Virus record (IMG/VR): IMGVR_UViG_3300045988_164982 | Direction: 5' to 3' (one strand) | DNA: 64,000 nt | DNA from: a virus | Shown here: positions 1-64,000 of the stretch, one piece after another | Numbering within the stretch: position 1 is the stretch's first letter | How the letters are laid out: the number at the start of each line of letters is the position of its first letter | Program-made: the position numbers and the translations under genes | The notes under the pieces: model-generated | What the model was told of the DNA's origin: nothing | Database searches by the model: none | What the model saw: the letters and a program-made list of their open reading frames with translations, nothing else

Positions 1-333
1 TTCCGCATTGAAGATTGGGACTTAGAATTGCATGATTATTTCAAAATAACAGAAAAAGGGTTTTATAAATCTTCTTGTAATGACCCTTACGAGTGGAAAC
101 CTGCACCGAATTTTATGCTCCTGCTAACAGGGCAGCTTGAACTTACTAAGTTACCATGGAAGCCTAAAATGTTTGAGGAATATTACATTCCAAGAATAAG
201 TAGTATTCCTGATTTCTGCACTAAATATCATTGGCTAAACGATGATTATGACAGAAGATGTTACGATGCAGGAATTGTCTGTAAAACTAAAGAAGAAGCC
301 GTTGCAATGCTGGCGGTAGCAGAGGATAGATAA
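1..333 (+). CDS. Member P1 of a small paralogous early-protein family; the 5' end lies outside the window
   Basis: The reading frame is open from position 1. It shares the motifs KLPWKP..YY.P and LN.GLV.KT.EEA.A.AKKML with the ORFs at 583-981, 9747-10160 and 10153-10566. Confidence 0.6.
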   Translation, partial: FRIEDWDLELHDYFKITEKGFYKSSCNDPYEWKPAPNFMLLLTGQLELTKLPWKPKMFEEYYIPRISSIPDFCTKYHWLNDDYDRRCYDAGIVCKTKEEAVAMLAVAEDR

Positions 334-377
334 CGGCTGATTTTTAGTATGGGTTGAATACTTGGAGGATAAACACC

Positions 378-569
378 ATGATAGATAGAACAAAACATCC
401 TAATATTGTGTTCAAAGAGGAATTCGTTTCTGTAACTCGTAATGGCCAAACAACTTTAGAAAAATACTGTAACTATTATAATAATCCCATAAAAGCATTG
501 GAATCTGCTCTTAAGACTCTCACCATGATGGAAGATGTTGCTGCGGCCAAAGAAGCATTAGGAATATGA
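378..569 (+). CDS. hypothetical small protein
   Basis: ATG at 378 is preceded by GGAGG 8 nt upstream. The TTG at 354 listed in the ORF track is less likely to be the start. Confidence 0.4.
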   Translation: MIDRTKHPNIVFKEEFVSVTRNGQTTLEKYCNYYNNPIKALESALKTLTMMEDVAAAKEALGI

Positions 570-582
570 GGAGGAAAACAGA

Positions 583-981
583 ATGGCTAATCGTATGAAA
601 GAAGTAGCTAAGTTATTGGGCGTTGAGCTAGGGAAAGAATTTCGTATAGATGGAAATAAAGAACGATTCAAAATAACTAATGCTGGTGTTGAATATTATT
701 CTTTTGCCTGTGGAAAGTGGTTCCCTACAATGCCAATTGTATTACAAAAGCTCCTAGATGGCACATATGTTATTAAGGGTATATGGACACCAGATTCAGG
801 ACAGGTGTATTACTACCCAATTGTTGACGAAGATTCCCTATGTTGTGATTGCGAGTGGCATGGAGAAGATACTGATTACCATAGGCTTAATAATGGTCTT
901 GTCTTTCAAACAAGAGAGGAGGCCATTGAAATAGCAAAGAAAATGTTGGAGACAGCAAGGGAGAAATATTTAAATGAGTAA
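583..981 (+). CDS. Member P2 of the early-protein family
   Basis: N-terminal MANRMKEVAKLLGVELGKEFRI and C-terminal LNNGLVFQTREEAIEIAKKML match the paralogs at 9.7-10.6 kb. There is a strong RBS, GAGGAGG. Confidence 0.65.
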   Translation: MANRMKEVAKLLGVELGKEFRIDGNKERFKITNAGVEYYSFACGKWFPTMPIVLQKLLDGTYVIKGIWTPDSGQVYYYPIVDEDSLCCDCEWHGEDTDYHRLNNGLVFQTREEAIEIAKKMLETAREKYLNE

Positions 982-1138
982 GAGTCGTATAGCAGGAATA
1001 GCTATGTTATTTGGTATAGAGCTTGGAGAGGTTTTTCACATTCGCAATGCTAAGTGTGTACTTAATAACGGCTTTAAAATAACATATGTATGGGATGTTC
1101 CTGGCATGAATAACCCTATAGGAGGAAAAGCTGAATGA
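974..1138 (+). CDS. Truncated family member (54 aa), possibly a gene fragment
   Basis: It translates to MSKSRIAGIAMLFGIELGEVFHIRNAK, which matches the N-terminal motif of the family. It is under the 60-aa ORF-track threshold and overlaps neighbouring genes by 4-8 nt. Confidence 0.3.
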   Translation: MSKSRIAGIAMLFGIELGEVFHIRNAKCVLNNGFKITYVWDVPGMNNPIGGKAE

Positions 1139-1389
1139 GCAAAATAAATGATGATATACTGATGAGAAAGCTAGAGAATACCTTTGGTTATTTCGCAGAG
1201 CAGGTAGTGCGCAAAGGTTATTGGGATGCTCCCCTAGCTGACATAGCAGCACTTACAGCAGTTGACATTTTGGTAAATTACTGTACGTCTATAGGTAGGC
1301 ATTGTCAGGAATGCCTTTTTAACAACAAAGACGATATGTGCGACTTGTTTTCCAGGATTAGACAGAAGACCGGAAAAGAAATGCTGTAA
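1135..1389 (+). CDS. hypothetical protein
   Basis: ORF with RBS AGGAGGAAAAGCTGA immediately before the ATG. Confidence 0.45.
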   Translation: MSKINDDILMRKLENTFGYFAEQVVRKGYWDAPLADIAALTAVDILVNYCTSIGRHCQECLFNNKDDMCDLFSRIRQKTGKEML

Positions 1390-1518
1390 CTATTCTTGTT
1401 GATGTAGAGGAGGAAAATCAATGCTTAATGCACTTATATTCATAGCACTAGCAGGAGTTGGGCTGATAGTCGTACTACTGGGGGTGATTATAATTCTTTG
1501 GCTTAGAGAGGCTTTTAG

Positions 1519-1731
1519 GTGGATAAAATGACAAATAGAGAAAAGGCCATTGCTGACTTTACCAAATATCTACATACATTGGATGCTGATGAGCTTGCAG
1601 AGGTTCTCAATGTGAGTTGTCCCATTGATACCTGCTGTAAGTATTGCGTATATAACTGCGGTATTAAGGTTTGTGGAACAAGAACTGATACCTGCGATAA
1701 TGGTATAAAGAAGTGGCTAGAGGAATCATGA
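1519..1731 (+). CDS. Cys-rich small protein, putatively zinc-binding
   Basis: It contains the Cys clusters CPIDTCCKYCVYNCGIKVCGTRTDTC. A further 48-aa Cys-rich ORF lies at 1728-1874, joined by an ATGA overlap. Confidence 0.4.
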   Translation: MDKMTNREKAIADFTKYLHTLDADELAEVLNVSCPIDTCCKYCVYNCGIKVCGTRTDTCDNGIKKWLEES

Positions 1732-2174
1732 TTACACGTGATGAAGCTATAAAAGCAACAAACCTAATATTTGAGTTTTGTTGTCAGCAAAAGGATTGTA
1801 AAAGTTGCCCATTCTGTGGGGAAAGAATTTTTGTACCAGAGCAGGGCTATATAGTTTGCGGGCTTTGTTCCTAATATAGCAGACCCCTTAACAGCTAGTG
1901 ATTACAAACAACCACCTGTGGTAGCTTGTATCGGCAACGGGCAATGCAATCAGTTAAGTTTGCAGGATAAAATGGGGGCATTAAACTGTATGCATGACCA
2001 ACAAGCTGTTTTGATAGGTTCAAAGCCAGCTGATGATAAGAATACATGTAAGTTAGCAAACGGAAAAACCACGACTGGGACACTGTTAGCCAACTGTGGG
2101 ACAAAGTTGTTTACAGGCAACCAAGAGGCTTTCAGCGGAGATTTCTATATAATTGATGGCAGAGGGGAATAAAA

Positions 2175-2510
2175 ATGCAATATACTGTAGATTTTGGCAG
2201 GACGGCAGACAGAATCCAGATGGAAGCCACCAAGAGCACTACTTTATCTGCCCAAGGTGGCGGTATGGGTGCTAAAACGGGGTTGTATTGTCTGCCGAAA
2301 GGAGATGATGATGTGGAATATATTGTAAGGAGATTGACACCATTAGAGTGCGAAAGATTGCAGGGACTCCCTGATGGGTTCACAGATATAAAGTTCAAAG
2401 GCAAGCCTGCACCAGACAGTAAGCGGTACAAAGCTATTGGCAACGGCATGGCTCACCCTTGTGCAAGTTTTGTGTTAGCACAGATTGTAAAAGCAGAAAA
2501 TAAATCGTAA
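2175..2510 (+). pseudogene. C-terminal fragment of a C5-cytosine DNA methyltransferase; the N-terminal catalytic half is missing
   Basis: It contains RRLTPLECERLQGLPDGFT and RYKAIGNGMAHP, which are Dcm-family motifs IX and X. No frame upstream carries motif I (FxGxG), motif IV (PCQ) or ENV. Confidence 0.6.
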
Positions 2511-2783
2511 TATATACCTACAATTAAAGTAACTAAAATAGAATATTCACATCGAAAGATTGCTGACCAACAGCATGACCAACAAAGATGTTTATTATAA
2601 TATAAAAAAGTAAAATCGTATAAACACAAAATGTAGATGAATAAAGGCTTGGTAAACTTTAGTATACAAATCCACAATTACATCCGATAATTTATACGAA
2701 TGGGAGAGATTATTCATAAACCCAGAGTTTACTAAGCCTGACAAGGTATATAAACATCTTTGACCAACATTTGACTAACAAAA

Positions 2784-2814
2784 AACGCCCTGAGTGATTC
2801 AGAGCGTTTTTTTG
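2784..2814. terminator. Bidirectional rho-independent terminator
   Basis: The hairpin AACGCCCTGA-gtgattc-AGAGCGTT is flanked by A5 upstream and T6 downstream. It lies between the methyltransferase fragment and the integrase stop codon. Confidence 0.6.
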
Positions 2815-3864
2815 TTAGCTTTGCGGTAAAAAATCATTTAACATTGCAGCAACTTCTTTGTCGTGCTGTTTATACACATGCCCATATGTATTCAGCGTAA
2901 TGCTAGGGTTAGAATGTCCAAGTCTGCTAGCGATAACATTCACAGGGACACCCATTTTGATTAAGAACGATGCGTGAGAGTGCCTTAATCCATGAATGGT
3001 TATCACATGAACGCCAGCACGCTCACACAGCCTTTTTAAGCGGGTACGTATGGTTCTGACATCTAACTCTTGAAATAGGTATTCAGTAGGCTTAGACAAG
3101 TTCTCAACGTATTCCTCGATTATCTTCATACAAGAAGATGGCATTGTTATGGTACGAACGCTATAACTTGATTTAGTCGTACTAATCTTATGTCCTATTG
3201 TATCATATTGTTTGTTAATAGTGATAGTATTTTTTTGAAAATTTAAATCGTTGATAGTAAGCCCCAGAAATTCTCCTATACGCATACCAGACCAATACAA
3301 AGTATAGAACACTACTTTGTCGTAATCATTAGCTATTTTGCTGGCAACCAGTTCCCATTCATCTTGCTCTAAAAAGTTGTTATTGTCTTTGTCTGCTGCA
3401 GGTAATAGTGGCTCTATACTGGTAAGCTCGCTTGAAAGGTTGTAATATTTTACACCAAAACCTATAAAGGCCTTAAAAGAAACGAGAATTAGTTTCATAG
3501 AGGCGGGGGACAGTGGAAGTTCCATAACATAATTCTGCCATTTTCGTACAGTGAACGGAGTAATGCTGCTGATAGGCAATTCGCCTATTTTTGGCAATAT
3601 ATACATATTAATGTTCTTGCGAACACTTCTGTAAGAATTTGCCTTGTAGTGTAATTTATAGTCAGCCAAGTATTCATCAGCCATTGCACTAAGAGTAATT
3701 GTAGGTTTGCTTTGAGATTGAGCACGAAAATTTCTTTCATATTCCAGGGCATCCTTTTTCCTTTCAAATCCTCGCTTTGTGGTAGACCGCGAATGCCCGC
3801 ACCAGTCGCGATAACGGAATTTGCAGTACCATGATTTTTGTTCTTTATCATAGTAGACAGACAT
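2815..3864 (-). CDS. int: Tyrosine recombinase (phage integrase)
   Basis: The C-terminal catalytic motifs are HGLRHSHAS and LGHSNPSITLNTYGHV, giving the R..H..R..Y signature. The protein is 349 aa and sits at the edge of the phage gene block. Confidence 0.9.
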   Translation of the reverse strand: MSVYYDKEQKSWYCKFRYRDWCGHSRSTTKRGFERKKDALEYERNFRAQSQSKPTITLSAMADEYLADYKLHYKANSYRSVRKNINMYILPKIGELPISSITPFTVRKWQNYVMELPLSPASMKLILVSFKAFIGFGVKYYNLSSELTSIEPLLPAADKDNNNFLEQDEWELVASKIANDYDKVVFYTLYWSGMRIGEFLGLTINDLNFQKNTITINKQYDTIGHKISTTKSSYSVRTITMPSSCMKIIEEYVENLSKPTEYLFQELDVRTIRTRLKRLCERAGVHVITIHGLRHSHASFLIKMGVPVNVIASRLGHSNPSITLNTYGHVYKQHDKEVAAMLNDFLPQS

Positions 3865-4076
3865 TTTTCTTCTCTCCTCATTTTGCCAAATTAAAATACG
3901 ATGATATAATATATATAGGCAGCTTCACATGTCTATCTCCAGTTTTCACGAGAACTGCTCATTTTCAAACCTCCGTTCTTATATCCCTACTTACCCTTTT
4001 TGGATAGTAGGGATTTTTTTTGAAATATAAAAACTAGCTTATCAAGTAGGTATACACCACAATCAAAGCTAGTTTG

Positions 4077-4406
4077 CTAATTTAAATATTCTATTGGCGG
4101 AGCCCTCGTATGCAGATAAGAACGTATTTGCTTATGAGGGCATACTCTATTCATCACATATACTACGCAGATAACAGTTAGGATAGGCAAAAAACGAACA
4201 ATATCGCTTGCCAGCACATTGCCAATGTTATGTTTGACTTTTGCCAGCATAGGATAGTGTTTATGCGAATCTACATGGTCACACGCAGAATATATTTCAT
4301 TTTCACTAGAATCTTGAATCTGTACTGTTGTGAAGAATAGCGCCAGATTCAACGACAGAAAAACCGATAACAGCAGCCCTACACATAGCTGCTTATATTC
4401 CCTCAT
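4077..4406 (-). CDS. Hypothetical membrane protein, a moron between int and the repressor
   Basis: The N-terminal segment LLLSVFLSLNLALFF is hydrophobic. This position is typical of superinfection-exclusion genes. Confidence 0.4.
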   Translation of the reverse strand: MREYKQLCVGLLLSVFLSLNLALFFTTVQIQDSSENEIYSACDHVDSHKHYPMLAKVKHNIGNVLASDIVRFLPILTVICVVYVMNRVCPHKQIRSYLHTRAPPIEYLN

Positions 4407-4555
4407 AATAATCGCTTCCTATCAACGGTTTGTTATAACAATGACGACAATCTCTCCATTATCAAGTAAAACCTCGATTTTCATAAGAGAGCCTCCCCTC
4501 GCTATATATTTTCATATCCTTATGGATATTGAAGCAGGGTAATGTCAAATCGAAG

Positions 4556-5053
4556 TTATTTTATTACTTTAGCCTCTTTCAAACCAGTGAATAAAGCCAT
4601 TTTTATCAGTTCTTTATTCTCACGTGGCATAAGGGCAAGCCTTTTTGATAACATGACAGAATCGCATTTCTTTAATACAGCTAAAGTTTTAGGGTCATCT
4701 TGAAAAATATTTTCTAAGATACCTTTGGAAACTTCCTTTACTAAAGTTGGGGTATGTGCTACAAAACGTACAGCAACAACACGTGAATCCAAGCCACATT
4801 CCTCAGCCAATTCTTCTGTAGATAAGTCGAACGCTTTAGCAAGGGCTTTGAACTTATCTACAGGGATAGATTTCTTCCCCAGTTCCATTTGATTAACCGA
4901 GCTGCGGGACATGTAACCTATCTTTAATGCCAGCTCTTCCTGTGTCATGCCAGCCATTTTCCTAAGATACTTTATGCGCTTGCCTATAGCTTTATAGTCG
5001 ATTTCATCCATCCCACCAATAGGAGGTAAGGAATCAGTTTGATATGCGCCCAT
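4556..5053 (-). CDS. cI-like repressor of the XRE helix-turn-helix family
   Basis: The HTH is GMTQEELALKIGYMSRSSVNQMELGKK. The ATG at 5053 has AGGTGG 6 nt upstream. The gene is divergent from a cro-like gene. Confidence 0.75.
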   Translation of the reverse strand: MGAYQTDSLPPIGGMDEIDYKAIGKRIKYLRKMAGMTQEELALKIGYMSRSSVNQMELGKKSIPVDKFKALAKAFDLSTEELAEECGLDSRVVAVRFVAHTPTLVKEVSKGILENIFQDDPKTLAVLKKCDSVMLSKRLALMPRENKELIKMALFTGLKEAKVIK

Positions 5054-5118
5054 AAAAACCACCTCTCAACTAAAAAATAATAAACATTTGTTAAATATTG
5101 TACACTACTATAATACAG

Positions 5119-5212
5119 CATTGTAGCCATAAAAGCAAACTTTTTGAAAAAATACTTTACATATGGCTACAAATATGTTATATTATTCTTGTAGCCAAAA
5201 ACAGCTACAAAA
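5119..5212. promoter_or_regulatory. Operator and promoter region between cI and cro
   Basis: TTGTAGCCATA at 5121-5131 and TATGGCTACAA at 5162-5172 are inverted repeats. TTGTAGCCAAAAACAGCTACAAAA at 5188-5212 is a palindrome. A TTTACA-N17-TATATT promoter spans the second half-site. Confidence 0.55.
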
Positions 5213-5465
5213 CAATGTAGAAGAGGGTGACATTTTGGAGAAAAAACAAAACAGAGAAGTAGACCAAAAGGAACTGCGGATTGCAATGATAAGAGCAGAT
5301 GTAACTATGGCACAGCTTATTGCTGGTCTAGAACTGTCTCCACCTGGCTTTTACCGCAAGTTAAACGGGAAAAGCCACTTTACAACCAAAGAGATAAGAA
5401 TTATTTCAAAAATTCTTTCTTTGACAGTTGAGGATAGAGATAAAATTTTTTTACTCTATTTGTAG
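5163..5465 (+). CDS. Cro-like HTH regulator; the start codon is uncertain
   Basis: The HTH is VTMAQLIAGLELSPPGFYRKLNGK. Alternative starts are TTG at 5235 and ATG at 5289. The stop codon overlaps operator copy O3 at 5458-5484. Confidence 0.5.
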   Translation: MATNMLYYSCSQKQLQNNVEEGDILEKKQNREVDQKELRIAMIRADVTMAQLIAGLELSPPGFYRKLNGKSHFTTKEIRIISKILSLTVEDRDKIFLLYL

Positions 5466-5728
5466 TCAGAAACAGCTACAAAATAAAGTAGTTCGGTGCA
5501 ACATATAGGGTTCTAGTTTGAAACTGCACTGTGTTCTTAAAAAGTACAGTACGCTCCGAGCACAGGATAAGGTAATGCGAGTCTACCTGCTAGAATCTTG
5601 TATGTTACATCGAACTATGAGAAAGAAAGGAAGATTTGAGATGTTGAACTACCACGGAGTCGGGATAGTGTGTACTATTGGTTGCTTACTGATATTGATT
5701 GCTTTGTAAAAAAGGAAGTGGAGAGGCT

Positions 5729-6013
5729 TTGAAATGGAAAAAACTTGTGCTTGCAGTTGCAGGTCTTGCGACAACATCGTTTATGATTCCACAATATCCC
5801 AACATAGAAACTGTATCAGCTGTATATACCGTAAAAAGCGGCGATACGCTTAGAGGTATATCGGAAAAGTTTTTGCCTCTAAACACTGGGGACAGGCGGT
5901 ATATCCTCGAATTTGAGGAAAGCATTGTAGAACTCAACCCAGAGCTTCAAAAAGACCGTGGCAGTATTTACCCTGGGCAGAAAATCCGCATTAATTATTG
6001 GGTAAAGGAGTGA
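5729..6013 (+). CDS. Secreted LysM-domain protein
   Basis: TTG start follows GGAGAGG. There is a signal-like LVLAVAGLATTSF segment and the LysM-like sequence YTVKSGDTLRGISEKF...IYPGQKIRI. Confidence 0.5.
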   Translation: MKWKKLVLAVAGLATTSFMIPQYPNIETVSAVYTVKSGDTLRGISEKFLPLNTGDRRYILEFEESIVELNPELQKDRGSIYPGQKIRINYWVKE

Positions 6014-6017
6014 GAGT

Positions 6018-7982
6018 ATGACAGATAGGGGGGCTTACAAAATGAAATTTCAAAAATTAATATTGGAAAATTTTCGAGGGATGAAAAAGCTGGAGGTGGA
6101 TTTTGCTGGTGCCTCTTGTAATGTATATGGTAGAAACGCCAGTGGAAAGACAACGATAGCCAATGCTATCTGCTGGTTGCTTACTGGCTCAGCCATGACA
6201 GGAGAAAAGGATTTTTCTCCTAAGACGGCAGGCAGTCACAATCTCCACCACAAGGCAGAGCTGACAATCCAGAAGGATGACGGCAGCATAGTAGTCCTGT
6301 CTAAAGACTATTATGAAAAGTGGACCAAAAAAAAAGGAGCTAGTACAGCTGAACTGACAGGACACACTACAGACTTCGCTATTGATGGAGTACCACAGAA
6401 AGAGAAAGACTATATAAAAGCTGTAGAGACTCTCTGTGGTGGCAGTACGGACAAGATAAAGGAAATATCTATACTAGGGTATTTCAGCGAATCCATAAAG
6501 GCTGACGACCGCAGGAGGGTATTGCTGGAGGTTTGCGGTGATGTGTCTGATGAGGAAATCATGAAAGACGACAGACTACAGGGATTGGAAAAATTCCTGC
6601 GAGTGCCTGGCACCGAGAATCAGCAGTATTCCATTGATGATTATCGGGCCATCGCTCTTAAACAGCGTTCCAAGCTAAAAAAGGAGCTTGATACACTGCC
6701 TGAGCGTATTGATGAACAGAATAACAGCTTGCCTGAGGCTGTAGATGAAAAGGCTTTACAGACGGAGTTAGAAGAGTTACAGAGGCTTAGAAACGAGCTG
6801 AGCAATACAGATAAAGTTGTCGCCAAGGAAGCGGCCATCAGAGGTCTGAGGGCTGGCATAGAAAAAGAAAAGGTTCAATTCACACAGGAACAGGTCGAGG
6901 CCAATTTAGAAGCTCAGAAAAAAATAGATAGGCTGATGGCCAAGAAAAGCGAATACAGCGAACGAAAAAGTAATCTAAGTTTTGAGGTTATACAGAAACA
7001 GCAGAATGTCAGCCAGATGGCTGATAGGCGTCAGAGCCTGCTGAATGAGTGGCAGGAAGTGGCCTCTTTGAAATGGCGGGATGGAGATAATATATGTCCC
7101 TGCTGTGGTCAGGAACTTCCAGCTGATCAGCTGGAGACGAAAAAGGCAGCGTTTATGGACAATATAAAGAACCGCAAAGAGGAAATCCGCAAGCAGGGGC
7201 AGACCTGTAGCGATGCCTTGATTCAGCAGTTAAAGGCTGAATTAGAGCTACAGCAGGGTGAGGTTGACAGACTGGACAAGGAAATAGCTATTCTTGAAAA
7301 AGAAAAAGCCCTGATATATGGACAGATGAAAGAACCCGCACCTTTTGAGCATACCAAAAGATACAAAGAGGCTATGGAGAGAATCCGCCAGCTGGAGAGC
7401 GAGAGCACAGACAATATAGCTGTTGCCAGGGAACAGCTTGCAGATGTAGATAAACGCATCCGAGAGGTAAATGAGGGGCTGGCTACAAAGGCTATGACTG
7501 AAAAAATCAAAGCTCGTATTACGGAGCTGGAGAAAATCCAGCAGGCCAAGGCTTCCCAGTTGGAGCAGGTAGAGCATGGCCTTTATCTCTGTGATGAGTT
7601 CATACGCATTAAGGTGGCTATGGTGACAGAGAAAATAAACAGCAGATTCAAAACTATCAGCTTCCAGCTCTTCAAGGAGCAGGTAAATGGCGGTATCAAG
7701 GAATGCTGTGAGGCACTGATACCATCACCAGATGGCACAATGGTTGAGTACAAGGCCGCCAATACAGCTGCCAAGGTAAATGCAGGACTGGAAATTATAG
7801 GAGTCCTCTCAGAGCACTATGGCATGAATATGCCAATTATCATGGACCAGGCCGAAAGTGTAATCAAGCTTGTTAATATCAATCAGCAGTTAATCAGGCT
7901 GATTGTGGCAGACCAGCCATTAGAAATAGAGGTTGTAGATACCTTAGCAGGTATAACAGATACAAAGAGAAGGAGTGCATAA
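6018..7982 (+). CDS. Rad50/SbcC-like SMC-family ATPase with a CxxC zinc hook
   Basis: The N-terminus is ENFRG...GRNASGKTT, a Walker A motif. The middle is a long coiled coil containing CPCCGQELP. The C-terminus has IIMDQAES, which resembles Walker B. Confidence 0.7.
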   Translation: MTDRGAYKMKFQKLILENFRGMKKLEVDFAGASCNVYGRNASGKTTIANAICWLLTGSAMTGEKDFSPKTAGSHNLHHKAELTIQKDDGSIVVLSKDYYEKWTKKKGASTAELTGHTTDFAIDGVPQKEKDYIKAVETLCGGSTDKIKEISILGYFSESIKADDRRRVLLEVCGDVSDEEIMKDDRLQGLEKFLRVPGTENQQYSIDDYRAIALKQRSKLKKELDTLPERIDEQNNSLPEAVDEKALQTELEELQRLRNELSNTDKVVAKEAAIRGLRAGIEKEKVQFTQEQVEANLEAQKKIDRLMAKKSEYSERKSNLSFEVIQKQQNVSQMADRRQSLLNEWQEVASLKWRDGDNICPCCGQELPADQLETKKAAFMDNIKNRKEEIRKQGQTCSDALIQQLKAELELQQGEVDRLDKEIAILEKEKALIYGQMKEPAPFEHTKRYKEAMERIRQLESESTDNIAVAREQLADVDKRIREVNEGLATKAMTEKIKARITELEKIQQAKASQLEQVEHGLYLCDEFIRIKVAMVTEKINSRFKTISFQLFKEQVNGGIKECCEALIPSPDGTMVEYKAANTAAKVNAGLEIIGVLSEHYGMNMPIIMDQAESVIKLVNINQQLIRLIVADQPLEIEVVDTLAGITDTKRRSA

Positions 7983-7984
7983 AT

Positions 7985-8770
7985 ATGTCAAACGAAATTA
8001 TAAATACCGAACCCAAGGAGATGGAGATTACCCGTCCAGGCTTTGAAAGCGAGAAGGGCTTTGCTCTCCTCCAGCGCATGGCGAAGATGTTCAATCTTTC
8101 CACCATTGTTCCTGAGACATTCAGAGGTGAAAAGAACATTGGCAACTGTGCAATAGCTATCAATATGGCCCAGAGAATGGGAGCTGATCCTTTGATGGTT
8201 ATGCAGAATATGTACATTGTCTACGGCAATCCAGCCTGGAGCAGTAAATTCATGATAGCCACCTTTAACAGCTGTGGCCGTTATGAGGCTATCAAATACA
8301 AGGTTACTGGAGAACGTAGTACAGATACTCAGGGCGTAATTGCATGGACTAGAGAGAAATCCTCCGGTGATATTATCGAGGGGCCGGAGGTAACAATAGG
8401 CATTGCCAAGGCTGAGGGCTGGTATAACAAGTCTGGCAGTAAATGGAAAACCATGCCGGATCAGTTGCTTAGATACAGAGCTGCCAGCTGGCTGATTCGT
8501 ACTACAGCCCCAGAAATCAGCATGGGATTGATGACTAGTGATGAAATAGAGGATATTGGGCCAGAGATGGAGCACGTTGTTGACCTTGATGAAGCAATGA
8601 GCAGTGTTGAGAATGATATGGCTGCTCTGCCAGAAGCTAAGCCTATTGTTGAGGCACCTGTGGCAGAGTTTAAGATGGAAGCTCCCAAGAGCAAGACTAC
8701 AGCAAAGGCAACAAAGCCGGCAAAGACAGCAGAAGCACCCGCTGCTGAAATGGAAGAGCCTGGCTTCTAA
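7985..8770 (+). CDS. recT: RecT-family single-strand annealing protein
   Basis: It carries the KWKTMPDQLLRYRAASWLIRTTAPE motif that is characteristic of RecT. Confidence 0.85.
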   Translation: MSNEIINTEPKEMEITRPGFESEKGFALLQRMAKMFNLSTIVPETFRGEKNIGNCAIAINMAQRMGADPLMVMQNMYIVYGNPAWSSKFMIATFNSCGRYEAIKYKVTGERSTDTQGVIAWTREKSSGDIIEGPEVTIGIAKAEGWYNKSGSKWKTMPDQLLRYRAASWLIRTTAPEISMGLMTSDEIEDIGPEMEHVVDLDEAMSSVENDMAALPEAKPIVEAPVAEFKMEAPKSKTTAKATKPAKTAEAPAAEMEEPGF

Positions 8771-9469
8771 TTGGATATTAGGGTAATTGGTTCAGGGAGT
8801 GCTGGTAACTGCTATCTCATAAATGATGGCAAAACCGCACTCCTACTGGACGCAGGTATAGCATTTAGCGAGATTCAGAAGGCTATGGACTTTGACACAA
8901 GTCATATCAGAGGGTGCCTGATAACTCATCAACATGGGGACCATGCTAAGGCAGGGAAGGACATGGCCAAAAGGGGAATCAAGGTTTATGCTAACGTAAA
9001 TACAGCTGTAGCAGTAGGCAAGGGGGCCAAGGTGCTGGAGCCCCTTACTAGCTATGGTATAGATACTATGACTATTCTACCTTTTGAGGTGGTGCATGAT
9101 GTCCCGTGCTTCGGGTACAGGATAGACAGCTTGGTAACAGGCGAGAGACTGGTGTACATAACAGATGCTGCGGGTTTTAGGTTCTCTATCAAAGGAACTA
9201 CCCATCTGCTGGTAGAGTGCAATCACAGTCATGAGAAGCTGATTGAGAGAGTCAGAACCAATGAGATGAATCCTGTGCTGGGGAATCGAGTAGCTAAAAC
9301 TCATATGAGTTTTGAGACACTGACCAGGTATCTGTCTGATGGGCGTATTCAGGTGGACAAACTAAAAAAGGTAATGCTGATACATCTATCAGATGGAAAC
9401 AGTGATGCCGGAATGTTCCGTGAAGCCATACAGGAGCTTTTGCCAGAGGCTGAGGTTACTGTGTGGTAG
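8771..9469 (+). CDS. MBL-fold metallo-hydrolase, putative nuclease
   Basis: It has the HQHGDH motif (HxHxDH) and a TTG start. It completes the recombination module with the ATPase and RecT. Confidence 0.7.
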   Translation: MDIRVIGSGSAGNCYLINDGKTALLLDAGIAFSEIQKAMDFDTSHIRGCLITHQHGDHAKAGKDMAKRGIKVYANVNTAVAVGKGAKVLEPLTSYGIDTMTILPFEVVHDVPCFGYRIDSLVTGERLVYITDAAGFRFSIKGTTHLLVECNHSHEKLIERVRTNEMNPVLGNRVAKTHMSFETLTRYLSDGRIQVDKLKKVMLIHLSDGNSDAGMFREAIQELLPEAEVTVW

Positions 9470-9746
9470 AGAAAGGGGGCCGGCAGAGATGGGAGAAAAT
9501 GGTAGCTTTCAAGGGCTGTGGATTCCAAGGGAAATTTCGCTTCTACCAGTCAGCATAACGCAAAAGGTTCTGCATGGATAAGAAGTTTGTGGCTATCTGC
9601 ATGGAAGTTAAGTTCCAAAAGCGAGCAAAAGAGTTCACACTAGACGATTACACCACATTTGTCAACAACTTTGACGGCTACATTGCTGAGGTTCAGGAAG
9701 AAGCTATCAAGCGTATGAGTGCGTGAGTCGAACTGGGGGAATTGAA

Positions 9747-10160
9747 ATGAGAAAGAATTGTATGGCGGAAGTTGCTAAGGCTCTCGGTTTAGAGCTGGAA
9801 GAAGTGTTTCGTATTGATGGTGATGAGCATTATTTTAGGCTTACAGATACAGGCTTAGGAATGTCGATGTGTTCAGAAAACAAAAATTGGTTTGTTGCTC
9901 CTATCAATGCACTAAACGGATTGCTACTTGGTGAAAATGAGATTATTAAGCTGCCATGGAGGCCGCAGGAAGATGAGAAATATTATGTTCCATTTATTGC
10001 TACCAAGCCTATAAATATGTATGACGAACATTACTGGCTGAACGAGGACATCGATATGAAACGTTATCGTATGGGGCTGGTATGTAAGACTAGAGAAGAA
10101 GCTACTGCTATGACAAAGAAAATGTTAGCAGTAGCAAAGGAGGGTAAAAATAATGGCTAA
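9747..10160 (+). CDS. Member P3 of the early-protein family
   Basis: It contains MAEVAKALGLELEEVFRI...KLPWRPQEDEKYYVP...YRMGLVCKTREEATAMTKKML. The RBS GGGGGA lies 7 nt before the ATG. Confidence 0.65.
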   Translation: MRKNCMAEVAKALGLELEEVFRIDGDEHYFRLTDTGLGMSMCSENKNWFVAPINALNGLLLGENEIIKLPWRPQEDEKYYVPFIATKPINMYDEHYWLNEDIDMKRYRMGLVCKTREEATAMTKKMLAVAKEGKNNG

Positions 10161-10566
10161 TCACATAGCGGAAGTAGCCCGGATGTTGGGCGTAGAGATA
10201 GGAGAGATATTTAAGATTGCTGATGATACTCATGACGATTGCCAGAGATACCATCGATTCACAAAGAACGCTGGTATTGAAATATCAGATGATGGTATTG
10301 AATGGAAAACGGCCGGTACAGTGATATTGAAATTTCTCCTGATGGGGAATGTTAGAATTGTCAAACTGCCGTGGAAGCCTAGGGAAAATGAGAGGTATTA
10401 CTATCCACTTCCTAGCGACAACGACCTGTGGGGAGGTTCGACTTGGACAGATAGTAACTACGATAATATGAGACTTAATCGTGGTCTTGTCTTAAAGACA
10501 AGAGATGAAGCTGTCGCGGTAGCCAAGAAAATGCTGACAGTGATGCAGGAACAGGCGGTTGAGTAA
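10153..10566 (+). CDS. Member P4 of the early-protein family
   Basis: It contains MANHIAEVARMLGVEIGEIFKI...KLPWKPRENERYYYP...LNRGLVLKTRDEAVAVAKKML. It overlaps P3 by 8 nt. Confidence 0.65.
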   Translation: MANHIAEVARMLGVEIGEIFKIADDTHDDCQRYHRFTKNAGIEISDDGIEWKTAGTVILKFLLMGNVRIVKLPWKPRENERYYYPLPSDNDLWGGSTWTDSNYDNMRLNRGLVLKTRDEAVAVAKKMLTVMQEQAVE

Positions 10567-11240
10567 TGGCACAGGAAGTAGTATTAGGCGAGATTAAGGA
10601 CTTCAAAGATGATGGCGAGGTGGTTATAACAGCCACCCTGCCTAACCTCGACAGAGCACTGCTTAGGCAGTATAAAAAAGTTGAAGTAGGCTTTTGCGAT
10701 GGCAGAACCTTATCCCCAGAACAAAGGCGGAAGATATATGCCATATTTGGGGAGATTGCAGATTGGATAGGCGATGAAAAGGAATCTGTCAAGGAGCAGA
10801 TGAAATGGGAGTTTGTCCTCAACCGAATGGATAAGATGCGTAAGAGAATGTTCAGTCTTTCAGATGTGGATATGAACACAGCCTCGGACTTCATTACATT
10901 TCTGATAGATTTCATGTTGGAACATGATATTCCATCACGCATACCGCTGATAGAGCTTTGCGATGATGTAGGAAAGTATGTATATGCTTGCTTGATGAAT
11001 AAACGTTGCTGCGTGTGTGGCAAGCATGGAGAACTACACCACTTAGAGGGCAGCAGGGTAGGAATGGGAAGTGACAGGACAGAAGTACCGCATATAGGCA
11101 GGGAAGCAATCTGCTTATGCAGGGAGCACCATACCATAGTCCATAACATGAGCGAGTACAAGTTTATGCATGATAATCATCTTGTAGGAGTGAAAATAGA
11201 CGAAGCAATAGCTAAAAAGCATAAACTTAAAGCAAAATAA
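10566..11240 (+). CDS. HNH-motif nuclease-like protein
   Basis: The Cys/His clusters are CCVCGKHGELHHLE and CLCREHHTIVHN. Confidence 0.5.
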   Translation: MAQEVVLGEIKDFKDDGEVVITATLPNLDRALLRQYKKVEVGFCDGRTLSPEQRRKIYAIFGEIADWIGDEKESVKEQMKWEFVLNRMDKMRKRMFSLSDVDMNTASDFITFLIDFMLEHDIPSRIPLIELCDDVGKYVYACLMNKRCCVCGKHGELHHLEGSRVGMGSDRTEVPHIGREAICLCREHHTIVHNMSEYKFMHDNHLVGVKIDEAIAKKHKLKAK

Positions 11241-11285
11241 AATAAAAAAGAACAGTTTGGTAAATGAAAGGATTGATACTGATAT

Positions 11286-12173
11286 ATGCAGGCAGAGATT
11301 ACACCATTATTGCAGGCTCTAAATCCAGAGAACATTGGCACATATAACAGATTGCTGGCTCGTGCTATAGGGCTGAGTGAGGCTGTCGCGTATGCCAGTT
11401 TGGTCGCAAAATTCATATACTACAGTAAAAATGATCTGCTTGATGATGAGGGCTTTTTTTATTCAACCGTTGAGGATTTAGAAGAAAGCACAAGTTTATC
11501 AAAGAAGCAGCAAATCAGGGTTATAAAAAATCTAATTGAACATGGATTGATAGATTGCAAAAGGAAAGGTCTGCCAGCTAAACGATATTTCAAGATACTT
11601 TACAACGAAGAACGATTACGAGAATTGTTCAAGAAAAACAGTGGTGATGGGGATAACAAGAAGTTACCTTTGGGCACAACACTAGGTGACAAAAGGGAAC
11701 AACACTCGGTGACAAAAGGGAACAACAGTAAGTGCCAAAAGGGAACGGAAAACTATATAAATAAAACTATATTAAAAAACCATGATATAAAAAACAATAT
11801 AAATACATCGCCTAACGGTAATGATGGGACAACTGCAAGCAATAAAACGGAAGCATCTGCGAGTCCCAGTGAAAAACAGATAGAAGCTCAGTTCAACGAG
11901 GTATGGAAACTGTACCCAGCAGGTCGTAAGCAGGGAAAAGAACCTGCTAGAAAATCTTTCTTTAAGGCAATCAAAGACGGAGTGTCATTTGAAACCATCA
12001 AAGCTGGATTGTTAGCTTACAAAAAGCAGATAGAGTTCCGAAAAACTGAAACCAAGTACATAAAACAAGCCTCTACATGGTTTAATCAGAAATGCTGGGA
12101 GGATGAATATGAAACCGAAGTAAGACATTCAGAGGACGATTACCAGTGGGAAAGATTGGGGACATGGGTATGA
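11286..12173 (+). CDS. Replication initiator or replisome organizer, DnaD-like, with the origin inside the gene
   Basis: The N- and C-terminal regions resemble phage replisome organizers. The coding sequence contains 23-bp iterons and an AT-rich tract. Confidence 0.65.
   Translation: MQAEITPLLQALNPENIGTYNRLLARAIGLSEAVAYASLVAKFIYYSKNDLLDDEGFFYSTVEDLEESTSLSKKQQIRVIKNLIEHGLIDCKRKGLPAKRYFKILYNEERLRELFKKNSGDGDNKKLPLGTTLGDKREQHSVTKGNNSKCQKGTENYINKTILKNHDIKNNINTSPNGNDGTTASNKTEASASPSEKQIEAQFNEVWKLYPAGRKQGKEPARKSFFKAIKDGVSFETIKAGLLAYKKQIEFRKTETKYIKQASTWFNQKCWEDEYETEVRHSEDDYQWERLGTWV
11685..11753. repeat. Iterons of a putative origin of replication
   Basis: Three 23-bp direct repeats, GGTGACAAAAGGGAACAACA(C/G) twice and AGTGCCAAAAGGGAACGGAAAAC once, are followed by an AT-rich tract at 11754-11830. 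Confidence 0.6.
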
Positions 12174-13024
12174 GCGAACTTACCAGTTTGGCAGATATAA
12201 TCAAGGCTGATAACCAAGGCGATAATTGCCAGCAATTTAATTATGACCAGCACGAATATGAAAAACAACGAGTAGAAATCTTCAACGACATTCCAGGCGA
12301 TCTTAACGAGCAAGACGGCTATGAGTGTAATGCCTGTAAGAATCGAGGGGTTGTGGCGATTCTGGTTGGAAATAACCAAAGGTGGACTAGGGAGATACGA
12401 TTCTGCAAATGCAAGAAAATTCGTGATGGAATCATGCGTATGAAGCGGTCAGGGTTGGAGAATCTTTTAAAAAAATACAGATTTGAAAATTTTCAGGTAA
12501 CAGAGCAATGGCAGCAGACAATAAAAGAAAAAGCTGTTAGATTCTCTGAAAATCCTAGTCTCATGTTTTACATAGGCGGTCAAAGCGGGTGTGGAAAAAC
12601 AATGTTATGCACCGCTATTGCAAGGAAATTGCTATATTCAGGCATGAGCCTTAGATATGTTATGTGGCGTGATACATCAGTGAGATTAAAGGGATTAATC
12701 AAGGAAGAGGCACAGTACTCCCAGCTTATGGAAAAATTAAAACACATAGATGTTTTATACCTTGATGATTTTCTAAAAGTTCCTATCGGACAGGAAGAAA
12801 GCAAGCCTACTTGCGCTGATTTATCCTTGGCTTTGGAAATTATCAACTATCGCTACAATGCAAAATTGATAACTCTCATATCCAGCGAATGGACTGTGAG
12901 AGAAATCATAGATTTTGACGAGGCTTTAGGAGGCAGAATATTCGAGTTAGGCGGTGAATACTGCGTAGGAGTAAAAAAGGACAAAAAACGAAATTTTAGA
13001 ATCAGGAACATCGAGGAAATATAA
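12170..13024 (+). CDS. DnaC/IstB-like helicase loader ATPase
   Basis: Walker A is GGQSGCGKT and Walker B is VLYLDDF. An ATGA overlap links it to the initiator gene. Confidence 0.8.
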   Translation: MSELTSLADIIKADNQGDNCQQFNYDQHEYEKQRVEIFNDIPGDLNEQDGYECNACKNRGVVAILVGNNQRWTREIRFCKCKKIRDGIMRMKRSGLENLLKKYRFENFQVTEQWQQTIKEKAVRFSENPSLMFYIGGQSGCGKTMLCTAIARKLLYSGMSLRYVMWRDTSVRLKGLIKEEAQYSQLMEKLKHIDVLYLDDFLKVPIGQEESKPTCADLSLALEIINYRYNAKLITLISSEWTVREIIDFDEALGGRIFELGGEYCVGVKKDKKRNFRIRNIEEI

Positions 13025-13158
13025 AAACTCGTGTGGGGCGTTTTAAGACTGCATTGTACAGTTTTGCAATAATGCATCGCAAAACACATTAACGGCACCT
13101 TAGAATCGCTCTGAATGAAAATTAAAGGTATTTGCAGAAATGAAAAGAGGTAATTTTT

Positions 13159-13569
13159 ATGAATAAGGTAATCTTAAAAGGCCGTTTGTCCAAGGATGTT
13201 GATTTAAGAACAACAACCACTGGTAAGAATGTTGCGACTACCAACATAGCCGTAAACAGGTATGGTAAGGATGCTGGAGCTGACTTTATCCCCCTCGTTG
13301 TGTGGGGCGATAGAGCTGAAAATTTTGCCAAGTATCTGAGCAAGGGCAGAGAGGTTCTTGTTGAGGGCAAGATACAGATACGCAGCTATGAGGGCAAAGA
13401 TGGTGGCAAGCGGTACGCAACCGAGGTTATTGTTGATAATTTTGAGTTTTGTGGCAGTCGCAATGATGGTGGTAACAATAGCCAGCAGTCACAACAGTCT
13501 CATGAATCAGGTGGCGGATATTTTGGTGCCCCAGGGTTCAGTGCTGCTGATAACGATATACCGTTCTAA
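13159..13569 (+). CDS. ssb: Single-stranded DNA-binding protein
   Basis: It has an OB-fold sequence, a Gly/Gln-rich tail and the C-terminal DIPF motif. Confidence 0.9.
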   Translation: MNKVILKGRLSKDVDLRTTTTGKNVATTNIAVNRYGKDAGADFIPLVVWGDRAENFAKYLSKGREVLVEGKIQIRSYEGKDGGKRYATEVIVDNFEFCGSRNDGGNNSQQSQQSHESGGGYFGAPGFSAADNDIPF

Positions 13570-13721
13570 AAACAAAAGTTCTGTTTTAATAAATTAAGCA
13601 AATATATGAATTAAATAAAGCTGGTGAATAAAATGCAAATTGAGTATATCCCATGCATAAGTACGTTGGCTAAGGTTTTTGCAATAGGATTTTTAGTTGG
13701 CTTGTTTGTAGGATTTGCTGT

Positions 13722-14060
13722 GTGGTGCTAAAAAATGGAGTGAGTGAGATGTTAAGCAAATACAGAGCTGGCAAGAATAGTCTGCTGAAGTTAGCATATA
13801 TTAAACTTCCAAAAGGCAAGTGCGTTTATTGCCATATATGTGTTCATTTAGGCAGAGGAATTATTACCTATGTGTCCAAGAAGTATTATTGTTCGTTGCA
13901 AAAAGCACAGGAAACACTAGATGATTTGGCGGACTCTAAAGGCTATGATTGGGGGGGCGAGGTAAGTAGATTACAGCAGATAGCATTTAATCATAAACAC
14001 AAAACATTTTACTTTACGGGTATTAAATCCAGCCCTCAATGGCTGGCAGCACAGGGGTGA
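13722..14060 (+). CDS. hypothetical protein
   Basis: Open reading frame only. Confidence 0.35.
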   Translation: MVLKNGVSEMLSKYRAGKNSLLKLAYIKLPKGKCVYCHICVHLGRGIITYVSKKYYCSLQKAQETLDDLADSKGYDWGGEVSRLQQIAFNHKHKTFYFTGIKSSPQWLAAQG

Positions 14061-14065
14061 TTCTA

Positions 14066-14266
14066 ATGGATATTGCTCCATGCAAGGGCTGTACGAAAAG
14101 AAAAATGGGATGTCATGACAGCTGCGATGCTTACAAAGAATGGCTAGCCATAAGAGGCGAAATCGTAAAAGCATTGAGAACTGAGAGTGCACAGGATTAC
14201 TCGGTTTCAAGGGAATCACGACATCTAAGGTATCTGAGAAAGCAAAAAACAGATAAGGTGGTTTAA
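14066..14266 (+). CDS. Cys-rich small protein
   Basis: The Cys cluster is CKGCTKRKMGCHDSCDAY. The RBS AGGGGTGA precedes the ATG at 14066. Confidence 0.4.
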   Translation: MDIAPCKGCTKRKMGCHDSCDAYKEWLAIRGEIVKALRTESAQDYSVSRESRHLRYLRKQKTDKVV

Positions 14267-14267
14267 A

Positions 14268-14615
14268 TTGGAAAATAAGTGGGACATGGTGGAGAGGTTG
14301 GCGAAAGAGGGGTATCAATGCCCCTTTCCTAACTGTGAAAAATGCACTCTGCCAGATTGCTATAAAGATGAGATTGAGGCAAGAGTAAGGCATTTGCAAC
14401 ATACTCCAGAGGCTTCAAAACTTGTGAGAAGAGTTAAGGGGATTGAATTGTTTGCAGATGGGAAATATGTAAAAACCTACAAAAGTCAAGATGCTTGTAT
14501 AAGGGACATACAGTCGCATTTTGGCTTTGGCAGGGAAACTATGAGAAAGAAAATCAAGCAGTGTGTGAAAAATAACAGCAGTTTAGGCAAATATACATTC
14601 AAGTTTTTGACTTAG
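14268..14615 (+). CDS. Hypothetical, possibly DNA-binding
   Basis: TTG start follows AAGGTGG. The C-terminus has a basic helix-rich segment. Confidence 0.35.
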   Translation: MENKWDMVERLAKEGYQCPFPNCEKCTLPDCYKDEIEARVRHLQHTPEASKLVRRVKGIELFADGKYVKTYKSQDACIRDIQSHFGFGRETMRKKIKQCVKNNSSLGKYTFKFLT

Positions 14616-14633
14616 TAAGGATAGGAAAATTAC

Positions 14634-14948
14634 ATGAGTACAATATTTAGTCCAGAGGTCGTAAACCTTGACAAATACGAATCGAAACGAGGAGTAAGAC
14701 AGGTTTGCAAGATATTTGATGATAGCACGAATGAAGATAATTTCTTTTATGCAATATTAGCTCTGCCAGATGTTGAAGATTTGGCGGTATATCAAGGAAA
14801 AAGGCCTGATATTCGGTTTTACAACCTAGAAAGAGCACAAAGGCACCTCGATAAAACAGCGGACAAGGCAGGTCATCGGTGGTGTGGTAGAAACGAAGCT
14901 ATTCCTGCTTTCAAGCAAGTAATGCGTGAATATCATAGGATTTGGTGA
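14634..14948 (+). CDS. hypothetical protein
   Basis: Open reading frame only. Confidence 0.35.
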   Translation: MSTIFSPEVVNLDKYESKRGVRQVCKIFDDSTNEDNFFYAILALPDVEDLAVYQGKRPDIRFYNLERAQRHLDKTADKAGHRWCGRNEAIPAFKQVMREYHRIW

Positions 14949-14953
14949 TGTGA

Positions 14954-15409
14954 ATGGTAAAAGCTAAATACGGAAATAATAAATGTATGGTGATGGGGCA
15001 TACCTTTGACAGCAAGATGGAGGCCGACTATTACCTTTACCTGCTGGAGGAACAGCGAAAAGGAAAGGTGCTGGAGTTTTCCTTACAGCCGAAGATTAAC
15101 TTACAGCCACAATTTAGACTGGCAGGGAAAATGGTGCGACCCATAATGTACACTCCAGACTTTAAGGTGAAATACAGTACTGGCTTGGAAGAGTATATTG
15201 ATGTTAAAGGTATGAGCACGCAGCAGGGCGAATTAAAACGAAAAATGTATCAATACCAATATGAGCGAGAGGGAGGAATCCCTCTCATTTGGGTGACACA
15301 AAGTAAAAAATACAGCACTACAGGTTGGATTGATTACTTTGAACTCAAAAGAATACGGAGAAAAAACCGCACAATTAGTGTCAGCAAGGATAGTTCCGTA
15401 TGGGGTTAA
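14954..15409 (+). CDS. DUF1064-family phage protein
   Basis: The N-terminus KAKYGNNKCMVMGHTFDSKMEADYYLYL matches the signature of the DUF1064 phage family. Confidence 0.55.
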   Translation: MVKAKYGNNKCMVMGHTFDSKMEADYYLYLLEEQRKGKVLEFSLQPKINLQPQFRLAGKMVRPIMYTPDFKVKYSTGLEEYIDVKGMSTQQGELKRKMYQYQYEREGGIPLIWVTQSKKYSTTGWIDYFELKRIRRKNRTISVSKDSSVWG

Positions 15410-15434
15410 AGATGGCAGAAATAGAGGTGACAGC

Positions 15435-16052
15435 ATGATAAGATTGGAAAACCTAGAGGTATATAACCTTGGCAGAGCTATTTATTCGGCTAGAAATCCG
15501 ATGAACAGCTGGGGAAAGTCAGACAGTGACATTGAAAATGATGTTTTGGGAGAAAACGACCTGAATCTTGCTAATAAATTATTTAAGGCTGGTTCTGACC
15601 ACAGTAAGTTTATGAGGCAGATTTTTGTGACGGTGGACATTACAGCTCCTTTTTACTGGTGGAAAGAGGCTGATACTTACAAGGTCGGAACTGTAGCGAA
15701 TAGCTGTAGTACCATGCACAAGCTGATGGCTAGACCATTAGAGCTGAATGATTTTTCGTATGATGTAGACGATTTGGATTTTCAGGAATATCTAAAGAAC
15801 ACAATTGCCTATATCAATGGGAGAATGGAGGAATATCACAAGGCAGAAAATATCCGTCAGAAGTGGATTGTATGGAGGTCAATTATTATGATATTGCCGT
15901 GCTGTTACAATCAGCGAAGAACACTGACATTGAATTATGCCGTGCTCGCAAATATGCTCAAAGCTAGGGAAAACCATAAGCTATCAGAGTGGAGAGAGTT
16001 CTGTAGGTTTATGTATCTAAAGTGTCCGTATTTAGAGAGGATTATGCGATGA
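15435..16052 (+). CDS. hypothetical protein
   Basis: ATG at 15435 follows AGAGGTGA. The extension from 15330 overlaps the previous gene. Confidence 0.4.
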   Translation: MIRLENLEVYNLGRAIYSARNPMNSWGKSDSDIENDVLGENDLNLANKLFKAGSDHSKFMRQIFVTVDITAPFYWWKEADTYKVGTVANSCSTMHKLMARPLELNDFSYDVDDLDFQEYLKNTIAYINGRMEEYHKAENIRQKWIVWRSIIMILPCCYNQRRTLTLNYAVLANMLKARENHKLSEWREFCRFMYLKCPYLERIMR

Positions 16053-16402
16053 AGATCGAAGAAATAAAGGAATTGAGAGTAAAACCAATGCTGGGGGTGG
16101 CGAGACGGAGATGTGACAAATACGGCTTTGAGGTTTTGGTTGCTGACCTTACGGCAGAAGCTAAGGAAGTAGGCGAGGCATGGGATAAAGCCGTGGAGAG
16201 CAATGAGGACGATGAATACAACAAGCATTTTGCACATACGGCAGAAGAACTATATGACCTTGCCACCAGATGTGTTAGTGCTTTGTATGTAATGCAGGAA
16301 ATGCAGTCTTGTCCGTGCAAGGACTTGGTGCAGTCTGTAGCAAATCAGGTATATTACAAAGACCATGCAAGGGGGTACGACAATGGCAAATATTCCGATT
16401 GA
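16049..16402 (+). CDS. hypothetical protein
   Basis: ORF with RBS GAGAGG. It has an acidic, helix-rich composition. Confidence 0.35.
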   Translation: MKIEEIKELRVKPMLGVARRRCDKYGFEVLVADLTAEAKEVGEAWDKAVESNEDDEYNKHFAHTAEELYDLATRCVSALYVMQEMQSCPCKDLVQSVANQVYYKDHARGYDNGKYSD

Positions 16403-16568
16403 TAACGAACATCGTATGCAGGTTTACAGCAGACGAAGAGGCATAATTCTCGAAAAGTATCGCAATGGAACTATTTCTATGGATAAGGCCTTTGATGAGT
16501 TGAGAGCACTTTCCAAAGAATTTGATACAAACAACAAGCCTGTTCAGGGTGTTATGATGAAGATGTGA
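16383..16568 (+). CDS. hypothetical small protein
   Basis: ORF with RBS AGGGGG. Confidence 0.3.
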   Translation: MANIPIDNEHRMQVYSRRRGIILEKYRNGTISMDKAFDELRALSKEFDTNNKPVQGVMMKM

Positions 16569-18314
16569 TTGATAATGCGGATAAGCAAAATAGCATTAGA
16601 AAATTTTTGTGGAGTACAAAGCCTAACCGTAAATTTAAACGGAAAATCAGCAGATATTATGGCAGCAAGCGGAGCTGGAAAAACTGCTTTAGCTAATGCC
16701 TTGCCTTGGCTTGTGTGTGGGTGCTCGTATGACGAATGTATTGAGTTTTATCCCATTACCCTAGGCAAACAGACCAATTACCAATGGGGTAAGGTAGATG
16801 TTACATTTATCCTGCCTAGCGGGGTTGAAGTCTCATTAGGTAAAGCGTATTACGAATCAGCTTTTGCCTACAACATTTATTATGATGTCGTGGACAATGC
16901 CTGTGGGTGCTACTATTTTATCAACGGAGAAAAGACATCCAAGGTATCATTTGAAGAACTGCTGCTGGAAATAACAGGCTGTACCAGGGACGAATTATCA
17001 TTGCTTTTTGTAAACGAATATATATGGAATATGGATTATGCAAAAAGAAGAAACCAAGTGCTAGAATTTGTCCCCAGTGTTACTGACGAGGAAATACTGG
17101 GGAGAGATGGGCGATTAGAAATGCTTGTCACTATTCTCAAAGAGAATGACATGGATGTGGTTGCGTATAGCAATCTTGCCAGGGCACGCAGAATGGCAAT
17201 AAAAGATGAAATTACAAACCTGCCTACGCACTTACGGGACATGGTAGACGAATTGCCAGACTTTAAGCAGGAATCTGTGGAAGATGTAGAAAAGGAAATA
17301 AAGGAATACGAGGAAAATATTTCATTGCTGGAGCAGCAACGCCAGCACATTGATGAGAGTTATGATGTAAAAGAATGTTTGAAGAAAATTCATTCCCTAA
17401 AAATAAAGATAGGTAAAGCCGAGAAAGCGTATTGCTTTCATGCTATAGAGAGTAATAAGCCAAAGGAAAAGATCATACGAGAATTGCTACTCCGTGAGGG
17501 AGAGCATATCGCTGTTGTGCATAGACTAAGAGCAAACATTAAGACCTTAAAAAGGCAATACAATGATGATAAATCAAATGAGTGTGTGAAAGATGCACTA
17601 AATGATAAATTGTTGGAATTAAAGGAAGCTGTAAGAAATCAAAAGAACTGCCACAATGATATAGAAGCCTTGAAAATGTCTTGCGAGATTGTGCCAGATT
17701 ACAGCCTTACGGAGGAATTTGCTGTTTTAAAAGGGCGTATAGATGTTTATGAAGCACGAAAGGCGATTGCTATAGAAGCAGAAGAACAGAGGATAAACCA
17801 ACTTGTTGAAATGAACCACAAGGCTATAGAGGATGCAAAACAAAGAAAAGGAGTCTTAATGCAAGGCGAACGATTACTAGGAATCCTAAATCAAGAGGTG
17901 GAACATTATCTTGAATGTCACGCAGAGTATGAGAACCTAACATACCTAATTGATATGTGCAGACTGTACGCTCTTTGCAAGGCAAGGCTGCTTAATGAAA
18001 GAATGGCAGAAATATTCCCTACATTGCGATTTGTTTTTTATGAAATGCTGGCCAATGGCACAATGATAGAAAAATGTTCGCCAACTGTGTGCGTGAATGG
18101 CGAGTTTGTCCCATTTGCAATTGCTAGCAGGAGCGAAGTTCAAAATGCTAAGTTAGAGATGGCAGAAGCATTACGGCTGTTCTATAACAAAGATATTCCT
18201 ATAGTGGTAGATGACTATTTATCAGTAGATGGCTGTATAAAGCCGTCAGAACAGTTTGTACGCATGATATACGACAATAGGTATACAAATATTACCGTAG
18301 ATAAAAAAGACTAA
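16569..18314 (+). CDS. Second SMC/RecF-like coiled-coil ATPase
   Basis: It has ENFCG...AASGAGKTA (Walker A), a long coiled coil and a C-terminal IPIVVDDYLS (Walker B). No CxxC hook is present. Confidence 0.6.
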   Translation: MIMRISKIALENFCGVQSLTVNLNGKSADIMAASGAGKTALANALPWLVCGCSYDECIEFYPITLGKQTNYQWGKVDVTFILPSGVEVSLGKAYYESAFAYNIYYDVVDNACGCYYFINGEKTSKVSFEELLLEITGCTRDELSLLFVNEYIWNMDYAKRRNQVLEFVPSVTDEEILGRDGRLEMLVTILKENDMDVVAYSNLARARRMAIKDEITNLPTHLRDMVDELPDFKQESVEDVEKEIKEYEENISLLEQQRQHIDESYDVKECLKKIHSLKIKIGKAEKAYCFHAIESNKPKEKIIRELLLREGEHIAVVHRLRANIKTLKRQYNDDKSNECVKDALNDKLLELKEAVRNQKNCHNDIEALKMSCEIVPDYSLTEEFAVLKGRIDVYEARKAIAIEAEEQRINQLVEMNHKAIEDAKQRKGVLMQGERLLGILNQEVEHYLECHAEYENLTYLIDMCRLYALCKARLLNERMAEIFPTLRFVFYEMLANGTMIEKCSPTVCVNGEFVPFAIASRSEVQNAKLEMAEALRLFYNKDIPIVVDDYLSVDGCIKPSEQFVRMIYDNRYTNITVDKKD

Positions 18315-18329
18315 GGAAAGGGCGAAAAC

Positions 18330-18539
18330 ATGAATAACGAAACTAACAACACAAACCAGGCACAGGAGAATAATGAAGCTAGAGAAGCGATACGTGAAGT
18401 GTTAGAGAAAAATGTTGCCATCAAGGCTGTACTGGGAACATTGATATTCTTTACCATAATCGCTGTTATTGCACTGCTTAACGGAGCTGTGGTAGCTTTA
18501 GGGCTACTGCCTATATTAGCTGCATTGGGGTTGATTTAA
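18330..18539 (+). CDS. Small membrane protein
   Basis: The C-terminal segment ~LGTLIFFTIIAVIALLNGAVVALGLLPILAALGLI is hydrophobic. Confidence 0.35.
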   Translation: MNNETNNTNQAQENNEAREAIREVLEKNVAIKAVLGTLIFFTIIAVIALLNGAVVALGLLPILAALGLI

Positions 18540-19229
18540 TTGGCTAGACCTATAGAAAATTTAATTGGACAAAAGTTTGGGTATTTGACTGCCCTGCACC
18601 CAGAGAAAAGGAATGGCATTATTGAATGGTTGTGTGTGTGCGAATGTGGAAATAAGATTTTTGTTCGCACCTCATATTTGAAGTCGGGCAGGGTTAAGTC
18701 GTGTGGGTGCTTGAATTGGGATCAGCAAAAAAACGATAAGGCTATGAAGTACAAGCTCAGACAGAATTTACGCAAGGCAGCATTAATGCGGAATTTTGAC
18801 GGTATGATTATCAATTCGACCAAGAGCACTAGAGGCGAGGGGCTGAGTGCTGTCCGAGGGGTAAATTGGCATAAGGGCAATCAAATGTGGGAGGCTCGAA
18901 TCTTTGTAAATGGAGAGAATCACCATTTGGGGTACTATAGAACGCTTGATGAAGCTGCAAAGGCCAGAGATAAGGCTGAGAAAAAGTATCTTGCACCTGT
19001 TATTCGCAAGTACAACAGAATAAAGAAGAAATTGGAACGGCTCGTTCAGGAAGAATGGGATGCTGGCAAGGAAGCACGCATAAAGGAACTGAAACAGCAG
19101 TTGGAGGAGTGGGAGAAGCGTAAGGAAAATGTAGACCGCAGTTTACGAAGTGCAGAGGATAGGAGGAAAGCAAGACATAATGCAAACAGAGATAAAAGAC
19201 GAGAGGGTTTCAATCCTGACTTACAATGA
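18540..19229 (+). CDS. AP2-domain DNA-binding protein with an N-terminal zinc ribbon
   Basis: The N-terminus has CVCECGNK...SCGC. GVNWHKGNQMWEARIFVNGENHHLGYYRTLDEAAKARDKAEKKY is AP2-like. Confidence 0.6.
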   Translation: MARPIENLIGQKFGYLTALHPEKRNGIIEWLCVCECGNKIFVRTSYLKSGRVKSCGCLNWDQQKNDKAMKYKLRQNLRKAALMRNFDGMIINSTKSTRGEGLSAVRGVNWHKGNQMWEARIFVNGENHHLGYYRTLDEAAKARDKAEKKYLAPVIRKYNRIKKKLERLVQEEWDAGKEARIKELKQQLEEWEKRKENVDRSLRSAEDRRKARHNANRDKRREGFNPDLQ

Positions 19230-19728
19230 TTATTGCACGTTGGCCAAGGAATATCTGAGGTCGTACAATCAATTTAGAAGCACTTTGGAAAACCTCAAAA
19301 ATGACAAGAGGGCTATGTACAAAAGACTCCAAGAGTATGAAGATGTATCAGCAGGTGTCAGCAAATACGGATTGGCTGCTACTGTACCAGCTACAGGAAG
19401 TTCTGCCGGCAGTGTTGTGGAAAGAACATCGGAGAAAAGAGAGCGTGTGCGTGTAAGGCTAAAGGCGATAGATAGGGACATTGAGGAATTGGAAACTATT
19501 ATCCGTAAGATAGACCGAGCACTAACCTTTATGCCGACCATAGAGGGGGAAATGGTACGCCTCCATTTCATTGAAAGATTTAAATGGTATCAGGTAGGAG
19601 AATCGCTGGGCATGAGCCGCCATTGGGTGACGGAGAAAGGGAATGAGGCATTGAAGAAAATGGCATTAATGCTGTTTGGAAGTGTTGCAGCAATGCCAGA
19701 ACACAACAGGTTCTGTTTTGTGAAATAA
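19180..19728 (+). CDS. ArpU/RinA-like late-gene transcriptional regulator with a sigma-70 region-4-like domain
   Basis: The C-terminal HTH is WYQVGESLGMSRHWVTEKGNEALKKM. It is the last gene of the early block. GGAGGA lies upstream of the ATG at 19180. Confidence 0.5.
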   Translation: MQTEIKDERVSILTYNDYCTLAKEYLRSYNQFRSTLENLKNDKRAMYKRLQEYEDVSAGVSKYGLAATVPATGSSAGSVVERTSEKRERVRVRLKAIDRDIEELETIIRKIDRALTFMPTIEGEMVRLHFIERFKWYQVGESLGMSRHWVTEKGNEALKKMALMLFGSVAAMPEHNRFCFVK

Positions 19729-19733
19729 GAAAA

Positions 19734-19769
19734 GGAGCACCAAACCTTGCGGAATGGTGCTCCTTTTTA
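19734..19769 (+). terminator. Rho-independent terminator
   Basis: A perfect 9-bp stem, GGAGCACCA...TGGTGCTCC, is followed by TTTTT. Confidence 0.8.
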
Positions 19770-19779
19770 CTTTGTGATA

Positions 19780-21230
19780 CGCTTTCGCTGTCAACTACCT
19801 ACCACCTATAGAGGTGGAGGCTTGTAAGTCAAAAATCACTTAGGTACTAACGATATTATCTCCCTAATTTTGCCTACATCATCGGATGGTTGACAACACC
19901 CGTCTAGCCTAAAAGTATACTTCTAAGCTGTTAGTTTTGGTTTTTTCTCACCTGAAACATATCTCACACCTAATTGCTGAATATTCATAGCACCAACTCT
20001 ATCATCATTACTGCAATACCCACATTTACATCTAAAAATGTGAGATTTGTGGTTACGACTCTTTTTATCAATACATCCACACTTAGGACATCTCTGAGAC
20101 GTATATTGTGCAGGTACTTTTAATACAGCACTATGATTTAAATTAGCCTTATAGGTTAAGAATTGCTCTAACTGGTAAAAAGCCCATGAACGCTTCTCAC
20201 AACGACTTTCAGTAGAGCCTTTTAAATTATCCTCATCAAAGGTAATCCCTGTTAAATCTTCAAGTACAAAAAGTGTATTTTTACCATACTTCTTTATGAG
20301 TGTCTTAGATAGACAGTGATTAACATCTGTCATCCAACGGTTCTCTCGTCCTGAAATACGTTTTAATACTCTTTTAGCCGATTTTGTACCTTTAGACTGT
20401 AACTCTGCTCTTACTTTAGCAAATCTATTACGTTTAGTCCTAGCCTTATTTCCTGAAAAGAATGTAGTCTTTCCTTGCTCATCATAACACACTGCATGAA
20501 ATCTAATGCCTCTGTCAATACCAACTACATGAGCAATCTGTTCTGTATTTACAGCCTCAATTAACTTAGTAGCTGAAATGTGTAAGTACCAACTACCATC
20601 ATGTTCTACTAACTTAGCACTGCCAAGTTTCCAATCAGAAGAGAAATATTTATCAAAATTATCACTACATATAGGTGTAGCAAATATTCTGCCCTCTAAA
20701 GTATTAATAGATAAATTCCCGTTGGCTAACTTAGACCAATCACGATTACGAACAAGGTCGACTTGCGGATGTGCAAAATTTATAGGCTTCTCGAGCCATT
20801 CAAGATTCCTAGAAACATGATACCTCTTCTTAGTATTCTTATCTTGGAATCTATACGGATTTTGTTTCAACTGTGTTTTTACAGTCTTATATCTTGCAAT
20901 TGTAGAACGAATTGCAGATTGTGCCATCATGGATTTTAATCCAAATTTTACACGAATCTCACTATATATCCCTTTTTGTAATTTTAGCTGACTTAACTGA
21001 AACCCGTGTGTAAAGATATATTCGGAAATATAATTACAGGCTTGTCTATATTGCTCCATAGTATTAGTAACTTTAGAAACATCTTCAATACGATGTAAGT
21101 CTAACTTTACTTTTATTGTAATACCTTGTGTTATACTAGACAATCATATCACCTCCTTTGTTTAATTTATTTAATATATCTAGCAATTCCTCCCCCACTT
21201 CTATAAGTGGGGGGAGGAATTGCTAAAGTG
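19780..21230 (-). mobile_element. IS200/IS605-family insertion sequence carrying tnpB only (IS1341-like)
   Basis: A TnpB gene is followed by a perfect 20-bp-stem hairpin at 21181-21225. The 3' flank of about 140 bp is where the omega-RNA and right end are expected. Confidence 0.6.
19923..21143 (-). CDS. tnpB: TnpB (OrfB) RuvC-like RNA-guided nuclease
   Basis: The protein is 406 aa with a C-terminal CPKCG...CKCGYC zinc finger and a RuvC-like D/E/D pattern. TTG start follows AGGAGG. Confidence 0.8.
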   Translation of the reverse strand: MSSITQGITIKVKLDLHRIEDVSKVTNTMEQYRQACNYISEYIFTHGFQLSQLKLQKGIYSEIRVKFGLKSMMAQSAIRSTIARYKTVKTQLKQNPYRFQDKNTKKRYHVSRNLEWLEKPINFAHPQVDLVRNRDWSKLANGNLSINTLEGRIFATPICSDNFDKYFSSDWKLGSAKLVEHDGSWYLHISATKLIEAVNTEQIAHVVGIDRGIRFHAVCYDEQGKTTFFSGNKARTKRNRFAKVRAELQSKGTKSAKRVLKRISGRENRWMTDVNHCLSKTLIKKYGKNTLFVLEDLTGITFDEDNLKGSTESRCEKRSWAFYQLEQFLTYKANLNHSAVLKVPAQYTSQRCPKCGCIDKKSRNHKSHIFRCKCGYCSNDDRVGAMNIQQLGVRYVSGEKKPKLTA

Positions 21231-21380
21231 TTTTGAAGCGTATTCGCTCAATATCTTGAATATCATGTTATTCAACGAACGATTATCAGCTTTGCCAAGC
21301 TCTATAAGTGCTGTTTTCAGCTGGGGAGTAATACAAATATTACAGCGAACTTTTTCTTCACCAGATAAGAAATTTGCCAT
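21201..21380 (-). CDS. Small ribbon-helix-helix protein of the Arc/Mnt/CopG type
   Basis: The 59-aa product is MANFLSGEEKVRCNICITPQLKTALIELGKADNRSLNNMIFKILSEY. It is divergent from the antirepressor operon. Its 3' end runs into the IS hairpin. Confidence 0.4.
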   Translation of the reverse strand: MANFLSGEEKVRCNICITPQLKTALIELGKADNRSLNNMIFKILSEYASKHFSNSSPHL

Positions 21381-21483
21381 TTTGTAGCCCTCACTTTCGA
21401 TAATATTAACTTTATTATATGTTTACTATGTGCCGTTGTCAAGGCTCAAACGCATATATAATGCGCATTTACGCATAATAATG

Positions 21484-21511
21484 TTGCTAAAAACAGCTAC
21501 AAATAGTATAA
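21484..21511 (+). promoter_or_regulatory. Operator-like site overlapping the promoter of the antirepressor operon
   Basis: TTGCTAAAAACAGCTACAAA matches the right half of the cI/cro operator, AAAACAGCTACAAA. A TATAAT box follows at 21506-21511. Confidence 0.5.
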
Positions 21512-21553
21512 TATAAGGGTAACAAAAAGAATTTTGGAAGAGAGGTATTTTTA

Positions 21554-21922
21554 GTGATAGTTAGCAGTATAAAAAGGGAAATCCAGCGTAAATATGATTT
21601 TCGGAATTGCCATATCGGCACGGAGCGTTTTCCGTGGGACAGGGGGTATCACGAGGGATATTTAGATGCCTTGAAGAGTGTTCTTGACCTGATAAGCAAG
21701 GAAGAAGCTAAGGATAACAGCGAGCACTGGCAGCCAAGATACGGAGAGGTTTATTTTTTTCTTGAAACCCTGCGTGTAGGCATAAAAGATAGACCTACAG
21801 TTTTTGCCGGTATATGGAGAAATACTGAAGCTGACCGCCAGAGAAATGAACGAAATAACTGCTTTAGAACACAAACCTCTGCGGCAGCCTACAGGAGAAA
21901 TATTTGTGTCGGTGAAAAGTAA
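21554..21922 (+). CDS. hypothetical protein
   Basis: GTG start follows AGAGAGG. Confidence 0.35.
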   Translation: MIVSSIKREIQRKYDFRNCHIGTERFPWDRGYHEGYLDALKSVLDLISKEEAKDNSEHWQPRYGEVYFFLETLRVGIKDRPTVFAGIWRNTEADRQRNERNNCFRTQTSAAAYRRNICVGEK

Positions 21923-21943
21923 TGCGTAAGAAGCAAGAGAGAG

Positions 21944-22762
21944 GTGGAAAATGTGATGGATTTAGCAGTAATTGAGCACGCAGGAGAGCGTGTGTTGACA
22001 ACAGAACAGTTAGCAGAGGTTTATGAATGTGATGTGAAACGAATATCGGAAAACTTCAAACGCAATGAAGATAGATTCGTTGAAGATAAACATTATTTCA
22101 AACTGACAGGGGCCACACTTAAAGCATTCAAGGCCTCATTAGGTAATCAGCAAATTGCGGAAAACCTAAAATTTGCTCCTAAAATTTATCTTTGGACTCG
22201 CCGAGGAGCTTCCAGACATTGCAAGATGTTAGGCACGGATAAAGCGTGGGAGATGTTCGACCAGCTGGAGGAAACATATTTCAACTCAAAGACTAAACAG
22301 TTGACATTGGCAGAACAGATGGCGCAGGGGCTGTTAGCTGCCAAAGAGTTATTGGAGGCCAAGGACAAGCAGGTTAAAGAACTCACAGCTACCTGTTCCC
22401 AGCAACAGCAAATGATAGGAGAGCTAAAGCCAAAAGCTGACTATGTTGACAGAATCCTAAAAAGTGATTCTCTAGTGACTATCACTCAGATTGCTAAAGA
22501 TTATGGCATGAGCGGTAAGGCTATGAACAAAGCACTTCACGACCTGCATATAATTTATAACTGCAATAGGCAGTGGCTTTTGTACAGCCAGCACCAAGCA
22601 AAAGGGTACACTTTCTCGGAAACAGTGGATATTCCTTTGGATGATGGCACCACCAAGGTCGTAATGAATACTAAGTGGACACAGAAAGGCCGATTGTTCC
22701 TGTATGAGATGCTGAAAAAACATGGAGTGATTCCACTGATTGAAAAACAAATTGGGGCGTAA
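21944..22762 (+). CDS. Phage antirepressor with ORF6N N-domain and KilA-C C-domain
   Basis: The N-terminus is VIEHAGERVLTTEQLAEVYECDVKRISENFKRNEDRFVEDKHYFKLTG. The C-terminus is antirepressor-like. Confidence 0.65.
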   Translation: MENVMDLAVIEHAGERVLTTEQLAEVYECDVKRISENFKRNEDRFVEDKHYFKLTGATLKAFKASLGNQQIAENLKFAPKIYLWTRRGASRHCKMLGTDKAWEMFDQLEETYFNSKTKQLTLAEQMAQGLLAAKELLEAKDKQVKELTATCSQQQQMIGELKPKADYVDRILKSDSLVTITQIAKDYGMSGKAMNKALHDLHIIYNCNRQWLLYSQHQAKGYTFSETVDIPLDDGTTKVVMNTKWTQKGRLFLYEMLKKHGVIPLIEKQIGA

Positions 22763-22780
22763 AGTAGGAGAGCAAAACAT

Positions 22781-23507
22781 GGGCGCAAAAAGGAAATTAA
22801 AGCGGTCAGCAGAAAAGGCACTGGCCAAGAAAACTACTAAGGAATTAAAGCCACACTTGAAATATTATCGTGCTGGCAAGCTGTTGGCAGAATCTAATGT
22901 GGATAGAATCGGAGAGTTTTGCAGGGCATATTTTATCCCAATGTTTGGCTATGTTATGCATAAGCATTACGGCTTTGGTTTTACCAGGCTAGCCAAATTG
23001 AGCGACGAGCTGGTGAGAATGATAAACCTTGTGGCAGAATCAAACACTGCTGACAAAATGAGGGCAAAAAACATCTTCATTCAGGATGGGGACCCTAATG
23101 TGCCACACCATTACATTACGGCTCCTGAAATGATAGAGGATTTTGAAATTGAGTGCAGGTACAAGTTTGAGCGATACCAGAAGAAGACCCCACCTAAGAC
23201 AGCCAGTGCGGAAGAGTATGCTAAGTGGATAGCAGGAGATATGGCTGGGGTAATCACAGACGATTTAAAGGTAGTATGGCTGCATACACTATGGACGACA
23301 TTCGGCTTTGGGGCAAAAAGACTTACCGACTGTGCAAATTACCTAAAGCAGTATATGTGGCAGAACAAAAAAGACTTCATGGCAAAGCTGGAGGAAATGG
23401 AGAAGTGCCATCAAGGCAGTGAGTACATACAGTTCACCAGTATCAGAAAAATGCTGGACAATCTGAATGTAGATGATGAAATGAGCATTAATCTGACAGT
23501 GGCATAA
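22781..23507 (+). CDS. hypothetical protein
   Basis: ATG at 22781 follows AGGAGAG. Confidence 0.35.
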
Positions 23508-23567
23508 AAAACTCTTGACTTTTTGTGCGCACACAATTATAATTGTGTATTGTTAGGAGGTGAAAAA

Positions 23568-23762
23568 ATGAAACCTCGAAGAGGGCGACCACCTAAGACA
23601 GGACAAACTAGAGATAAAAAGATGAATATCAGGTTGAGTGGGCAAGAGTTACAACGGATAGAAAAATGTGCCGAGCAATTGTCCTTAACGAGAACTGATA
23701 CACTTTTGGCAGGTCTTGTCTTGTTGGAAGCAGACATAGAAAAATGTCAACAAAATAAATAG
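23568..23762 (+). CDS. Small RHH/AT-hook DNA-binding protein
   Basis: The sequence is MKPRRGRPPKTG followed by NIRLSGQELQRIEKCAEQLSLTRTDTLLAGLVLL. RBS is AGGAGGTGA. It sits directly upstream of a Rha gene. Confidence 0.5.
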   Translation: MKPRRGRPPKTGQTRDKKMNIRLSGQELQRIEKCAEQLSLTRTDTLLAGLVLLEADIEKCQQNK

Positions 23763-23873
23763 CACTGTTCCCAGCCGACCAAAGCGAAAACAGTGCTACA
23801 ACACAACAAAACCGAAAGGCTCTGTTAAATCTATTATAGCAGACCTTTCGGTGTAATGAAAGGAAAACTTAAT

Positions 23874-24725
23874 ATGAATTTTGAATTGGTGTGCAAAGAT
23901 AATGTATTTTATGCTGACAGTAGAGAGGTTGCAAAGCTGACCGGTAAACGCCATGACCATTTAGTACGTGATATTGATAGCTATGTCAATATAATTAATC
24001 AAAACCCAAAATTGGGGGCTGATGAACACTTAGGTCAAAATCCAAAATTGGATTCTGATAATTTCTTTGTAGAATCAAGCTATACAGCTGGCACTGGCAA
24101 AGCCTATAAATGCTATTTGCTGACTAAGAAAGGCTGCGATATGGTAGCCAACAAAATGACAGGCGAAAAGGGAATCCTGTTTACCGCTACATATGTGGAT
24201 AAATTCCATGAGATGGAGCACCAGCTGGAACATAACAGGCTCAATCATGTGAATGTTGTACAGCGTATATCAGACAGAGAGATTCAGCTGGAAGAAAAGA
24301 AACTAGCCCTAGAGGAAAAGAAATTTCTCTATGAGAGCTGGCTGAAACTTTCAAGCCTGACAGAGATTCCAGAGTATAAGCAAATTAGCCAGTCGTATGC
24401 GGCTAACACATTGGCTGGCAAAGAAGTCTTTGCACTACCACAGGTAACAGAAAAGACCTATACCGCCACCGAGGTGGGTGAGATGTTGGGCATATCGGCT
24501 AACAAAGTAGGTAAGCTGGCTAAGGGTAATAATCTGAAAACAGAGCAGTATGGTAAGTGGTTCTATGATAAGTCCAAGTATTCAGGTAAGCAGGTAGAAT
24601 CATTCAGGTACAACCAAGCTGGAGTAGAGGCTATCAGGGCAAAGCTAAACGACAATCATGGTAAAATCATAGGCTATGAGCCTTGTGGTGGAAGTGGCAA
24701 GCTGGTGGCCTTAGTACAGAAGTAA
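23874..24725 (+). CDS. Rha-family phage regulatory protein (antirepressor-like)
   Basis: The Rha N-domain is VFYADSREVAKLTGKRHDHLVRDIDSY. Its C-domain is shared with the ORF at 56913-57722. Confidence 0.7.
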   Translation: MNFELVCKDNVFYADSREVAKLTGKRHDHLVRDIDSYVNIINQNPKLGADEHLGQNPKLDSDNFFVESSYTAGTGKAYKCYLLTKKGCDMVANKMTGEKGILFTATYVDKFHEMEHQLEHNRLNHVNVVQRISDREIQLEEKKLALEEKKFLYESWLKLSSLTEIPEYKQISQSYAANTLAGKEVFALPQVTEKTYTATEVGEMLGISANKVGKLAKGNNLKTEQYGKWFYDKSKYSGKQVESFRYNQAGVEAIRAKLNDNHGKIIGYEPCGGSGKLVALVQK

Positions 24726-24880
24726 ATCAGGAAATCCAAAGCAGGGGCATCCACTTTTGTGGGTGTCCTTTTTGCTGTGAATCCAGTCGGCTAAAGGCTT
24801 TTCAAGGTTTGCACAAATTGAAAAAAGCTGTGAAAAATGGTAAAATATCAGTAGGAAAACTAATAAAAAGAGGTGATTTT

Positions 24881-25216
24881 ATGGCCATTAAGATTGTGCC
24901 GTCGTACCTGACTATTCCAGAGGGCGTGACCATTGACCAGCTGGAGAAGTTCATTGACACTATGAATCAGGGGCTTAGAGATGTCCAAGCAGCGTACACC
25001 GCCATCAAGGATAACACCGAGCCAGAGGAGAACGAGGAGCTGATTGCAGGGCTGGGAGAAAAGCTGGCAGGAAGTATGGCAATGTCCTATACTACACTGA
25101 TAGCTTTATCCAAGGTAGCAGAACTGAAAAACTATCCTAACAGCTTTGTAGATGATGCTATCAAGTTTACTAATTTGGGTAATAGGCTGTGCCGGTATCA
25201 TTCTGATATTTGCTAG
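24881..25216 (+). CDS. hypothetical protein
   Basis: ATG at 24881 follows AGAGGTGA. Confidence 0.35.
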   Translation: MAIKIVPSYLTIPEGVTIDQLEKFIDTMNQGLRDVQAAYTAIKDNTEPEENEELIAGLGEKLAGSMAMSYTTLIALSKVAELKNYPNSFVDDAIKFTNLGNRLCRYHSDIC

Positions 25217-25234
25217 TAATTTCAGGTAAAAGAA

Positions 25235-25265
25235 AAGCCCCACCATTATGGCAGGGCTTTTTGAT
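25235..25265. terminator. Bidirectional terminator between convergent gene blocks
   Basis: The stem AAGCCC...GGGCTT is flanked by A-rich sequence on one side and T-rich on the other. Confidence 0.5.
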
Positions 25266-25305
25266 TTCTTATATCAGCTGGGGCAAGAACCCAAAATTGG
25301 TGGCG

Positions 25306-25737
25306 TCAAGCTGGTACCGCAGTAAAAGCTCCGTAACCATGTAGGAAGCGGTCTTCTTTGTCCTTGAATATTACCAGGTCATTGTCAATGCCAGCCGAGT
25401 AAATATTGTCGCTACAATCATCTACTAGCTTTTCCATAGCAGAATAACAAGCCTCGTTCTCATCGCTACTATCAATCAGGAATGGCAACGGCTTCACCAA
25501 CTCGTCCAGATTATAGGTTGATAAATTATTAAACATAATGGGTGTAATGTGTGCACAATAGACTCTAAAATACATAAATAAGCACCTCCAAGAACAAAAC
25601 AGTGTGAAAATATGCAATAATGCTAGCAGGAATGTTGTTAAAGCAACACACCTGCCAACAATTATAGCATTAGCAATTACGGTCGCTCCGCGGTGTTGTA
25701 ATTGCTTTGATTTCACCAACACTGGCAGCGGTATCAT
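25306..25737 (-). CDS. hypothetical protein
   Basis: It is the last gene of the reverse-strand island. It overlaps the upstream gene by 68 nt. Confidence 0.35.
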   Translation of the reverse strand: MIPLPVLVKSKQLQHRGATVIANAIIVGRCVALTTFLLALLHIFTLFCSWRCLFMYFRVYCAHITPIMFNNLSTYNLDELVKPLPFLIDSSDENEACYSAMEKLVDDCSDNIYSAGIDNDLVIFKDKEDRFLHGYGAFTAVPA

Positions 25738-26197
25738 CTAAAGCCTCAGCTAAAATGTGCATAGGTAGATTTAAATCTTTGTAGCCCCGATATAAAATGT
25801 CTAAATAATGCGGGCTGGGCAAACCAAGATGGCGGTCTTCGTGCATGATATAGGCCATACCGTCAGTCGGTGTATTTTGCCATTTTTCAGGGTATAAAGG
25901 CTTGAAATTTTCGATGGGCAAAGTTTTCTTGTAATAGAATGTAGGGTGTCCCTCATAGATGTCCAGACGGTTCTCATCAGCCTTAGAAATTGCCCAAACC
26001 AACACTGGCACCTTGCACAAAACATTCTTTTCAATGGTGGCATAATTGCCAGACTTGCTACCCTTGAACATGAGCTGATAGCCTGAAATATCAGCGATTC
26101 CAATGGGCATGGCATCAGGGCAACGATGGCTCATTTGTTGTAAATCCAAATTAGAACCATAGGCAAGATAAATGGAAAAATTCTTTGTTTTAGACAT
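25670..26197 (-). CDS. Gamma-glutamyl cyclotransferase-like protein of the GGCT/AIG2 family
   Basis: The N-terminal sequence SIYLAYGSNL is the GGCT-fold signature (human GGCT has FAYGSNL). The protein is 175 aa. Confidence 0.7.
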   Translation of the reverse strand: MSKTKNFSIYLAYGSNLDLQQMSHRCPDAMPIGIADISGYQLMFKGSKSGNYATIEKNVLCKVPVLVWAISKADENRLDIYEGHPTFYYKKTLPIENFKPLYPEKWQNTPTDGMAYIMHEDRHLGLPSPHYLDILYRGYKDLNLPMHILAEALDDTAASVGEIKAITTPRSDRNC

Positions 26198-26233
26198 GAT
26201 TTTAGCCTCCTAAAAATTGCATTATGTGAAAAG

Positions 26234-26440
26234 TTAATCGTTATCGGATAGTAATACATCTATAAGCCCTAAAAACCACACAATCCCATCAAGAAATGTG
26301 TTCAGGATATTCATAAGAAGTACGGGCAGATAGAACAATATGATGAAGAATGTAATGGGAAATAGAACAAGTCCCATAATACCGCCAAAAGAGGCATCTA
26401 TAATCTTGAACGTTTCCTTAGAGTCGCTATCAAATCCCAA
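26234..26440 (-). CDS. Small membrane protein
   Basis: It has two hydrophobic segments. Confidence 0.35.
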   Translation of the reverse strand: MGFDSDSKETFKIIDASFGGIMGLVLFPITFFIILFYLPVLLMNILNTFLDGIVWFLGLIDVLLSDND

Positions 26441-26860
26441 TTACATCACCTCCAAGCGTGCCTGATTCTTTAACATGAGGCCAGTCAGAAGCCTGTTCAG
26501 CTCGCAAACATCATCAACATCAATAGAGGTCGTGTTTTCGCCATCTCTACCAGCAAGGAAGATGTCACCAAACAAAAGCCCAGCATAGTCAAGCTCTCCA
26601 GTAGCCAATTTTAAAGGGTTCAAGCAGATATTTGGCTGTGGATTAGGTATAAGCAAAGCCTCATCATCAACAAAAATGTCATATTTTGCCAGTGGTGTTT
26701 TCAGAAGAATATCAGGCAGATAGCGGGTAGCTGGTACAAGGTTAAACAAACGACCGCCTACAAGATTTTGCATAGCCTTAATGTCGTGCTCTATTCGGAT
26801 GACTTCAGGCGTAAAACTATCAGCCTTTAAATGTAATACAGTAAGTTTTCCTTTTTTCAT
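26441..26860 (-). CDS. hypothetical protein
   Basis: RBS AAGGAGTGTACCATT precedes the ATG. It sits inside the accessory island. Confidence 0.4.
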   Translation of the reverse strand: MKKGKLTVLHLKADSFTPEVIRIEHDIKAMQNLVGGRLFNLVPATRYLPDILLKTPLAKYDIFVDDEALLIPNPQPNICLNPLKLATGELDYAGLLFGDIFLAGRDGENTTSIDVDDVCELNRLLTGLMLKNQARLEVM

Positions 26861-26955
26861 AATGGTACACTCCTTTTACAGTAAAGAATATTGATGTATG
26901 GTACATCTCATAGGGCATTAATACTGTGTACTAGTGCCCTATAGGACAAACCAGA

Positions 26956-27921
26956 CTAACATACAGCAGATTCAGCCACTAAGGCTGAGGGGGAGGAGGT
27001 ACGCCAAGCCACATTGCCAGACAGATTTTCTAATAGGAATTTACGACATGTTTCAAATTCTTTCCCCTTTAGCTTCAGTTGGTTAATAAAACAGTGCATG
27101 AGATATGCCTGATTGTCGGTTTGTGCTGGAGTAGGGTCGGCACGCTTTTTTGACTTTGCTAATTCCATGATAGCAAGTGCAAACTGAATTGCGGTCTTGA
27201 CTTTACCCGCATGGAGGGTGGAATTGAAAAGCCTAAACTCCACTGTGCCGTGCATTCCAAGCGAATGAAAATTCAATGCACGATAACGGCTGTCATGATA
27301 ATGCACGCTCTGCTGATGGCGTACCTCATCAGGCAAGCACGAATAAAAACTGGCCAAAAATTCATCTAGGGTAAAGTCACCAGTCAGTGCATTTATTGCC
27401 CTAGAATATCTCCCGCTCATTGGCTGACAATATGTGATGTTGCGGTGCTCATCATCAACCTGAAAGGCATTGAAAAACATTGCTTCATTCTTGTGCCAGA
27501 TGTTGGCTAAGACTCGCAGGTGCTTTGGCGTAAAGTCATCAGCACCTATGTGTACATGTAAGCCACAAGACCGGTTTACTTTAGCTCCGTATCTTTTCAG
27601 ATTACGAACGACCTCCTGTAGAATCTCGATGTCTTGACTGCCAGACAGTATCGGCGTGATTAATTCGCATTGAGATGTGGCAACATCATCACCCTCATGT
27701 GTTGGAGAACATGTCCTTATGCTAGAGTCACGGGCAATATACCAATTACGGCCTTTGCTGTCCTGATACACATATTTGTCATAGACACCACCACAAAAGT
27801 CCGTTTTAGCGAAAATGTTTTTGGAAATTGTAGTTGCAACAATGGCAATAGCCGCTGGCCTTGATACTCCGCAAAATTCCAGCTCTACACCAAAAGTGCG
27901 TGCCTCCATGTTTTCATTCAT
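26956..27921 (-). CDS. Amidoligase of the GCS2/glutamine-synthetase-like carboxylate-amine ligase family (Pfam Amidoligase_2-like)
   Basis: It has FGVELEF near the N-terminus and CGLHVHIGA, as in YbdK/GCS2. The true start is MNENMEARTF at 27921 with AAGGAG upstream. The ORF-track extension to 28041 translates a repeat element. Confidence 0.65.
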   Translation of the reverse strand: MNENMEARTFGVELEFCGVSRPAAIAIVATTISKNIFAKTDFCGGVYDKYVYQDSKGRNWYIARDSSIRTCSPTHEGDDVATSQCELITPILSGSQDIEILQEVVRNLKRYGAKVNRSCGLHVHIGADDFTPKHLRVLANIWHKNEAMFFNAFQVDDEHRNITYCQPMSGRYSRAINALTGDFTLDEFLASFYSCLPDEVRHQQSVHYHDSRYRALNFHSLGMHGTVEFRLFNSTLHAGKVKTAIQFALAIMELAKSKKRADPTPAQTDNQAYLMHCFINQLKLKGKEFETCRKFLLENLSGNVAWRTSSPSALVAESAVC

Positions 27922-28040
27922 AGTACATACACTCCTTAGAAATACATTGATAATATTCAGTCCTAAAGACTTTACACTGCCCACCAGGCGAAAGCTGGCA
28001 AGCAGGTTAAAACCTTTAGAGTATGGATATATTAAGCTCA
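27922..28040 (-). repeat. Cassette-junction repeat class B, copy 1
   Basis: It is about 85% identical to 29341-29445. It ends in AAGGAGTGTAT(G/T)TACT-ATG. Confidence 0.6.
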
Positions 28041-28043
28041 TCA

Positions 28044-28266
28044 GCAGCCAAGCGGATGGCCTTGTCGAAAAATTCCTGAGAAATTGACTTTTCTACAGTG
28101 CTGGCCATTTTGCCGTTGAAAAGTTCCCAGCAATCAGGGCCAATCTTGAATATGTTTTTTTATCAGTAGCGTCCAGCTGTTGCCCTAACCAAAAAATGTT
28201 GCCGTCAATGAGAAGTTTTGCAAGAATACCACCAAACTCGTCGTTATATTCACAATCCAGAACTGT
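28044..28266 (-). pseudogene. Small gene apparently frameshifted at an A7 run
   Basis: A 58-aa ORF, MTVLDCEYNDEFGGILAKLL..., has a strong RBS, AAAAAGGAGG. With one extra A the frame would run to 84 aa and end exactly at the junction repeat. Confidence 0.3.
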
Positions 28267-28284
28267 CATAATAAAACCTCCTTT

Positions 28285-28791
28285 TTATCGCGGTAATCTA
28301 GAAGTGACACGTAAAATTTTATCTTTATATATTTTTGAAATTTCGATATGAATATCATTGACTAGGGTGTTGAGGTCTGATATTTTTTCATTCAGCAGGG
28401 CAATGGTGTCCTCGACGTGTTCAGCTTGTGCTGTTAGGTCTGATATTACCTTTTTGATATATTCGGCTCGTTTGTCTATCAATACATTGAGCTTTTCGGC
28501 ATTGATACGCTTGCCGTCCAGAAAATCATCTAATTTACATATAACTAGATTGCGTGCATAATCATCACAAGCTCCGTCCTCGCGTTCTATTTTAATGCTT
28601 TTTTTATCATAGCTAGCGTGATAAACATAACAGCCAACTGACTCTAAGGCATTGTCAAAACGCTTGTTATAACACTTGCCATCAAACTGCTGGGCAATAG
28701 CTTTTACGCCATCGACCAGGGCAAAGGTCTTTTCATACTGAGAGATACGTGCCTGTAATAAAATTTCTTCTTTTGTCATGACTTTAGCCAT
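28285..28791 (-). CDS. hypothetical coiled-coil protein
   Basis: RBS TAGGAGGTTTTTATT precedes the ATG. Confidence 0.4.
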   Translation of the reverse strand: MAKVMTKEEILLQARISQYEKTFALVDGVKAIAQQFDGKCYNKRFDNALESVGCYVYHASYDKKSIKIEREDGACDDYARNLVICKLDDFLDGKRINAEKLNVLIDKRAEYIKKVISDLTAQAEHVEDTIALLNEKISDLNTLVNDIHIEISKIYKDKILRVTSRLPR

Positions 28792-28866
28792 AATAAAAAC
28801 CTCCTAAAAAGCTAACCACAAAAAATGCACTTGTGGTCATAAAGAATATATGGTATGATAATAGAG

Positions 28867-29340
28867 TCAAATTATACCTTTCCAAATGAGCTTATATTCA
28901 GGTAAGGAACGGATAGAAGTTGACGACTTTAGCTCCGTATCTATGCCGATGATGATGTGGTCTAGTACGGGAATATTCAGGATTTTTCCTGCCTCTACCA
29001 ATCGTCTAGTGGTATTAATATCATCCTCTGATGGAGTAGACACGCCACTGGGGTGGTTATGAGCTACGATGATGCTGGCCGCATTGTGCAGGATAGCAGG
29101 TGCAAACACCGACCTCGGCTCAACAACGGAGGCTGAGGAGCTACCCACGGAAATATCCTGAATAGCGATAACACCGCCCTTGATGTTCAAGCACATAACA
29201 GTGCAATGCTCGTATGGTTCATCTTTAAACCAGCTGGCCAGAATGGCGGTGGCATCATCAGCACCTGTGATGGTTTTAGTTTCGTAAAGATGACTGCCCT
29301 CACGGACAAGCTGAAGCTTGTAACTTGCAATTCTTTTCAT
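28867..29340 (-). CDS. RadC-like JAB/MPN-domain protein
   Basis: VAHNHPSGVSTPSEDD is the RadC JAB signature (HxHPSG...SxxD). Confidence 0.8.
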   Translation of the reverse strand: MKRIASYKLQLVREGSHLYETKTITGADDATAILASWFKDEPYEHCTVMCLNIKGGVIAIQDISVGSSSASVVEPRSVFAPAILHNAASIIVAHNHPSGVSTPSEDDINTTRRLVEAGKILNIPVLDHIIIGIDTELKSSTSIRSLPEYKLIWKGII

Positions 29341-29445
29341 AGTAAATACACTCCTTGTATGTAAAAGATTGATATTCAGCCTAAAGGCTTTACACTGCCC
29401 ACCAGATACAAATCTAATAGGCAGGTTAAAACTTTTAGGGTGGTA
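29341..29445 (-). repeat. Cassette-junction repeat class B, copy 2
   Basis: It is homologous to 27922-28040. The AGCC/GGCT hairpin here corresponds to an AGTC/GACT hairpin in copy 1, which is a compensatory change. Confidence 0.6.
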
Positions 29446-29979
29446 TCAGTACAACTCAATGTAACCACCAGCAGCAGGGATATAATGCCCCTCAATTTCA
29501 AGGTCGCGACCATAGGCCTCATAATCAAAGTACCGAAGTAAAAGGTCTATATCTTTGGAACGGTCACAACCGGGGCAGTTAAAATCTGCAATTACTTGAC
29601 GGGCTACATCTCCCATGTCGTCGCAATTGTCATAAAAGGTGTAGTTGTCGTCTTCTAGGATGGTCAAACCCTCCTCAATATTGCAGGAATACTCATAAAG
29701 AATAGCCTCAATAATCTCGTCGTCCTCGTCAATGTCTTCCAGCCGTTCTGCGACATCATTCACATGGTCATAAGAGGCGTACTCGCCAAAATTAACTGGG
29801 CTTTCCCAATCAGGGAAAAAGTACTCCTCGTGTTCGTCATCGCATCCAATGTCAGACAAAATCTCATTGAACTCATCAGAGGAAATAGGGAAGTCAATCC
29901 AACGGCCTTTATCAATGCCCTCGTTCCATAATCCCAGACAAGCGATATAACCACGGATAGCAATAGTATTGTTTTTCAT
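29446..29979 (-). CDS. ardA: ArdA-family antirestriction protein, a DNA mimic
   Basis: The N-terminus is IAIRGYIACLGLWNEGIDKGRWIDF. The protein is highly acidic, rich in D/E/Y. The start at 29979 has AAGGAGTGTATTATT upstream. Confidence 0.7.
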   Translation of the reverse strand: MKNNTIAIRGYIACLGLWNEGIDKGRWIDFPISSDEFNEILSDIGCDDEHEEYFFPDWESPVNFGEYASYDHVNDVAERLEDIDEDDEIIEAILYEYSCNIEEGLTILEDDNYTFYDNCDDMGDVARQVIADFNCPGCDRSKDIDLLLRYFDYEAYGRDLEIEGHYIPAAGGYIELY

Positions 29980-30016
29980 AATAATACACTCCTTTTTGAG
30001 ATACATAATCAGCATA

Positions 30017-30223
30017 TCAGCAGTTTTTCCACTTATTAGAAAACCACTCCCTATAAGCTACAATGTCGTCACCTTTATAGATGTACAAGGGTGTAAGCCG
30101 ACCAGCACACAAGCGACTTGCAAAGCGTTTGGCACTAGTCAAGGTCTTGCAATCAATATAGGAAGTGTTGGACGAGTAATTGTCTAATTCTTCTATGATA
30201 CGGAATACCATAATAAAAACCAC
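30017..30223 (-). CDS. hypothetical small protein
   Basis: CTGGAAAGGTGGTTTTTATT, the class A junction motif, precedes the ATG. Confidence 0.4.
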   Translation of the reverse strand: MVFIMVFRIIEELDNYSSNTSYIDCKTLTSAKRFASRLCAGRLTPLYIYKGDDIVAYREWFSNKWKNC

Positions 30224-30262
30224 CTTTCCAGAATCAGCCTAAAACGGCTGATTTTTTGCGTT

Positions 30263-30619
30263 TTAGTTTTTTGCGATGAAAAGCAACATGGAAATATTGA
30301 CTGTTTTGTATTGGGAGTAAAACCAGTCGTTAGGCTTGATATGGACGGTATAATTGTCATCTACATAGCTGAAAAGATGGTTAGATAAGTATTCAGCAAG
30401 GTCACAAACAGCCTGTGTCCTGTTGCAATTCATAGTAGTAACAAGCTCGTCAAGCTGTTCAGCATTAGCCTGTTTTAAGACTTTCGCAACCGCCAGCTCA
30501 TACATTGTCTCGGTATCAAATTCCATAATATCCACTCCTAAAAGACAAAGGCAGGTCAAAACACCGCCTTGAGACAAAAATTTTCTAAAACTGTCCACCA
30601 GTGGTGGAAAATAGGCCAA
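30263..30619 (-). CDS. hypothetical protein
   Basis: Open reading frame inside the island. Confidence 0.4.
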   Translation of the reverse strand: MAYFPPLVDSFRKFLSQGGVLTCLCLLGVDIMEFDTETMYELAVAKVLKQANAEQLDELVTTMNCNRTQAVCDLAEYLSNHLFSYVDDNYTVHIKPNDWFYSQYKTVNISMLLFIAKN

Positions 30620-30904
30620 TTTTCAGATGTTGCCTTGCCAGGAACGACTGACAAAGCAATCAGCAGGGAAAATCACCCTAAAAATGCTATCTAGCTATAA
30701 CAAAAAGTGCATAGCTGGGCAGCTAAAACCGGTAAAAGATGAATACCGAACACTCAATATTCATAAAGGATAACAAAAATCCCGCCTTTAGACTTTTCGC
30801 CTTGAAAAATATATAACAAAATTGTTATATTAATCCGTTAGGCGGGTAAAGAAGTCCACCCACAACCAAATTACCAGCAGGTAAAAGGCTAGATAGTATA
30901 ATTT

Positions 30905-31058
30905 TTTCATTCTAAAACCACCTTTCAAATGTTTATGTGCAAAGTTTACAAAATTTCATAGCTAACCATTCCAGATTTTGTGAAAGGTTAACAATCATGG
31001 TAAAAACCACTTATGATACCTATTACATTTTTGTAGGTAATAGGCATTTAAGAAGTTT
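30905..31058 (-). repeat. Cassette-junction repeat class A (other copies at 31326-31434 and 30224-30262)
   Basis: The unit is GCATTTAAGARGTTTT, then a hairpin, then TATCATAAGYGGTTTT, then GGAAAGGYGGTTTTWGAA-ATG. The hairpin stems differ in sequence between copies but stay complementary. Confidence 0.55.
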
Positions 31059-31325
31059 TTAATCATGGGGCATGGTAGGCAGATGACTGATGACTGGGGT
31101 AAAATACCCCTTGTTATAGTAGGCATCTACTTCTGCCATGCTATTGAACTCTATAGTCCAATCTTTTACAACTTGGCAAGAAAATCCGACATCACTCAGT
31201 AAACACCTATAGTCAACTACATACTTGTTTTTAATATGATACAAGTTTGCATGTATGCTGAGGGTCTTGCCGTTTTTCGTTTTTACAACGTTATGAGTAG
31301 CTATACAATCCTCTAGTTTACGCAT
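31059..31325 (-). CDS. hypothetical protein
   Basis: ORF flanked by class A junction repeats. Confidence 0.4.
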   Translation of the reverse strand: MRKLEDCIATHNVVKTKNGKTLSIHANLYHIKNKYVVDYRCLLSDVGFSCQVVKDWTIEFNSMAEVDAYYNKGYFTPVISHLPTMPHD

Positions 31326-31434
31326 TTCAAAAACCGCCTTTCCAGGATTTACAAATTTTCATTCACGGAATAAAACCGCTTATGATACCCACCGCCCAGC
31401 AAGGCGGTGAGCATTTAAGAGGTTTTATTTATCA
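31326..31434 (-). repeat. Cassette-junction repeat class A, copy 2
   Basis: It is homologous to 30905-31058 and has the CACCGCC...GGCGGTG hairpin. Confidence 0.55.
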
Positions 31435-31938
31435 TCAATTCCAATAGATTGCCCAAGCTCTTTCCCTTGCCAATTCCTCAAGCAGGTCGTGCTCTTTGTT
31501 GGCTACTAGGGCATTGATAATTTTTACATCTAACTCGGACGGTACGTTATTGATATAGCATATATACCAGCCCTTACCGCAACAAATATCATAAAGGTGA
31601 TTTAGGAGGGCGTGCTCACCATTGCCCCACATATCGTATATGGTTTGGTCAAAGTTATCGCCGTACATATCCATGAGGTCGTCAGCACACTCGATGTGAT
31701 CTCTCCATAAGATATAGTAATTAGAGTTACTGCTGATTATGCTTTTTTCAGCAGACAAGGTCAGCACACCAGCAAGCTGGTCGGCTGGATAGTAGTTAAT
31801 AGCGTTTGACCATGTATGACAAATATGTACATCACACTCCCGCTCGATTACCATCTCAACGGCAACTTGGCTGGCTTTTACGGCCTCAACCAGCTTTGCC
31901 TCAAAATCCCAGTATTCGCTATATGTATACTTCTCCAT
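31435..31938 (-). CDS. hypothetical protein (first gene of the reverse-strand island)
   Basis: RBS AAGGAGTGTTTCATT precedes the ATG. Confidence 0.4.
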   Translation of the reverse strand: MEKYTYSEYWDFEAKLVEAVKASQVAVEMVIERECDVHICHTWSNAINYYPADQLAGVLTLSAEKSIISSNSNYYILWRDHIECADDLMDMYGDNFDQTIYDMWGNGEHALLNHLYDICCGKGWYICYINNVPSELDVKIINALVANKEHDLLEELARERAWAIYWN

Positions 31939-31979
31939 AATGAAACACTCCTTTGTATTGCTTATTATTATTCTGACTA

Positions 31980-32430
31980 ATAGCCATTAGTCTGCCCTTT
32001 ACCTATGCGGGTAATGAGCAGGTAAAGGCTACAAGGTCGGCAGGGAATACACCGCTCCGCCATGACATTATGGCAGTGTACTTTGCTGATAGTATGCCAC
32101 ATATCACACCGCCAGCTGTAGCAAGCTAGCTATGGCATACCGTTTCTGTCAGCGTGTCCGCTACATCATCATAGCGGGTGGGCGTACTACACCTGTAGCA
32201 CGACTTTGAGCTGTATGCGGTTTTCAAGGTACAACCGTTCCTTGCAGGTGGCTTACACCTGTGGGTAGACTACTCCCTGTCCTGCCTCCTATTTCAGGAC
32301 GACTTTAATACATCTATTTGTTCGCTTTTGTTTGGCGGTTGCGACTCCGCCTGTACGGTACACGCCCCGCACGGTTGGCGGTCTAGGGGGTAGGCTTTCA
32401 ACTTTGTTCCTGTTCCCCTTGACAATTATA
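31980..32430. other. GC-rich, hairpin-dense ORF-free segment; candidate structured ncRNA or single-strand DNA element
   Basis: It contains many 6-10 bp inverted repeats, for example GCCCTTTACCT...AGGTAAAGGC, CCGCTA...TAGCGG, GTCCTG...CAGGAC and CCGCC...GGCGG. There are TACACCTGT direct repeats. Its composition differs from the AT-rich flanks. Confidence 0.35.
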
Positions 32431-32666
32431 TTATAACTCTACACCTATATAATGTCAATACTTTTTATATATTTTTTGGCAGCCTGTGTGTATTTTTTAT
32501 GTGGCGTTTTGTATTTTACCAGAGGTCAAGCGGATGTTTGCTCGGTACTGCCCTGGGAGCTACGCTAGGGAATTGCATGGTCTAGCTCTAAAATTTTTCC
32601 CAAATTTGAAATCCATTTGTGCAAGGTTAATCAACTGCGTTTTGTATAAAAATCTACAAAAAATCA

Positions 32667-32695
32667 TTGATAACAACACTATAATATGGTATTAT
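32667..32695 (+). promoter_or_regulatory. Sigma-70-type promoter, TTGATA-N17-TATTAT
   Basis: The -35 and -10 hexamers lie about 40 nt upstream of the RHH gene start at 32737. Confidence 0.5.
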
Positions 32696-32736
32696 ACATA
32701 TAAAAGGTATGTACAGTATTTATAGGAGGACAAAAG

Positions 32737-33327
32737 ATGGCGGTAGTAAAGGAAACAAGCATACAAATTAGGATGAGCGAAGATGAAAAAGCCATATTAA
32801 AGGCATTAGCTGAACAAAAGGGGCTTACATTATCAGACTTTGTACGCAGCGTATGTAAGCAGACAGTTATTAATAGCATGAGTGGCAGTTGCAACCTACA
32901 GGATAGGGAAGAAAGCGGCCAAATCACAAATAAGAATGATGTGAACCTAGGTGAGAAAAATCTAACACTTTTAGGAGGGGACGATTGGGTAGCATATTCT
33001 TTTAATACCACGAAGAATACGAGTGAGATTCTGAACGCTGTTGCTAAAGCTAACAACACAACAGCCAATAAAATGATAAGAACACTGCTATTAGCATGGC
33101 TAAGGGGAAAGACGAACAATGAGAATAGTGGAGTAGGAAGTATTTCTATATCCCCTAGAAAAAGAGGAGAAAAAAACTCGGTCACTATCGGTCTTACCTT
33201 GACTAAGAATGACAGAGAAGCAATTTTAGGCTATTTAGCACAGTCAGGAGATAAACTTACTGGACTGCTAGATACCCTGATAGACACCTATGTGAAACCA
33301 CAGCACAATGAACTGAAAGGGGAGTAG
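32737..33327 (+). CDS. Tandem ribbon-helix-helix DNA-binding protein
   Basis: There are two RHH-like units, IQIRMSEDEKAILKALAEQKGLTLSDFVRSV and SVTIGLTLTKNDREAILGYLAQSGDKLTGLLDTLI. Confidence 0.5.
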   Translation: MAVVKETSIQIRMSEDEKAILKALAEQKGLTLSDFVRSVCKQTVINSMSGSCNLQDREESGQITNKNDVNLGEKNLTLLGGDDWVAYSFNTTKNTSEILNAVAKANNTTANKMIRTLLLAWLRGKTNNENSGVGSISISPRKRGEKNSVTIGLTLTKNDREAILGYLAQSGDKLTGLLDTLIDTYVKPQHNELKGE

Positions 33328-33332
33328 CAACC

Positions 33333-34922
33333 ATGATTAAGAAAGCAATCACCCTAGCAGTGGTATTAGTTATGCTGATGGCAAGCCAATGTTATGCAAA
33401 GAAAACAGCTCTAACGAATTTTGAATTAGATGAACTAGCACGACACATAGAAATAAACCTAAGCAGCATGGGTATGAGAGCACATTTCATTCAGGACAAT
33501 CCGAACGAAATGACTTTAACCCTAGAAGCTAGTAAGTATAAGTTCGTCACAGTCAAAAATAGTAATGGTACATTGCAAAACCTTATCTGGTATGATATTG
33601 GTGGCTCTGCTGCTGGTAAAGATATTCTCTCTATGCTAAATGAGAGTATTTTCGCAACTATCGGTTTCCCAAAAGAAGATAGGATAGAAAGCAACCCTGT
33701 TAATAATCGCCGTATAGGAGTAACGACATGGAATATACGCTCAAAACGATTGAAGCAGGAACTGCTTTACCAGGTAAAATATGACAGCAAAAATAATCGA
33801 ACGCTGTTTTCGCTTGGGAATGAACCTATAGATTCTGCATTGAACAGCATACAGCTAGCGGAAAATACTAACAACTTGATAGGTTTTGGAATTGACGAAT
33901 ATATCAAACATTTACAAATAAATCTTAATGGTAGAGGTATTACAAGTGAAATTAGTAAAAATAGTCAAAATGATATTGATGTTACCGTAAAAAATCAAAA
34001 AAGTGGATTTTCTACTTATAGAATGATTGCCAAAACAAAAAACAATGGCTCAATAGGAGGTGTCGTTTGGTATTTAAAAACTGGCAATCCCACAGTTTAT
34101 GAAGATATGGATTTTATCAGAAGCATATGCGATACTTTAGAAATAGAGTCTAATAGCGTCCACACATTTGCTTTTGGCTCTCATTTACAGCGTATAGGCG
34201 ATGGAGTATTTGTAGGTAGTTTCTTAGATAAACAAAAGGGGTATTCAATAAGATATGGAAATCGTTATAATGGTGACATTATCATTAGAGGAATAGTCTG
34301 CGAACCTATAAATTTAAATGATTTATGGTATGATATTGATGGCTTGGAAGAATCTACAGAAAGCTACGATGAAAAAATATTTAAGCAGGAAATTGAAGAA
34401 CTATCAGTGCTAAGTCGGCATGGAGCACAAGCAATCTATGAACAATTGCCTACTATATATCACGACACTCCAGATTATAAACTGACAGAGCTGCATACAA
34501 GGGACAACAAGACCTACATTTGTACTGCATACTATAAAGATTCATCGTGCGATATTTACTTCACGCAGAATGATAAAGGAAAGCTTGATACCGCAGCTAT
34601 AATGTTTGATAGTGATGACAAGCGGGATGCTGCCATAGCAAGCTATGGTAAAATCACTATGGCTATCGGAATGTCAACAGCGGATGCATTAAATTTACAT
34701 GCTAATGCAATACATAATGCTGAACAACGACTTTATGTACAAAAACTAGCTGGAAATACTATAATGCATGGGTTAAGCGATATGTATGATAGTAGTAGAA
34801 AGCATTTCTCTTTAATGTTTGCATATGATGAAATAGCTAAGAAGTTTAGTCTTTTGCTTGGGGTTATTGCCCCATCACCTAGTGAAATAGCGGATTATCG
34901 CAATGAATTAGGTATGAATTAA
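33333..34922 (+). CDS. Secreted 529-aa protein with internal repeats (moron)
   Basis: The signal peptide is MIKKAITLAVVLVMLMASQCYA. There are two related ~150-aa modules, IEINLSSMGMRAHFIQDNPNEMTLTL and HLQINLNGRGITSEISKNSQNDIDVTV. Confidence 0.5.
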   Translation: MIKKAITLAVVLVMLMASQCYAKKTALTNFELDELARHIEINLSSMGMRAHFIQDNPNEMTLTLEASKYKFVTVKNSNGTLQNLIWYDIGGSAAGKDILSMLNESIFATIGFPKEDRIESNPVNNRRIGVTTWNIRSKRLKQELLYQVKYDSKNNRTLFSLGNEPIDSALNSIQLAENTNNLIGFGIDEYIKHLQINLNGRGITSEISKNSQNDIDVTVKNQKSGFSTYRMIAKTKNNGSIGGVVWYLKTGNPTVYEDMDFIRSICDTLEIESNSVHTFAFGSHLQRIGDGVFVGSFLDKQKGYSIRYGNRYNGDIIIRGIVCEPINLNDLWYDIDGLEESTESYDEKIFKQEIEELSVLSRHGAQAIYEQLPTIYHDTPDYKLTELHTRDNKTYICTAYYKDSSCDIYFTQNDKGKLDTAAIMFDSDDKRDAAIASYGKITMAIGMSTADALNLHANAIHNAEQRLYVQKLAGNTIMHGLSDMYDSSRKHFSLMFAYDEIAKKFSLLLGVIAPSPSEIADYRNELGMN

Positions 34923-34928
34923 ATCGCA

Positions 34929-35020
34929 ACCCATAAAAATGTGATAAACCCAGCCAAATAACCCATAAAAATGTGATTGACATATGCCAAACAATGCATG
35001 ATAATGTGATTAAAGGAGGG
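34929..35020 (+). promoter_or_regulatory. Direct-repeat operator and promoter of the toxin-antitoxin pair
   Basis: ACCCATAAAAATGTGAT occurs twice, with a third ATGTGAT copy. They flank a TTGACA box. Confidence 0.4.
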
Positions 35021-35027
35021 GATAAAA

Positions 35028-35687
35028 ATGAGAGATGCTTATGATTTTGCCAAGTATTTTATAAAGAACGGCTATGATTCCAATCCAAACACATACGATG
35101 GAAACATGAAACTTCAAAAAATGTTGACATTCGCAAATGCTATAAGCCTTGCAGAATACGGCAGCCCCCTGTTCAATGATAAAATATTAGCTTTTACTAA
35201 TGGCTGTGTTGTAGAAAAGGTCAGACTGAGATATAGGAATGATTATAAGGGTTTAAAACGAGATAGCGATGTATTTCAGCCAGATTTTACAGAGCAGGAA
35301 TACGATGTACTGAATTTGACTGTAGGAATATTCGGCAAGGAAAGTGCCGTGACATTATCCAATGTCAATCACGAGTTCAGTTTTTGGAATGAACCATATC
35401 ATAGAGGCATGGTCAATGATAGCTATCATGACAAAGAAAAATCAGTTGTTAATATGGAGGATTATCCCAAAGATATATCCGTGATAAAAGGTATGATTGA
35501 TATATACAGACAAAATCATAAAGATAGTAATAAGAGTGAGCTAATAAACGGCATTACTTTTTACTATGATGGTTTTGAGCTGACCGACAGCATTGTCCAT
35601 GAGCTTGCAGAGTTTGCACTGTCTGGGGAGGCAGAGGATAGTTCTTATACGGTCTGCCTTGATGATGGAGAGCTGGTGATTTACTGA
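35028..35687 (+). CDS. Panacea-domain (GepA/DUF4065/SocA-like) antitoxin-type protein
   Basis: The N-terminus is AYDFAKYFIKNGYD...NMKLQKMLTFANAISLAEYGSPLFND, which is the GepA/Panacea signature. Confidence 0.65.
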   Translation: MRDAYDFAKYFIKNGYDSNPNTYDGNMKLQKMLTFANAISLAEYGSPLFNDKILAFTNGCVVEKVRLRYRNDYKGLKRDSDVFQPDFTEQEYDVLNLTVGIFGKESAVTLSNVNHEFSFWNEPYHRGMVNDSYHDKEKSVVNMEDYPKDISVIKGMIDIYRQNHKDSNKSELINGITFYYDGFELTDSIVHELAEFALSGEAEDSSYTVCLDDGELVIY

Positions 35688-36046
35688 TGGAATTGAAAGC
35701 AGGTCACATCGTCAAAGGCAAACTTCCTTTTCGAGATGGCAAAATACCATTGTATAGCAGACCTTATCTGATTGTGAAAATAGATTGCGATACAGTGGAT
35801 TTGCTAAATATATCATCTACAGACGGCAAGGAATGGAAACTGGCCATGAAATCAAATATGGCTATAGTAAATTACGATCCACCACTAAACAAGCCATCGT
35901 TTGTTAAACTTGATTCGCGCATAACAGTTCCATTGGAAAAGGTATGTAGTCTAAAGTTATGGGGTTCGCAGCCGTTATGTGAAAGTGAATTAGTGAAAAT
36001 AATCAATGCCCTAGAGGTATTTGAAGTAGATGAAACAGAAAAATAA
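35687..36046 (+). CDS. MazF/PemK-like putative toxin
   Basis: It has an ATGA overlap with the Panacea gene. The protein is 119 aa. GHIVKGKLPFRDGKIPLYSRPYLIV parallels the MazF/Kid pattern GD/EIW...P..G.E....RP.LV. The C-terminal D.RIT....KV..... pattern also matches. Confidence 0.4.
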   Translation: MELKAGHIVKGKLPFRDGKIPLYSRPYLIVKIDCDTVDLLNISSTDGKEWKLAMKSNMAIVNYDPPLNKPSFVKLDSRITVPLEKVCSLKLWGSQPLCESELVKIINALEVFEVDETEK

Positions 36047-36130
36047 CCCGCAATTTGCCCAACTTCCCCGAATGATGTACAATAACTTCATAAATTTCCT
36101 TTCAGCGCACTTAGCGGAAATACTAAGCAT

Positions 36131-36170
36131 AAGACCACCCAGAGTATCTTTTGGGTGGTCTTTGTGTTGT
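36131..36170. terminator. Bidirectional terminator
   Basis: The stem AAGACCACCCA...TGGGTGGTCTT is followed by TTTGTGTT. Confidence 0.6.
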
Positions 36171-36197
36171 GTACTCCTTTCTTTAGAGGTTGGAATA

Positions 36198-36893
36198 TTA
36201 ATTTGTACCCAGCAGCAATCTAAATGCTTCCTTACCTTTCGGAGTAATTAATGTTTGTGTGCCAGCCCATTTGCCTGTTTGGGACTTACTGTCCTTGATG
36301 TGGAAATAATCTGTGTATTTGGAGTAGGGCTGTAGGCTTCCTTTTTTATCACGATAGACAAACTTGTTGTCCAGAAGCCAGCTGATGAATTGATTTTGCT
36401 TGATGTGCAATTCCTTGGCTGTGGTTCGGAAATTAGTCAGCAAATTTCGGTCTACCAAGACATCAAAATATTCCGCCTTTGGTTTCATAGCTTGGTTTTC
36501 GACTAATAATTTTTGGTTCTTCTCGTATTCGTCTGCCAGGGCACGCAATGCTGATGGATAATCTTTAGGCATGATTGAATAGCTACCAGTTTTGCGGATA
36601 GATGGAAGTATTTCATCGGCAAGTAGAGCCTGAAATTTTTGAGCTGTTTCATTGCTTGCTTTAAAACCCAAGCGATAAACCATGTTTTCAGGGAGGAAAT
36701 TATCTTTCCCCACTTGTGGGGAAAAACCAAACTCACTTAAATAGTCATTGACTCTATCCCAACGAACATATTCAACCCCACTTTTAAACTGTGTAAATCC
36801 CCAGCCTCTTGCAACATCTTCAGCATTAAGCATTGCCGTTCCATCTTCTGTAATATACCCACGAACATTTTTAATAGTTATTAATTCGTTCAT
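36198..36893 (-). CDS. Antirepressor-like protein with Bro-N and KilA-C domains
   Basis: The N-terminus is MNELITIKNVRGYITEDGTAMLNAEDVARGWGF, which is Bro-N. The C-terminus is KilA-C-like. The ORF-track extension to 37055 is probably not translated. Confidence 0.6.
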   Translation of the reverse strand: MNELITIKNVRGYITEDGTAMLNAEDVARGWGFTQFKSGVEYVRWDRVNDYLSEFGFSPQVGKDNFLPENMVYRLGFKASNETAQKFQALLADEILPSIRKTGSYSIMPKDYPSALRALADEYEKNQKLLVENQAMKPKAEYFDVLVDRNLLTNFRTTAKELHIKQNQFISWLLDNKFVYRDKKGSLQPYSKYTDYFHIKDSKSQTGKWAGTQTLITPKGKEAFRLLLGTN

Positions 36894-37140
36894 AATAAAG
36901 TCCTTTCTATACTGTGAAAACCCAAATTTAGTTTCTAATCTATTACCTCCTGATGTTTTACTCATTTTTGAGTAAAAGACATCTACCTGATTACTCGTCA
37001 CAGTGACGAGTAATATAATCGCAAGAAATATCAGTAAAACCAGCACCATCAACACGGAGGACTTTTTTGTCCACTGTTGTATAATCTATATTAACTAAAT
37101 TACATTGCTTTCCATGTTTATCACCCTTTCGGTATCTTAG

Positions 37141-37893
37141 TTAGGCGGTTTCGTTAAGGAATTTGTTAATAAAGTAGGTCTGACCTTTACCTGTGACTTT
37201 TGGTGTCTTAGTTATTCTGACACTTCCATCGGGATTGAAGATGTTACGCTCTTTTATCTCGAACAGACCTAGCTTCATACTTCTTTGTATTGGCATATTC
37301 CAATCACTGCTTTTCCTGGAAATGAGGTAGCCATTATCCCGCAGCCAAGCAAAAAATCGCTTCTCGCCAATATCTACTCCGTTCTGCTTGATGATTTTAG
37401 CCAGCTCGCCTACCAGAATTGAGGTTTTGGAAGATTCTACTGCTTCGGCAAACAATACTTTCGTTTTCATTTCCTCAACCCTTGCCAGAGCTTTCTGCTT
37501 GGCTTCGTATTCATTTGCCCAGGCTCTTGCTGCTTCTGCGGGATTGTTAAAGTTAGGCAAAGCTAAAGCATTCTCATTAACAAGCTGGTGCTCCATCTCA
37601 TAGAATTTATCCACATATGTGGCTGTGAATAAAATTCCTTTATCGCCTGTCATTTTGTTGGCTACCATATCACACCCTTTCTTGGTTAAGAGGTAGCACT
37701 TATATGCTTTGCCGGTGCCAGCTGTATAGCTTGATTCTATAAAGAAATTATCAGAATCCAATTTTGGATTTTGATATAGGATATTGACATAGCTATCAAT
37801 ATCACGGCATAAATGTGCATGAGTCTTATCAATCAACTCTGCTACTTCACGGCTGTCTGCATAAACGATTCCATCTTTTTTAATTAACTTCAT
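37141..37893 (-). CDS. Antirepressor with a Rha N-domain and KilA-C C-domain
   Basis: The Rha N-domain matches the ORF at 23874-24725. The C-terminus is KilA-C-like. Confidence 0.65.
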   Translation of the reverse strand: MKLIKKDGIVYADSREVAELIDKTHAHLCRDIDSYVNILYQNPKLDSDNFFIESSYTAGTGKAYKCYLLTKKGCDMVANKMTGDKGILFTATYVDKFYEMEHQLVNENALALPNFNNPAEAARAWANEYEAKQKALARVEEMKTKVLFAEAVESSKTSILVGELAKIIKQNGVDIGEKRFFAWLRDNGYLISRKSSDWNMPIQRSMKLGLFEIKERNIFNPDGSVRITKTPKVTGKGQTYFINKFLNETA

Positions 37894-37941
37894 AACATTT
37901 GCTCCTTTCGGTATTTCACATTGAATTACTTCAATAACATT

Positions 37942-37982
37942 TCAATGCTTCAAAATGCTGGCCAGTTGTCAACAAATCTTTG
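37942..37982. promoter_or_regulatory. Perfect 13-bp inverted repeat GGCCAGTTGTCAA-N7-TTGACAACTGGCC upstream of the Rha gene
   Basis: It carries TTGACA boxes on both strands and sits about 50 nt upstream of the reverse-strand gene start. Confidence 0.45.
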
Positions 37983-38382
37983 ACAACTGGCCATATTCTC
38001 CATAGGCCTACAAAACATTTGCATATTGGAAACATTTTTGTTATAATAAAGCTACAGACGGAACTTAAAAGCGTTGTATTACGTGTTAAGGACCTAACGA
38101 TGGAAAAAGCACTGCTACCTAATTTCAACCACTGGGGCGGTGCTTTTTATTTTGTATCATATTATACACCGATTTGACCAACAAGACAATAAAAATGTAG
38201 TTTTATTTGTATTTTTTTTAAAAGTAGTAACTACAAAATGCGTTTTCTTCAAGATTCTAAATGACCAAATCGTACATTTTTTCTAAATTTTAGTAGGCTG
38301 TTGGGGGAATACCATAAAAATATCCAAGAGTTCAGCGAACAATACAAAGCCTGTCTGAAATGATTTGCAAGGGTTTTTGTAG

Positions 38383-38412
38383 TTGACAAAACGCACATAT
38401 ATCCGCTATAAT
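38383..38412 (+). promoter_or_regulatory. Near-consensus promoter TTGACA-N18-TATAAT of the late packaging and head operon
   Basis: TTGACA is at 38383-38388 and TATAAT at 38407-38412. Confidence 0.55.
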
Positions 38413-38449
38413 GTGATATGATGGATAATAAGATATATAGATAGATGCA

Positions 38450-38482
38450 GACTGTTTGCTAATTGGCAAGCGGTCTTTTTTG
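38450..38482 (+). terminator. Intrinsic terminator in the leader between the promoter and the first late gene
   Basis: A 10-bp stem with 2 G-U wobble pairs, GACTGTTTGC...GCAAGCGGTC, is followed by TTTTTT. It lies 15 nt before the start at 38497. Confidence 0.5.
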
Positions 38483-38496
38483 TTGGGGGCAATAAA

Positions 38497-40033
38497 AATG
38501 TATAAAACAGAGGCTAAACCAAGAGTGGTTACAGCTGATGGTGTACCAGTATTCTGTGGGCATGATAAGATTTTAAAGATTAAGGATTTGAAGCCTAATC
38601 CTAAAAATCCTAATCAGCACAATGCCAAGCAGATAGGGCTACTGGCAACAATCATCAAATCAAACGGCTGGCGGGCACCTATTACTGTCAGCAAAAGAAG
38701 TGGATATATAGTAAAAGGGCATGGTCGCAGACAGGCAGCAATATCCGCAGGCCTAAAGGAAGTGCCTGTAGAGTATCAGGATTATGCTACTGCGGCAGAG
38801 GAAAATGCCGACTTGCTGGCAGATAATCGTATAGCAGAGCTTTCAGATATTGATAATGACAAGCTCATGGATATGATTAAGGATACTGACTTTGGGGAAA
38901 TGCCTGTAGAACTCACAGGTTTTACCACAGAGGATTTAGCTGATATTCTTAATGAAATTGAGAATAGTGATGATGAGGTTGAAGATGATGGTGCGGATTC
39001 CGAATCTGGCACCGATGAAGAGATTCCACCATTTACCAAGCCTAATGATTTATGGCATTTGGGTGATCATAGACTTTTGTGTGGCTCTGCAACAAGCACA
39101 GAGGATATAGATAGGCTGATGAATGGCGATATGGCACAACTTGTACATACCGACCCGCCATATGGTGTTAGTTTTGTCGGAAGCGGTCGTGGCGAGAATA
39201 AATTCGGCATGATAAAGAATGACGATAAGACAGATGATGCCTTGATGGGTCTTTTAGTGCCAGCATTTAAGAATTATATGCGGTACACCAAGTCGGATGC
39301 TGCTTTCTACGTTTGGTATGCCTTTGCTTCCAGGAGAGAGTTTGAAGATTCTATGACGGCTGTAGGACTTATCCCTAAGCAACAGATAATTTGGGTAAAG
39401 AATAACTTTGTGCTTGCCCATAACGATTATCATTGGATTCACGAACCATGCCTGTATTCAGAGAAAGCTGGACAACACGCAAAATTCTTTGGCGACCGCT
39501 CCAATGTAACGGCATGGACAGCGACAGTCCGTACCGGTAAGGATATGGCCACCACAGTAAAAGGCGGTGTAGTGCTGACTGACGGAGATGGGCACAAGAT
39601 AGCTATCTCCGACAAGACTGTCAAAGGCAAAAAAATGAGGTATATTCGCCTTGATGAAAACAAAAGCGTATTCCTCTATAATGAACCTGCTAATGGTACT
39701 GTTTGGGAATTTGCTAAGGAATCGCACCCTATTCACCCTACACAGAAGCCAGTGGAAATACCTGCTAAAGCTATTTTGAACAGCTCCGAGGCTGGTGATG
39801 TTGTACTTGACTTCTTTGGTGGCAGTGGTAGCACACTTATTGCCTGTGAAATGACAGGTAGAAAATGTCGCTCTACAGAGCTTGACCCAAAATATTGCGA
39901 TGCCATTGTAAAGCGATACGCTGAAATTGCTCCTACTGGAACTATTACCTGTGAAAGAGATGGTCAGGAGTATTCCTATTCCGAGATACAGGCAATGTAC
40001 CAGCAGGAACACCCAGATGTAATGATAGATTAA
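38497..40033 (+). CDS. ParB-like nuclease N-domain fused to a DNA methyltransferase (N6-adenine/N4-cytosine type, beta class)
   Basis: The ParB-like N-terminus is LKPNPKNPNQHN...GHGRRQAAISAG. The methyltransferase motif IV (DPPY) comes before motif I (FFGGSGST). Confidence 0.8.
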
Positions 40034-40198
40034 AAAGACAATCCCCTAGCGAGCCTCTGATTCAAGCGTAATACCGCTGGGGTTTTCTGTGCAAACAAAT
40101 AATTTATAGCAAAGCAGTCCATGCAAGCTATAGCTCAATAGTTTTGGACTCCTTGTTACATAAAACATCATAATATTTCTCCTATTTTATTTCCCTTT

Positions 40199-40231
40199 AG
40201 GGACTGCTGTGCATATGGCAGTCCCTTTTTA
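40199..40231 (+). terminator. Rho-independent terminator
   Basis: The stem AGGGACTGC...GCAGTCCCT is followed by TTTTT. Confidence 0.65.
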
Positions 40232-40320
40232 ATATACCGAAATAGTTCAATGAAGAACGTTCAGTGATGAAAGATAGAGGTTCAAGTCCTCTGATTGGTC
40301 AAAATAGGAAAGGGGGTGGA

Positions 40321-40929
40321 ATGATGGCTGGCAAGAAAAGGAAGAAGCCTGATGATTTCATGGATAAATTCCTAGATGATTGCCAAGAGTGGGATAGAAG
40401 ATTCGATTTAAAAGAAACAGATTCCGCATATAAGTATTTCTGTATATACAGGGATAGTTCGAGCCTGACGGGCGAAAGGCGTTCGTTGAGAAAGACTGCC
40501 GAACAGGCTGGAGTAAAACCTAGCACTTTGAGCGTATATGCCAATAAATACGATTGGTATGACAGAGTTAGGGCATACGACCTTTTTCTTGAAAAGAGCC
40601 GCAGGACTAGGTATGAGGAAGAATTGGACAAGATGTACGCTACTCATGCCAAGGTAGGCAACAGCCTTATAGTAAAGGCTATGAAGAAGCTCCTTAACAC
40701 CCCTGACGAAATGCTTACCATAAACGATGTGATAAAACTGCTTGACTTGGGAGTTAAGACAGAGCGCATTTCACGAGGCGAGGTCATTGAGGGCAGACTC
40801 CGTAATCAGAAGTTACAGGCGGAGATTGACAACCTTACCAATGCTAACAATGGTGATACTGTTGAGATTGTCGATGATATACCGCTTGAAAATGAGGATA
40901 TAGTCGATGATATTCCACTCTTGAAGTAG
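40321..40929 (+). CDS. Terminase small subunit (putative)
   Basis: It lies immediately upstream of terL. The N-terminus is basic and an HTH-like segment GVKPSTLSVYANKYDWYDRV is present. RBS is AGGGGGTGG. Confidence 0.5.
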   Translation: MMAGKKRKKPDDFMDKFLDDCQEWDRRFDLKETDSAYKYFCIYRDSSSLTGERRSLRKTAEQAGVKPSTLSVYANKYDWYDRVRAYDLFLEKSRRTRYEEELDKMYATHAKVGNSLIVKAMKKLLNTPDEMLTINDVIKLLDLGVKTERISRGEVIEGRLRNQKLQAEIDNLTNANNGDTVEIVDDIPLENEDIVDDIPLLK

Positions 40930-40942
40930 AGAGGGGGATAAT

Positions 40943-42202
40943 ATGGCACGACCAAAGCTATCTAAGCTGATAGCAAAACATTTTTGGGGTGTGCATAATG
41001 CTATAAAAAGGCATGATTACACCTATTTTTGGCTACCAGGCGGTAGAGGAAGTACAAAATCTTCGTTTGTAAGTTTGGAGATACCGCAGATATTGCTCCG
41101 TAATCCAGATTGCCATGCTGTTGTGCTTAGAAAATATGCCAACACACTAAAAGGTTCGGTATATGGACAAATGCAATGGGCTATAGACAAGCTGGGACTT
41201 ACTGACAAATTTAGATATTTGACTGCACCGCCAGAGATAACATTTAAAAAGACAGGCCAGAAGATACTTTTTTTGGGTGTTGATGACCCACAGAAGATAA
41301 AATCTCTAAAACTGCCCTTTGGATACGTTGGAATAGTGTGGATGGAGGAGCTGAATTCTTTCAGCAGTGCAGAGGAAATACGAAGTCTTAACCAGTCGTT
41401 ACTGCGTGGTGGCGATAAATTTTGGGAGTTTTTGACCTACAATCCTCCTAAAACAATGGATAATTGGGTAAATACGGAAAGATTAATCGAAGAACCCGAT
41501 AAATTAGTCCACAGCACCACCTATTTAAATGTCCCTAAATCGTGGCTCGGCGAGGAGTTCTTCAATGCAGCAGAACGCCTAAAGCAGAGAAATGAAATGC
41601 TGTACCGACATGAATACTTGGGAGAGGTTACAGGCACAGGTGGTGCAGTATTTGAAAATGTAGTAGGCGAGGAAATCACAGATGAACAGATTCGTACATT
41701 CGACAAACTTTTGTATGGGTTGGATTTCGGTTTTGCCATTGATCCTCTTGCTTTTACTGCTTCTTACTATGACAAGAAGCGTGAAATCCTCTATATTTTT
41801 GCTGAAATATATGAGGTAGGAATGAAAAACAAACGAGCTGTTGAGGCTATGAAGAAAATCTGTGAAAACAGACGAGTAGTAGCGGATAGCGCAGAGCCAC
41901 GAACCATTGCAGAAATGCGTGATTTGGGACTGCGTGTTGTGGCAGCACGAAAAGGCCCAGATTCCATTGACCACGGAATCCGCTGGCTACAGAATCTACA
42001 AAAGATAGTGGTCGACAAGAATAGGTGTCCTAACACCTATAGAGAATTAGTAAGCTATGAATACGATAAGAACAAAAATGGTCAGTTCATCAGCAGTTAC
42101 CCTGATAAGAACCAGCATGCGATAGATTCCCTACGCTATGCCACGGAATCCTTGATGCGTGAGCCTATTGATATTCATTCTGCTAAACATACATTGTTCT
42201 AA
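40943..42202 (+). CDS. Terminase large subunit of the PBSX/XtmB family
   Basis: The ATPase N-domain has GGRGSTKS as its Walker A motif. The C-terminal nuclease domain has acidic residues. The protein is 419 aa. Confidence 0.85.
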   Translation: MARPKLSKLIAKHFWGVHNAIKRHDYTYFWLPGGRGSTKSSFVSLEIPQILLRNPDCHAVVLRKYANTLKGSVYGQMQWAIDKLGLTDKFRYLTAPPEITFKKTGQKILFLGVDDPQKIKSLKLPFGYVGIVWMEELNSFSSAEEIRSLNQSLLRGGDKFWEFLTYNPPKTMDNWVNTERLIEEPDKLVHSTTYLNVPKSWLGEEFFNAAERLKQRNEMLYRHEYLGEVTGTGGAVFENVVGEEITDEQIRTFDKLLYGLDFGFAIDPLAFTASYYDKKREILYIFAEIYEVGMKNKRAVEAMKKICENRRVVADSAEPRTIAEMRDLGLRVVAARKGPDSIDHGIRWLQNLQKIVVDKNRCPNTYRELVSYEYDKNKNGQFISSYPDKNQHAIDSLRYATESLMREPIDIHSAKHTLF

Positions 42203-42217
42203 AGGTGGTGATATTTA

Positions 42218-43720
42218 GTGCCAATACAATATTCTATGAGAGGTTATACCTTTCTGGACGATGCCTATACAGGCGGTGGTGGCTTTCTTGATGGTACCTA
42301 CCTTTTGAGGCATCCACGTGAGGACGATGCCAAGATTGCTTATCGACAGGAACTTAGCTACTACAGCAATTTTGTAAAGCCTGTGGTTGACTCCTTAACT
42401 AATCCTATTTTTCGCAAAATGATTGCTAGGGATTGGTCAAAGGGCAAAGCACAGTTCTTGCCACCATTCATGCATGATGTGGACAGGCTGGGTTCTACCA
42501 TGAATCGTTTTATGAAGAACGCTGCTAGATATGCTAGACTTTACGGCTCTGTCTTTATCATGGTAGATAACAGCCGTGAGGTGTCATCTAATGCCTTGTC
42601 GGCACTTGATGAAAGGAAATATCCTTACTTATATTTCGTAAAACCAGAGCAGGTTATGGAGTATAAGAGTGACGAGCATGGCAAGCTATTATATATCAAG
42701 TACAGAACACATGAAACCTGTACCAAGATTATGGGTGGGGCAAACCTCAATACAGATGAAAACGTATGGGAATGGTGGCGTGACAAATGGAAAGTCACCT
42801 ATCATGATGGGAAAGTAGAGGAATCTGCCAACCAGCTGGGCTTTATCCCTATGGTTACTCTTTATGGTACTGATGCCGACACAGGCGATTTTATGCCGTT
42901 GTCTCCAATGATGTCTATAGCAAGAACCAACCTTGCTATTTACAATATCTGTTCCGAGCTTAGAGAGCTTTTGCGAAATCAAGCATTTTCTATTCTGTGT
43001 TTTCCAATTACAGATGAAGTCAGCATTGATACCTTGAAACAGGGTATCAGGCTTGGTAGTGATAATATGCTTGTGTACGATGGCAATTCGAGCAAAGCCC
43101 CATTCTTTATCTCACCATCAGCTGACCAGGCAAATCTATTGCAAGCTGAAATAAACCGTCTTGTAGAGGATATATACCGACAGGCGAACCTCACAGGCGT
43201 GGCTTCCGTTCAACAGAGAACATCAGGTGTGGCAAGACAGTGGGACTTTGAGCAGACCAATCAGGCTTTGGCAGATATGGCGGAGAACTGTGAAATTGCC
43301 GAGCGAGAGATTGTTAAGTGCTTCCTTGCCTATATGGGGGAGGACACAGACTTGGAGTACAAAGTTATTTATCCTAGAGATTTTGGCATTGTAGATGTGT
43401 CGGGAGAACTTGATAAGGTTGCAGCAGCTCTTTCCCTTAATGTTGGTTCTGAATTTGATAAGCAGGTCAAGATTAAGGCTACAGAGGCATTTTTGTCTAA
43501 CATTCCAGATAAGGAGTATGACAAGGTTGTCGAGCAGATACGCACTTCTTCTGACGATGAACTTTACGCACAGATTGAGGGATTAGCAAGGGAGGGTACT
43601 TACAACCCAGCTACCCCCAAAACTGCCGATAAGGGCTATTCTGTGCGAGATAAAATAGCAAAGTATTTGGAGGGGCAGGAGCAACTCAAATTACAGGCAA
43701 AGAAAGATAGGTTGAAATGA
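42218..43720 (+). CDS. Portal protein
   Basis: The 500-aa protein lies immediately after terL. GTG start follows AAGGTGGTGA. Confidence 0.7.
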   Translation: MPIQYSMRGYTFLDDAYTGGGGFLDGTYLLRHPREDDAKIAYRQELSYYSNFVKPVVDSLTNPIFRKMIARDWSKGKAQFLPPFMHDVDRLGSTMNRFMKNAARYARLYGSVFIMVDNSREVSSNALSALDERKYPYLYFVKPEQVMEYKSDEHGKLLYIKYRTHETCTKIMGGANLNTDENVWEWWRDKWKVTYHDGKVEESANQLGFIPMVTLYGTDADTGDFMPLSPMMSIARTNLAIYNICSELRELLRNQAFSILCFPITDEVSIDTLKQGIRLGSDNMLVYDGNSSKAPFFISPSADQANLLQAEINRLVEDIYRQANLTGVASVQQRTSGVARQWDFEQTNQALADMAENCEIAEREIVKCFLAYMGEDTDLEYKVIYPRDFGIVDVSGELDKVAAALSLNVGSEFDKQVKIKATEAFLSNIPDKEYDKVVEQIRTSSDDELYAQIEGLAREGTYNPATPKTADKGYSVRDKIAKYLEGQEQLKLQAKKDRLK

Positions 43721-44886
43721 CAGTAAAGAAGCAAAAACTGGCGAAAGAAGATTGGTATAGAGCTAAGATTCGCAGTGCCGTTAATGATTTTACAGAGCAA
43801 TACAAAAACTATATGCAGAACTCTATTGATGATGTTTTTAACACCATGAAGCAGGGGTATGATATTCCACAGGCGGTAGAAATTGTTACTTCTCGAAAAG
43901 GTTTTGTTAATGACAGATTGAAAGAGCTGATAGAAGATGTTTTGACAACAGTTGTTGAGGCTGTAAATGGCAAAACATTGTCCAAAGGCAAAATGCAGCG
44001 AATCGTTAGCAGGGCTATGAATGAGTCGTGGACAGATGATGGCGTTAGCTTAAAAAAGCGTATCAGACGTCTGTCCAACGATACCATTTATGAAATAAGG
44101 CGTTCTACTATGGCTACGGTAGGTAATCTCAATCAAATTGATATGAAAATCAAGAATATTGAGAAGCTGGTATTACAGACCGATGTGGACATTCGCAAGG
44201 TGAAAGACCAGTGCAGGGTGCTGCGTACTGTAGCGGGATTAGCTACCCATGGCGATAGAAATGTTTCCAAGGATTTGTACCAGCAAACCGAAAGACTGGT
44301 TAGAGCACTTAACGGAGATAGTGTCAGAGCACGAACGCTGGCAATGAAGAATCTAAAATATACCGCAAGCCAGGTATGGGAATATGCACTGCCTAACACA
44401 TTGCAAATTGCCTTTAAGGGCAAAGCAGCATACAGGGCAGAGAGAATAGCTCGTACAGAAGCAAGCAAGCTGTACTTTGAATCCTTTATTGCCCAACACC
44501 AAAGCAATCCTGATGTAGTAGCCTACCAATGGAGCTTATCACCAAGACACAACATATTTGACCAGTGCGATGTGTGTGCCAATATCAACATTGGTTACGG
44601 CAGGGGTATTTATCCCAAAAATCTTATGCCGTCCATCCCAAGGCATCCACACTGTATGTGTACTATTAACCCTGTTTACAGAGTTTCTATAAAAGGAAAA
44701 CACAGGGTTGACATAAATATGGCTAGGAAATATTTCAGCGGACTGTCTGAACGCCACCTGCAAGACCTGTTTGGTATTGCTGGGGCTGTTGATGTTTCAT
44801 TAGGCGGTGATTGGCAGAAGTATCTGCGAGGTTGGAATGGTTTCAGCAAGCCAAAGACAAGATTTGAATTTGAAGATTTTAATTAG
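43717..44886 (+). CDS. Head morphogenesis or minor capsid protein of the SPP1 gp7/Mu F-like class
   Basis: Its position is after the portal. It has a C-terminal Cys cluster, CDVCANIN...HPHCMC. It overlaps the portal stop codon. Confidence 0.55.
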   Translation: MTVKKQKLAKEDWYRAKIRSAVNDFTEQYKNYMQNSIDDVFNTMKQGYDIPQAVEIVTSRKGFVNDRLKELIEDVLTTVVEAVNGKTLSKGKMQRIVSRAMNESWTDDGVSLKKRIRRLSNDTIYEIRRSTMATVGNLNQIDMKIKNIEKLVLQTDVDIRKVKDQCRVLRTVAGLATHGDRNVSKDLYQQTERLVRALNGDSVRARTLAMKNLKYTASQVWEYALPNTLQIAFKGKAAYRAERIARTEASKLYFESFIAQHQSNPDVVAYQWSLSPRHNIFDQCDVCANINIGYGRGIYPKNLMPSIPRHPHCMCTINPVYRVSIKGKHRVDINMARKYFSGLSERHLQDLFGIAGAVDVSLGGDWQKYLRGWNGFSKPKTRFEFEDFN

Positions 44887-44897
44887 GAGGAAATAGT

Positions 44898-45611
44898 ATG
44901 CCAAAGACAAAAGAAGAGATTATTGCAGCACTTGGCACATTGGAAGATGGCAAAGAGTTCGTAAGCGGTCTTAATGCCATTCTAAAGGATTCCAATGATA
45001 ATGCTCACAAGCTGGAGGAGCTTACCAAGGAAATCGGTGAGCTGAAAACCAATAGCACCACTATTGGCGAAAATTACAACAAGCTGGCTGACTTTATCGG
45101 CCTGAGCACTGATGTCACCGACCTTGATGCAGCACTTGAAGCTATCAAGGCTAACAAGGGCAAGGAAGCTAATGCTGATAAGATTACCCTACAGAGTAAG
45201 ATTAACGAGCTTACACGTGCTCTCAAAGCCTCTGAGGATAAGGGCAAGGAAACTTCTGCACTGGCAAAGGCTGAAAAAGCCAAACGGCAGTCCATGATTA
45301 GGGATATGCACATTCGCAATGCATTGGAGGCCAACAAGGCAGTAAATCCAGCTATCACTTCTGGACTTCTCCGTGACAGAGTAAAGGTAAATGATGATGA
45401 TACCCTGTCCTTTATGGCTGATGATGGCTCCGAGGTTACTGTTGACGAGGGAGTTAAGTCTTTCCTTGAAAAGTACCCAGAGTACAGAGTAAATCATCAG
45501 ATTCCTGGTGCTGGTGGTTCCTATGGCGGTCAGACCGTTGATAAGATTGATTTTGAGAAGATGTCCCCAGAGGAGTACCGCAAGCTCCGCAAAGAGGGCA
45601 AAATACGTTAA
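44898..45611 (+). CDS. Scaffolding protein
   Basis: It is an alpha-helical coiled coil rich in K, E and A and lies immediately upstream of the capsid gene. Confidence 0.6.
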   Translation: MPKTKEEIIAALGTLEDGKEFVSGLNAILKDSNDNAHKLEELTKEIGELKTNSTTIGENYNKLADFIGLSTDVTDLDAALEAIKANKGKEANADKITLQSKINELTRALKASEDKGKETSALAKAEKAKRQSMIRDMHIRNALEANKAVNPAITSGLLRDRVKVNDDDTLSFMADDGSEVTVDEGVKSFLEKYPEYRVNHQIPGAGGSYGGQTVDKIDFEKMSPEEYRKLRKEGKIR

Positions 45612-45661
45612 TATGCCGATTTCGGCTGATTATATTGTAAAACGAAAGGAATGATTATTTC

Positions 45662-46774
45662 ATGGCTAATTCTTTTTTAACTCCTGCGATTATTGCGCAG
45701 GAAGCACTCATGCAGTTGGAAAATAACCTTGTAATGGGTAACCTGGTGAACAGAAGCTACTCTACCGAGTTCAAGGCTAAGGTAGGCGATACCATCACTG
45801 TTCGCAAGCCTGTGACTTTCCGTGTTGATGAGTTCAAGGACGAAATCAACCTGCAGAACATTAATGAGAGCGGTGTATCTGTAAAGATGGACAAGCTGCT
45901 TGATGTTTCTTTCCCTATTGATTCCAAGGATTTGACTTTGTCTATTGAGCGATTCTCCGAGCGTTATGTTATTCCTGCTATGTCCGCATTTGCACAGGAT
46001 ATTGATTCCCGACTGGCACAGCTGGCACTTGATGTTCCTTACTTTACTGGTACTGCTGGTACTGCCCCTGATTCCGTGGCAAGTATTACTTCTGTTCGTA
46101 AGATTATGAATGATAATAAGGTTCCTATGGCTGGTCGTAATCTGGTTTTTGACACCGCAGCAGATGCCAAGCTGTTGGAGCTTGACACTTTCAATCGTGT
46201 TGATGCTTCTGGTACTTCCGATGCACTTGTTAATGCTATTCTCGGTAAAAAGTTCGGCTTTGATTGCTACATGGATCAGAATATTGTGTCTGTAGCAAAT
46301 GACAATTTTGTTGGTGCTGCGCCAAAGGTTGCACAGGCTGTAGATAAGGGTGCGGAAACCATGACTATTACCGACACCACTCTTACCGGTACTGTAAAGA
46401 AAGGTACTTTGCTGAAGATTGCGGGCACTACCCAGACTTTTGTTGTTACCGAGGATGCCACTGCGGCTGGCAATAATGCCGTATTGAAGATTTACCCTGC
46501 TGTTGCTGATGGTATTAAGCAGGATGCAGCAGTAACTGTTATCGGCAACCATGCTGCCAATATTGCTTTCCATAAGAACGCTTTCTCCCTGGTTTCTGTA
46601 CCACTGGATAAGCCTATGGGTTCTAATAACAGTGCAACTACCAGCTACAACGGCTTGGGACTGCGTGTAACTTACGGCTACAACATCGACAAGAAGCAGG
46701 ATATTATCTCCATTGATGGCTTGTTCGGTTTCAAGACTCTTACCCCTGAGCTGGCTTGCGTATTGCTGGGCTAA
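45662..46774 (+). CDS. Major capsid protein
   Basis: The 370-aa protein is in the canonical position after the scaffold. A 52-aa ORF at 46790-46948 follows. Confidence 0.7.
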   Translation: MANSFLTPAIIAQEALMQLENNLVMGNLVNRSYSTEFKAKVGDTITVRKPVTFRVDEFKDEINLQNINESGVSVKMDKLLDVSFPIDSKDLTLSIERFSERYVIPAMSAFAQDIDSRLAQLALDVPYFTGTAGTAPDSVASITSVRKIMNDNKVPMAGRNLVFDTAADAKLLELDTFNRVDASGTSDALVNAILGKKFGFDCYMDQNIVSVANDNFVGAAPKVAQAVDKGAETMTITDTTLTGTVKKGTLLKIAGTTQTFVVTEDATAAGNNAVLKIYPAVADGIKQDAAVTVIGNHAANIAFHKNAFSLVSVPLDKPMGSNNSATTSYNGLGLRVTYGYNIDKKQDIISIDGLFGFKTLTPELACVLLG

Positions 46775-46952
46775 GAGGGGGCATGACAGATGGTTTTGAA
46801 AACTGTTACCATGTACAGCCCTGACAGCGAAGCATACCTCGTAAATGAGGCAGATGTTGCTGATTACAAAGCAAAGGGCTTTACTCAGAAGAAGAAAACT
46901 GCTACCAAGGCTGCAAAGGCTGACACTAGCACCACAAAGGAGTGATTAATGC

Positions 46953-47492
46953 ATGGCAAGGAGTATTAAGGTTAGAATCAGTTCAGAGGCACTAGAGGAA
47001 CGATTAGCTAACTTGTGGCCTAGGAGTAATGCTGCAATGCGCCTTGCCTTGCAAGAGTCAGCTGATATGGTGCGTGACTATGCAAAAAAGCACCACCGCT
47101 TTAAATCAAGAAGTGGTAAACTTGAAAAATCTGTAATCAGTTCGGTAAGAATGAATAGCGATACAGGAAAAGCTACTGTTCGGCTGGACAGGCGTATTGC
47201 TCGTTATTCTAATATCGTCCATGAGGGTGCTAAACCACATTTTATCTTTCCCCGAAAGGCAAGGGCTTTGCATTTCTTTTGGGAACGAATAGGTAGGTGG
47301 GTTCTATTTGACTCCGTACATCACCCTGGGCAGGAAGCAGACCCATTCCTGCGAGAAGCAGCAGAAGCTGTCCAGCCTAATGTTGACGATATTTTCCGCA
47401 GACATCTAAATATGCTTGTACGAGGAAGCCGAAGTACGAGAAGCAGACAGTTAGCACGTGCAAAACGTATTGCAAGTCGGAGAGGACGGTGA
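46953..47492 (+). CDS. Head-tail connector or completion protein, HK97 gp10-like
   Basis: SGKLEKSV...VHEG...PFL resembles the gp10 family. Confidence 0.45.
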   Translation: MARSIKVRISSEALEERLANLWPRSNAAMRLALQESADMVRDYAKKHHRFKSRSGKLEKSVISSVRMNSDTGKATVRLDRRIARYSNIVHEGAKPHFIFPRKARALHFFWERIGRWVLFDSVHHPGQEADPFLREAAEAVQPNVDDIFRRHLNMLVRGSRSTRSRQLARAKRIASRRGR

Positions 47493-47899
47493 ATTTTATG
47501 ATTGAAATTGAGGGAAAGCGAATTTATTTTAATCCTGATGATGTGGTTGATGCACTGCTTGCTAAGAAAATCACTGACCGTATACTTATCAAGTCATCCC
47601 TATACATTGAAGATATGGCTTTAAACTTTGGTGTTCAAAAGGAAGAAATCGCAGACCCTGTGCCGTTCAAAATTGCACGGCTTGCAATGGTTTATGCCCT
47701 TATGATGACCGCCTTAGAAAACTCCCGAATGGCTTCTGATGGAAGCCAGGATGGTGCAGATGCCTATGAATTAAAACGCAGGGTATTTGCCGAGGAGTTA
47801 AAACAAATTGAAGCACAGTTGAGTGCAGACACCTTTAGCAACGGTCAGTCAAGCATTAAGATGACTGCACCCTTTGCTGTGCCTATTCTAAGGGGGTAA
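47489..47899 (+). CDS. Tail/head-tail joining protein, hypothetical
   Basis: Assigned by gene order only. Confidence 0.4.
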   Translation: MNFMIEIEGKRIYFNPDDVVDALLAKKITDRILIKSSLYIEDMALNFGVQKEEIADPVPFKIARLAMVYALMMTALENSRMASDGSQDGADAYELKRRVFAEELKQIEAQLSADTFSNGQSSIKMTAPFAVPILRG

Positions 47900-47902
47900 A
47901 TC

Positions 47903-48379
47903 ATGGGCAGATTATCATATTGGTATCCCTTGGCTAAAAGCCTAGCCAATTATCTAAACAATCAACTTAGTGATGAAAAAGACGGCATGGGCAGTCCCAT
48001 ACCGCTGTTTGATGGTGTCGATGTTTATGTTGGCACTAAAGGAAAAGGCAGGGATTATCCCTGCATAGAAGTCACATGGGAGTCAGAGTCTAATGTTTCC
48101 AATTCTTTACCGACTGTAGGCGAAGTCAGCCTATGGGTAGATGTGTGTGTGGAAGCAGACGATGACGAGCCAGAACAGGCATATGTTATGCAGGACGAAC
48201 TGCAAAGCAAAATCTTTGATTGTCTGCCTAAGTGGCCACCTGTGGCTAGAGAGGACACAGGAATAGCTCCAAATGTTACTATTGAGGAAATAGTATCAGA
48301 TGGAGATATTTATAGACCTGTGTCGATTTCACGAATAGTATTATCTATTGAATGGAGGAAAGCATATAATGGCAAATAA
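47903..48379 (+). CDS. Tail completion protein, hypothetical
   Basis: Assigned by gene order only. Confidence 0.4.
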   Translation: MGRLSYWYPLAKSLANYLNNQLSDEKDGMGSPIPLFDGVDVYVGTKGKGRDYPCIEVTWESESNVSNSLPTVGEVSLWVDVCVEADDDEPEQAYVMQDELQSKIFDCLPKWPPVAREDTGIAPNVTIEEIVSDGDIYRPVSISRIVLSIEWRKAYNGK

Positions 48380-49499
48380 GTCAGGTTCTAATTCTAACGA
48401 CTTGTATGTTGGTGCTGGTAAGTGGTATACCTATCCATGGGTTGATGGTATTCCACAGCGTGACGACCTTACCATGATTGGTGATGTTGGTTCTGCTACC
48501 CTGAGCACCGATATTACTTCTATTGAGCACAAATCCTCTATGGATCAGGCTCGCGAGGTTATGGCCTCTATTAATACGGAAACCACCCAGAAGCTCACTT
48601 TGGAACTTTATGAGTTTGACCCTGTCAATCTTGCAATCGGTCTGTACGGCAAGGATGGCGTTGTGGAGCAGGTTGCTGGTAATAAGACCAAGCAGTACAA
48701 AATCTCTCCTAATATGAATATCCGCCTCATGGATGATGACGGAAATCCATACATGAATGTTTCTGACATTGTTATTAATCGGGTTTCTGCTAAACAGGCA
48801 AAGGTGGAAGCAGCTCAGATGACTTCTGCGAATGGTTCTACTGGTACTGTGACCAGTGGTGGTACATATACCGGTATCAAGGACACTACCTACTACATTC
48901 GCATTGATAAGGCTAATACCGTTGCAGGTACTGTTACAGACTGTGAGTTTGCGTGGGGCAAGGGCAGTAGCTCTGCAATTGCTTTTGCTGCAGCGCAGAA
49001 ACTTACAGCAACCGGTACTGCACAGACTTTGGACGATGGTGTTACTGTAGCATTGACTCTTGGCTCTACTGATAGCTTTGTTGTTGGTGAAATCTACAGT
49101 ATTGATGTTAAGGCTGCTGGCGGTAAGCTGGTAGAGGGTGTTGATTATGTCGTAAACGAAGTTGATATTCGTGGTGGTATTATCAATATTCCTGCCACTG
49201 CAAAAATCGACGATGATACCGAGGTTTTGGTGGCTTTCAATGTTCCTGCTATGAAAGCACCTAAGATTATGGGTGGTACTATTGGTAAGATTGAGCGTGG
49301 TTTGCTGTTCATCGGTGACCCTAACATTGGCCCATGCTACAATATGGAAATTTGGAAGGCAGCTATTAAGCCTAATGGTGATGTCGGCCTTATTGGTACG
49401 GACTTTGCTTCTTTCCAGTTGGAGTGCACCCTGCTCTCCGACAGAGCAAATCACCCAACAGAGCCACTGTACACTATGGCAAAGGTTAAGGCTAACTAA
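48369..49499 (+). CDS. Major tail protein
   Basis: Its position is before the chaperone/TMP pair. It is followed by a strong terminator. The start is MANKSGSN. Confidence 0.6.
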   Translation: MANKSGSNSNDLYVGAGKWYTYPWVDGIPQRDDLTMIGDVGSATLSTDITSIEHKSSMDQAREVMASINTETTQKLTLELYEFDPVNLAIGLYGKDGVVEQVAGNKTKQYKISPNMNIRLMDDDGNPYMNVSDIVINRVSAKQAKVEAAQMTSANGSTGTVTSGGTYTGIKDTTYYIRIDKANTVAGTVTDCEFAWGKGSSSAIAFAAAQKLTATGTAQTLDDGVTVALTLGSTDSFVVGEIYSIDVKAAGGKLVEGVDYVVNEVDIRGGIINIPATAKIDDDTEVLVAFNVPAMKAPKIMGGTIGKIERGLLFIGDPNIGPCYNMEIWKAAIKPNGDVGLIGTDFASFQLECTLLSDRANHPTEPLYTMAKVKAN

Positions 49500-49537
49500 C
49501 TGCTTGCCCCCTGGCAGATAGTTTAGGATAAAACAAA

Positions 49538-49582
49538 AAGCACTGCTATTACACAATCGTGTGTTTTAGCAGTGCTTTTTGT
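49538..49582 (+). terminator. Rho-independent terminator after the major tail gene
   Basis: An 11-bp stem, AAGCACTGCTA...TAGCAGTGCTT, is followed by TTTTTG. Confidence 0.75.
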
Positions 49583-49682
49583 GGCTTTTGACCTCTATCA
49601 AAGGAGCAAAAAAATGATGAAATATGATGTAAATACATTATAGCAGTGAAATTTATATTGGGCAAATTAAGGGGGATTTTTT

Positions 49683-50123
49683 ATGTCAAATGAAAAAGAA
49701 GTAGAAGTATTGCTTGCAGGTGAAGAAGTAACTGTTCGTGGCGAGGTTTTAAAGGTAAAGCCTTACAATTGGGTTCAGACCTTTAAGATGGCCAAGCCGT
49801 TCAAGATTGTTATGCAGACTGTTATCGACAATGCCGAAAAGGTAAGCACCTTGACCAGCTTTACCAACATGAGTGAAATTCAGCAGGTTTACGCTATCCT
49901 AGACTTTATAGCCAGCGTTGACGATGGAGAGGAGTTCTCCAATGCACTGGCAGAGCTTATTGCAGGTTCTATTGGCAAAGATACTCCATATGTTAAGGAA
50001 CTTGACATTGACGAGGTTATTACAGTCGGTATGGCTGTGTTCAAGGTAAACAAAAGTTTTTTCTCCCAGAAGCTGGGAAAGATAGCAAAAATGTTTCCAG
50101 CACCAAAGAAGAAAGAGAAGTAA
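49683..50123 (+). CDS. Tail assembly chaperone (the G product)
   Basis: The 146-aa protein lies immediately upstream of the TMP and contains a slippery site. Confidence 0.65.
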   Translation: MSNEKEVEVLLAGEEVTVRGEVLKVKPYNWVQTFKMAKPFKIVMQTVIDNAEKVSTLTSFTNMSEIQQVYAILDFIASVDDGEEFSNALAELIAGSIGKDTPYVKELDIDEVITVGMAVFKVNKSFFSQKLGKIAKMFPAPKKKEK

Positions 50124-50358
50124 GTCCTTACGAGGTTATACAAAAGCTAATCTCGCACGGACATACTAAAGAACAAATACTCTATGATTATAGCGTTTCA
50201 GAAGTCCGTCTTTTCTACGAAAAGGTGGTTTCTGATGAAATGCGTGAACAAGCAGATTTTATTGACGGAATTGTTGCAGGTATTGGCGGTGCTTTTGGGG
50301 GGTATAAGCAATTGCAGAGTTCGCTTGCACTTCTTAGAGAGGGCGTGACACACGAATG
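49683..50358 (+). CDS. Tail assembly chaperone G-T fusion produced by a programmed -1 ribosomal frameshift
   Basis: The in-frame slippery heptamer T_TTT_TTC lies at 50057-50063. The -1 frame is open from 49997 to the TGA at 50356-50358, which overlaps the TMP ATG. Confidence 0.6.
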
Positions 50359-53300
50359 AGTCAAGATACTGATATTAGTGTTGCCATCACAGGCGATACA
50401 TCAGATTTACAAAAGAAATTAGCAGGGCTTAAAAAGGAATTAGCTGACTTACGGGTAAATACCGCCAATAATTCTACAGCCGTGGCTGATAAGGCACTGA
50501 AACAGGCAGAAGCCAGTGCTAAAAAAGCTAGTGATGTGCTTATCAATGCCAAGCAGAATGTCAAAGAGCAAAAGGATTTGTTGGTTCAGGCCGAGAAAGA
50601 GCTAGCGGAAGCCAAGAAAAGGCTGGAAAGCACTCAGCAAAAAGCAAATTCAGCAAGGGCATTGGAAAATGAAGCTGCTGCACGCAAAAAGAATCAAACC
50701 GAAGCCTATAAAGAGCAGATGGCTATCAATGCTGTGATGAAAGCAAAGCTAGCTGAATCCCAGGCCGAGGAGAGAGCTAGAAAAAAGCAAATGGAGCTTG
50801 TCAAGGCTAAGGAAAACCTTGATAAAGCAATGACTAATACTCCGACCAAAGATGATAGTGCCAAAATTCAATCTGAAAAAGAGTATACAAAAGCCCAACA
50901 AAAGGCTAAAAATGCTACTATGGCTAGGGAGGAAGCTGAGCGAAACCTTGCTAATGCCAGTGAACGTAGAACAAAAGCACTAAAAGCTGTAAAAAAAGCA
51001 GAAGAACAGGCAAAATCTAATGTTGCCAATGCTCAAACCCAAGAAAGCCTAGCCAGCTTGGGTTTGAAAAATGCAAAATTGGACGAAAAATCAGCAAAAC
51101 AGCGGTTGAAAGCAAGAAAAAACGACCTTGATACAGCAACCACCCCAGAGAAAGCTGCTAGTGCCGAAATTGCCTACGAAAAAGCTCAAAATGCAGTAGA
51201 AGCAGCACTTAATCGCAGGGAAAAGGCTGAACGCAGATTAGCACAGGCACAAAAACAGAGGCTTCAAGCTGAAAAGGAACTTGAAAAAGCTGGCAATATT
51301 GCTAGTCGTAAAGCAGATTCCGAACAGTACAAGAAAAATCTTGCCCAACAGGCTGTGAAAGTAGCACGCAGAAACGAAAGCGAAGCTCTCGCTGATTTAG
51401 AAATAAAGAGAGAGGCTCGTAAAGCAGCACGTTCTGATTATTACAATGCGACTCCACAGAACGACACAACGGCACAAAGAGAAGCTCTTACCAAGGCAGA
51501 GCAGGAGTATCAAAATGCATTATTAGGCTCGGAATCAGCAGTAAAACGCAGACAGATTGCAGAGGAAAAGCTCCAGAAAGCACAGGAGCGTCGAAAGTCT
51601 GCACAAGAAGCCCTAGCAAAAGCACAAACCAATGTGGCCAACACTGGCAGTGTGCAGGGAACGGCTAGTAAAGAAGAACTGCAAGGGGCTAAACAGGCTG
51701 TATCTAATGCCGAGGCTAGAATGAAAGCAGCGCAGAAAGCTGTTGAGAGTGCAGTCAAGGCAGAGGAAAAGGCTAGTAATGATCTTGTGCGTGCCACTAA
51801 TCAAAAGAAATCCGCCCAGCTGAAAGTAGATACAGCCGAAGCAAGACAAAAGATTACTGCTGTCAGCGAGCAGATAAAAGCATTAAGGGCTAATACACCT
51901 AATATAAAGGTAAAGGCTAACACTGGACAGGCACAAACGCAGTTAAGCAAGCTAGAGCGAGTGATACAGTATGTTGATAAGGCACATACTGTGAGCGTGA
52001 GAGCATCGGGAGTAAACAACCTTATTCATCAGCTTGCATTAGTTAGTGCTGCTTTCTATGGCATAAAAGGTGTTATGAACGCTATTCAGGGTTCGTTTGA
52101 TGCCATCATTGGCAGTGGCCTTGAATATCAAAAACAGATTGAAAACGCTCGTATTGGTATTGCCAGTATCTATGCCTCTATGACACAGATAAATGGTACA
52201 AAAACCACCTTTGAGCAAGGGTTAGGTATTGCTAATGAGGTTGTTGACAAGCTCCAGCAGGTAGCAGCAGTTACCGCAGCAACTCCTAAAGATTTGCTTA
52301 CCACATTCCAAGGTTTGGCTGGCCCTGGACTGGGTGCAGGTATGACCACTGATGAGCTTATAAAGTTCACCACCACAGGTGTTAATGCTGCCAAGGCTAT
52401 GATGTTGCCACCAACACAGTTCATACAGGAATTGCGTGACCTTGTGCAAGGTGGTATTCAGCCAGCTTCTAGTACCATTGCTACAGCATTAGGACTGCGT
52501 GATTCCGACATTAAGGCAATGAAAAGCTCCGCTGATGGACTCTTTAAATCCTTGATGGAGAAAATGGAGGGCTTTTCCGAGGGAGCCGGTATGTATACCG
52601 AAACCATCACAGGTAAGATGGAACTTCTCAAACAGGCTTTTGTTAGAGCTAGTGCGGAATTTACCTCTACCTTTGAGGTGGAGATTAAATCAGCCTTGGA
52701 CGGAATATCCTCACTTTTTGCGGACATAGATACTAAGGCAGGAACATTCACCATTAATCCAGAAATAACCGACACTATCAAGGAATTGAAACTTGACCTG
52801 TTGGAAGTAATGGATATATGGGGTGGTTTCGATGAAGATACAGGCAAGTGGTATCCGTCAGAAGAAGCCCTAGATTCATGGGACAATATATGCTCCTTGG
52901 CTGCGGATTTTCGTGACCTTGTGCTGGATATAAGTGATGCCTTGGTGGATTGGACTCCCGTTATTTCTTCTGCTGTAGACGGACTTACTGATGGATTATC
53001 TGTTATTACTGATATTCTTGATGGCATTGTGAGCGTGTTTGATTACACAGGTAAAATAGCTGGTAAGAATCAGGATATACTAGACTTAGTGCATGATATT
53101 GTCGAAGCCTATGTCTTTTATAGAGCAGTAGTTAAGAGTATTCTTCTTGTTACAGGGTTAGTAAGAAGTGTCCTCGTAACAATCAGAACTCTTCAAAAAG
53201 CTATCAATCTCTTAAAACAAAGCCAGCTAAAACTAGAACTAGCAACATTGGCAGTGCAAACCATACTGAAATCAGGACTTGTCGGTATAGCTGCGACAAT

Positions 53301-56300
53301 CGCTGGTGGCATTGCTGTATATAGCGGTGCACTTGATGGACTTTTTGCGAGTCTAAGTAGCAAAGTTGACGGCATACTAGGTTCAGGAGCAGACGATTCT
53401 TATAAGCAACAGCTTGAAGAACTGGACAAACGAAGAAAAGAAAACTATGGGCAGGACAAGCATACAGACCCACAGGCTTTAAGGGACGCTCGTGCTCGAC
53501 AAACCAACAAAACGGACGATAAGGCAGAGAAGCAGCGATTACAGGCTTTACAAAAGTCCTTAAACCAAATATTGAAGCGTATCGACAATGCTTTGAAAGA
53601 CCAGCTCCAACAGCAAAAAGAACATATGGAAAAGGTAGAGCTTCTTAACAAGCAAAGCAAGATGTCTGTAGATGCCTATTATGCCGAAAAAGCAAATAAT
53701 GACAAGGTAGTTGCAGAGGCAAATCTTAATGCATTACAGCAGAAAAAGGATGCCATACTCAGCATTGAGTGGCCAGAGGATAAGTTGGAAGAACGTGACA
53801 CTAAGCTGGAACAGATAAACGCTGAGATGGCTAAACAGACACGTGCTTTAGAGCTGGCCGCAGAGAGTATCACAGGGTTGAAAGACCTAAAAGAGATAGT
53901 CCGACAAGATTTTGCCAGGAATAACCCACAGCAATCTGAATCCGATGTAGTTAGGGCAAAAACTCTATCTGCAATAGAGCCAGAATTGGTTAAATTTGCC
54001 GAAGAACATGGCTGGGATAATCCAGGTGAAACTATAAAGCAGGTTATGGATGCATCTATACGAAAGGGGATAGATGCAAGAGAATTGGTTGCCCTTATTC
54101 AACAAGAAAGTGGTGGCAAGCGAAATGCTATAAGCCCAGCAGGAGCTATAGGATTAACACAATTAATGCCCGAAACCGCAGCCGAAGTTGGGGTTAATCC
54201 TTATGATTGGCGAGAAAATATAAATGGCGGTGCAGCATACCTTGCTAAAATGCGGGGGGCTTTCAATGGGCTTCCAGATATACTTGACCGTGCCATTGCG
54301 GCGTACAATGCAGGACTAGGTGCAGTACAGCAATATGGGGGTGTTCCGCCATATCCTGAAACACAAGCGTATGTAAAGAATTTTCACGAATATTATGACT
54401 CAATGTCATATATTCCAGATACAAGGTATCTTCCTAAGCCATCAGCTTCTCCTACTTATGGCTTTTATGCCACAGGCGATAATATGCTAAGGGGAAGCAA
54501 ATTTGACAGTCGTTATTTAGATGAATATCATTCTGTTGGTGGCGTAACAAAACTTGACGGAATGAAAGATATTGTTTACAGCATTTTTAACCAAGTTGCC
54601 AAGGATTACTTTGATAAAACTGGAGAACGGCTCGTCATTACAGGTGGCAGTGAAGATGGTCATGCAGGTGGAGAATTTAGTCATGGTGCAGGGTGGAAAC
54701 TTGATATTTCCGTACCTGAAAGGGATCGTGAACTGCTAGCAAAACTTCTTGATTCAGCTGGCATTGCAGCAGGTAACGAGGGCAACCATTGGGATTTGTC
54801 CTTTGGTGGTGGTGGAATAGGTGGCCCCCCAGTCAACAGCCGTCAAACAGGAAACCTGCATAATGTTCCTACATTACAGGATTTCACCGCAACATCTGAA
54901 CTCCAGTATGAATACCTAGAAAAATATCGCAAAATGCGTGAAGATTTAATGCAGGATAGGATAAAAATTGCCGAGCTGTATGGAAGTGCAACCGAGGAAA
55001 AAATAGCTGCCATAGACGAAAAATACCTAAAGCAAATAGCAGAGATTTACACACAATTTCCTAATGAGATTGGTGAAAAACGAGTGGCACAGGTAAAAGT
55101 GCTTTGGGATAACGAAAAGCGAGGTATTTACTTTGAGGGTGCAGAAAAGCAGTTAAAATACGCCCTAAAAGACCTTGAAGCCAGCAGTGAGATGATGGGG
55201 GATAAAATCGTTAATGGTGCTGTCAGCCTAAAAGATGGCATAGATAAATACTATGACCATTTCACAGGCGATAATTCCTCGGTAAAAAAATACCTTGATA
55301 AACTCGAAACACTCATGCGAGAATACGAGAGTCAAGGAAACCTTGAAATGTATTGGAAAGTGCGTGATGAAATTGAAAACACCAAGAAGTCACTAACCAA
55401 TATGATTAGCTCGTGGCTTTCAAAGATAGATGAAAGATTCTCCTTTGAGAGCAACATGGTGGATGCCGACTGGACGATGACCAGTGGGCAGAAAGAGCGT
55501 GAAAAACAGGCTATAGAACAAGCCAAACAGCGTGTTAAGGCCGATGCTTACGCTGAACAGATTAAGCAGACCGCTATAGAGCTAAAGGAATGGCAGGAAA
55601 AGCTCAATGATGTTATCGCTGAGCTTGAAAAGGCCACTGACGATAAGGCCAAGTATGCCTTGGAACAGGAAAAGGCTCATATTCAGGGAAAAATAAACGA
55701 GCTTTCACAGTTGCAGGTTGCTAATCAGCGTGCTTATGAGCTTGCTTCTGCACTTGGTCATGTCAAGACTCTGCTTGAAGAAACAAGGCAGACTGCCAAA
55801 CAGGCACTGGAAGATGGACTTGTAGAGTTCCTTACTGATGGCATACAACAGGCAGAGAGCTTAGGCGATGCGCTTAGAAATCTCGCTGTCAGCTTTCTAA
55901 AGACCATGAATCAGTTCTTTGCTAAAAAGGTTGTAAGTGGTCTGATGGATGCATGGTTCCCAGAAGAGGGCTTTAGTAATAAGGAAACGGATTATACCAG
56001 TGGCGCGGAAACAGCCACATTGGCTACTGCACTGGAAACTACCACTGCTGCTACCGAACAGGCAAGTATGGCAACTGAACAGTCTACAACGGCATTGGAA
56101 GCCAATACCAGTGCTACAGAGAACCTTACCACAGCTATGAATAATGCTCCCGCACGAGGGACAGAGGGAGCAGCCACAACCACTGCTGGTACTGCTAGCA
56201 GTGCTGCTTCTACAGCAAATTCCGCAACGGCAAGTGGTGGGGCAGTACAGCAGACTGGTGGAGGAACAGCTACACAGGCAGGTGCTCCGTCAACTTCCAA

Positions 56301-56868
56301 CTTCATTACGAATATCTTTGGAAGTTCGCTGGGACAGCTTGCAGGTAGTCTATTCTCCTTGAAAAACCTTATTAGTGGTGATACTAAGGAAAGACTGCTC
56401 TCTATGATTTACTTGCAGTTGCAGTTAATCCATCAGGCTGTTACCGCATTATCGTTTTCAGCTTCAAGTGGATTTGCAACAGGCGGTTACATTTCTGGGG
56501 CTGGTACAGCCACATCAGACAGTATACCTGCAATGTTGTCTAATGGCGAATATGTGGTAAAGGCTTCTGCCGTAAGACAGTATGGTCGCACCATGCTAGA
56601 CAGGATTAACAGTGGCTCTTATGAGCGATTGAGGGTGAGTGTGCCTAAATTTGCCACAGGTGGCTATGTAGGCTCTACTGGTGCGAAAGCAACCAACAAC
56701 TTTGCTACTTCCTTTGGGGCTTCCGTATCTCCACAGCTTCATGTAAACAACTATGTCGACGGAAAGCGTGTATTTGATTCCTATGGCAAGGAAGTTGTAC
56801 GCAGTGAAGTTACCAAGGCGATTGTACAAAATGCAAAACTTTATTCCAAAACTTTAGGTTTATTCTAA
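50356..56868 (+). CDS. Tape measure protein with an internal lytic transglycosylase (SLT) domain
   Basis: The 2170-aa protein has an N-terminal coiled coil rich in Ala, Lys and Glu and central hydrophobic segments. LIQQESGGKRNAISPAGAIGLTQLMPETA is the SLT motif, at about 54.06-54.40 kb. Confidence 0.85.
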   Translation: MSQDTDISVAITGDTSDLQKKLAGLKKELADLRVNTANNSTAVADKALKQAEASAKKASDVLINAKQNVKEQKDLLVQAEKELAEAKKRLESTQQKANSARALENEAAARKKNQTEAYKEQMAINAVMKAKLAESQAEERARKKQMELVKAKENLDKAMTNTPTKDDSAKIQSEKEYTKAQQKAKNATMAREEAERNLANASERRTKALKAVKKAEEQAKSNVANAQTQESLASLGLKNAKLDEKSAKQRLKARKNDLDTATTPEKAASAEIAYEKAQNAVEAALNRREKAERRLAQAQKQRLQAEKELEKAGNIASRKADSEQYKKNLAQQAVKVARRNESEALADLEIKREARKAARSDYYNATPQNDTTAQREALTKAEQEYQNALLGSESAVKRRQIAEEKLQKAQERRKSAQEALAKAQTNVANTGSVQGTASKEELQGAKQAVSNAEARMKAAQKAVESAVKAEEKASNDLVRATNQKKSAQLKVDTAEARQKITAVSEQIKALRANTPNIKVKANTGQAQTQLSKLERVIQYVDKAHTVSVRASGVNNLIHQLALVSAAFYGIKGVMNAIQGSFDAIIGSGLEYQKQIENARIGIASIYASMTQINGTKTTFEQGLGIANEVVDKLQQVAAVTAATPKDLLTTFQGLAGPGLGAGMTTDELIKFTTTGVNAAKAMMLPPTQFIQELRDLVQGGIQPASSTIATALGLRDSDIKAMKSSADGLFKSLMEKMEGFSEGAGMYTETITGKMELLKQAFVRASAEFTSTFEVEIKSALDGISSLFADIDTKAGTFTINPEITDTIKELKLDLLEVMDIWGGFDEDTGKWYPSEEALDSWDNICSLAADFRDLVLDISDALVDWTPVISSAVDGLTDGLSVITDILDGIVSVFDYTGKIAGKNQDILDLVHDIVEAYVFYRAVVKSILLVTGLVRSVLVTIRTLQKAINLLKQSQLKLELATLAVQTILKSGLVGIAATIAGGIAVYSGALDGLFASLSSKVDGILGSGADDSYKQQLEELDKRRKENYGQDKHTDPQALRDARARQTNKTDDKAEKQRLQALQKSLNQILKRIDNALKDQLQQQKEHMEKVELLNKQSKMSVDAYYAEKANNDKVVAEANLNALQQKKDAILSIEWPEDKLEERDTKLEQINAEMAKQTRALELAAESITGLKDLKEIVRQDFARNNPQQSESDVVRAKTLSAIEPELVKFAEEHGWDNPGETIKQVMDASIRKGIDARELVALIQQESGGKRNAISPAGAIGLTQLMPETAAEVGVNPYDWRENINGGAAYLAKMRGAFNGLPDILDRAIAAYNAGLGAVQQYGGVPPYPETQAYVKNFHEYYDSMSYIPDTRYLPKPSASPTYGFYATGDNMLRGSKFDSRYLDEYHSVGGVTKLDGMKDIVYSIFNQVAKDYFDKTGERLVITGGSEDGHAGGEFSHGAGWKLDISVPERDRELLAKLLDSAGIAAGNEGNHWDLSFGGGGIGGPPVNSRQTGNLHNVPTLQDFTATSELQYEYLEKYRKMREDLMQDRIKIAELYGSATEEKIAAIDEKYLKQIAEIYTQFPNEIGEKRVAQVKVLWDNEKRGIYFEGAEKQLKYALKDLEASSEMMGDKIVNGAVSLKDGIDKYYDHFTGDNSSVKKYLDKLETLMREYESQGNLEMYWKVRDEIENTKKSLTNMISSWLSKIDERFSFESNMVDADWTMTSGQKEREKQAIEQAKQRVKADAYAEQIKQTAIELKEWQEKLNDVIAELEKATDDKAKYALEQEKAHIQGKINELSQLQVANQRAYELASALGHVKTLLEETRQTAKQALEDGLVEFLTDGIQQAESLGDALRNLAVSFLKTMNQFFAKKVVSGLMDAWFPEEGFSNKETDYTSGAETATLATALETTTAATEQASMATEQSTTALEANTSATENLTTAMNNAPARGTEGAATTTAGTASSAASTANSATASGGAVQQTGGGTATQAGAPSTSNFITNIFGSSLGQLAGSLFSLKNLISGDTKERLLSMIYLQLQLIHQAVTALSFSASSGFATGGYISGAGTATSDSIPAMLSNGEYVVKASAVRQYGRTMLDRINSGSYERLRVSVPKFATGGYVGSTGAKATNNFATSFGASVSPQLHVNNYVDGKRVFDSYGKEVVRSEVTKAIVQNAKLYSKTLGLF

Positions 56869-56873
56869 TAGAA

Positions 56874-56912
56874 AGAGGGACACCTGCCTTATTGGTAGAT
56901 GTCCCTCTTATT
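56874..56912. terminator. Bidirectional terminator
   Basis: The stem AGAGGGACA...TGTCCCTCT is followed by a T-rich stretch. Confidence 0.65.
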
Positions 56913-57722
56913 TTATTTCTGAACTAATGCGACTTTCTTTATCTCGCCGTTGTTATCGATATAGTCTTCATAGCCTACAATTTTGCCACTGTTACTGCTA
57001 TTGCTTAATGCGGTGCGGATAGCTTCAACACCAGCTTCGTTATAGCGGAAAGTTTCAACCTGCTTTGCGGAGTATTTGGACTTATCATAGAACCACTTGC
57101 CATACTGTTCAGTTTTCAGGTTATTCTGCTTGGCGATGGTTCCAACCCTATGGGCAGAGATTCCCAGCTGTTCACCAACTTCGGTAGCAGTATAGGTTTT
57201 CTGCTCAACCTGCGGCAAAGCAAATACTTCCTTGTCAGCCAAGGTGTTAGCAGCATAGGCATTGCAGATTTCCTTATACTCAGTTACACCGGTATTCTGT
57301 GCTATCTTCAACCACAAGCCAGCTTGGCGAGTACGAGCGTTCATCAGCATGGTAGTAGCTCTTTGCTTCTGTGTCTCGGATTCTTTTACAGTATAGCTCC
57401 CAGTCTTGCGGATAGATGGCAACACCTCGGAAGTTACCCAATGCTTGAACTCTTTAGCACGAGGGAGTTTGGAGGAGAGGATTAGAGAGTACAGCCCTGA
57501 TTCGTTGATTACTTTTACAGTTTGCTTGCCTCTTGATGGGGTGGTGATTTGCCACCCCTTTGAATCATCAACATCAACATGATTTTTCAGCGCATTAACA
57601 GTATCTCTATAGCCTAGAAGAATCGCAACATCTTTTCCTACAAACCAAGGCTCATTACCATCACTAACTACTCTTATGCTACCAAATTCAACATTCTCGA
57701 AAATTTTCAAATTATTATCCAT
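56913..57722 (-). CDS. Bro-N domain antirepressor-like protein (moron)
   Basis: The N-terminus is FGSIRVVSDGNEPWFVGKDVAILLGY, which is Bro-N. The C-terminal ~90 aa are close to the C-terminus of the ORF at 23874-24725. Confidence 0.65.
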   Translation of the reverse strand: MDNNLKIFENVEFGSIRVVSDGNEPWFVGKDVAILLGYRDTVNALKNHVDVDDSKGWQITTPSRGKQTVKVINESGLYSLILSSKLPRAKEFKHWVTSEVLPSIRKTGSYTVKESETQKQRATTMLMNARTRQAGLWLKIAQNTGVTEYKEICNAYAANTLADKEVFALPQVEQKTYTATEVGEQLGISAHRVGTIAKQNNLKTEQYGKWFYDKSKYSAKQVETFRYNEAGVEAIRTALSNSSNSGKIVGYEDYIDNNGEIKKVALVQK

Positions 57723-57834
57723 TATGCAATTTTCCCTCTTTCATTACACCAAAAGGTCTGCTATAATAGATTTAACAAGACCTTTCGGTTTTGGTGCAGG
57801 TGGTTCATCATCTCTTGGCGGGGGCGATGAACCA

Positions 57835-58005
57835 CTATTTTTGTTGTAGCAAAAGCATTATTCCTTGTCTTATAGCACCTGCCTTTGTTAGATTATGCTT
57901 TTGGGCATACTGGCAGAGTAATTCGCTTGTGTGTCTATCGACTCTTACTTTCAAGTCTACATCTTTGGGATTTTCAGCTTTTGGTCTACCCATTTTAGGA
58001 CTCAT
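57835..58005 (-). CDS. Small RHH/CopG-like DNA-binding protein upstream of the Bro gene
   Basis: The 56-aa product is MSPKMGRPKAENPKDVDLKVRVDRHTSELLCQYAQKHNLTKAGAIRQGIMLL. GGAGGTG lies 8 nt upstream. It is similar in type to the ORF at 23568-23762. Confidence 0.45.
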   Translation of the reverse strand: MSPKMGRPKAENPKDVDLKVRVDRHTSELLCQYAQKHNLTKAGAIRQGIMLLLQQK

Positions 58006-58271
58006 TAATCAAACACCTCCTTTTATGAGTACCAACAACACATATTATATTTATCTGACCTCAAAAAGTCAAGTGTTTTTTACCACCGCCTAGCAAAGCA
58101 ATAACTTCGTCAACTTTTTCCAAAAAGGAAATAGTTGATTTTTATAATCGCTCAGTAAAGCAATATATTACTTCGTCAACTTGTTGGTTTTTTGCACAAG
58201 TTGATTTTTACAATAGTGTTTAACTCGTTGCCAACTTGTCAATGACGAGTTACTTGTAAATGCAGTTTACA

Positions 58272-58300
58272 TTTACAGTCGAAAACAAATGTAGTATAAT
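58272..58300 (+). promoter_or_regulatory. Promoter TTTACA-N17-TATAAT upstream of the distal tail genes
   Basis: A GTAAATG-N7-CATTTAC palindrome overlaps the -35 box. Confidence 0.5.
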
Positions 58301-58329
58301 ATAATGAGAAATAAAAGAATATTCGGACT

Positions 58330-58362
58330 GGAGCACTCCTAAACAGGGGTGCTTTTTCTTTT
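58330..58362 (+). terminator. Intrinsic terminator in the leader of the distal-tail operon
   Basis: The stem GGAGCACTCC...GGGGTGCT is followed by TTTTTCTTTT. It lies 20 nt before the gene start. Confidence 0.5.
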
Positions 58363-58383
58363 ACAAAGAAAGGAGTGATTTTT

Positions 58384-59346
58384 GTGCCTTGTATGGATTT
58401 TTCGACAACGAAACCAATAGAAATTATCACCAAGACACTTGAATTTCTTACTGACAAAACCAAGATGGGAGAGGGCAACGAATGGATATTGAAAAGCCCT
58501 GCTACTATTCCATCATTTGAAGATAAATGCATTATTATGGGGCAGGGTGATGGCTCTGACGAGATTTATATAGGCATAGAGTTGAAAACTCATCAGGTAG
58601 GTACAGCAGACCCAACACAGTTTGATATTCGTTTTAATGGATTTGCTGGTTTTGACGATGGGCTAACATGGGAGGAACAGCCTGGTTGCATCTACCATGA
58701 AACATTGCCTATTATCCCACTAGCACCACAGGCTAAATACTTCTGCTGGGTTACAGCTAATGCTCGCAGGTTTATCCTTGTTGTGCAGGAATCCACACAG
58801 TACGAAGCAGCATACTGTGGCTTTATGACTCCTATTGCAGTCGAAAGACAGTACCCTTATCCGCTGGTTATTTCAGCTAGTGCTGTGGACGGAGAAAAGT
58901 GGAACAGCAGTGCAGACAGTCACTCTAATTTTGTTCACCCTGGTGGAACATCAGCCAGGGAAACAACATTTAGGTTAAGGCGGTCTGATGGTACATGGGA
59001 GAGTGCCCTTAATACTAAAACTAATCAGACTACATCACAGTTAGCAATATGGCCACAAAATACTTCTCCTGTTAATGTACTTACCTGTCTTGACGATTCA
59101 GTGGCTGTTGAGCAGATAGTTATGTTTCCAGAGCTTTTATATGAGTGTGGTGCGGGACCAAATACAAAATCTATTGGCCCGGACCCTATAGGTATTATCG
59201 GTCAGCTGGCAGGGGTGTATTTTGTTGGCAACAGAGAAGATTTGTCAAGTAAAGATACGCTGCTATACAACGGCAAGCCATATATGGTATTCAACAACAT
59301 CGACAGGCGAGAGAACGACCAATATTTTTGTATAGAGTGGTTCTAA
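58384..59346 (+). CDS. Distal tail or baseplate protein, hypothetical
   Basis: Its position is after the TMP. It shares the N-terminal motif FL.D..GW.IL with the next two ORFs. Confidence 0.45.
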   Translation: MPCMDFSTTKPIEIITKTLEFLTDKTKMGEGNEWILKSPATIPSFEDKCIIMGQGDGSDEIYIGIELKTHQVGTADPTQFDIRFNGFAGFDDGLTWEEQPGCIYHETLPIIPLAPQAKYFCWVTANARRFILVVQESTQYEAAYCGFMTPIAVERQYPYPLVISASAVDGEKWNSSADSHSNFVHPGGTSARETTFRLRRSDGTWESALNTKTNQTTSQLAIWPQNTSPVNVLTCLDDSVAVEQIVMFPELLYECGAGPNTKSIGPDPIGIIGQLAGVYFVGNREDLSSKDTLLYNGKPYMVFNNIDRRENDQYFCIEWF

Positions 59347-59360
59347 AGAGGGGGATTCTT

Positions 59361-62312
59361 ATGTCAGAAGAAAGGCACAATAAAATAGTAAAAATCAATC
59401 CCAAGACCTTTAGCACCAAGATGATGTATGATATATTCCTTGATTTTCTTCAAGAGGGAGAAGATGGGTGGGAAGTTGTGCGTAATAAGCCGTGGCCATA
59501 TGGTGCTGTGCTAAAAGTGCCTAACTGGAAAGATGGCGAATACGGCTATGCTGGCATAATGTATGGACAAATTAAGGGTAAAGGCAAGAAACACAGCTAT
59601 ACTGTCAATAAGAAAACCAGCTATGGACAATGGATAACCGAGAGCAAAAACCTGCAGAAATTGGCATACAGCACTATTTTTCCCTCCTATGAAAAAGGCT
59701 ATGAAAAAGAGGATTGGCGTTTTTTTAACGGCAAAATACAAGAATGGGAAACAAGAGAGCAAAGCAGTTCTCAAAAACGCTATAACTTTTCCTATGGGGA
59801 CGGAGTTTTAGAAAACGAAGTATCAGCTGGCGATACTTCCGTCACAGTTATTATGAATACCTTGACACTGACTGGGACTATCAAAAAGGGAACATATATC
59901 ACCATTGGAAACAAAGAAGTAGTTGTCACCAATGATACCTCCAGCTATACCAAAACCTACACAAAGCCTAAAACAGATGCCGAGGGCAATATAGTTACTG
60001 ACAATAATGGCAATCCTATTCTAGTACCGGTAACAAAAAATTGTATAGATATAGAATTTTCTCCAGCATTGAATGCTGACTGCCCTAAAGGTACCACAGT
60101 CAATCTTCCATCCAAAGACAAACAATATATTACGGTTCTGACTGAACGGCATATTGCAACAAACGGCTATTACCAAATACGAGAAGCTGAACATTTCTAT
60201 ACAGATGCCGATGTTATATGGTTCAGTATGTTCAAACAGTATGAGCCGAGCTTTGATTGGAATGAACTGATGGAGAACACACGCAAAAATCCGTGTGCTA
60301 AGAGGCTAGGGTATAGCTGGTATTCTTGGTCTTATCCAGCCTGGGAAACAGAAGCGCCTATTTACCCAGGCGAGGGCTGTCCAGCATTATCATTTTCGGC
60401 AACTGAGTCCAAAACATCATCTAGTGGCAGTAGCCAAGAATATTCGCTAAAAGCAAGTTCTATTCCAAGATATAGTGATTTGCCTGTTGGTGCGATGTAT
60501 GGATATTATTCACTTGTCTTTGGCGATGGGCAGGATTATTCAATGTCAAATTTATATATGACAACGCAGGATTATCCACGACCACGCGAAATTACTTTTG
60601 CAGAAGCACTTGCAAACAACTATGTAAAAAAAGTTACTGTAGTTGAATGGGAAGATGTATTTAATAATCTTTCTAAGTTTAACGATGAATCCCATACGAC
60701 AATTATTGAAAGGAACGGCATATTATATAATGCACACTTTTTCTATTATTCTGGAATAGATAAATACATGACAGACGTCAATGAGGGTTTTTTTTCTTAT
60801 ATAGCTGCTTGCTCTGAAATATGTACTTTAAAGCATGGTGAACGTGACCTCGTTTGTGGGGCACACCTATGGACTGGTTTTTTTTGTAAAGGCGGAATAT
60901 ATTATGAACAACTAGGCAGTACATATGTATATTATTATGCGACAACAGCTTGGTCTTATGCTGATGATAGGGAAAGTAAGACAATAGACGAGGCTGTTGA
61001 TAATGCCTATGCAATTCGATTGGAGTTAAAAAATGCAAAAGATGTTAATGCATTATCTTTAAAAAATAGTGCAATTATTCCCAAAGGACTTTATTATTCA
61101 AAGAAACGCGATAAATACTATTACTTCCATGTAGATAATACATTGGTATTAGGTACTCCTATAAACCAAGACATTGAAACAGCCCTTGATTGTTCAATCA
61201 TGTACTTATCAATAGATAGTAAGGGTACAGTCTTTCGTGCTGTAGAGTCTTCTGGTATTGACTCTGAACCTAATCCTGAACCTAATCCCAATCCTGAACC
61301 TAGCACTAAACCTGACCCAGCTCCCAGTGGCAATAGTATTTTACCAGAATATGTATATCTCTATATGAGCAAAACCAAACATAATGCCAATATAGCTGTG
61401 AATTATCGTGAATGGTGGGACATGGCACAGATAGGCTTCTTTGAGCCTTTTGCCAGTGATTACGAGTATCAGTTTCCAGCTTTGGCAATGTCTTCTAATA
61501 TAGGAGTACGACCTTGCAATCATTTAGTAAGTTATAGTGGTACGCCATATCCATATGATAATATGCTTTTTGATTATACACAAGGCAATAGGTCGTGGGG
61601 ACATTCCATGATAGGATATAGTGCTACCTGGTGGGATGGCACACAAGAGTTTCTTGATAAGCACGCTTGCTCACAAACACAAGCTATGCTGCCTAGTGGC
61701 AAGTGGGAATCGTTCTTTAATTACGCTATAAAGAGTGACTGCTATTACAATTATGTTTATGGCAAGTATGCTCATGGCTTCAAAGAACCTAAAAGGGTTC
61801 AAAGTAAGTATTTTATAACCAATACCATGACACCTAATGTAGAGGAAAATTTCAACGTAATCCCTTATGGCATAGAAACAAATGGTTATCCATTCAATAT
61901 GACATCTTTAGACCTAGAGATAGCTCGTCAGAATAAACAATCATATTCTCTGCTGCCATTTTATCTTGGGACAAATATTGAAGATAACAACGAGCAAAAC
62001 ATGATTTGTGCCGTTCCAGCAATGTATGCGGTGTCAAGGCCTGTCACTAGATATGGATTATATCGAAATCCAACAGATAAGGATGATTTGTTTTTGATTA
62101 TGCCTAATTGCTGGGAAGGTCGTCCTTGGCATTATCAACAGGATGCGGTTTATCTCTATAAAAACAAAAACAAGACAGAAGAAGAGCAACAGGAAGAATA
62201 TGACAAATACCGAGATTGGGGTAAGAATATGAATGTAGCAATGCATATCGGCACGAACACTTCTTTTGAACAGATTGAAGATTATGTTGCTAAGACAAAA
62301 GAATTTGACTAG
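59361..62312 (+). CDS. Large tail protein (tail fiber or tail-associated), hypothetical
   Basis: The ~984-aa protein has the N-terminal motif YDIFLDFLQEGEDGWEVV and an NPEPNPNPEP linker. It is rich in Trp and Tyr. Confidence 0.45.
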   Translation: MSEERHNKIVKINPKTFSTKMMYDIFLDFLQEGEDGWEVVRNKPWPYGAVLKVPNWKDGEYGYAGIMYGQIKGKGKKHSYTVNKKTSYGQWITESKNLQKLAYSTIFPSYEKGYEKEDWRFFNGKIQEWETREQSSSQKRYNFSYGDGVLENEVSAGDTSVTVIMNTLTLTGTIKKGTYITIGNKEVVVTNDTSSYTKTYTKPKTDAEGNIVTDNNGNPILVPVTKNCIDIEFSPALNADCPKGTTVNLPSKDKQYITVLTERHIATNGYYQIREAEHFYTDADVIWFSMFKQYEPSFDWNELMENTRKNPCAKRLGYSWYSWSYPAWETEAPIYPGEGCPALSFSATESKTSSSGSSQEYSLKASSIPRYSDLPVGAMYGYYSLVFGDGQDYSMSNLYMTTQDYPRPREITFAEALANNYVKKVTVVEWEDVFNNLSKFNDESHTTIIERNGILYNAHFFYYSGIDKYMTDVNEGFFSYIAACSEICTLKHGERDLVCGAHLWTGFFCKGGIYYEQLGSTYVYYYATTAWSYADDRESKTIDEAVDNAYAIRLELKNAKDVNALSLKNSAIIPKGLYYSKKRDKYYYFHVDNTLVLGTPINQDIETALDCSIMYLSIDSKGTVFRAVESSGIDSEPNPEPNPNPEPSTKPDPAPSGNSILPEYVYLYMSKTKHNANIAVNYREWWDMAQIGFFEPFASDYEYQFPALAMSSNIGVRPCNHLVSYSGTPYPYDNMLFDYTQGNRSWGHSMIGYSATWWDGTQEFLDKHACSQTQAMLPSGKWESFFNYAIKSDCYYNYVYGKYAHGFKEPKRVQSKYFITNTMTPNVEENFNVIPYGIETNGYPFNMTSLDLEIARQNKQSYSLLPFYLGTNIEDNNEQNMICAVPAMYAVSRPVTRYGLYRNPTDKDDLFLIMPNCWEGRPWHYQQDAVYLYKNKNKTEEEQQEEYDKYRDWGKNMNVAMHIGTNTSFEQIEDYVAKTKEFD

Positions 62313-62327
62313 AGCGAGGTGATATAA

Positions 62328-63470
62328 ATGGCGAATGCAAAATACACCATTACAGGAAACATGAATGATGTATTAGAGAAAATACGAGATTTTTTGACAG
62401 ATAACGGCTGGACTATACTGAATAACTGTACACCAGATACTGCTCCAAATGCTACAGGAGCACCTGATGGCGGTGAAATTCTAGCAGTAAAAATGGACGA
62501 CTGTATAGCTGTTATGCGCTCTGCTATGGGTTTTGCAATATTCCCTAATCAGACAAATCATAATACAACTGCGGCAGCGGCAGGTGCATACGGCATAGGC
62601 TTGACTGGCTGTACTGCTTATACAGCAAATCCACCATCGGGCTATTGGTACGACCAAACCAACCCGCCTCTCAATACGACAAGCAGAGAGGTAATCGGAG
62701 TAGGTGTTGTTTCCTGCCAAGGAGTTAGTGGCACATATGAATTGTTCTGCAACTTTACCACTCAGCCCGCAATCAGTGCCATTTTTACTATCAAAGAAGT
62801 AATTAATAATCAGTACACAGATAAAAAAGATGTTGCTGTTTACCAGCACTTAGCTTTTGGGCTATTACAAAAAGCTGGTAATTGGACAGGCGGTATGTTT
62901 ATTTCTGGCAGTAGAAGCAGTTATAAAATGTTTGTACAGCAGACTACTGTTCCAGATAATATAGATACTGATTCCAATGAGATGTTTGCAATGTCTGCCA
63001 ATCCAAGTTTTTTAGTGCAGGGAGAGGTAGATAGTGCACCATTGCTGGAAAAGCCTATATTATGGTGGAGTGCGGGGCCTGAAAAGGGAGAAATGAGCAC
63101 AGGCAAGATACTTGCTTCTACATTGACCAACCATGAGTATTTAACCTCTGTACCTAAAGTTCCACATTATGGGTACATACAAAGTCAGAATCCTACAGAC
63201 TATGGCAGAAATGTTAATACATTGAACTGCATCAGTGTTAATCTGCCTATAGCGTTGTTTGTACAGCGCGACCCTAATCTGTTGATGAATTTTTCGTTCA
63301 TCGGATATATACCTAATGCATATGCAATCAGTATGAGGTGCCTAGCTCCAGAAAAGATGTATGAAATAAATTACCCTAAGTCTGGCAACCTGCATCAGGT
63401 ATTTCCACACATAATAAAGTACGGAAAACGAGGCTATGATGGCATCTCCATATTGCAGGAAAACACCTAA
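62328..63470 (+). CDS. Tail fiber or receptor-binding candidate, hypothetical
   Basis: It has the N-terminal motif LEKIRDFLTDNGWTIL and a Gly/Thr/Asn-rich composition. Confidence 0.4.
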   Translation: MANAKYTITGNMNDVLEKIRDFLTDNGWTILNNCTPDTAPNATGAPDGGEILAVKMDDCIAVMRSAMGFAIFPNQTNHNTTAAAAGAYGIGLTGCTAYTANPPSGYWYDQTNPPLNTTSREVIGVGVVSCQGVSGTYELFCNFTTQPAISAIFTIKEVINNQYTDKKDVAVYQHLAFGLLQKAGNWTGGMFISGSRSSYKMFVQQTTVPDNIDTDSNEMFAMSANPSFLVQGEVDSAPLLEKPILWWSAGPEKGEMSTGKILASTLTNHEYLTSVPKVPHYGYIQSQNPTDYGRNVNTLNCISVNLPIALFVQRDPNLLMNFSFIGYIPNAYAISMRCLAPEKMYEINYPKSGNLHQVFPHIIKYGKRGYDGISILQENT

Positions 63471-63484
63471 TGAGGTGAAATCTT

Positions 63485-64000
63485 ATGGCTGATGAAAATT
63501 TAAGAGATGGACTTGCCATTGATTTTATAACTCCAAGTTTTAATCCTACAGAAACATCGGTAGTAGGAACAAAGCCGACATATATAAGACTGGCATATAT
63601 CGCAGCGGGTAATGCGGGTTATTCTCGTTATTATGGCGACACGCTGACATGGGAACAGCTCGCCAAAGCAGATTTGAAGTGGGGGCAGTCTACAACCATA
63701 CTGTTCAACACACTGGAAGCAGGGTGGACATATGTTTACAATTGTGTCGAGGAACGATTCACTGTTACGAACAATGAGGACAAAGTGGTTTACGCCATCA
63801 ACACCAACAAAATCAGCGATTTCGGTATTACATGGGAGATTCTTACATCTCATCAGTTTTGGATAGAATACACAGATAGTGCAAGCAATATATGGTTTCT
63901 TATTGGCACAAAAAAGCCAAAGCATAAGCCGTCTGTCAATCCTGATAATCCAGACCCTGATAATCCAGACCCTGATAATCCAGACCCTGATAATCCAGAC
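63485..64000 (+). CDS. Tail fiber protein with a PDNPD repeat linker; the 3' end lies outside the window
   Basis: RBS GAGGTGA precedes the ATG at 63485. The ORF is open to the end of the window. Confidence 0.45.
   Translation, partial: MADENLRDGLAIDFITPSFNPTETSVVGTKPTYIRLAYIAAGNAGYSRYYGDTLTWEQLAKADLKWGQSTTILFNTLEAGWTYVYNCVEERFTVTNNEDKVVYAINTNKISDFGITWEILTSHQFWIEYTDSASNIWFLIGTKKPKHKPSVNPDNPDPDNPDPDNPDPDNPD
63946..64000 (+). repeat. 15-bp tandem repeat (CCTGATAATCCAGAC), at least 3.7 copies, encoding PDNPD
   Basis: The repeat is exact and seen directly. It is cut by the window end. Confidence 0.9.

Follow-up and report, generated by a model that had tools for sequence, protein, structure and literature searches.

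A cI/cro-type operator copy on the distant orf122 promoter of a human-gut siphophage and its predicted place in the repressor circuit

Does the primary repressor of this phage act only at its own cI/cro switch, or would it also hold down an operon that lies 16 kb away? The window (the whole stretch of 64 kb that was analyzed) comes from a temperate siphophage whose host is a Firmicute of the human gut. An earlier note, made from the letters of the window, had pointed to a palindromic motif in the cI/cro region and to a variant of it at a promoter upstream of position 21554, and had proposed that an antirepressor is directly repressed from there, in an arrangement like that of P22 immI. Taking all evidence together, the best explanation, and in our opinion a probable one, is that an Xre-type cI-like repressor silences the orf122 operon via this distal operator copy.

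The cI-like repressor (165 aa; 4556-5053, minus strand) carries an N-terminal Xre-type helix-turn-helix (Pfam HTH_3, E=7e-16) and gave no other Pfam match, the S24 peptidase domain being absent. Its AF2 model shows a five-helix N-terminal domain, and the C-terminal ~80 aa have no recognised fold (pLDDT <50 there). Among public assemblies, 192 blocks carry an identical protein. Its family consists of four clusters, and in the most distant member, which is 71% identical, the recognition helix is nearly unchanged (SRSSVNQME against SRASVNQIE). A relative with a different repressor specificity, usable as a heteroimmune comparator, was found neither among these four clusters nor among the two other clusters of orf122. 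The cro-like gene (76 aa; 5235-5465, plus strand) starts with a TTG after GAAGAGGGTG, is called with the same length in public contigs, and matches Pfam HTH_26 (E=7e-4) and PHROG 4583, transcriptional repressor (E=1e-8). It is preceded by the promoter TTTACA-17-TATATT, with a TG ahead of the -10 (5156-5184, plus strand; 10/12 match). The isolated-phage collection held no DNA match to this switch region.

We then searched the window for the 23-bp palindrome, whose consensus is TTGTAG(C/T)C-N7-G(G/A)CTACAAA. The full palindrome TTGTAGCCAAAAACAGCTACAAA was found with 0 mismatches at 5189-5211 (O1, plus strand), directly past the cro promoter at ~-3 to +21. A copy with 2 mismatches, TTGTAGTCAGAAACAGCTACAAA, lies at 5460-5482 (O3, plus strand), 271 bp from O1 and across the cro stop codon, which its left half holds. 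A third copy, with 3 mismatches (20/23), lies at 21481-21503, 16 kb from the switch. The motif was thus present where three to four copies had been counted between cI and cro, but only two of them are full palindromes; O1 does stand between the two genes, whereas O3 overlaps the cro stop and is therefore downstream of cro. What remains are isolated half-sites. The left half-site TTGTAGC (5121-5127, plus strand) coincides with TACAAT, the minus-strand -10 of a candidate cI promoter, and has its mirror image at 5162-5183 (inverted repeat I1), and the right half-site GCTACAAA (5166-5173, plus strand) is located within the spacer of the cro promoter. O1 is identical or near-identical in all relatives, and the 50-nt flanks of the repeat D1 at O3 are 76% alike. 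Between lineages, the O1-O3 spacing is either 271 or 260 bp, exactly 11 bp apart, so that the helical phase is kept.

The 13-mer AAACAGCTACAAA has three exact copies in the 64 kb (5199, 5470 and 21491) against 0.21 expected, and allowing 1 mismatch revealed no further copy elsewhere in the 64 kb. Shuffled sequence gave zero matches to the 23-mer, and no extra site appeared in the window when the search was loosened to 5 mismatches; the motif does not, in other words, recur at comparable density elsewhere in the window. We also scanned both strands of the window (128 kb) with a position matrix whose training set was limited to five sites of the cI/cro region in three lineages. The sites at 5189 and 5460 both scored 35.9 bits and the distal copy at 21481 scored 24.5 bits, while the runner-up in the window reached 8.5 bits. 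Given this score gap and the shuffles without a match, a chance origin of the distal site is excluded. The variant described at the antirepressor-side promoter is hence present, and the matrix scan that the earlier note had suggested bears out its specificity.

A fourth full site (28.8 bits) was found in the same phage genome, ~5.2 kb to the left of the window (L067, 4179-4201), which shows that repressor sites are dispersed over the genome: the same operator sequence stands at several sites (5189, 5460, 21481 and the one outside the window), reaching far from the repressor gene. Rfam searches of the non-coding stretch past the fourth site returned nothing above noise, and a scan of 185,579 species genomes with the operator pattern yielded lone chance matches only, located in coding sequence or in intergenic DNA of the host; the phage is absent from these species representatives. 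Both O3 and the fourth site adjoin stop codons of small genes, and all four full sites share one orientation relative to transcription.

The distal operator, ATGTTGCTAAAAACAGCTACAAA (21481-21503, plus strand), sits on the orf122 operon promoter TTGCTA-17-TATAAT (21484-21512, plus strand; 10/12 match), and orf122 starts 42 bp further downstream. Its right half is perfect, its left half matches at 5/7 positions and doubles as the -35, and its centre is at ~-27. The motif had been said to form the spacer of this promoter; it does fill the 17-nt spacer before TATAAT, but its TTGCTA part is the -35 hexamer itself. The conservation of the left half-site (2/7 mismatched) is explained at least partly by this -35 role. 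Among six promoter variants in relatives, both half-sites (16 positions) are kept in all six, and the only three substitutions fall at site positions 10, 14 and 15, within the 7 central positions. In one of these variants orf122 is only 67% identical and the upstream neighbour is different, and the half-sites are still kept. The ~30 bp upstream of the distal site varies at many positions among relatives. The spacer sequence of a sigma-A promoter is normally unconstrained. Furthermore, the cI family with matching O1 and O3 was present in all five long contigs that bear the distal site (scaffold_79, IMG/VR 165932, NODE_435, NODE_25 and ULWZ01040934), although the relatives compared are one narrow lineage and the co-occurrence may reflect shared descent alone. 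The distal site is solitary: no second full site that would allow cooperative binding lies nearby, just a half-site ~100 bp off, TTTGTAGC (21381-21388, plus strand; I4), between the RBS and the ATG of the divergent Arc-like gene, and the extended 8-mer of this half-site, GGCTACAA, has only 8 occurrences in the window. These sequence comparisons support the view that the distal site and the cI/cro operators are of one kind and that it is conserved as operators are, and the position of the site supports the prediction that a dimer bound there would occlude RNA polymerase.

Since the long early operon, whose last gene encodes a sigma/ArpU-like transcriptional regulator (182 aa; 19180-19728, plus strand; PHROG 36, E=2e-20), terminates just upstream, the orf122 operon needs its own promoter. 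Its first gene, orf122 (122 aa; 21554-21922, plus strand), is conserved and has no RHH or other family match in Pfam or PHROGs; at 90% identity it has only two further clusters, represented by P0121 and P0122, among 5.8 billion searched. It is followed by a gene of 268 aa (21956-22762, plus strand) of the ORF6N plus KilAC 'antirepressor' family, which is above the Pfam cut-offs for both ANT (E=4e-33; 114 bits, cut-off 25.3) and ORF6N (E=8e-24; 84 bits, cut-off 27.8). L058-L060 and L062-L064 lack this gene, and in IMG/VR contig 165932 the ant gene has a Bro-N head in place of ORF6N. It is a variable cassette, dispensable in relatives, and its 'antirepressor' label is a family name given by annotation. 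What had been called an antirepressor promoter is therefore better described as the promoter of the orf122 operon, in which the ant cassette is only sometimes present. The isolated-phage collection matched the DNA of the distal region in the KilAC- and ORF6N-encoding parts of ant and nowhere else.

Downstream lie orf242 (22779-23507, plus strand), a conserved member with no assigned function; a NikA/RHH-like small regulator of 64 aa (23568-23762, plus strand; PHROG 876, transcriptional repressor, E=2e-7; weak Pfam NikA-like match); and a conserved Rha-family protein of 283 aa (23874-24725, plus strand; Pfam Phage_pRha, E=9e-25; PHROG 1726, E=1e-56), which bears the PHROGs label 'anti-repressor'. 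The last gene, of 111 aa (24881-25216, plus strand), is taken from the gene calls in the collinear contig L057 and is convergent with a minus-strand accessory cluster. The window contains four KilAC/Rha/Bro genes, and the KilAC or Rha proteins of this operon may have an antirepressor activity.

In our best reading, the distal site is one through which the cI-like repressor (and/or Cro) would repress the operon directly. In the circuit that we propose, the cI-like repressor, which lacks an autocleavage domain, would recognise the 23-bp palindrome. O1, at the cro transcription start, and O3, at the cro stop codon, would probably be bound cooperatively and looped, as in TP901-1-type switches, and the third copy, at the start of orf122, the optional ant cassette, orf242 and the small RHH-like, Rha-family and 111-aa genes, would place them under the same repressor. 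In the lysogen, cI at ~-38 to -16 would exclude RNA polymerase from the orf122 promoter; upon loss of cI, the operon would fire together with the cro operon, and Cro may later turn it down via the same site. The left half-site would be degenerate because it also serves as the -35, and judging from this degeneracy the distal site is probably weaker than the two switch operators, so that the repressor would leave it before them. A second local control probably comes from the Arc-like protein, whose promoter is a perfect consensus. The idea of a direct repression of the antirepressor by the prophage repressor is thus retained in a narrower form: a conserved operator-type site does lie on the promoter, but the ant gene is optional and the repression itself is a prediction.

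The small gene noted as divergent from this operon was confirmed as an ORF of 59 aa (21201-21380, minus strand). It matches PHROG 582, 'Arc-like repressor' (E=6e-6), with no Pfam match even at E<=10 and no PDB match, Foldseek included, and its AF2 monomer, of low confidence (pLDDT 68), has a disordered N-terminus and two helices. Its assignment to the ribbon-helix-helix family is probable, based on the PHROG match and the coil-helix-helix topology. Its promoter, TTGACA-17-TATAAT (21414-21442, minus strand), is a perfect consensus (12/12). Between the two -35 hexamers, ACGCATA direct repeats 21 bp apart flank the palindrome AATGCGCATT (21450-21477); these repeats, only loosely conserved in relatives, are a candidate site for the Arc-like protein, which would then have a role in promoter control.

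This arrangement brings up the possibility that the distal site is mainly used by Cro, the operon being open early in the lytic cycle and shut by Cro later, with silence in the lysogen ensured by the Arc-like protein in the manner of Mnt. Indeed, Cro-type proteins usually use the operators of the repressor in lambdoid and TP901-1-type switches, the perfect-consensus promoter of the Arc-like gene would fit a maintenance repressor, and the ACGCATA repeats are found between the two promoters. However, NODE_435 keeps the distal site and the promoter without the Arc-like gene, a Bro-N gene standing in its place upstream, so the Arc-like protein cannot serve as the general lysogenic silencer. Additionally, the poorly conserved repeats lie upstream of both -35 hexamers and over no core promoter. 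We thus regard a mainly Cro-used site as unlikely.

The similarity between the sites could also stem from promoter ancestry or from the needs of a promoter, the site being occupied by no repressor and promoter function being the only cause of conservation. The overlap of the left half with the -35 would agree with this, as would the -10-like TACAAA held by the right half-site, the coincidence of the cI/cro half-sites with promoter elements, and the conservation of the entire core promoter to ~+15 rather than of the site alone. However, O1 and O3 are located at +1 and after a stop codon, not in spacers, so that the 20/23 match is not a duplicated promoter, and promoter duplication was rejected as the source of the similarity. 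Moreover, spacer positions 7-14, for which there is no known sequence requirement, are invariant, while central site positions vary. This makes a purely promoter-based explanation quite improbable. Finally, a true P22-type immI module, in which ant is under the sole control of Arc/Mnt-like RHH proteins, with no part for the primary repressor and no relevance of the shared motif, would account for the divergent Arc-like gene, the second small RHH-like gene inside the operon and the KilAC ant gene, but is very improbable with a first gene that is not Arc-like, an optional ant gene, a core promoter overlapped by no RHH operator and a motif whose specificity and conservation cannot be disregarded.

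Repression of the orf122 operon by the cI-like repressor, the reading we favour, can be placed among known systems. Pant of P22 is governed by Mnt and Arc and is not known to be a target of the primary repressor c2, and the ant operon begins with arc. The proposed likeness to P22 immI holds for the divergent small gene, which is probably of the RHH type, for an operon able to contain a KilAC-type antirepressor and for a location apart from the main immunity region. It breaks down at the promoter, which here carries an operator of the primary repressor type, and no RHH-type repeat lies over the -35 or -10 of the orf122 promoter, the ACGCATA repeats being upstream. It also breaks down at the first gene, orf122 being too long for Arc, and at ant, which is optional.

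Control by the primary repressor would, by analogy, resemble the dispersed C1 operators of P1 more than P22. The P1 immI operon has a C1-controlled operator, and P1 operators are asymmetric 17-mers. As in P1/P7, one primary repressor would here have operators spread over the genome (binding being predicted), and the antirepressor (Ant1/2) operon of immI (c4-icd-ant) likewise lies far from the repressor gene, within the immunity circuitry. However, the proteins are unrelated, with an Xre-type HTH_3 cI and 23-bp palindromes in our phage; P1 uses the c4 antisense RNA, whereas Rfam detected nothing above noise in 19-22 kb; and our phage, whose gut host is Gram-positive, integrates and is not kept as a plasmid. 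P1 C1 binds 22 dispersed operators (PMC8546580), whereas only four sites were seen in our phage.

The switch itself is reminiscent of the TP901-1/phi13 type, which has a CI with OR, OL and OD, MOR, and an OD downstream of the small gene (PMC7250872, PMC8516035). Our phage similarly has a divergent cI and small lytic regulator, palindromic operators of which one (O3) is downstream of the small gene, and a repressor without an autocleavage domain, as reported for TP901-1 CI; the 11-bp difference in O1-O3 spacing fits looping. Sequence homology is not detectable, however: a PDB sequence search with cI gave five matches, all generic Xre-type HTH or related and none to TP901-1 CI, and the same search with Cro gave nothing significant. 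The switch here has only two full sites plus half-sites, and the TP901-1 operators described in these studies are all within the <1-kb switch region, none being distal (PMC7250872, PMC8516035).

The scattering of repressor sites outside the immunity region recalls the 'stoperators' of L5 and Cluster A, as do the placement of O3 and the fourth site right after small-gene stop codons and the common orientation of the four. L5 has ~30 asymmetric 13-bp sites that block elongation, whereas our phage has a small number of palindromic sites, of which the distal one is on a promoter. Cluster A immunity is treated in PMC6550527. A non-cleavable repressor combined with a separate antirepressor-family gene is also seen in the LexA-controlled antirepressors (Gifsy GfoA/GfhA, 186 Tum and N15 AntC). 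In contrast to these, no Cheo/LexA box was found at the orf122 promoter or elsewhere in the window (one 2-mismatch match against 9.7 expected), and the predicted control element is the phage's own operator. SOS control of the Gifsy/186/N15 type was rejected on this ground. With a cI lacking S24 and a window lacking such a box, an antirepressor operon under repressor rather than SOS control is plausible.

No new principle is involved, since P1 already offers dispersed operators, P22 a separate ant module and TP901-1 a downstream operator, and a repressor operator on an antirepressor-like operon is probably a sensible wiring and a variant of known schemes. If cI binds the distal site, the repressor regulon of a common human-gut prophage would extend past the cI/cro switch, and an antirepressor-type operon would be directly repressed by the very protein that it may inactivate. 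This would predict positive feedback at induction without a LexA box or an autocleavable repressor, and would offer a testable handle on the induction of such gut prophages. A simple motif search can delimit a repressor regulon in uncultured phages. A more far-reaching combination, which we consider doubtful, is a self-amplifying induction latch: the weak, -35-fused operator would control an operon encoding the antirepressor(s) of cI itself, KilAC and/or Rha, so that, as soon as cI falls slightly, this promoter would be the first to open and its product would inactivate what is left of cI. A second lock would be provided by the Arc-like protein, and O3 and the fourth site would be roadblocks like mycobacteriophage stoperators, in a hybrid of P1, P22 and L5 logic.

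The IS described as separating the two loci is present, with limits at 19790-21231 (minus strand), but it is polymorphic and has no evident role in the link between the switch and the distal promoter. It is a TnpB-only IS200/IS605-family insertion (tnpB at 19923-21143; Pfam OrfB_IS605 and Cas12f1-like_TNB): TnpA is absent, no ORF of >=45 aa being found within 19790-21231 except tnpB and short ORFs overlapping it. The empty site, with GATACGCTTTCGCT directly joined to TTGAAGCGTATTC, occurs in IMG/VR contigs 165932 and 162904 and in L013; the IS is found in L057, L060, L061, L064 and L065 and is missing from L058, L059, L062 and L063. We thus consider it a recent insertion, incidental to that link. 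It sits in the loop of an intergenic terminator hairpin and provides the 3' end (9 codons plus the stop) of the Arc-like gene, whose product ends in ...ASKRKRITK in intact relatives and in ...ASKHFSNSSPHL here.

The window is a temperate phage genome of the Firmicutes type, with a G+C content of 41%. Genes for an integrase (2815-3864) and an Xre-type cI-like repressor (4556-5053) lie on the minus strand, and a cro-like gene (5235-5465) reads rightward, as does a long early operon (SMC-like ATPase, RecT-like, metallo-beta-lactamase, HNHc, replication initiator, DnaC-like, SSB and DUF1064) whose last gene encodes a sigma/ArpU-like regulator (19180-19728). Beyond this operon come an IS and a small divergent gene, then the orf122 operon (21554-25216); a leftward accessory cluster (ArdA, RadC, amidoligase) and a further pair of KilAC genes precede the terminase, P22-type coat protein and tail genes. 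Public assemblies, most of them of human-gut metagenomes, contain the identical cI protein in 192 blocks, and ENA contig ERZ28620964 scaffold_79 is collinear with the window. Positions 1-2815, left of the integrase, carry small rightward ORFs and a methylase remnant and represent the right arm of the phage. Since right-arm genes adjoin host genes in some retrieved contigs (L068-L070) and the integrase adjoins others (tRNA synthetase, GreA, SepF) in different ones (L049, L051-L054), the window is a circular or tandem-junction form.

An earlier note had claimed that the operator motif of the cI/cro switch recurs at a distant antirepressor promoter. The whole window contains the 13-mer AAACAGCTACAAA exactly three times (5199, 5470 and 21491), and allowing one mismatch yielded no extra copy there (0.21 expected). 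Similarly, the 23-mer TTGTAGCCAAAAACAGCTACAAA is matched at 5189-5211, 5460-5482 and 21481-21503 (zero, two and three mismatches, respectively); relaxing the search of the window to five mismatches added no match, and shuffled sequence gave none. A position matrix trained on five sites from the cI/cro regions only of three lineages, and thus without the distal site, scored the two switch sites at 35.9 bits each and the distal site (21481-21503) at 24.5 bits. The next-best score in the window was 8.5 bits (background mean, -40.5; standard deviation, 11), indicating that the motif is specific to these places and nowhere else reaches a comparable density. At the switch itself, the motif is present as had been proposed, but only two full palindromes, O1 and O3, were found instead of three to four. 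Nor do all copies lie between cI and cro: the cro stop codon (TAG, 5463-5465) falls within the TTGTAG of O3. The remaining copies are lone half-sites (5121-5127 and 5166-5173).

The cro promoter (TTTACA-17-TATATT, 5156-5184) harbors the half-site GCTACAAA in its spacer. O1 begins 5 bp past the -10 and therefore spans about -3 to +21, and O3 lies 271 bp downstream, center to center. The half-site at 5121 coincides with a minus-strand TACAAT, the -10 of a candidate cI promoter. The sequences around the cI and cro promoters mirror each other (5110-5131 versus 5162-5183), with arms of 22 nt that are 77% complementary and 30 nt apart, each placing a half-site on or beside a promoter element. In the lineage whose cI is 71% identical, represented by ENA contig NODE_435, the O1-O3 spacing (L015 9579-9861) is 260 bp, exactly 11 bp shorter; a difference of one helical turn suggests that the two operators may be kept in helical phase for looping. 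This layout parallels the OR/OL/OD operator arrangement of the TP901-1 and phi13 switches (PMC7250872, PMC8516035), whereas the proteins lack detectable homology, a PDB sequence search returning generic HTH-type matches only. Pfam revealed no S24 peptidase domain in cI, and structure prediction gave no confident model for its C-terminal half.

Because the early operon stops at an upstream terminator, the orf122 operon requires its own promoter. This promoter (TTGCTA-17-TATAAT, 21484-21512; 10/12 match) lies 42 bp 5' of the orf122 GTG. The motif had been described as its spacer, which holds for the right half of the distal site, a perfect GCTACAAA, the site taking in spacer positions 1 to 14; the left half, however, is the -35 itself (ATGTTGC versus TTGTAGC). 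The site is centered at about -27, where a bound dimer would occlude RNA polymerase. Since its left half is compromised by doubling as a -35, it is probably a weaker site than either O1 or O3. On the best-supported reading, which we consider fairly likely, the cI-like repressor, and probably Cro as well, would bind 21481-21503 and thereby repress the orf122 operon.

The relatives compared, which all belong to one narrow lineage, a weakness of the comparison, yielded six distinct versions of the distal promoter. ATGTTGCTA and GCTACAAATAGTATAAT are unchanged in all six, and substitutions within the site are confined to three positions of its central, noncontacted part (10, 14 and 15), unlike the approximately 30 bp upstream, where many positions vary. 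A sigma-A promoter does not need those spacer positions, and their invariance is what an operator predicts. The most divergent version, in NODE_435 (orf122, 67% identical), has a Bro-N gene and a terminator upstream in place of the Arc-like gene. Each of the long contigs with the distal site (5/5) also carries this cI family with matching O1 and O3. Of 5.8 billion protein clusters at 90% identity, four belong to this cI family, and orf122 has two clusters besides its own; the recognition helix of the most distant cI is nearly identical to that of the window. Three other explanations are each weakened by the NODE_435 arrangement, by where O1 and O3 lie and by this conservation pattern: use of the distal site by Cro only, with the Arc-like protein as the lysogenic silencer; promoter constraint alone, with no repressor bound; and an RHH circuit purely of the P22 type. 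A self-amplifying latch with stoperator-like sites seems unlikely. SOS-controlled antirepressor models are not applicable, as no LexA box was found in the window. Cheo-box-like CGAACNNNNGTTCG (up to two mismatches) is strongly underrepresented there (1 versus 9.7 expected from shuffles).

Besides the proposed repression by the cI-like protein, the region may be subject to a second regulator. A perfect-consensus promoter (TTGACA-17-TATAAT, 21442-21414), back to back with the orf122 promoter at a distance of 41 bp, serves a 59-amino-acid ORF that matches PHROG 582, "Arc-like repressor" (E = 6e-6). The divergence of this gene, reported earlier, is upheld, while its RHH identity is only probable, given that Pfam, PDB sequence and Foldseek searches returned no match. 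Its predicted topology, a disordered N terminus followed by two helices, is that expected of a ribbon-helix-helix monomer. The interval between the two -35 hexamers contains ACGCATA repeats spaced by 21 bp; these represent a candidate site for the Arc-like protein, but they are loosely conserved and overlap neither core promoter. The likeness to P22 immI extends only to this divergent, probably Arc-like gene; the circuit as a whole departs from P1, P22 and TP901-1 in at least one tested defining feature each.

Whether the promoter precedes an antirepressor-family gene depends on the relative. The ORF6N/KilAC gene of the window (21956-22762) is part of the operon, but it is absent from six relatives (L058-L060 and L062-L064), in which orf242 directly follows orf122 (L058 10932-12117). 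In IMG/VR contig 165932 (L006 19697-20518), a Bro-N head replaces ORF6N and the KilAC tail is identical. The gene is a mobile cassette. The conserved members are orf122, orf242, a 57- to 64-amino-acid RHH-like protein, a Rha-family protein, also "anti-repressor" in PHROGs, and a 111-amino-acid protein. In total, the window has four genes of the KilAC/Rha/Bro kind, for which "antirepressor" denotes a family and the activity is putative. Two of them are outside the operon, on the minus strand upstream of the methylase/terminase region (Bro-N+ANT and Rha+ANT; 36198-37055 and 37141-37893), and no operator-like site was found near these two.

A fourth full site, TTGTAGCTAAAAACAGCTACATA (28.8 bits), lies outside the window, some 5.2 kb to its left on the same contig and 10 bp past the stop codon of a 64-amino-acid gene (gene and site, L067 3850-4201, about 5.2 to 5.6 kb left of position 1). 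Upstream of this gene are a strong terminator and a likewise strong promoter (TTGACT-16-TATAAT), whose spacer contains the half-site TGTAGC. Promoter, gene and site share the layout of promoter, cro and O3. In the NODE_435 equivalent (L015 19020-19042), the right half (GATTACATA) matches that contig's own O3 variant. This stretch is the right arm of the phage. The predicted sites of the repressor are thus dispersed over the genome. The closest known logic is that of P1, in which C1 acts at 22 dispersed operators and the antirepressor operon occupies a separate immunity region (PMC8546580). The fourth site is followed by a noncoding stretch of approximately 520 bp (L067 4202-4724), partly conserved in NODE_435, which precedes an apparently split IS110-like gene (146 amino acids plus a 269-amino-acid Transposase_20 ORF); it gave no match in Rfam and could be a noncoding RNA region of that element.

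The IS said to separate the switch from the antirepressor promoter is indeed present, with exact limits at 19790-21231 by comparison with relatives, but plays no evident role in the proposed regulation. It is a TnpB-only element of the IS200/IS605 family (Pfam). Its insertion point is exactly the loop of a hairpin (ATACGCTT/AAGCGTAT) that forms a bidirectional terminator between the Arc-like gene and the early operon, and it alters the end of the Arc-like protein, whose final residues change from ...ASKRKRITK to ...ASKHFSNSSPHL. Some public contigs carry it at the same position and other, otherwise near-identical ones with an identical neighboring gene lack it; it is therefore a recent polymorphism. 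Empty sites were located at about 18842 in L006 and about 9712 in L013. Its tnpB-proximal end forms a hairpin with a 17-bp stem (21182-21224). Finally, the minus-strand accessory cluster (25306-32000) that separates the orf122 operon from the late genes encodes ArdA antirestriction, RadC/JAB, amidoligase, DUF3846 and GGACT proteins, a type of gene set commonly found in conjugative elements.

Follow-up and report, generated by a model that had tools for sequence, protein, structure and literature searches.

A minus-strand accessory island of a tailed prophage harbors a conserved amidoligase-cyclotransferase pair together with ArdA and a RadC-type protein

The 64,000-nt sequence analyzed here (IMG/VR record IMGVR_UViG_3300045988_164982, hereafter the window) is that of a tailed prophage encoding integrase, terminase, coat and tape-measure proteins, in which all 13 ORFs between positions 25306 and 31938 lie on the minus strand while the flanks on both sides are plus-strand. 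Within this island, an Amidoligase_2 ligase and a GGCT/AIG2-type cyclotransferase, a gene pair common among phages and conjugative elements of Firmicutes, stand out as the one part that stays together in distantly related elements. With moderate confidence, we view the island as a single, self-contained 7-kb accessory (moron-type) operon of a temperate tailed phage with mosaic cargo, in which the pair would carry out a gamma-glutamyl chemistry and may assist establishment of the element.

Organization of the island

The first-pass annotation had placed a reverse-strand island of these families in a prophage, between an antirepressor region and the late genes, and the annotated window agrees, with Ant and Rha upstream and a ParB-methylase/terminase block downstream. 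The landmarks are:

2815-3864, integrase, prophage marker
4556-5062, cI-like repressor, prophage marker
21944-22762, Ant, upstream of the island
23856-24725, Rha, upstream of the island
38456-40033, ParB-methylase, downstream of the island, 10 kb away from the ligase-GGCT pair
40264-40929, TerS (PHROGs), downstream of the island
40943-42202, TerL, downstream of the island
45662-46774, P22-type coat protein, downstream of the island

The island itself and its divergent neighbor comprise the following features, where L numbers denote related loci:

32737..33327, plus, RHH protein (DUF6290/NikA-like; Pfam, PHROGs repressor families), divergently transcribed
32430..32458, minus, putative island promoter, TTGACA-17-TATAAT, sigma-70 type, 12/12 consensus matches
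31939..32423, minus, structured 5' leader of ~480 nt with few ORFs, folding z-score -3.55
31435..31938, minus, first ORF, 167 aa, acidic, net charge -17, no family, kept in relatives
31059..31325, minus, ORF of 88 aa, no family, also in L177 and L178
30263..30526, minus, ORF of ~87 aa (87-92 aa called in relatives), no family; a TTG start would extend it to 30619
30017..30211, minus, ORF of ~64 aa (64 aa called in relatives), no family
29446..29979, minus, ArdA anti-restriction DNA mimic, 177 aa, start at the ATG after AAGGAGTG (PF07275; phrog_2059; RBS alignment)
29336..29441, minus, intergenic hairpin-plus-RBS element, copy upstream of RadC, direct repeat of 27917-28022 (nhmmer self-match)
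28867..29340, minus, short solo RadC-type JAMM/JAB protein, 157 aa (Pfam PF04002, 1e-36)
28285..28791, minus, ORF of 168 aa, no family; a 63-aa ORF takes its place in L178
28093..28269, minus, small frameshifted ORF just upstream of the ligase, 58 aa (84-85 aa in relatives)
27917..28022, minus, second copy of the hairpin-plus-RBS element, upstream of the ligase (direct repeat, RBS alignment)
26956..27921, minus, Amidoligase_2 enzyme, 321 aa (Pfam PF12224)
26441..26860, minus, DUF3846 protein, 139 aa (Pfam PF12957, 1.9e-9)
26234..26440, minus, small hydrophobic (membrane) protein, 68 aa, GRAVY 1.12, lineage-specific, homologue in L005
25670..26197, minus, GGCT/AIG2-type gamma-glutamyl cyclotransferase, 175 aa (Pfam PF06094; phrog_2520, 1.4e-38)
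25306..25575, minus, last ORF, ~89 aa (89-91 aa called in relatives), acidic, no family
25233..25261, minus, putative intrinsic terminator, 13-bp stem then T-run, ending the island

Downstream from the promoter, the order is thus the structured leader, the 13 ORFs and a strong terminator, and the island looks like one transcription unit as predicted from promoter, leader and terminator, the promoter and terminator being assigned solely by consensus match. The promoter is kept in relatives L002, L176, L177 and L178. The leader, which matched no Rfam family, contains 9 compensatory pairs vs. 2.4±1.3 in shuffles, and its conservation in L178 exceeds that of the neighboring CDS; the hairpin of the intergenic repeat copy upstream of RadC has a folding z-score of -4.98. 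The RHH gene is retained as the divergent neighbor in all relatives, and its product may, we infer, regulate the island promoter.

Among the small island ORFs, none matched a Pfam or PHROGs family and none is conserved with the pair outside this lineage. One nucleotide lost from an A-run near 28155-28161 accounts for the frameshift upstream of the ligase, and the ORF at 28285..28791 is unrelated to the degenerate ligase paralogue of other loci. Homologues of the DUF3846 protein were limited to close ones, all in the same island, with L005 also carrying DUF3846 adjoining the pair.

Protein families of the island

Judged against curated Pfam cut-offs, the four family assignments of the first-pass annotation all stand: Amidoligase_2 (PF12224) scored 197.2 bits vs. 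a cut-off of 22 (profile positions 2-245 of 245), ArdA (PF07275) 107.6 bits vs. 27 (1.2e-30; positions 2-155 of 155), RadC (PF04002) 125.9 bits vs. 22.1 and GGACT/AIG2 (PF06094) 34.1 bits vs. 22.8, with DUF3846 (PF12957) at 38.1 bits vs. 27.5. Catalytic motifs are intact, and those quoted earlier were recovered in the translations, where the ligase has FGVELEF and GLHVHIG, the cyclotransferase has AYGSNL and RadC has the metal-binding motif HxHx7Sx2D as HNHPSGVSTPSEDD. PHROGs, used as a second profile set, were consistent with Pfam (phrog_2520, gamma-glutamyl cyclotransferase; phrog_2443, amidoligase; phrog_2059, anti-restriction), and phrog_10276 was also matched. The defense-system protein models of PADLOC yielded a sole, marginal match in the island, JAB for RadC (E 7.6e-4).

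The ligase ORF spans 26956-28041, with 27921 as the most likely true start. Residues E13, E15, E86, H122, H124, R212, E228 and R230 are invariant among 20 homologues of 38-63% identity and, by analogy, probably have catalytic roles in binding metal, ATP and carboxylate. On structure comparison, the ligase model has the glutamate-cysteine ligase/glutamine synthetase/PafA fold of its family, which it has in common with PafA/Dop and gamma-glutamylcysteine ligase (GCL/YbdK); it is, however, much smaller than these enzymes at 321 aa, shows no detectable sequence similarity to any PDB chain, and neither a Pup-like tag nor a proteasome context was recognized around it. The gamma-carboxylate of glutamate is activated via ATP by glutamate-cysteine ligase, by glutamine synthetase and by PafA alike, and we predict by analogy an ATP-dependent carboxylate-amine ligase. 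The cyclotransferase aligns to human GGCT (2pn7, E 4e-5) with both the YGSNL motif and the glutamate of ..EG.. matching in position; among 154 homologues, the YGSN motif and Glu82 are 96-97% conserved.

For ArdA, the ORF extends over 29446-30015 and 29979 is the most likely start. With 46 Asp+Glu vs. 10 Lys+Arg residues (net charge -36, pI 4.05), its extreme negative charge is consistent with a DNA mimic. Members of the ArdA family block type I restriction-modification enzymes, as the window protein would by this precedent. The full-length Pfam match and strong negative charge liken it to ArdA proteins of the Tn916 Orf18 type, but the latter are borne by conjugative elements whereas the window ArdA is phage-borne; phage ArdAs have already been recorded, e.g. 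in phiCD211 and Paenibacillus phages. Canonical chromosomal RadC has an N-terminal helix-hairpin-helix region. This region is absent from the window RadC, and because the protein has 157 aa only and Pfam finds the JAB domain alone (residues 25-134), we regard it as a solo JAB version.

Conservation of the ligase-cyclotransferase pair

Our neighborhood survey covered 167 related loci, with 148 having enough sequence to be testable and 87 being non-redundant as clusters at 90% identity. The GGCT gene immediately follows the ligase gene in 128 of the 148 testable loci (75/87 non-redundant) and is missing in ~14% of loci, e.g. L019. Unrelated phages and ICEs retain the pair even where ligase identity falls to 35-46%; these include phages with three unrelated terminase types. 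These data substantiate the proposal that ligase and cyclotransferase form a conserved pair; it had also been called functionally uncharacterized, and the literature searched indeed yielded no experimentally known function for it.

A terminase or portal gene is found within 5 kb of the pair in 104/167 loci, and 93 of these 104 also have a DNA methylase, the usual phage arrangement being methylase-ligase-GGCT-terminase. A T4SS ATPase or NlpC/P60 gene occurs in 24 of the 167 loci; in ICEs, the pair forms part of the transfer module and has an NlpC/P60 hydrolase as neighbor, as exemplified by L069 (TrbL...VirB4-like-ligase-GGCT...MobL-VirD4), while in L006 it follows a lysis (holin-amidase) cassette. 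Pfam-confirmed GGCT-DUF4314 fusions in 20 loci are, as read from the sequences, a functional linkage reaching past the pair.

The window pair matches the Firmicutes Amidoligase_2 (PF12224) and AIG2/GGCT pair (PHROGs 2443, 2520) in families, order and strand, with motifs intact, and the prophage is likewise of Firmicutes type. It differs from the latter in three respects: 1) pairs elsewhere usually lie between DNA methylase and terminase, whereas the window pair belongs to an operon on the reverse strand that also includes ArdA, RadC and DUF3846; 2) the two genes are normally adjacent but are split here by DUF3846 and the small membrane ORF; 3) a degenerate ligase paralogue and a DUF4314 partner, the latter the sole small domain widely linked to the pair, occur in about 40% of loci, and both are absent from the window.

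Conservation did not extend to the rest of the cargo. The ligase has ArdA, RadC and DUF3846 as neighbors solely in L001-L005 and L176-L179, all with the same flanks, and ArdA plus RadC accompany the pair only in L001-L004 and L176-L179, a single prophage lineage with shared flanks; no RadC-motif ORFs were found in the other ~160 loci, while divergent ArdAs may have been missed there because the phmmer screen was seeded with the window protein. Since this combination is confined to one closely related prophage lineage, the four genes do not constitute one system, and their co-occurrence is linkage by descent.

Discussion

We propose that the island is a mosaic of independently mobile cargo (ArdA, the solo RadC/JAMM protein, DUF3846 and the two-gene module) rather than one multi-protein machine. 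In this module, the ligase would join a gamma-glutamyl group in amide linkage to an amine acceptor (protein lysine, polyamine or small molecule), and the cyclotransferase would then strip this group, released as 5-oxoproline, so that it would be written and erased in a cycle or would serve as a transient protecting group. Fold analogy and the nature of the partner enzyme suggest this chemistry; against it, a ligase and an eraser that are co-expressed could run a futile cycle. As for biological role, the pair may help an incoming element to establish, via counter-defense or host takeover, with the island promoter being potentially usable by host RNA polymerase immediately on entry. This role is less certain than the chemistry and is suggested by the presence of the pair in both phages and ICEs, beside DNA methylases or ArdA, and by the immediate-use promoter in the window, the counter-defense aspect being guilt by association. 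The position before the terminase is, more generally, a hotspot where accessory genes accumulate. The anti-restriction flavor that the first-pass annotation had attributed to the cargo is reasonable because ArdA is present; neither the JAB protein nor ArdA is co-conserved with the pair outside the one prophage lineage.

The placements by NlpC/P60 in ICEs, downstream of a VirB4-like ATPase, and after the holin-amidase cassette in L006 fit an envelope-related role equally well. The pair might then alter surface polymers, precursors of peptidoglycan or the pool of amino acids and polyamines, and so serve lysogenic conversion, superinfection exclusion or auxiliary metabolism instead of counter-defense, an explanation we consider possible but rather doubtful. 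In established GGCT chemistry, the gamma-glutamyl substrate must have a free alpha-amino group, and the D-isoglutamate in the stem peptide of peptidoglycan has none. Moron-like architecture would permit expression in the lysogen, but neither enzyme sequence has a signal peptide or membrane segment, and DNA methylases adjoin the usual phage site. A small membrane protein does lie between the DUF3846 and GGCT genes in the window lineage, but across loci small membrane ORFs are not enriched by the pair (4.4% near vs. 4.4% far). In papers that cite Iyer 2009, phage amidoligase clusters have been treated as peptidoglycan/cell-wall modification modules (PMC11945000; PMC11318856) or as nitrogen-metabolism auxiliary genes (PMC10945688). 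The "peptidoglycan modification" clusters of the proteobacterial phiEco32 and LUZ24-like phages share with the window an Amidoligase_2 enzyme and sometimes GGCT (PMC11945000; PMC3890496), but in addition they carry genes for an ATP-grasp enzyme, a COOH-NH2 ligase and a glutamine amidotransferase, all three absent from the window.

It had been suggested that cargo of the conjugative leading-region type was captured by a phage. ArdA and RadC are indeed plasmid-typical (161 plasmid vs. 18 phage records and 2420 vs. 44, respectively), but the ligase is phage-typical (92 phage vs. 10 plasmid records) and its nearest relatives are all prophage-borne. Plasmid leading-region anti-defense islands (Samuel et al. 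2024, PMC11541004) likewise have clustered, co-oriented ArdA and RadC-type genes under one upstream control region; in addition, the divergent RHH neighbor is NikA-like and the long structured leader loosely recalls single-strand promoter elements. The leading-region setting is nevertheless conjugative, adjoining an oriT or relaxase, whereas annotation of the window, a dsDNA phage, found no relaxase, T4SS gene or oriT near the island; its promoter is an ordinary double-stranded sigma-70 one, its GC content is similar to that of the remaining phage sequence, and it occupies the same site across a whole family of related prophages. The pair is absent from the leading-region study, in which "amidoligase" has 0 occurrences (PMC11541004). 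Being phage-typical and also found inside ICE transfer modules, the pair does not need capture from a conjugative element to be explained, and we deem recent capture of the whole island as a leading region improbable.

Also improbable is hypermodification of DNA or nucleotides, with the ligase coupling a modified base to an amino acid or amine in concert with neighboring methyltransferases for restriction evasion. The pair directly follows ParB-N6 or C5 methylases in 93 of the 104 phage-marked loci, sometimes with SAM synthetase, and amidoligase domains have been reported from gene clusters for thymidine hypermodification (PMC8989533). However, genes for 5-hmdU kinase, aGPT-Pplase, dUMP hydroxymethylase and TET/JBP were absent from the individually inspected neighborhoods, methylase adjacency is largely missing in ICE-marked loci and missing in the window, where the methylase is 10 kb distant, and GGCT has no obvious role on DNA.

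A single tag/de-tag system, with the ligase attaching a tag (gamma-glutamyl or peptide) that GGCT and the RadC JAB would remove, and ArdA and DUF3846 as partners, is very unlikely and already weakened by the co-occurrence data: all genes share one operon in the window and close relatives, PafA (Pup ligase) and Dop (depupylase) share the ligase fold, and the JAMM motif is intact, but RadC and ArdA neighbor the ligase in one prophage lineage only, no Pup-like or ubiquitin-like tag gene was recognized in the island, and the ORF beside the ligase is frameshifted. Moreover, the RadC clade has been argued to have no groove for a ubiquitin tail, its proposed targets being nucleic acids and not ubiquitin-like tags (PMC5512222). 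The earlier idea of RadC/JAB as a peptidase or de-tagging partner found no contextual support.

Returning to the accessory operon with mosaic cargo, the ligase-cyclotransferase pairing is itself already known; Pfam records Amidoligase_2 as co-occurring with an Aig2-family cyclotransferase in Firmicutes, as the first-pass annotation had pointed out. Iyer, Abhiman, Burroughs and Aravind reportedly described it in 2009 for mobile elements of Firmicutes. Passages of prophage surveys cite and repeat this Pfam/Iyer 2009 pairing (PMC11318856). We tentatively offer a broader proposal, which at present appears unlikely: Amidoligase_2-GGCT, often with DUF4314 and a catalytically dead ligase paralogue, might be an unrecognized counter-defense/host-takeover module of Firmicutes phages and ICEs that reversibly gamma-glutamylates a host immune or housekeeping target or consumes an amine or gamma-glutamyl signal, deployed here in an immediate-early anti-restriction operon under the control of a new structured ~480-nt leader RNA and with processing at the repeated intercistronic hairpins.

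The island and its prophage setting

The window is a temperate tailed phage, in which all ORFs of appreciable length at 25306-31938 lie on the minus strand between plus-strand flanks; this strand switch and the flanking genes bear out the location described in the first-pass annotation. Pfam families were assigned to 5 of the 13 ORFs of this island, each exceeding the curated threshold (including the four families proposed earlier, for which every quoted motif was also found in the translations), and the PHROGs assignments agree:

25670-26197, minus strand, GGACT/AIG2 cyclotransferase (GGCT), Pfam E = 4.5e-8
26441-26860, minus strand, DUF3846, Pfam E = 1.9e-9
26956-28041, minus strand, Amidoligase_2 ligase, Pfam E = 5.3e-58
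28867-29340, minus strand, RadC, Pfam E = 1e-36
29446-30015, minus strand, ArdA, Pfam E = 1.2e-30

The other 8 ORFs had no match in Pfam, PHROGs or PADLOC, and no defence system was matched in the island by PADLOC. Judged by ribosome-binding sites, the ligase starts at 27921 (321 aa) and ArdA at 29979 (177 aa). The net charge of ArdA (-36), computed from its sequence, is as expected for a DNA mimic, and the first ORF of the island (167 aa) is strongly acidic too, with a net charge of -17. Upstream of the ligase, the small ORF at 28093-28269 (minus strand) has a 1-nt deletion in an A-run (~28155-28161) that cuts the product to 58 aa vs. 84-85 aa in the relatives L001, L177 and L178, reflecting either a true frameshift or a homopolymer sequencing error. 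A homologue search with DUF3846 returned only proteins of at least 70% identity, every one from the same island and hence with no independent context, and its AF2 model, built on 16 close homologues, was unusable (pLDDT 44).

To the left of the island lie the integrase, a cI-like repressor, a recombination block (SMC-like, RecT and metallo-beta-lactamase proteins), a DnaC-like loader, TnpB, Ant and Rha. To the right are an RHH protein, a 529-aa protein, a Panacea-domain protein and two further antirepressors, followed by a ParB-methylase, TerS, TerL, a P22-type coat protein and a 2170-aa ORF (50356-56868), presumed to encode the tape measure on account of its size and place. The GC content of the island (0.38-0.44) resembles that of the remaining phage, and no tRNA gene was found as a possible mark of the attachment site. 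The island had no megablast match among GenBank phages or PLSDB plasmids; the element thus has no close sequenced relative in either collection. The TnpB gene (OrfB_IS605 with a Cas12f-like TNB domain; 19923-21143, minus strand) is inserted in the early region, and L001 has TnpB as well. At 33333-36046 (plus strand), the 529-aa protein, without family match and with a hydrophobic N-terminus that by eye resembles a signal peptide, is followed by the Panacea (SocA-like) protein and a 119-aa partner, which may form a toxin-antitoxin-like pair; these three genes adjoin the island also in the relatives L002 and L177.

The ligase and cyclotransferase genes travel together

A single search of a large protein set returned 2657 ligase homologues, and more than 540 loci were confirmed in the viral collection and more than 540 in the genome collection; the pair is very common. 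We surveyed the neighborhoods of 80 loci from species-representative genomes, 80 from viral contigs and individual contigs, using six-frame naive ORFs and profiles iterated from the proteins of the window; these loci come from Firmicutes of the gut and the environment, where they sit in phages and conjugative elements. Downstream sequence of 1.5 kb or more was available for 148 loci; in 128 of them GGCT comes directly 3' of the ligase and is co-oriented with it. Collapsing the ligases at ≥90% identity gives 75 of 87. This order is retained where ligase identity falls to 35-46% and in phages whose terminases belong to three unrelated types. The first-pass annotation took the ligase and cyclotransferase to be a conserved pair, and this holds. 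ArdA, RadC and DUF3846, on the other hand, adjoin the ligase only in L001-L005 and L176-L179, as judged with window-seeded profiles that may miss a divergent ArdA and, for RadC, with an additional screen for the JAMM motif. Since the same genes flank the island on both sides in these loci, we regard them as one lineage, the window's own; the four genes were therefore inherited together, and their co-occurrence gives no independent sign that they share a function.

Other genes accompany the pair more widely. A catalytically degenerate paralogue of the ligase, missed by Pfam search, lies directly 5' of the ligase in ~70 loci (e.g. L008:8909-9673); hhalign matches it to the ligase with a probability of 99.7% across the C-terminal half, where it retains the helical region, and its HxH and EFR motifs are lost. 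The DUF4314 domain occurs in 70 loci, as a C-terminal fusion with the cyclotransferase in 20 (e.g. L104:5416-6036) and as a solo gene beside the pair in 50, the fusion providing a domain-fusion (Rosetta-stone) link for an otherwise unexplained domain. Both paralogue and DUF4314 are absent from the window, where a 168-aa ORF 5' of the ligase was considered as a paralogue remnant and rejected for having no match to it. In L019:8937-11851 and ~20 other loci (Acidaminococcus and several viral contigs among them), the order is paralogue-DUF4314-ligase with GGCT missing downstream, so the cyclotransferase is dispensable in some lineages. A general enrichment of small membrane ORFs beside the pair was rejected (4.4% near vs. 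4.4% far).

The pair resides in phages and ICEs

A terminase or portal gene is found within 5 kb of the pair in 104 of 167 loci, and 93 of these 104 also carry a ParB-N6 or C5 DNA methylase, the common order being methylase(s), (paralogue), ligase, GGCT, (DUF4314, HNH), TerS and TerL. Phage MetK (S-adenosylmethionine synthetase) adjoins the methylases 5' of the pair in 22 loci (e.g. L164:7956-9077). In L006:10001-12640, a myovirus-type prophage, a holin-amidase cassette, the pair, an 84-aa ORF and an ADP-ribosylglycohydrolase gene follow in that order. In another setting, an NlpC/P60 hydrolase and a VirB4/TraG-like ATPase are encoded 5' of the pair; the 24 loci of this kind were all found in bacterial genomes. 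Of the 87 loci that derive from genomes, 31 bear phage markers and 24 bear ICE markers. L069:2665-19663 is a clear ICE with the pair within its transfer module, reading TrbL ... VirB4/TraG-like ATPase, ligase, GGCT, a 390-aa protein, MobL relaxase, Toprim and VirD4. A DUF6103 ORF lies directly 5' of the ligase in 26 loci.

The first-pass annotation viewed the island as cargo of a conjugative leading region captured by a phage. Tblastn records agree with this for ArdA (18 phage vs. 161 plasmid) and RadC (44 phage vs. 2420 plasmid), but the ligase is phage-typical (92 phage vs. 10 plasmid). The closest relatives of the window ligase are prophage ligases (93%, 62% and 46%), and it stands at equal distance (~38%) from the phage-marked and ICE-marked sets. 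We conclude from these counts and relationships that the island is a mosaic, with plasmid-typical ArdA and RadC beside a phage-typical pair; nothing in the data suggests that an ICE leading region was captured recently.

A putative operon with a structured leader and hairpin repeats

The following predicted or observed elements surround and punctuate the island:

32458-32430, minus strand, predicted promoter, perfect consensus TTGACA-17-TATAAT
31939-32423, minus strand, leader of ~480 nt between promoter and first ORF, without convincing ORFs
~31954-32045, minus strand, variant of the intergenic repeat, forming the 3' end of the leader
29336-29441, minus strand, ~105-nt intergenic repeat 5' of RadC
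27917-28022, minus strand, ~105-nt intergenic repeat 5' of the ligase
25261-25233, strong predicted intrinsic terminator (13-bp stem and T-run), immediately 3' of the last ORF

With a promoter upstream and a terminator at the end, the island looks like a single operon of ~7.2 kb, as far as matches to consensus can tell. No convincing operator emerged when the promoter region was scanned for inverted repeats. The fold of the leader beats 100 of 100 shuffles (z = -3.55), and across five relatives it displays 9 compensatory double-change base pairs, where shuffles give 2.4±1.3 and slid controls 0-2, a signal that comes mostly from a single divergent sequence. In L178, the most divergent relative, the leader is 81-92% identical vs. 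62-68% for the adjoining first ORF. No Rfam family was matched at the gathering or the E-value threshold; exact-word scans of viral and metagenome contigs recovered only near-identical copies and chance 17-mer matches, and nhmmer against all retrieved loci found no distant homologue, leaving the leader known from the window's prophage lineage only.

Each intergenic repeat consists of a long hairpin (~24-26 bp) followed by a common ribosome-binding site, AAGGAGTGTA, and relatives carry a further copy 5' of ArdA. We surmise that these repeats may be processing or stability sites in a polycistronic RNA or, alternatively, a cassette junction. The structured leader and the hairpin repeats are the least expected features of the island, but to date only a single phage lineage is known to have them.

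Proposed chemistry and biological role

Glutamate-cysteine ligase, glutamine synthetase and PafA use ATP to activate the gamma-carboxylate of glutamate, with subsequent transfer to an amine. A profile search of the phage ligase against PDB sequences yielded nothing at E ≤1, leaving fold comparison with these enzymes as the sole informative approach; the structure model of the ligase is confident (pLDDT 88.7), and 20 homologues share its conserved Glu, His and Arg residues without exception. When the cyclotransferase is aligned to human GGCT, the catalytic glutamate and the YGSNL motif fall in register; each is 96-97% conserved among 154 homologues. Most likely, the ligase would write a gamma-glutamyl amide and the cyclotransferase would erase it as 5-oxoproline. 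Such writing and erasing could modify a target amine reversibly, or it could supply a group that protects or activates for a short time; the second option has a precedent in the BtrG step of butirosin biosynthesis.

As to the role, we tentatively favor establishment or counter-defence, to which we give somewhat less than an even chance, going by association: the pair resides in phages and ICEs, sits beside methylases or ArdA and, in the window, has a promoter predicted to be read by host polymerase at once on entry. The main rival, a function in the envelope or in metabolite chemistry, seems unlikely to us, but draws support from the ICE position adjoining NlpC/P60, from the placement after the lysis cassette in the L006 prophage and from the way related proteobacterial clusters are treated in the literature (PMC11318856, PMC11945000, PMC10945688). 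DNA hypermodification by the pair would call for companion enzymes that are lacking in the neighborhoods examined. A tag/de-tag system of the pair and the RadC JAB protein, which the first-pass annotation thought might be a de-tagging enzyme, seems very unlikely: the two are not co-conserved in the surveyed loci outside the window's lineage, and it has been argued that JAB domains of the RadC clade do not bind tails of the ubiquitin type (PMC5512222).

Prior knowledge and significance

The pairing of ligase and AIG2 in Firmicutes was reportedly noted by Iyer et al. in 2009 and is stated in the Pfam family note that the first-pass annotation quoted. PHROGs carries annotations for both families, ArdA in phages is already on record, and in Clostridium clostridioforme prophages genes for an 'amidoligase' and a 'gamma-glutamyl cyclotransferase' lie near each other (PMC11318856). 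In the literature searched, we found no paper on the experimental function of the pair. Given these records, the window is an ordinary though well-preserved example of a computationally described module; particular to it are the shift of ligase and GGCT to an operon with ArdA and RadC, the structured leader and the hairpin repeats. For experiments, our survey offers better entry points than the uncultured prophage of the window, since the ligase search also found tractable carriers: Bacillus phages 055SW001 and PBC5, Geobacillus phage GR1 and Faecalibacterium phage Taranis. The sharing of an operon with a bona fide anti-restriction gene nevertheless turns establishment or counter-defence into a concrete hypothesis for the pair, and if the pair does gamma-glutamylate a host target, this would be a new enzymatic mechanism in the counter-defence of phages and ICEs.

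Follow-up and report, generated by a model that had tools for sequence, protein, structure and literature searches.

Rod-like hairpins at the gene junctions of an accessory operon in a temperate siphovirus prophage

The operon and its intergenic junctions

The window is the whole stretch of DNA that was analysed, 64,000 nt of IMG/VR record IMGVR_UViG_3300045988_164982, and its relatives are referred to by L-numbers (for example, L148). The region described here is a series of minus-strand genes encoding ArdA, RadC, an amidoligase, a DUF3846 protein and a GGACT protein in addition to several small ORFans, and the main phage genes are on the other strand. An ICE island was rejected, as the element is an operon of a temperate siphovirus prophage with phage genes on both sides. 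The phage also encodes RecT. Its host is probably a gut Clostridia-like bacterium of Gram-positive type, and the operon is accessory, with a role that is probably anti-defence. The features, in the order of transcription, are as follows.

32430..32458 (minus): operon promoter, TTGACA-17-TATAAT, the sole 12/12 promoter match in 25-33 kb
31939..32429 (minus): long structured leader (z -4.5), of which the last ~100 nt are the class-B copy B0
31977..32034 (minus): B0 rod, a class-B paralogue 38 nt before the ATG of g1 (model R2; -23 kcal/mol)
31435..31938 (minus): g1, ORF for a 167-aa ORFan with no Pfam, PHROG or NCBIfam match
31326..31434 (minus): junction A1, class A; rod 31369-31429, 26 bp, -34.6 kcal/mol; z -4.7
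31059..31325 (minus): g2, 88-aa ORFan that varies in presence among relatives
30911..31061 (minus): junction A2, class A; rod 31001-31061, 23 bp; z -4.5
30830..30910 (minus): conserved hydrophobic ORF of 27 aa, its C-terminus kept in all relatives
30527..30829 (minus): conserved, structured non-coding stretch of ~300 nt, 90-96% identical to relatives
30263..30526 (minus): g3, 87-aa ORFan, at a position filled by three unrelated genes among relatives
30212..30262 (minus): junction A3; 8-bp hairpin 30232-30253 with the Shine-Dalgarno sequence CTGGAAAGGTGG directly after it
30017..30211 (minus): g4, 64-aa ORFan, from the ORF list
29980..30016 (minus): B3 remnant, its rod deleted in the window; the spacer is 37 nt, versus ~100 nt in relatives
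29446..29979 (minus): ArdA antirestriction gene (Pfam PF07275, E 9e-31)
29341..29445 (minus): junction B2, class B; rod 29380-29439, 25 bp; z -4.5
28867..29340 (minus): RadC-like JAB gene (Pfam PF04002, E 1e-36)
28792..28866 (minus): junction Rb, of neither class; 10-bp hairpin 28815-28837 and a Shine-Dalgarno sequence; z -0.9
28285..28791 (minus): g7, 168-aa ORFan, kept in some relatives and missing or replaced in others
28016..28269 (minus): g8, an 84-aa gene that is frameshifted in this copy
27922..28020 (minus): junction B1, class B; rod 27961-28020, 25 bp, including the upstream stop codon
26956..27921 (minus): Amidoligase_2 gene (Pfam PF12224, E 4e-58)
26861..26956 (minus): junction C, of its own sequence and standard layout; rod 26896-26956, 25 bp; z -4.3
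26441..26860 (minus): DUF3846 gene, from domain search
25670..26197 (minus): GGACT/AIG2-like gene, from domain search
25576..25670 (minus): junction D, of its own sequence and standard layout; rod 25612-25670, 24 bp; z -4.6
25228..25261 (minus): intrinsic terminator at the operon end, a 13-bp stem followed by a T-run

With one strong promoter and one terminator flanking the genes, the series would be read as a single polycistronic transcript. A promoter scan of the minus strand returned no site of 10/12 or better in any junction.

The earlier note had described two classes of repeated junction element with hairpins whose stems differ between copies. The repeats were confirmed as real, and all the coordinates in the note coincide exactly with intergenic spacers of the minus-strand genes; the stems quoted for them (CACCGCC/GGCGGTG, CCTATTAC/GTAATAGG, AATCAGCC/GGCTGATT, and AGCC..GGCT versus AGTC..GACT) were all found, as were both quoted ribosome-binding-site blocks. 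A1 and A2 (class A) and B1 and B2 (class B) make up two genuine repeat families, in which stem changes are compensatory. The hairpins are present as had been noted, but their extent was underestimated, as they are rods (imperfect hairpins) of 58-61 nt and 22-26 bp. A typical spacer leads from the rod, which starts at the upstream stop codon or at most 6 nt past it, through a single-stranded, AU-rich spacer of 35-43 nt to an extended Shine-Dalgarno sequence and the ATG. Seven rods occur in the window (A1, A2, B0, B1, B2, C and D), all of 58-61 nt; six have 23-26 bp, and B0 is somewhat shorter. The junctions of most rods fold with z values of about -4 to -4.7, and internal loops of 1x1, 1x2 or 2x2 are found in the rods of A1, A2, B1, B2, C and D. 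Rods are approximately four-fold enriched in the island, which holds seven of the 21 stringent minus-strand rods within 11% of the window.

Similarity between copies was compared with 1000 shuffles, none of which reached the observed value for A1 and A2 (z 7.4), B1 and B2 (z 29) or A1 and A3 (z 7.5), although for the last pair the common part is the Shine-Dalgarno block only. A3 had been listed in class A alongside A1 and A2, but it has an 8-bp hairpin and is missing the class-A flanks. Similarly, the block at 28792-28866 (Rb) had been called related, which holds for A3 through the Shine-Dalgarno region only (z 4.7) and does not hold for A1 (z 1.4). A3 and Rb are short hairpins outside the rod model. 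The list of copies was incomplete in lacking B0, B3 (seen in relatives) and the rods of C and D, which are unrelated in sequence and have the same layout. Shape is common to the two classes and the rods of C and D, but sequence is not.

The individual copies vary in detail. In A1 the rod is followed by a 43-nt spacer carrying the Shine-Dalgarno sequence GGAAAGGCGG, and in A2 the rod begins on the g2 stop codon and is followed by a decayed ORF remnant, recognised by comparison with L021 and L144, and then by the Shine-Dalgarno sequence. B1 and B2 both have a 39-nt spacer after the rod and the Shine-Dalgarno sequence AAGGAGTG; that of junction C is AAAGGAGTG, and model R2 matches this junction weakly (21 bits). 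With the same model B0 scores 35.9 bits in the window, and its best score among relatives is 54.7 bits. The B3 rod is present upstream of ArdA in L009, L018, L020, L021, L144, L145 and L147, and as it has been deleted in the window while ArdA remains, at least one rod is dispensable.

Covariation and conservation of the rods

Base pairing was examined in alignments of few, close relatives, so that many alignment cells represent a handful of events (A1 versus A2; B0, B1, B2, B3 and L157), and the following values are to be read in that light. Class A has 22 pairs, of which five have changed on both sides, and 100% of cells are paired, compared with 39-53% in slid controls. For class B the 18 pairs include eight changed on both sides, and 99.2% of cells are paired (97.2% in a larger alignment). 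In each class the observed covariation score was reached by 0 of 500 shuffles. The lower stems are conserved and also covary. In L157, which is a more distant phage, the upper stem is wholly replaced yet perfectly complementary, and the lower stem and flanks are kept. The AGCC/GGCT mini-hairpin that had been proposed pairs in only 69% of cells across relatives, compared with 97-99% for the long rod on the same bases. A3 has a compensatory change from U-A to A-U in L148, and its loop is inverted between relatives.

The sense strand folds more stably than the antisense strand in nine of ten hairpins, and G·U pairs number 28 in sense and nine in antisense. Since the G·U pairs favour the sense strand, the structures are taken to act in RNA. 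Together with the compensatory and wobble changes, this bias shows, at the level of sequence comparison, that the sense RNA folds into the rods and that selection maintains them.

The junctions are at least as conserved as the neighbouring genes. Compared with L148, junction A1 is 86% identical and g1 64%, and junction B2 is 90% identical and ArdA 71%. This high conservation could be due in part to recent recombination or gene conversion and not to purifying selection. The best-conserved segment of the island is the non-coding stretch at 30527..30829, and the 392-nt stretch that encloses it folds with a z of -4.3.

Within the window the class models match only the island. The whole window has no match in Rfam at gathering scores, and nothing relevant was returned at E <= 1 for 25000-32800. 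No true match to the junction elements was found across 185,579 species, each represented by one genome; a scan of genome contigs with the class-B core gave one chance match, within a coding region. In IMG/VR only two contigs matched, both of the same lineage, and there was no match outside that lineage.

Gene turnover and possible roles of the junctions

Junction homologues exist in related elements, and gene content varies between them; on both points the earlier note is supported. Related gut prophages keep the junctions but differ by gains, losses and replacements of the genes between them: three unrelated genes are found at position 3, g2 and g7 occur in some relatives and not in others, and L148 has an additional gene of 66 aa. 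L004 has lost g2 and carries a fused junction, with the 5' half of A1 leading into the 3' half of A2; in L020 the crossover is within the Shine-Dalgarno blocks. Shine-Dalgarno blocks also lie at the edges of the g7 indel, and in L148 the B1 copy is chimeric between B2 and B1. No two of the g2, g7, position-3, 66-aa and B3 events have the same breakpoint; the breakpoints fall in a rod flank, a Shine-Dalgarno block or at ORF edges. Class B sits before g1, ArdA, RadC and the amidoligase. B0 is preceded by no ORF, and B3 remains with ArdA where the 66-aa gene has been inserted upstream, which shows that class B is a 5'-UTR module that moves with the downstream gene.

This turnover, occurring at hairpins between promoterless genes of one orientation, is what would be expected of integron-like cassettes, to which the junctions had been likened, with the hairpins as attC-like single-stranded DNA sites for a site-specific recombinase; the imperfect palindromes, conserved in their outer parts and variable yet still complementary at their centres, are also as expected. 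However, that mechanism is largely refuted and is regarded as extremely improbable. There is no constant recombination point, the breakpoint being different in every event, and the GTTRRRY/RYYYAAC core is absent, the ends being AAAACC...GGTTTTA in class A and CTAAAAG...CTTTAGG in class B. No integron integrase is present: the sole tyrosine recombinase in the window is the prophage integrase (2815-3864), which is 22 kb away and reaches 60.7 bits with the integron-integrase model TIGR02249, whose cut-off is 265, and 39 bits with PRK15417, whose cut-off is 435. In integrons the strand that recombines is the bottom one, whereas here it is the sense strand that folds better, and class B goes with the downstream and not the upstream gene. 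Selfish or neutral palindromic DNA that had gathered in the spacers with no RNA function, either as REP/MITE-like elements or as quasi-palindromes kept up by template switching, would explain why upper stems have been swapped wholesale for near-perfect palindromes (A1 versus A2; L157 versus B1), and the inversion of the A3 loop is a DNA-level event typical of quasi-palindromes. It is nevertheless considered unlikely given the strict layout (rods of 58-61 nt that begin at the stop codon and end 35-43 nt before the ATG), the confinement of copies within the window to the operon, the lack of true matches in the species genomes and in IMG/VR outside the lineage, the G·U bias towards the transcribed strand, and lower stems that are conserved and covary as well.

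Stable hairpins directly after stop codons may also be read as intrinsic terminators or attenuators that tune transcription along the operon, in line with the unit of terminator, ribosome-binding site and gene, or moron, that had been suggested. The T-run after the Rb hairpin and the terminator-like form of A3 on the opposite strand are in keeping with this. On the minus strand, however, the terminator scan called only the operon end (25261-25228) and the Rb hairpin, which is not kept in relatives; none of the seven long rods has a U-tract or was called. The junctions have no promoters of their own from which transcription could restart, contrary to a moron-like layout, and B0 lies in the leader with no gene upstream, so that a terminating role is improbable. 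Alternatively, the rods might bind an RNA-binding protein or ribonuclease encoded by the phage or island, or be RNA decoys against host defence. Their uniform size and conserved internal loops point to a specific ligand, and the operon has several ORFans without a family and an anti-defence context. This is thought very unlikely, as Pfam, PHROG and NCBIfam searches of the island proteins detected neither an RNA-binding nor a nuclease domain, and the likeness of A, B, C and D in shape and not in sequence speaks against one sequence-specific ligand.

The explanation favoured here, and judged reasonably probable, is that the junctions are cis-acting RNA connectors of one long polycistronic mRNA, serving in its processing, stability or insulation, and that they are also passive patches of homology. 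The rods have the shape of RNase III sites, with a double-stranded stem of ~20 bp or more and internal loops, and would be targets for cleavage or binding by a factor specific for double strands, of which host RNase III is the most plausible; naming this enzyme is a guess, as it is based on rod shape and length. Alternatively, the rods may be barriers to exonucleases. Either way, each cistron would be given a well-defined and stable transcript end, and its translation start would be shielded from the cistrons on either side. As the connectors, Shine-Dalgarno blocks included, recur through the operon and are common to related phages, they can act as passive short homologies. Homologous or microhomology recombination at them would account for the observed pattern of genes added, deleted, replaced and converted, and the phage RecT could contribute. 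The outcome would be cassette-like variation without a dedicated recombinase.

Comparison with known intergenic elements

The elements resemble those known from other phages and do not constitute a new integron-like system. With integron attC sites they share imperfect palindromes with variable, complementary centres between same-facing promoterless genes, but there is no IntI, attI, R'/R'' core or constant crossover here, and the functional strand is the sense strand. REP/BIME stem-loops are intercistronic in enterobacterial operons, where they stabilise upstream mRNA, and occur as hundreds of copies dispersed per genome. The rods are likewise hairpins that follow stop codons within an operon and, by analogy, may be able to block 3' exonucleases and set differential expression; unlike REP elements, they are confined to one operon and one phage lineage, and class B is tied to the downstream gene. 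Mosaic lambdoid phages carry short conserved boundary or linker sequences at gene borders. The junctions are similar in being short conserved gene-boundary sequences at which recombination joins different genes, but they are ~100 nt long and have covarying RNA structure.

In coliphage T7, the RNase III sites R0.3 to R1.3 lie between early genes, and the transcript starts with an anti-restriction gene. RNase III processing sites between early genes are also cited for Bacillus phage SP82 (PMC4838370). The processing proposed here would, by analogy, parallel that at the T7 and SP82 sites, as the rods are also hairpins that recur in related form, span about two helical turns, contain internal loops and lie between the cistrons of what would be a polycistronic phage transcript. 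They differ in being putative substrates with no sequence similarity to those sites, and in belonging to an accessory island of a prophage whose main phage genes lie on the other strand.

The promoter-early stem-loops (PeSLs) of T4-type phages are small regulatory cassettes through which genes are shuffled as modules; they carry a strong sigma-70 promoter, and their stem-loop serves as a terminator (PMC2839356, PMC4122927). Unlike PeSLs, to which they have no sequence relationship, the junctions carry neither a promoter nor a U-tract, have much longer stems (22-26 bp), all lie in a single operon, and belong to a temperate siphovirus of a Gram-positive-type host. Like PeSLs, they are a repeated intergenic motif that begins at the upstream stop codon, continues with a stem-loop and ends with a Shine-Dalgarno sequence and start, are concentrated in a variable region rich in small ORFans, and border the insertions, deletions and replacements that distinguish close relatives, consistent with homologous recombination and no dedicated recombinase.

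The prophage and its minus-strand operon

The window is a temperate siphovirus prophage. Its left part encodes an integrase together with an SbcC-like protein, RecT, replication and DnaC-like proteins, an HNH endonuclease, TnpB and several Rha/Ant-type regulators, and from 40.9 kb onward there are terminase, portal, major head and major tail genes and a 2170-aa tape measure. Nearest to the large terminase are Clostridium perfringens siphophages (50% amino-acid identity). The junctions belong to a 7.2 kb series of minus-strand genes, and the following features define its setting:

2815-3864, minus: integrase, in the left part of the prophage
25261-25228, minus: intrinsic terminator at the operon end, from a terminator scan
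31977-32034: B0, a class-B paralogue immediately before g1, in the leader's final 100 nt (covariance model, 35.9 bits; up to 54.7 bits in relatives)
32458-32430, minus: operon promoter TTGACA-17-TATAAT, the sole perfect match in the region

Following a 490-nt leader, the order of genes is g1 (167 aa), g2 (88 aa), a 27-aa hydrophobic peptide, g3 (87 aa), g4 (64 aa), ArdA, a RadC-like JAB protein, g7 (168 aa), a frameshifted 84-aa gene, an Amidoligase_2 protein, DUF3846, a 68-aa protein, a GGACT/AIG2-like protein and an 89-aa protein. Besides the antirestriction protein ArdA, the annotated families are ones typical of conflict islands in phages and conjugative elements; the series is therefore read as an accessory anti-defence operon and not as an ICE island. 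A plasmid or ICE 'leading region' with single-stranded-DNA promoters or sso-like elements was considered and dropped, as integrase, RecT and replication genes, along with terminase, portal, capsid and tape measure, mark the window as a prophage. Megablast gave no plasmid match to the island. A distant-mode search of deposited phage genomes returned no match to the island, and a literature search found no paper on the combination of ArdA, RadC, amidoligase and DUF3846.

The leader (31939-32429, minus), between the operon promoter and g1, has a G+C content above its surroundings, a fold z of -4.5 and no Rfam match, and only its last 100 nt are explained, as B0. Divergent from the operon promoter is a ribbon-helix-helix gene with a NikA-like or Arc/RelB-like N-terminus (32737-34922, plus, with the next ORF), then a 529-aa ORF, with no Pfam, PHROG or NCBIfam match; relatives have other gene sets in place of this pair, which is a candidate island regulator or a separate toxin-antitoxin/defence module. 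A SocA/Panacea-domain antitoxin-like gene and its 119-aa partner (35028-36046, plus) adjoin the island, with Ant/KilAC anti-repressor genes and a ParB-methylase as neighbours, and the 25-40 kb stretch as a whole resembles an accessory hotspot. The prophage has a TnpB gene (IS605 OrfB / Cas12f-like; 19923-21143, minus) and a very stable hairpin at 21169-21244, and a different TnpB copy is inserted at the island end in one relative (L021, 10091-11209).

Junctions, rods and their layout

An earlier note had picked out two classes of conserved junction, A and B, each with a hairpin and a ribosome-binding block. The intervals it named are exactly the spacers between consecutive minus-strand genes, and the quoted stems and both ribosome-binding blocks are all in the sequence. 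Similarity between junctions was assessed by local alignment against 1000 shuffles. For class B, B1 and B2 gave a z of 29, a score reached by none of the 1000 shuffles. For class A, A1-A2 (z 7.4) and A1-A3 (z 7.5) also had scores that no shuffle reached (0/1000 each). A3 has only the Shine-Dalgarno block in common with A1 and A2. The interval at 28792-28866, described as a related ribosome-binding block, likewise resembles A3 in its Shine-Dalgarno part only, and the two classes show no significant likeness to each other in local alignment against shuffles. The hairpins are present, but folding revealed those described as the tips of much longer structures, and the AGCC/GGCT mini-hairpin competes with the outer stem of the longer structure and is paired in only 69% of cells.

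These longer structures, here called rods, are imperfect hairpins of 58-61 nt in every case, starting at the upstream stop codon or at most 6 nt after it, with central internal loops and a length of about two helical turns. Folding gives 26 bp for A1, 23 bp for A2 and 25 bp for both B1 and B2, and two spacers of unrelated sequence fold alike, with 25 bp between amidoligase and DUF3846 and 24 bp between GGACT and the following gene. The rod end lies 35-43 nt from the next ATG in all rods except A2, where the interval is longer because the decayed start of a lost gene sits there. This interval is AU-rich and terminates in an extended Shine-Dalgarno sequence, AAGGAGTG or GAAAGGYGG; rod, spacer and Shine-Dalgarno sequence together are termed a connector. 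The A3 hairpin (8 bp) and that at 28815-28837 (10 bp) are short and off this layout. A stringent scan of the whole window found 21 rods on the minus strand, seven of them in the island, which makes up 11% of the sequence. Within the window, the class A and class B models matched in the island only, and on ~410 kb of unrelated metagenome loci their best scores were 26 and 22 bits.

In relatives a further class-B copy, B3, lies upstream of ArdA; in the window a deletion between short CTGAT/TTGAT repeats has removed it, and the spacer that remains is 37 nt. With B0, B3 and the B1 and B2 copies, class B is therefore found upstream of four unrelated genes (g1, ArdA, RadC and amidoligase). No ORF precedes B0, and in the relative L148, where a 66-aa gene is inserted upstream, B3 still stays with ArdA; class B therefore behaves as a 5'-UTR module of the downstream gene.

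RNA structures under selection

Searches for exact proteins and for homologues brought up about twenty related prophage islands in human-gut metagenomes, together with two IMG/VR contigs. Across ten distinct class A variants, each of the 22 predicted pairs is a standard pair throughout; both sides have changed in five pairs and one side, via G·U, in five, and the covariation score was reached by 0/500 shuffles, while slid partners lowered pairing to 39-53%. Class B (20 variants) has 18 pairs with 99.2% of cells paired, eight pairs changed on both sides and again 0/500 shuffles. The counts for both classes come from one lineage, with few independent events behind them. In a 36-sequence model-based alignment of class B including B0, 97.2% of cells are paired. 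A more distant phage (L157), whose amidoligase is 62% identical, carries a class-B-like element upstream of that gene with the same lower stem and flanks and an entirely different, perfectly complementary upper stem (TAGCTACTATC/GATAGTAGCTA).

The sense strand is better folded than the antisense in nine of ten hairpins, by 3-9 kcal/mol, and G·U pairs number 28 on the sense against 9 on the antisense strand. Selection therefore acts on the rods as RNA structures of the polycistronic sense transcript and not as symmetric palindromes in the DNA. Readings as a CRISPR-repeat mimic (RNA anti-CRISPR) or a Cas9 guide-like RNA were considered by eye and set aside, as the length is not repeat-like and neither a cas context nor a host repeat for comparison is available.

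Gene exchange at the junctions and comparison with known systems

In all related islands the conserved genes keep the same order, and content differs at the junctions. Some relatives have g2 and others lack it; three unrelated gene families occupy position 3, between the conserved A3 junction and an upstream region of 300 nt that is also conserved; g7 is found in some relatives, missing from others and elsewhere replaced by an unrelated 63-aa gene; the 66-aa gene of L148 is additional; and the operon end is variable, in one case with TnpB. Junctions are at least as well conserved as the genes, as seen against L148 (A1 junction 86%, g1 64%; B2 junction 90%, ArdA 71%).

Several further observations concern these genes. 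The gene g8 (28016-28269, minus) is the frameshifted copy of the 84-aa gene, intact in relatives, and the frameshift is probably located in an A7 run. The 27-aa hydrophobic ORF (30830-30910, minus) keeps the C-terminal motif LWLW(V/L)DFF(T/A)RLTD in all relatives, with its start remodelled in some, and behind it lies a non-coding stretch of ~300 nt that, at 90-96% identity, is better conserved than any other segment of the island. A 392-nt stretch that takes in both (at about 30527-30910, minus) has a fold z of -4.3. A promoter-like site on the plus strand (30802-30831) would give an RNA antisense to the ORF, so the two may form a type I toxin-antitoxin-like pair.

Breakpoints vary from event to event. 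In the relative L004 the 5' half of A1 is fused to the 3' part of A2 with the joint just after the rod, whereas in L020 the joint lies between the two Shine-Dalgarno blocks, and the edges of the g7 indel are AGGAGG-TTTATTATG blocks. The B1 copy of L148 (5970-6070, upstream of amidoligase) is a chimera with the B2 upper stem and the B1 3' part, which indicates gene conversion between paralogous connectors. The A3 hairpin loop (30232-30253, minus) is reverse-complemented between relatives including L021, L147 and L145 (GTTGT against ACAAC, GTTTT against AAAAC), a loop inversion at the DNA level such as quasi-palindromes typically show. Read on the plus strand, A3 resembles an intrinsic terminator. 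The breakpoint pattern is that expected of homologous, microhomology and template-switch events at repeated sequences, and not of a site-specific recombinase.

The earlier note had proposed a cassette system of terminator or RNA structure, ribosome-binding site and gene, akin to integron attC sites or phage morons. Its observation is confirmed and extended, and its interpretation finds partial support: there is real modular variation at junctions that are conserved and covary, but an integron-like or terminator-based mechanism is unsupported, the integron reading failing on integrase, core sites, constant crossover point and folding strand. RNase III processing sites lie between the early genes of T7. 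By their uniform length of some two helical turns, central internal loops and intercistronic position, the rods match these and may be sites of the same kind, as also occur between early genes of Bacillus phage SP82; the B. subtilis RNase III is a double-stranded-RNA enzyme of narrow specificity (PMC4838370). Processing, or simple exonuclease blockage, is the most likely role of the rods, and would give each cistron defined ends and insulate its start region from its neighbours. In a second, passive role the repeated connectors probably offer homology for gene gain, loss and replacement, and the phage RecT may promote such exchange. We think it rather unlikely that the connectors amount to a standardised 'plug-and-play' accessory-gene unit, processed for neighbour-independent expression and serving as portable homology for RecT-type capture and swapping of anti-defence genes, functionally a homology-driven integron without an integrase. 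If the rods are processing or insulation signals, they would show even expression of changing small anti-defence genes from one promoter in a temperate phage and repeated regulatory connectors that channel gene exchange to gene borders, and would add two structured-RNA motifs outside Rfam from gut Clostridia-type prophages; rods could also serve as natural cistron insulators in Gram-positive synthetic operons.

Rfam gave nothing relevant at the gathering threshold or at E <= 1. The class-B core had one chance match in species-representative genomes, inside an ABC-transporter gene, and nothing beyond the lineage, and a tighter class-B pattern matched only the two contigs already known among IMG/VR viral contigs. 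By these scans the connectors are confined to the present prophage lineage. The class-A flank pattern was too loose, with at least 119 matches in metagenome contigs, those listed being chance matches without a complementary centre, and a locus search with the amidoligase protein alone found nothing. In more distant ArdA islands (35-46% identity) the spacers are short, at 10-35 nt, and lack rods, so connectors do not occur in ArdA islands generally. Other prophages have more distant amidoligase-GGACT operons (L157, 1-2600; L158, 8120-10508), in which spacers of 57-102 nt carry 9-15-bp hairpins of different sequence that lack a U-tract; accessory operons of this type may therefore often contain intercistronic hairpins.

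Closest to the cassette idea are the PeSLs of T4-type phages, intergenic stop/stem-loop/Shine-Dalgarno motifs that lie in variable regions rich in ORFans and shuffle genes when they recombine (PMC2839356, PMC4122927). A strong promoter and a stem-loop that terminates transcription are the defining parts of a PeSL, whereas the junctions described here have neither promoter nor U-tract. Given the precedents of the T7 and SP82 RNase III sites, T4 PeSLs and boundary sequences, the conceptual gain is incremental, and the junctions form a new sequence family within an already known type of element, with a function that we infer.
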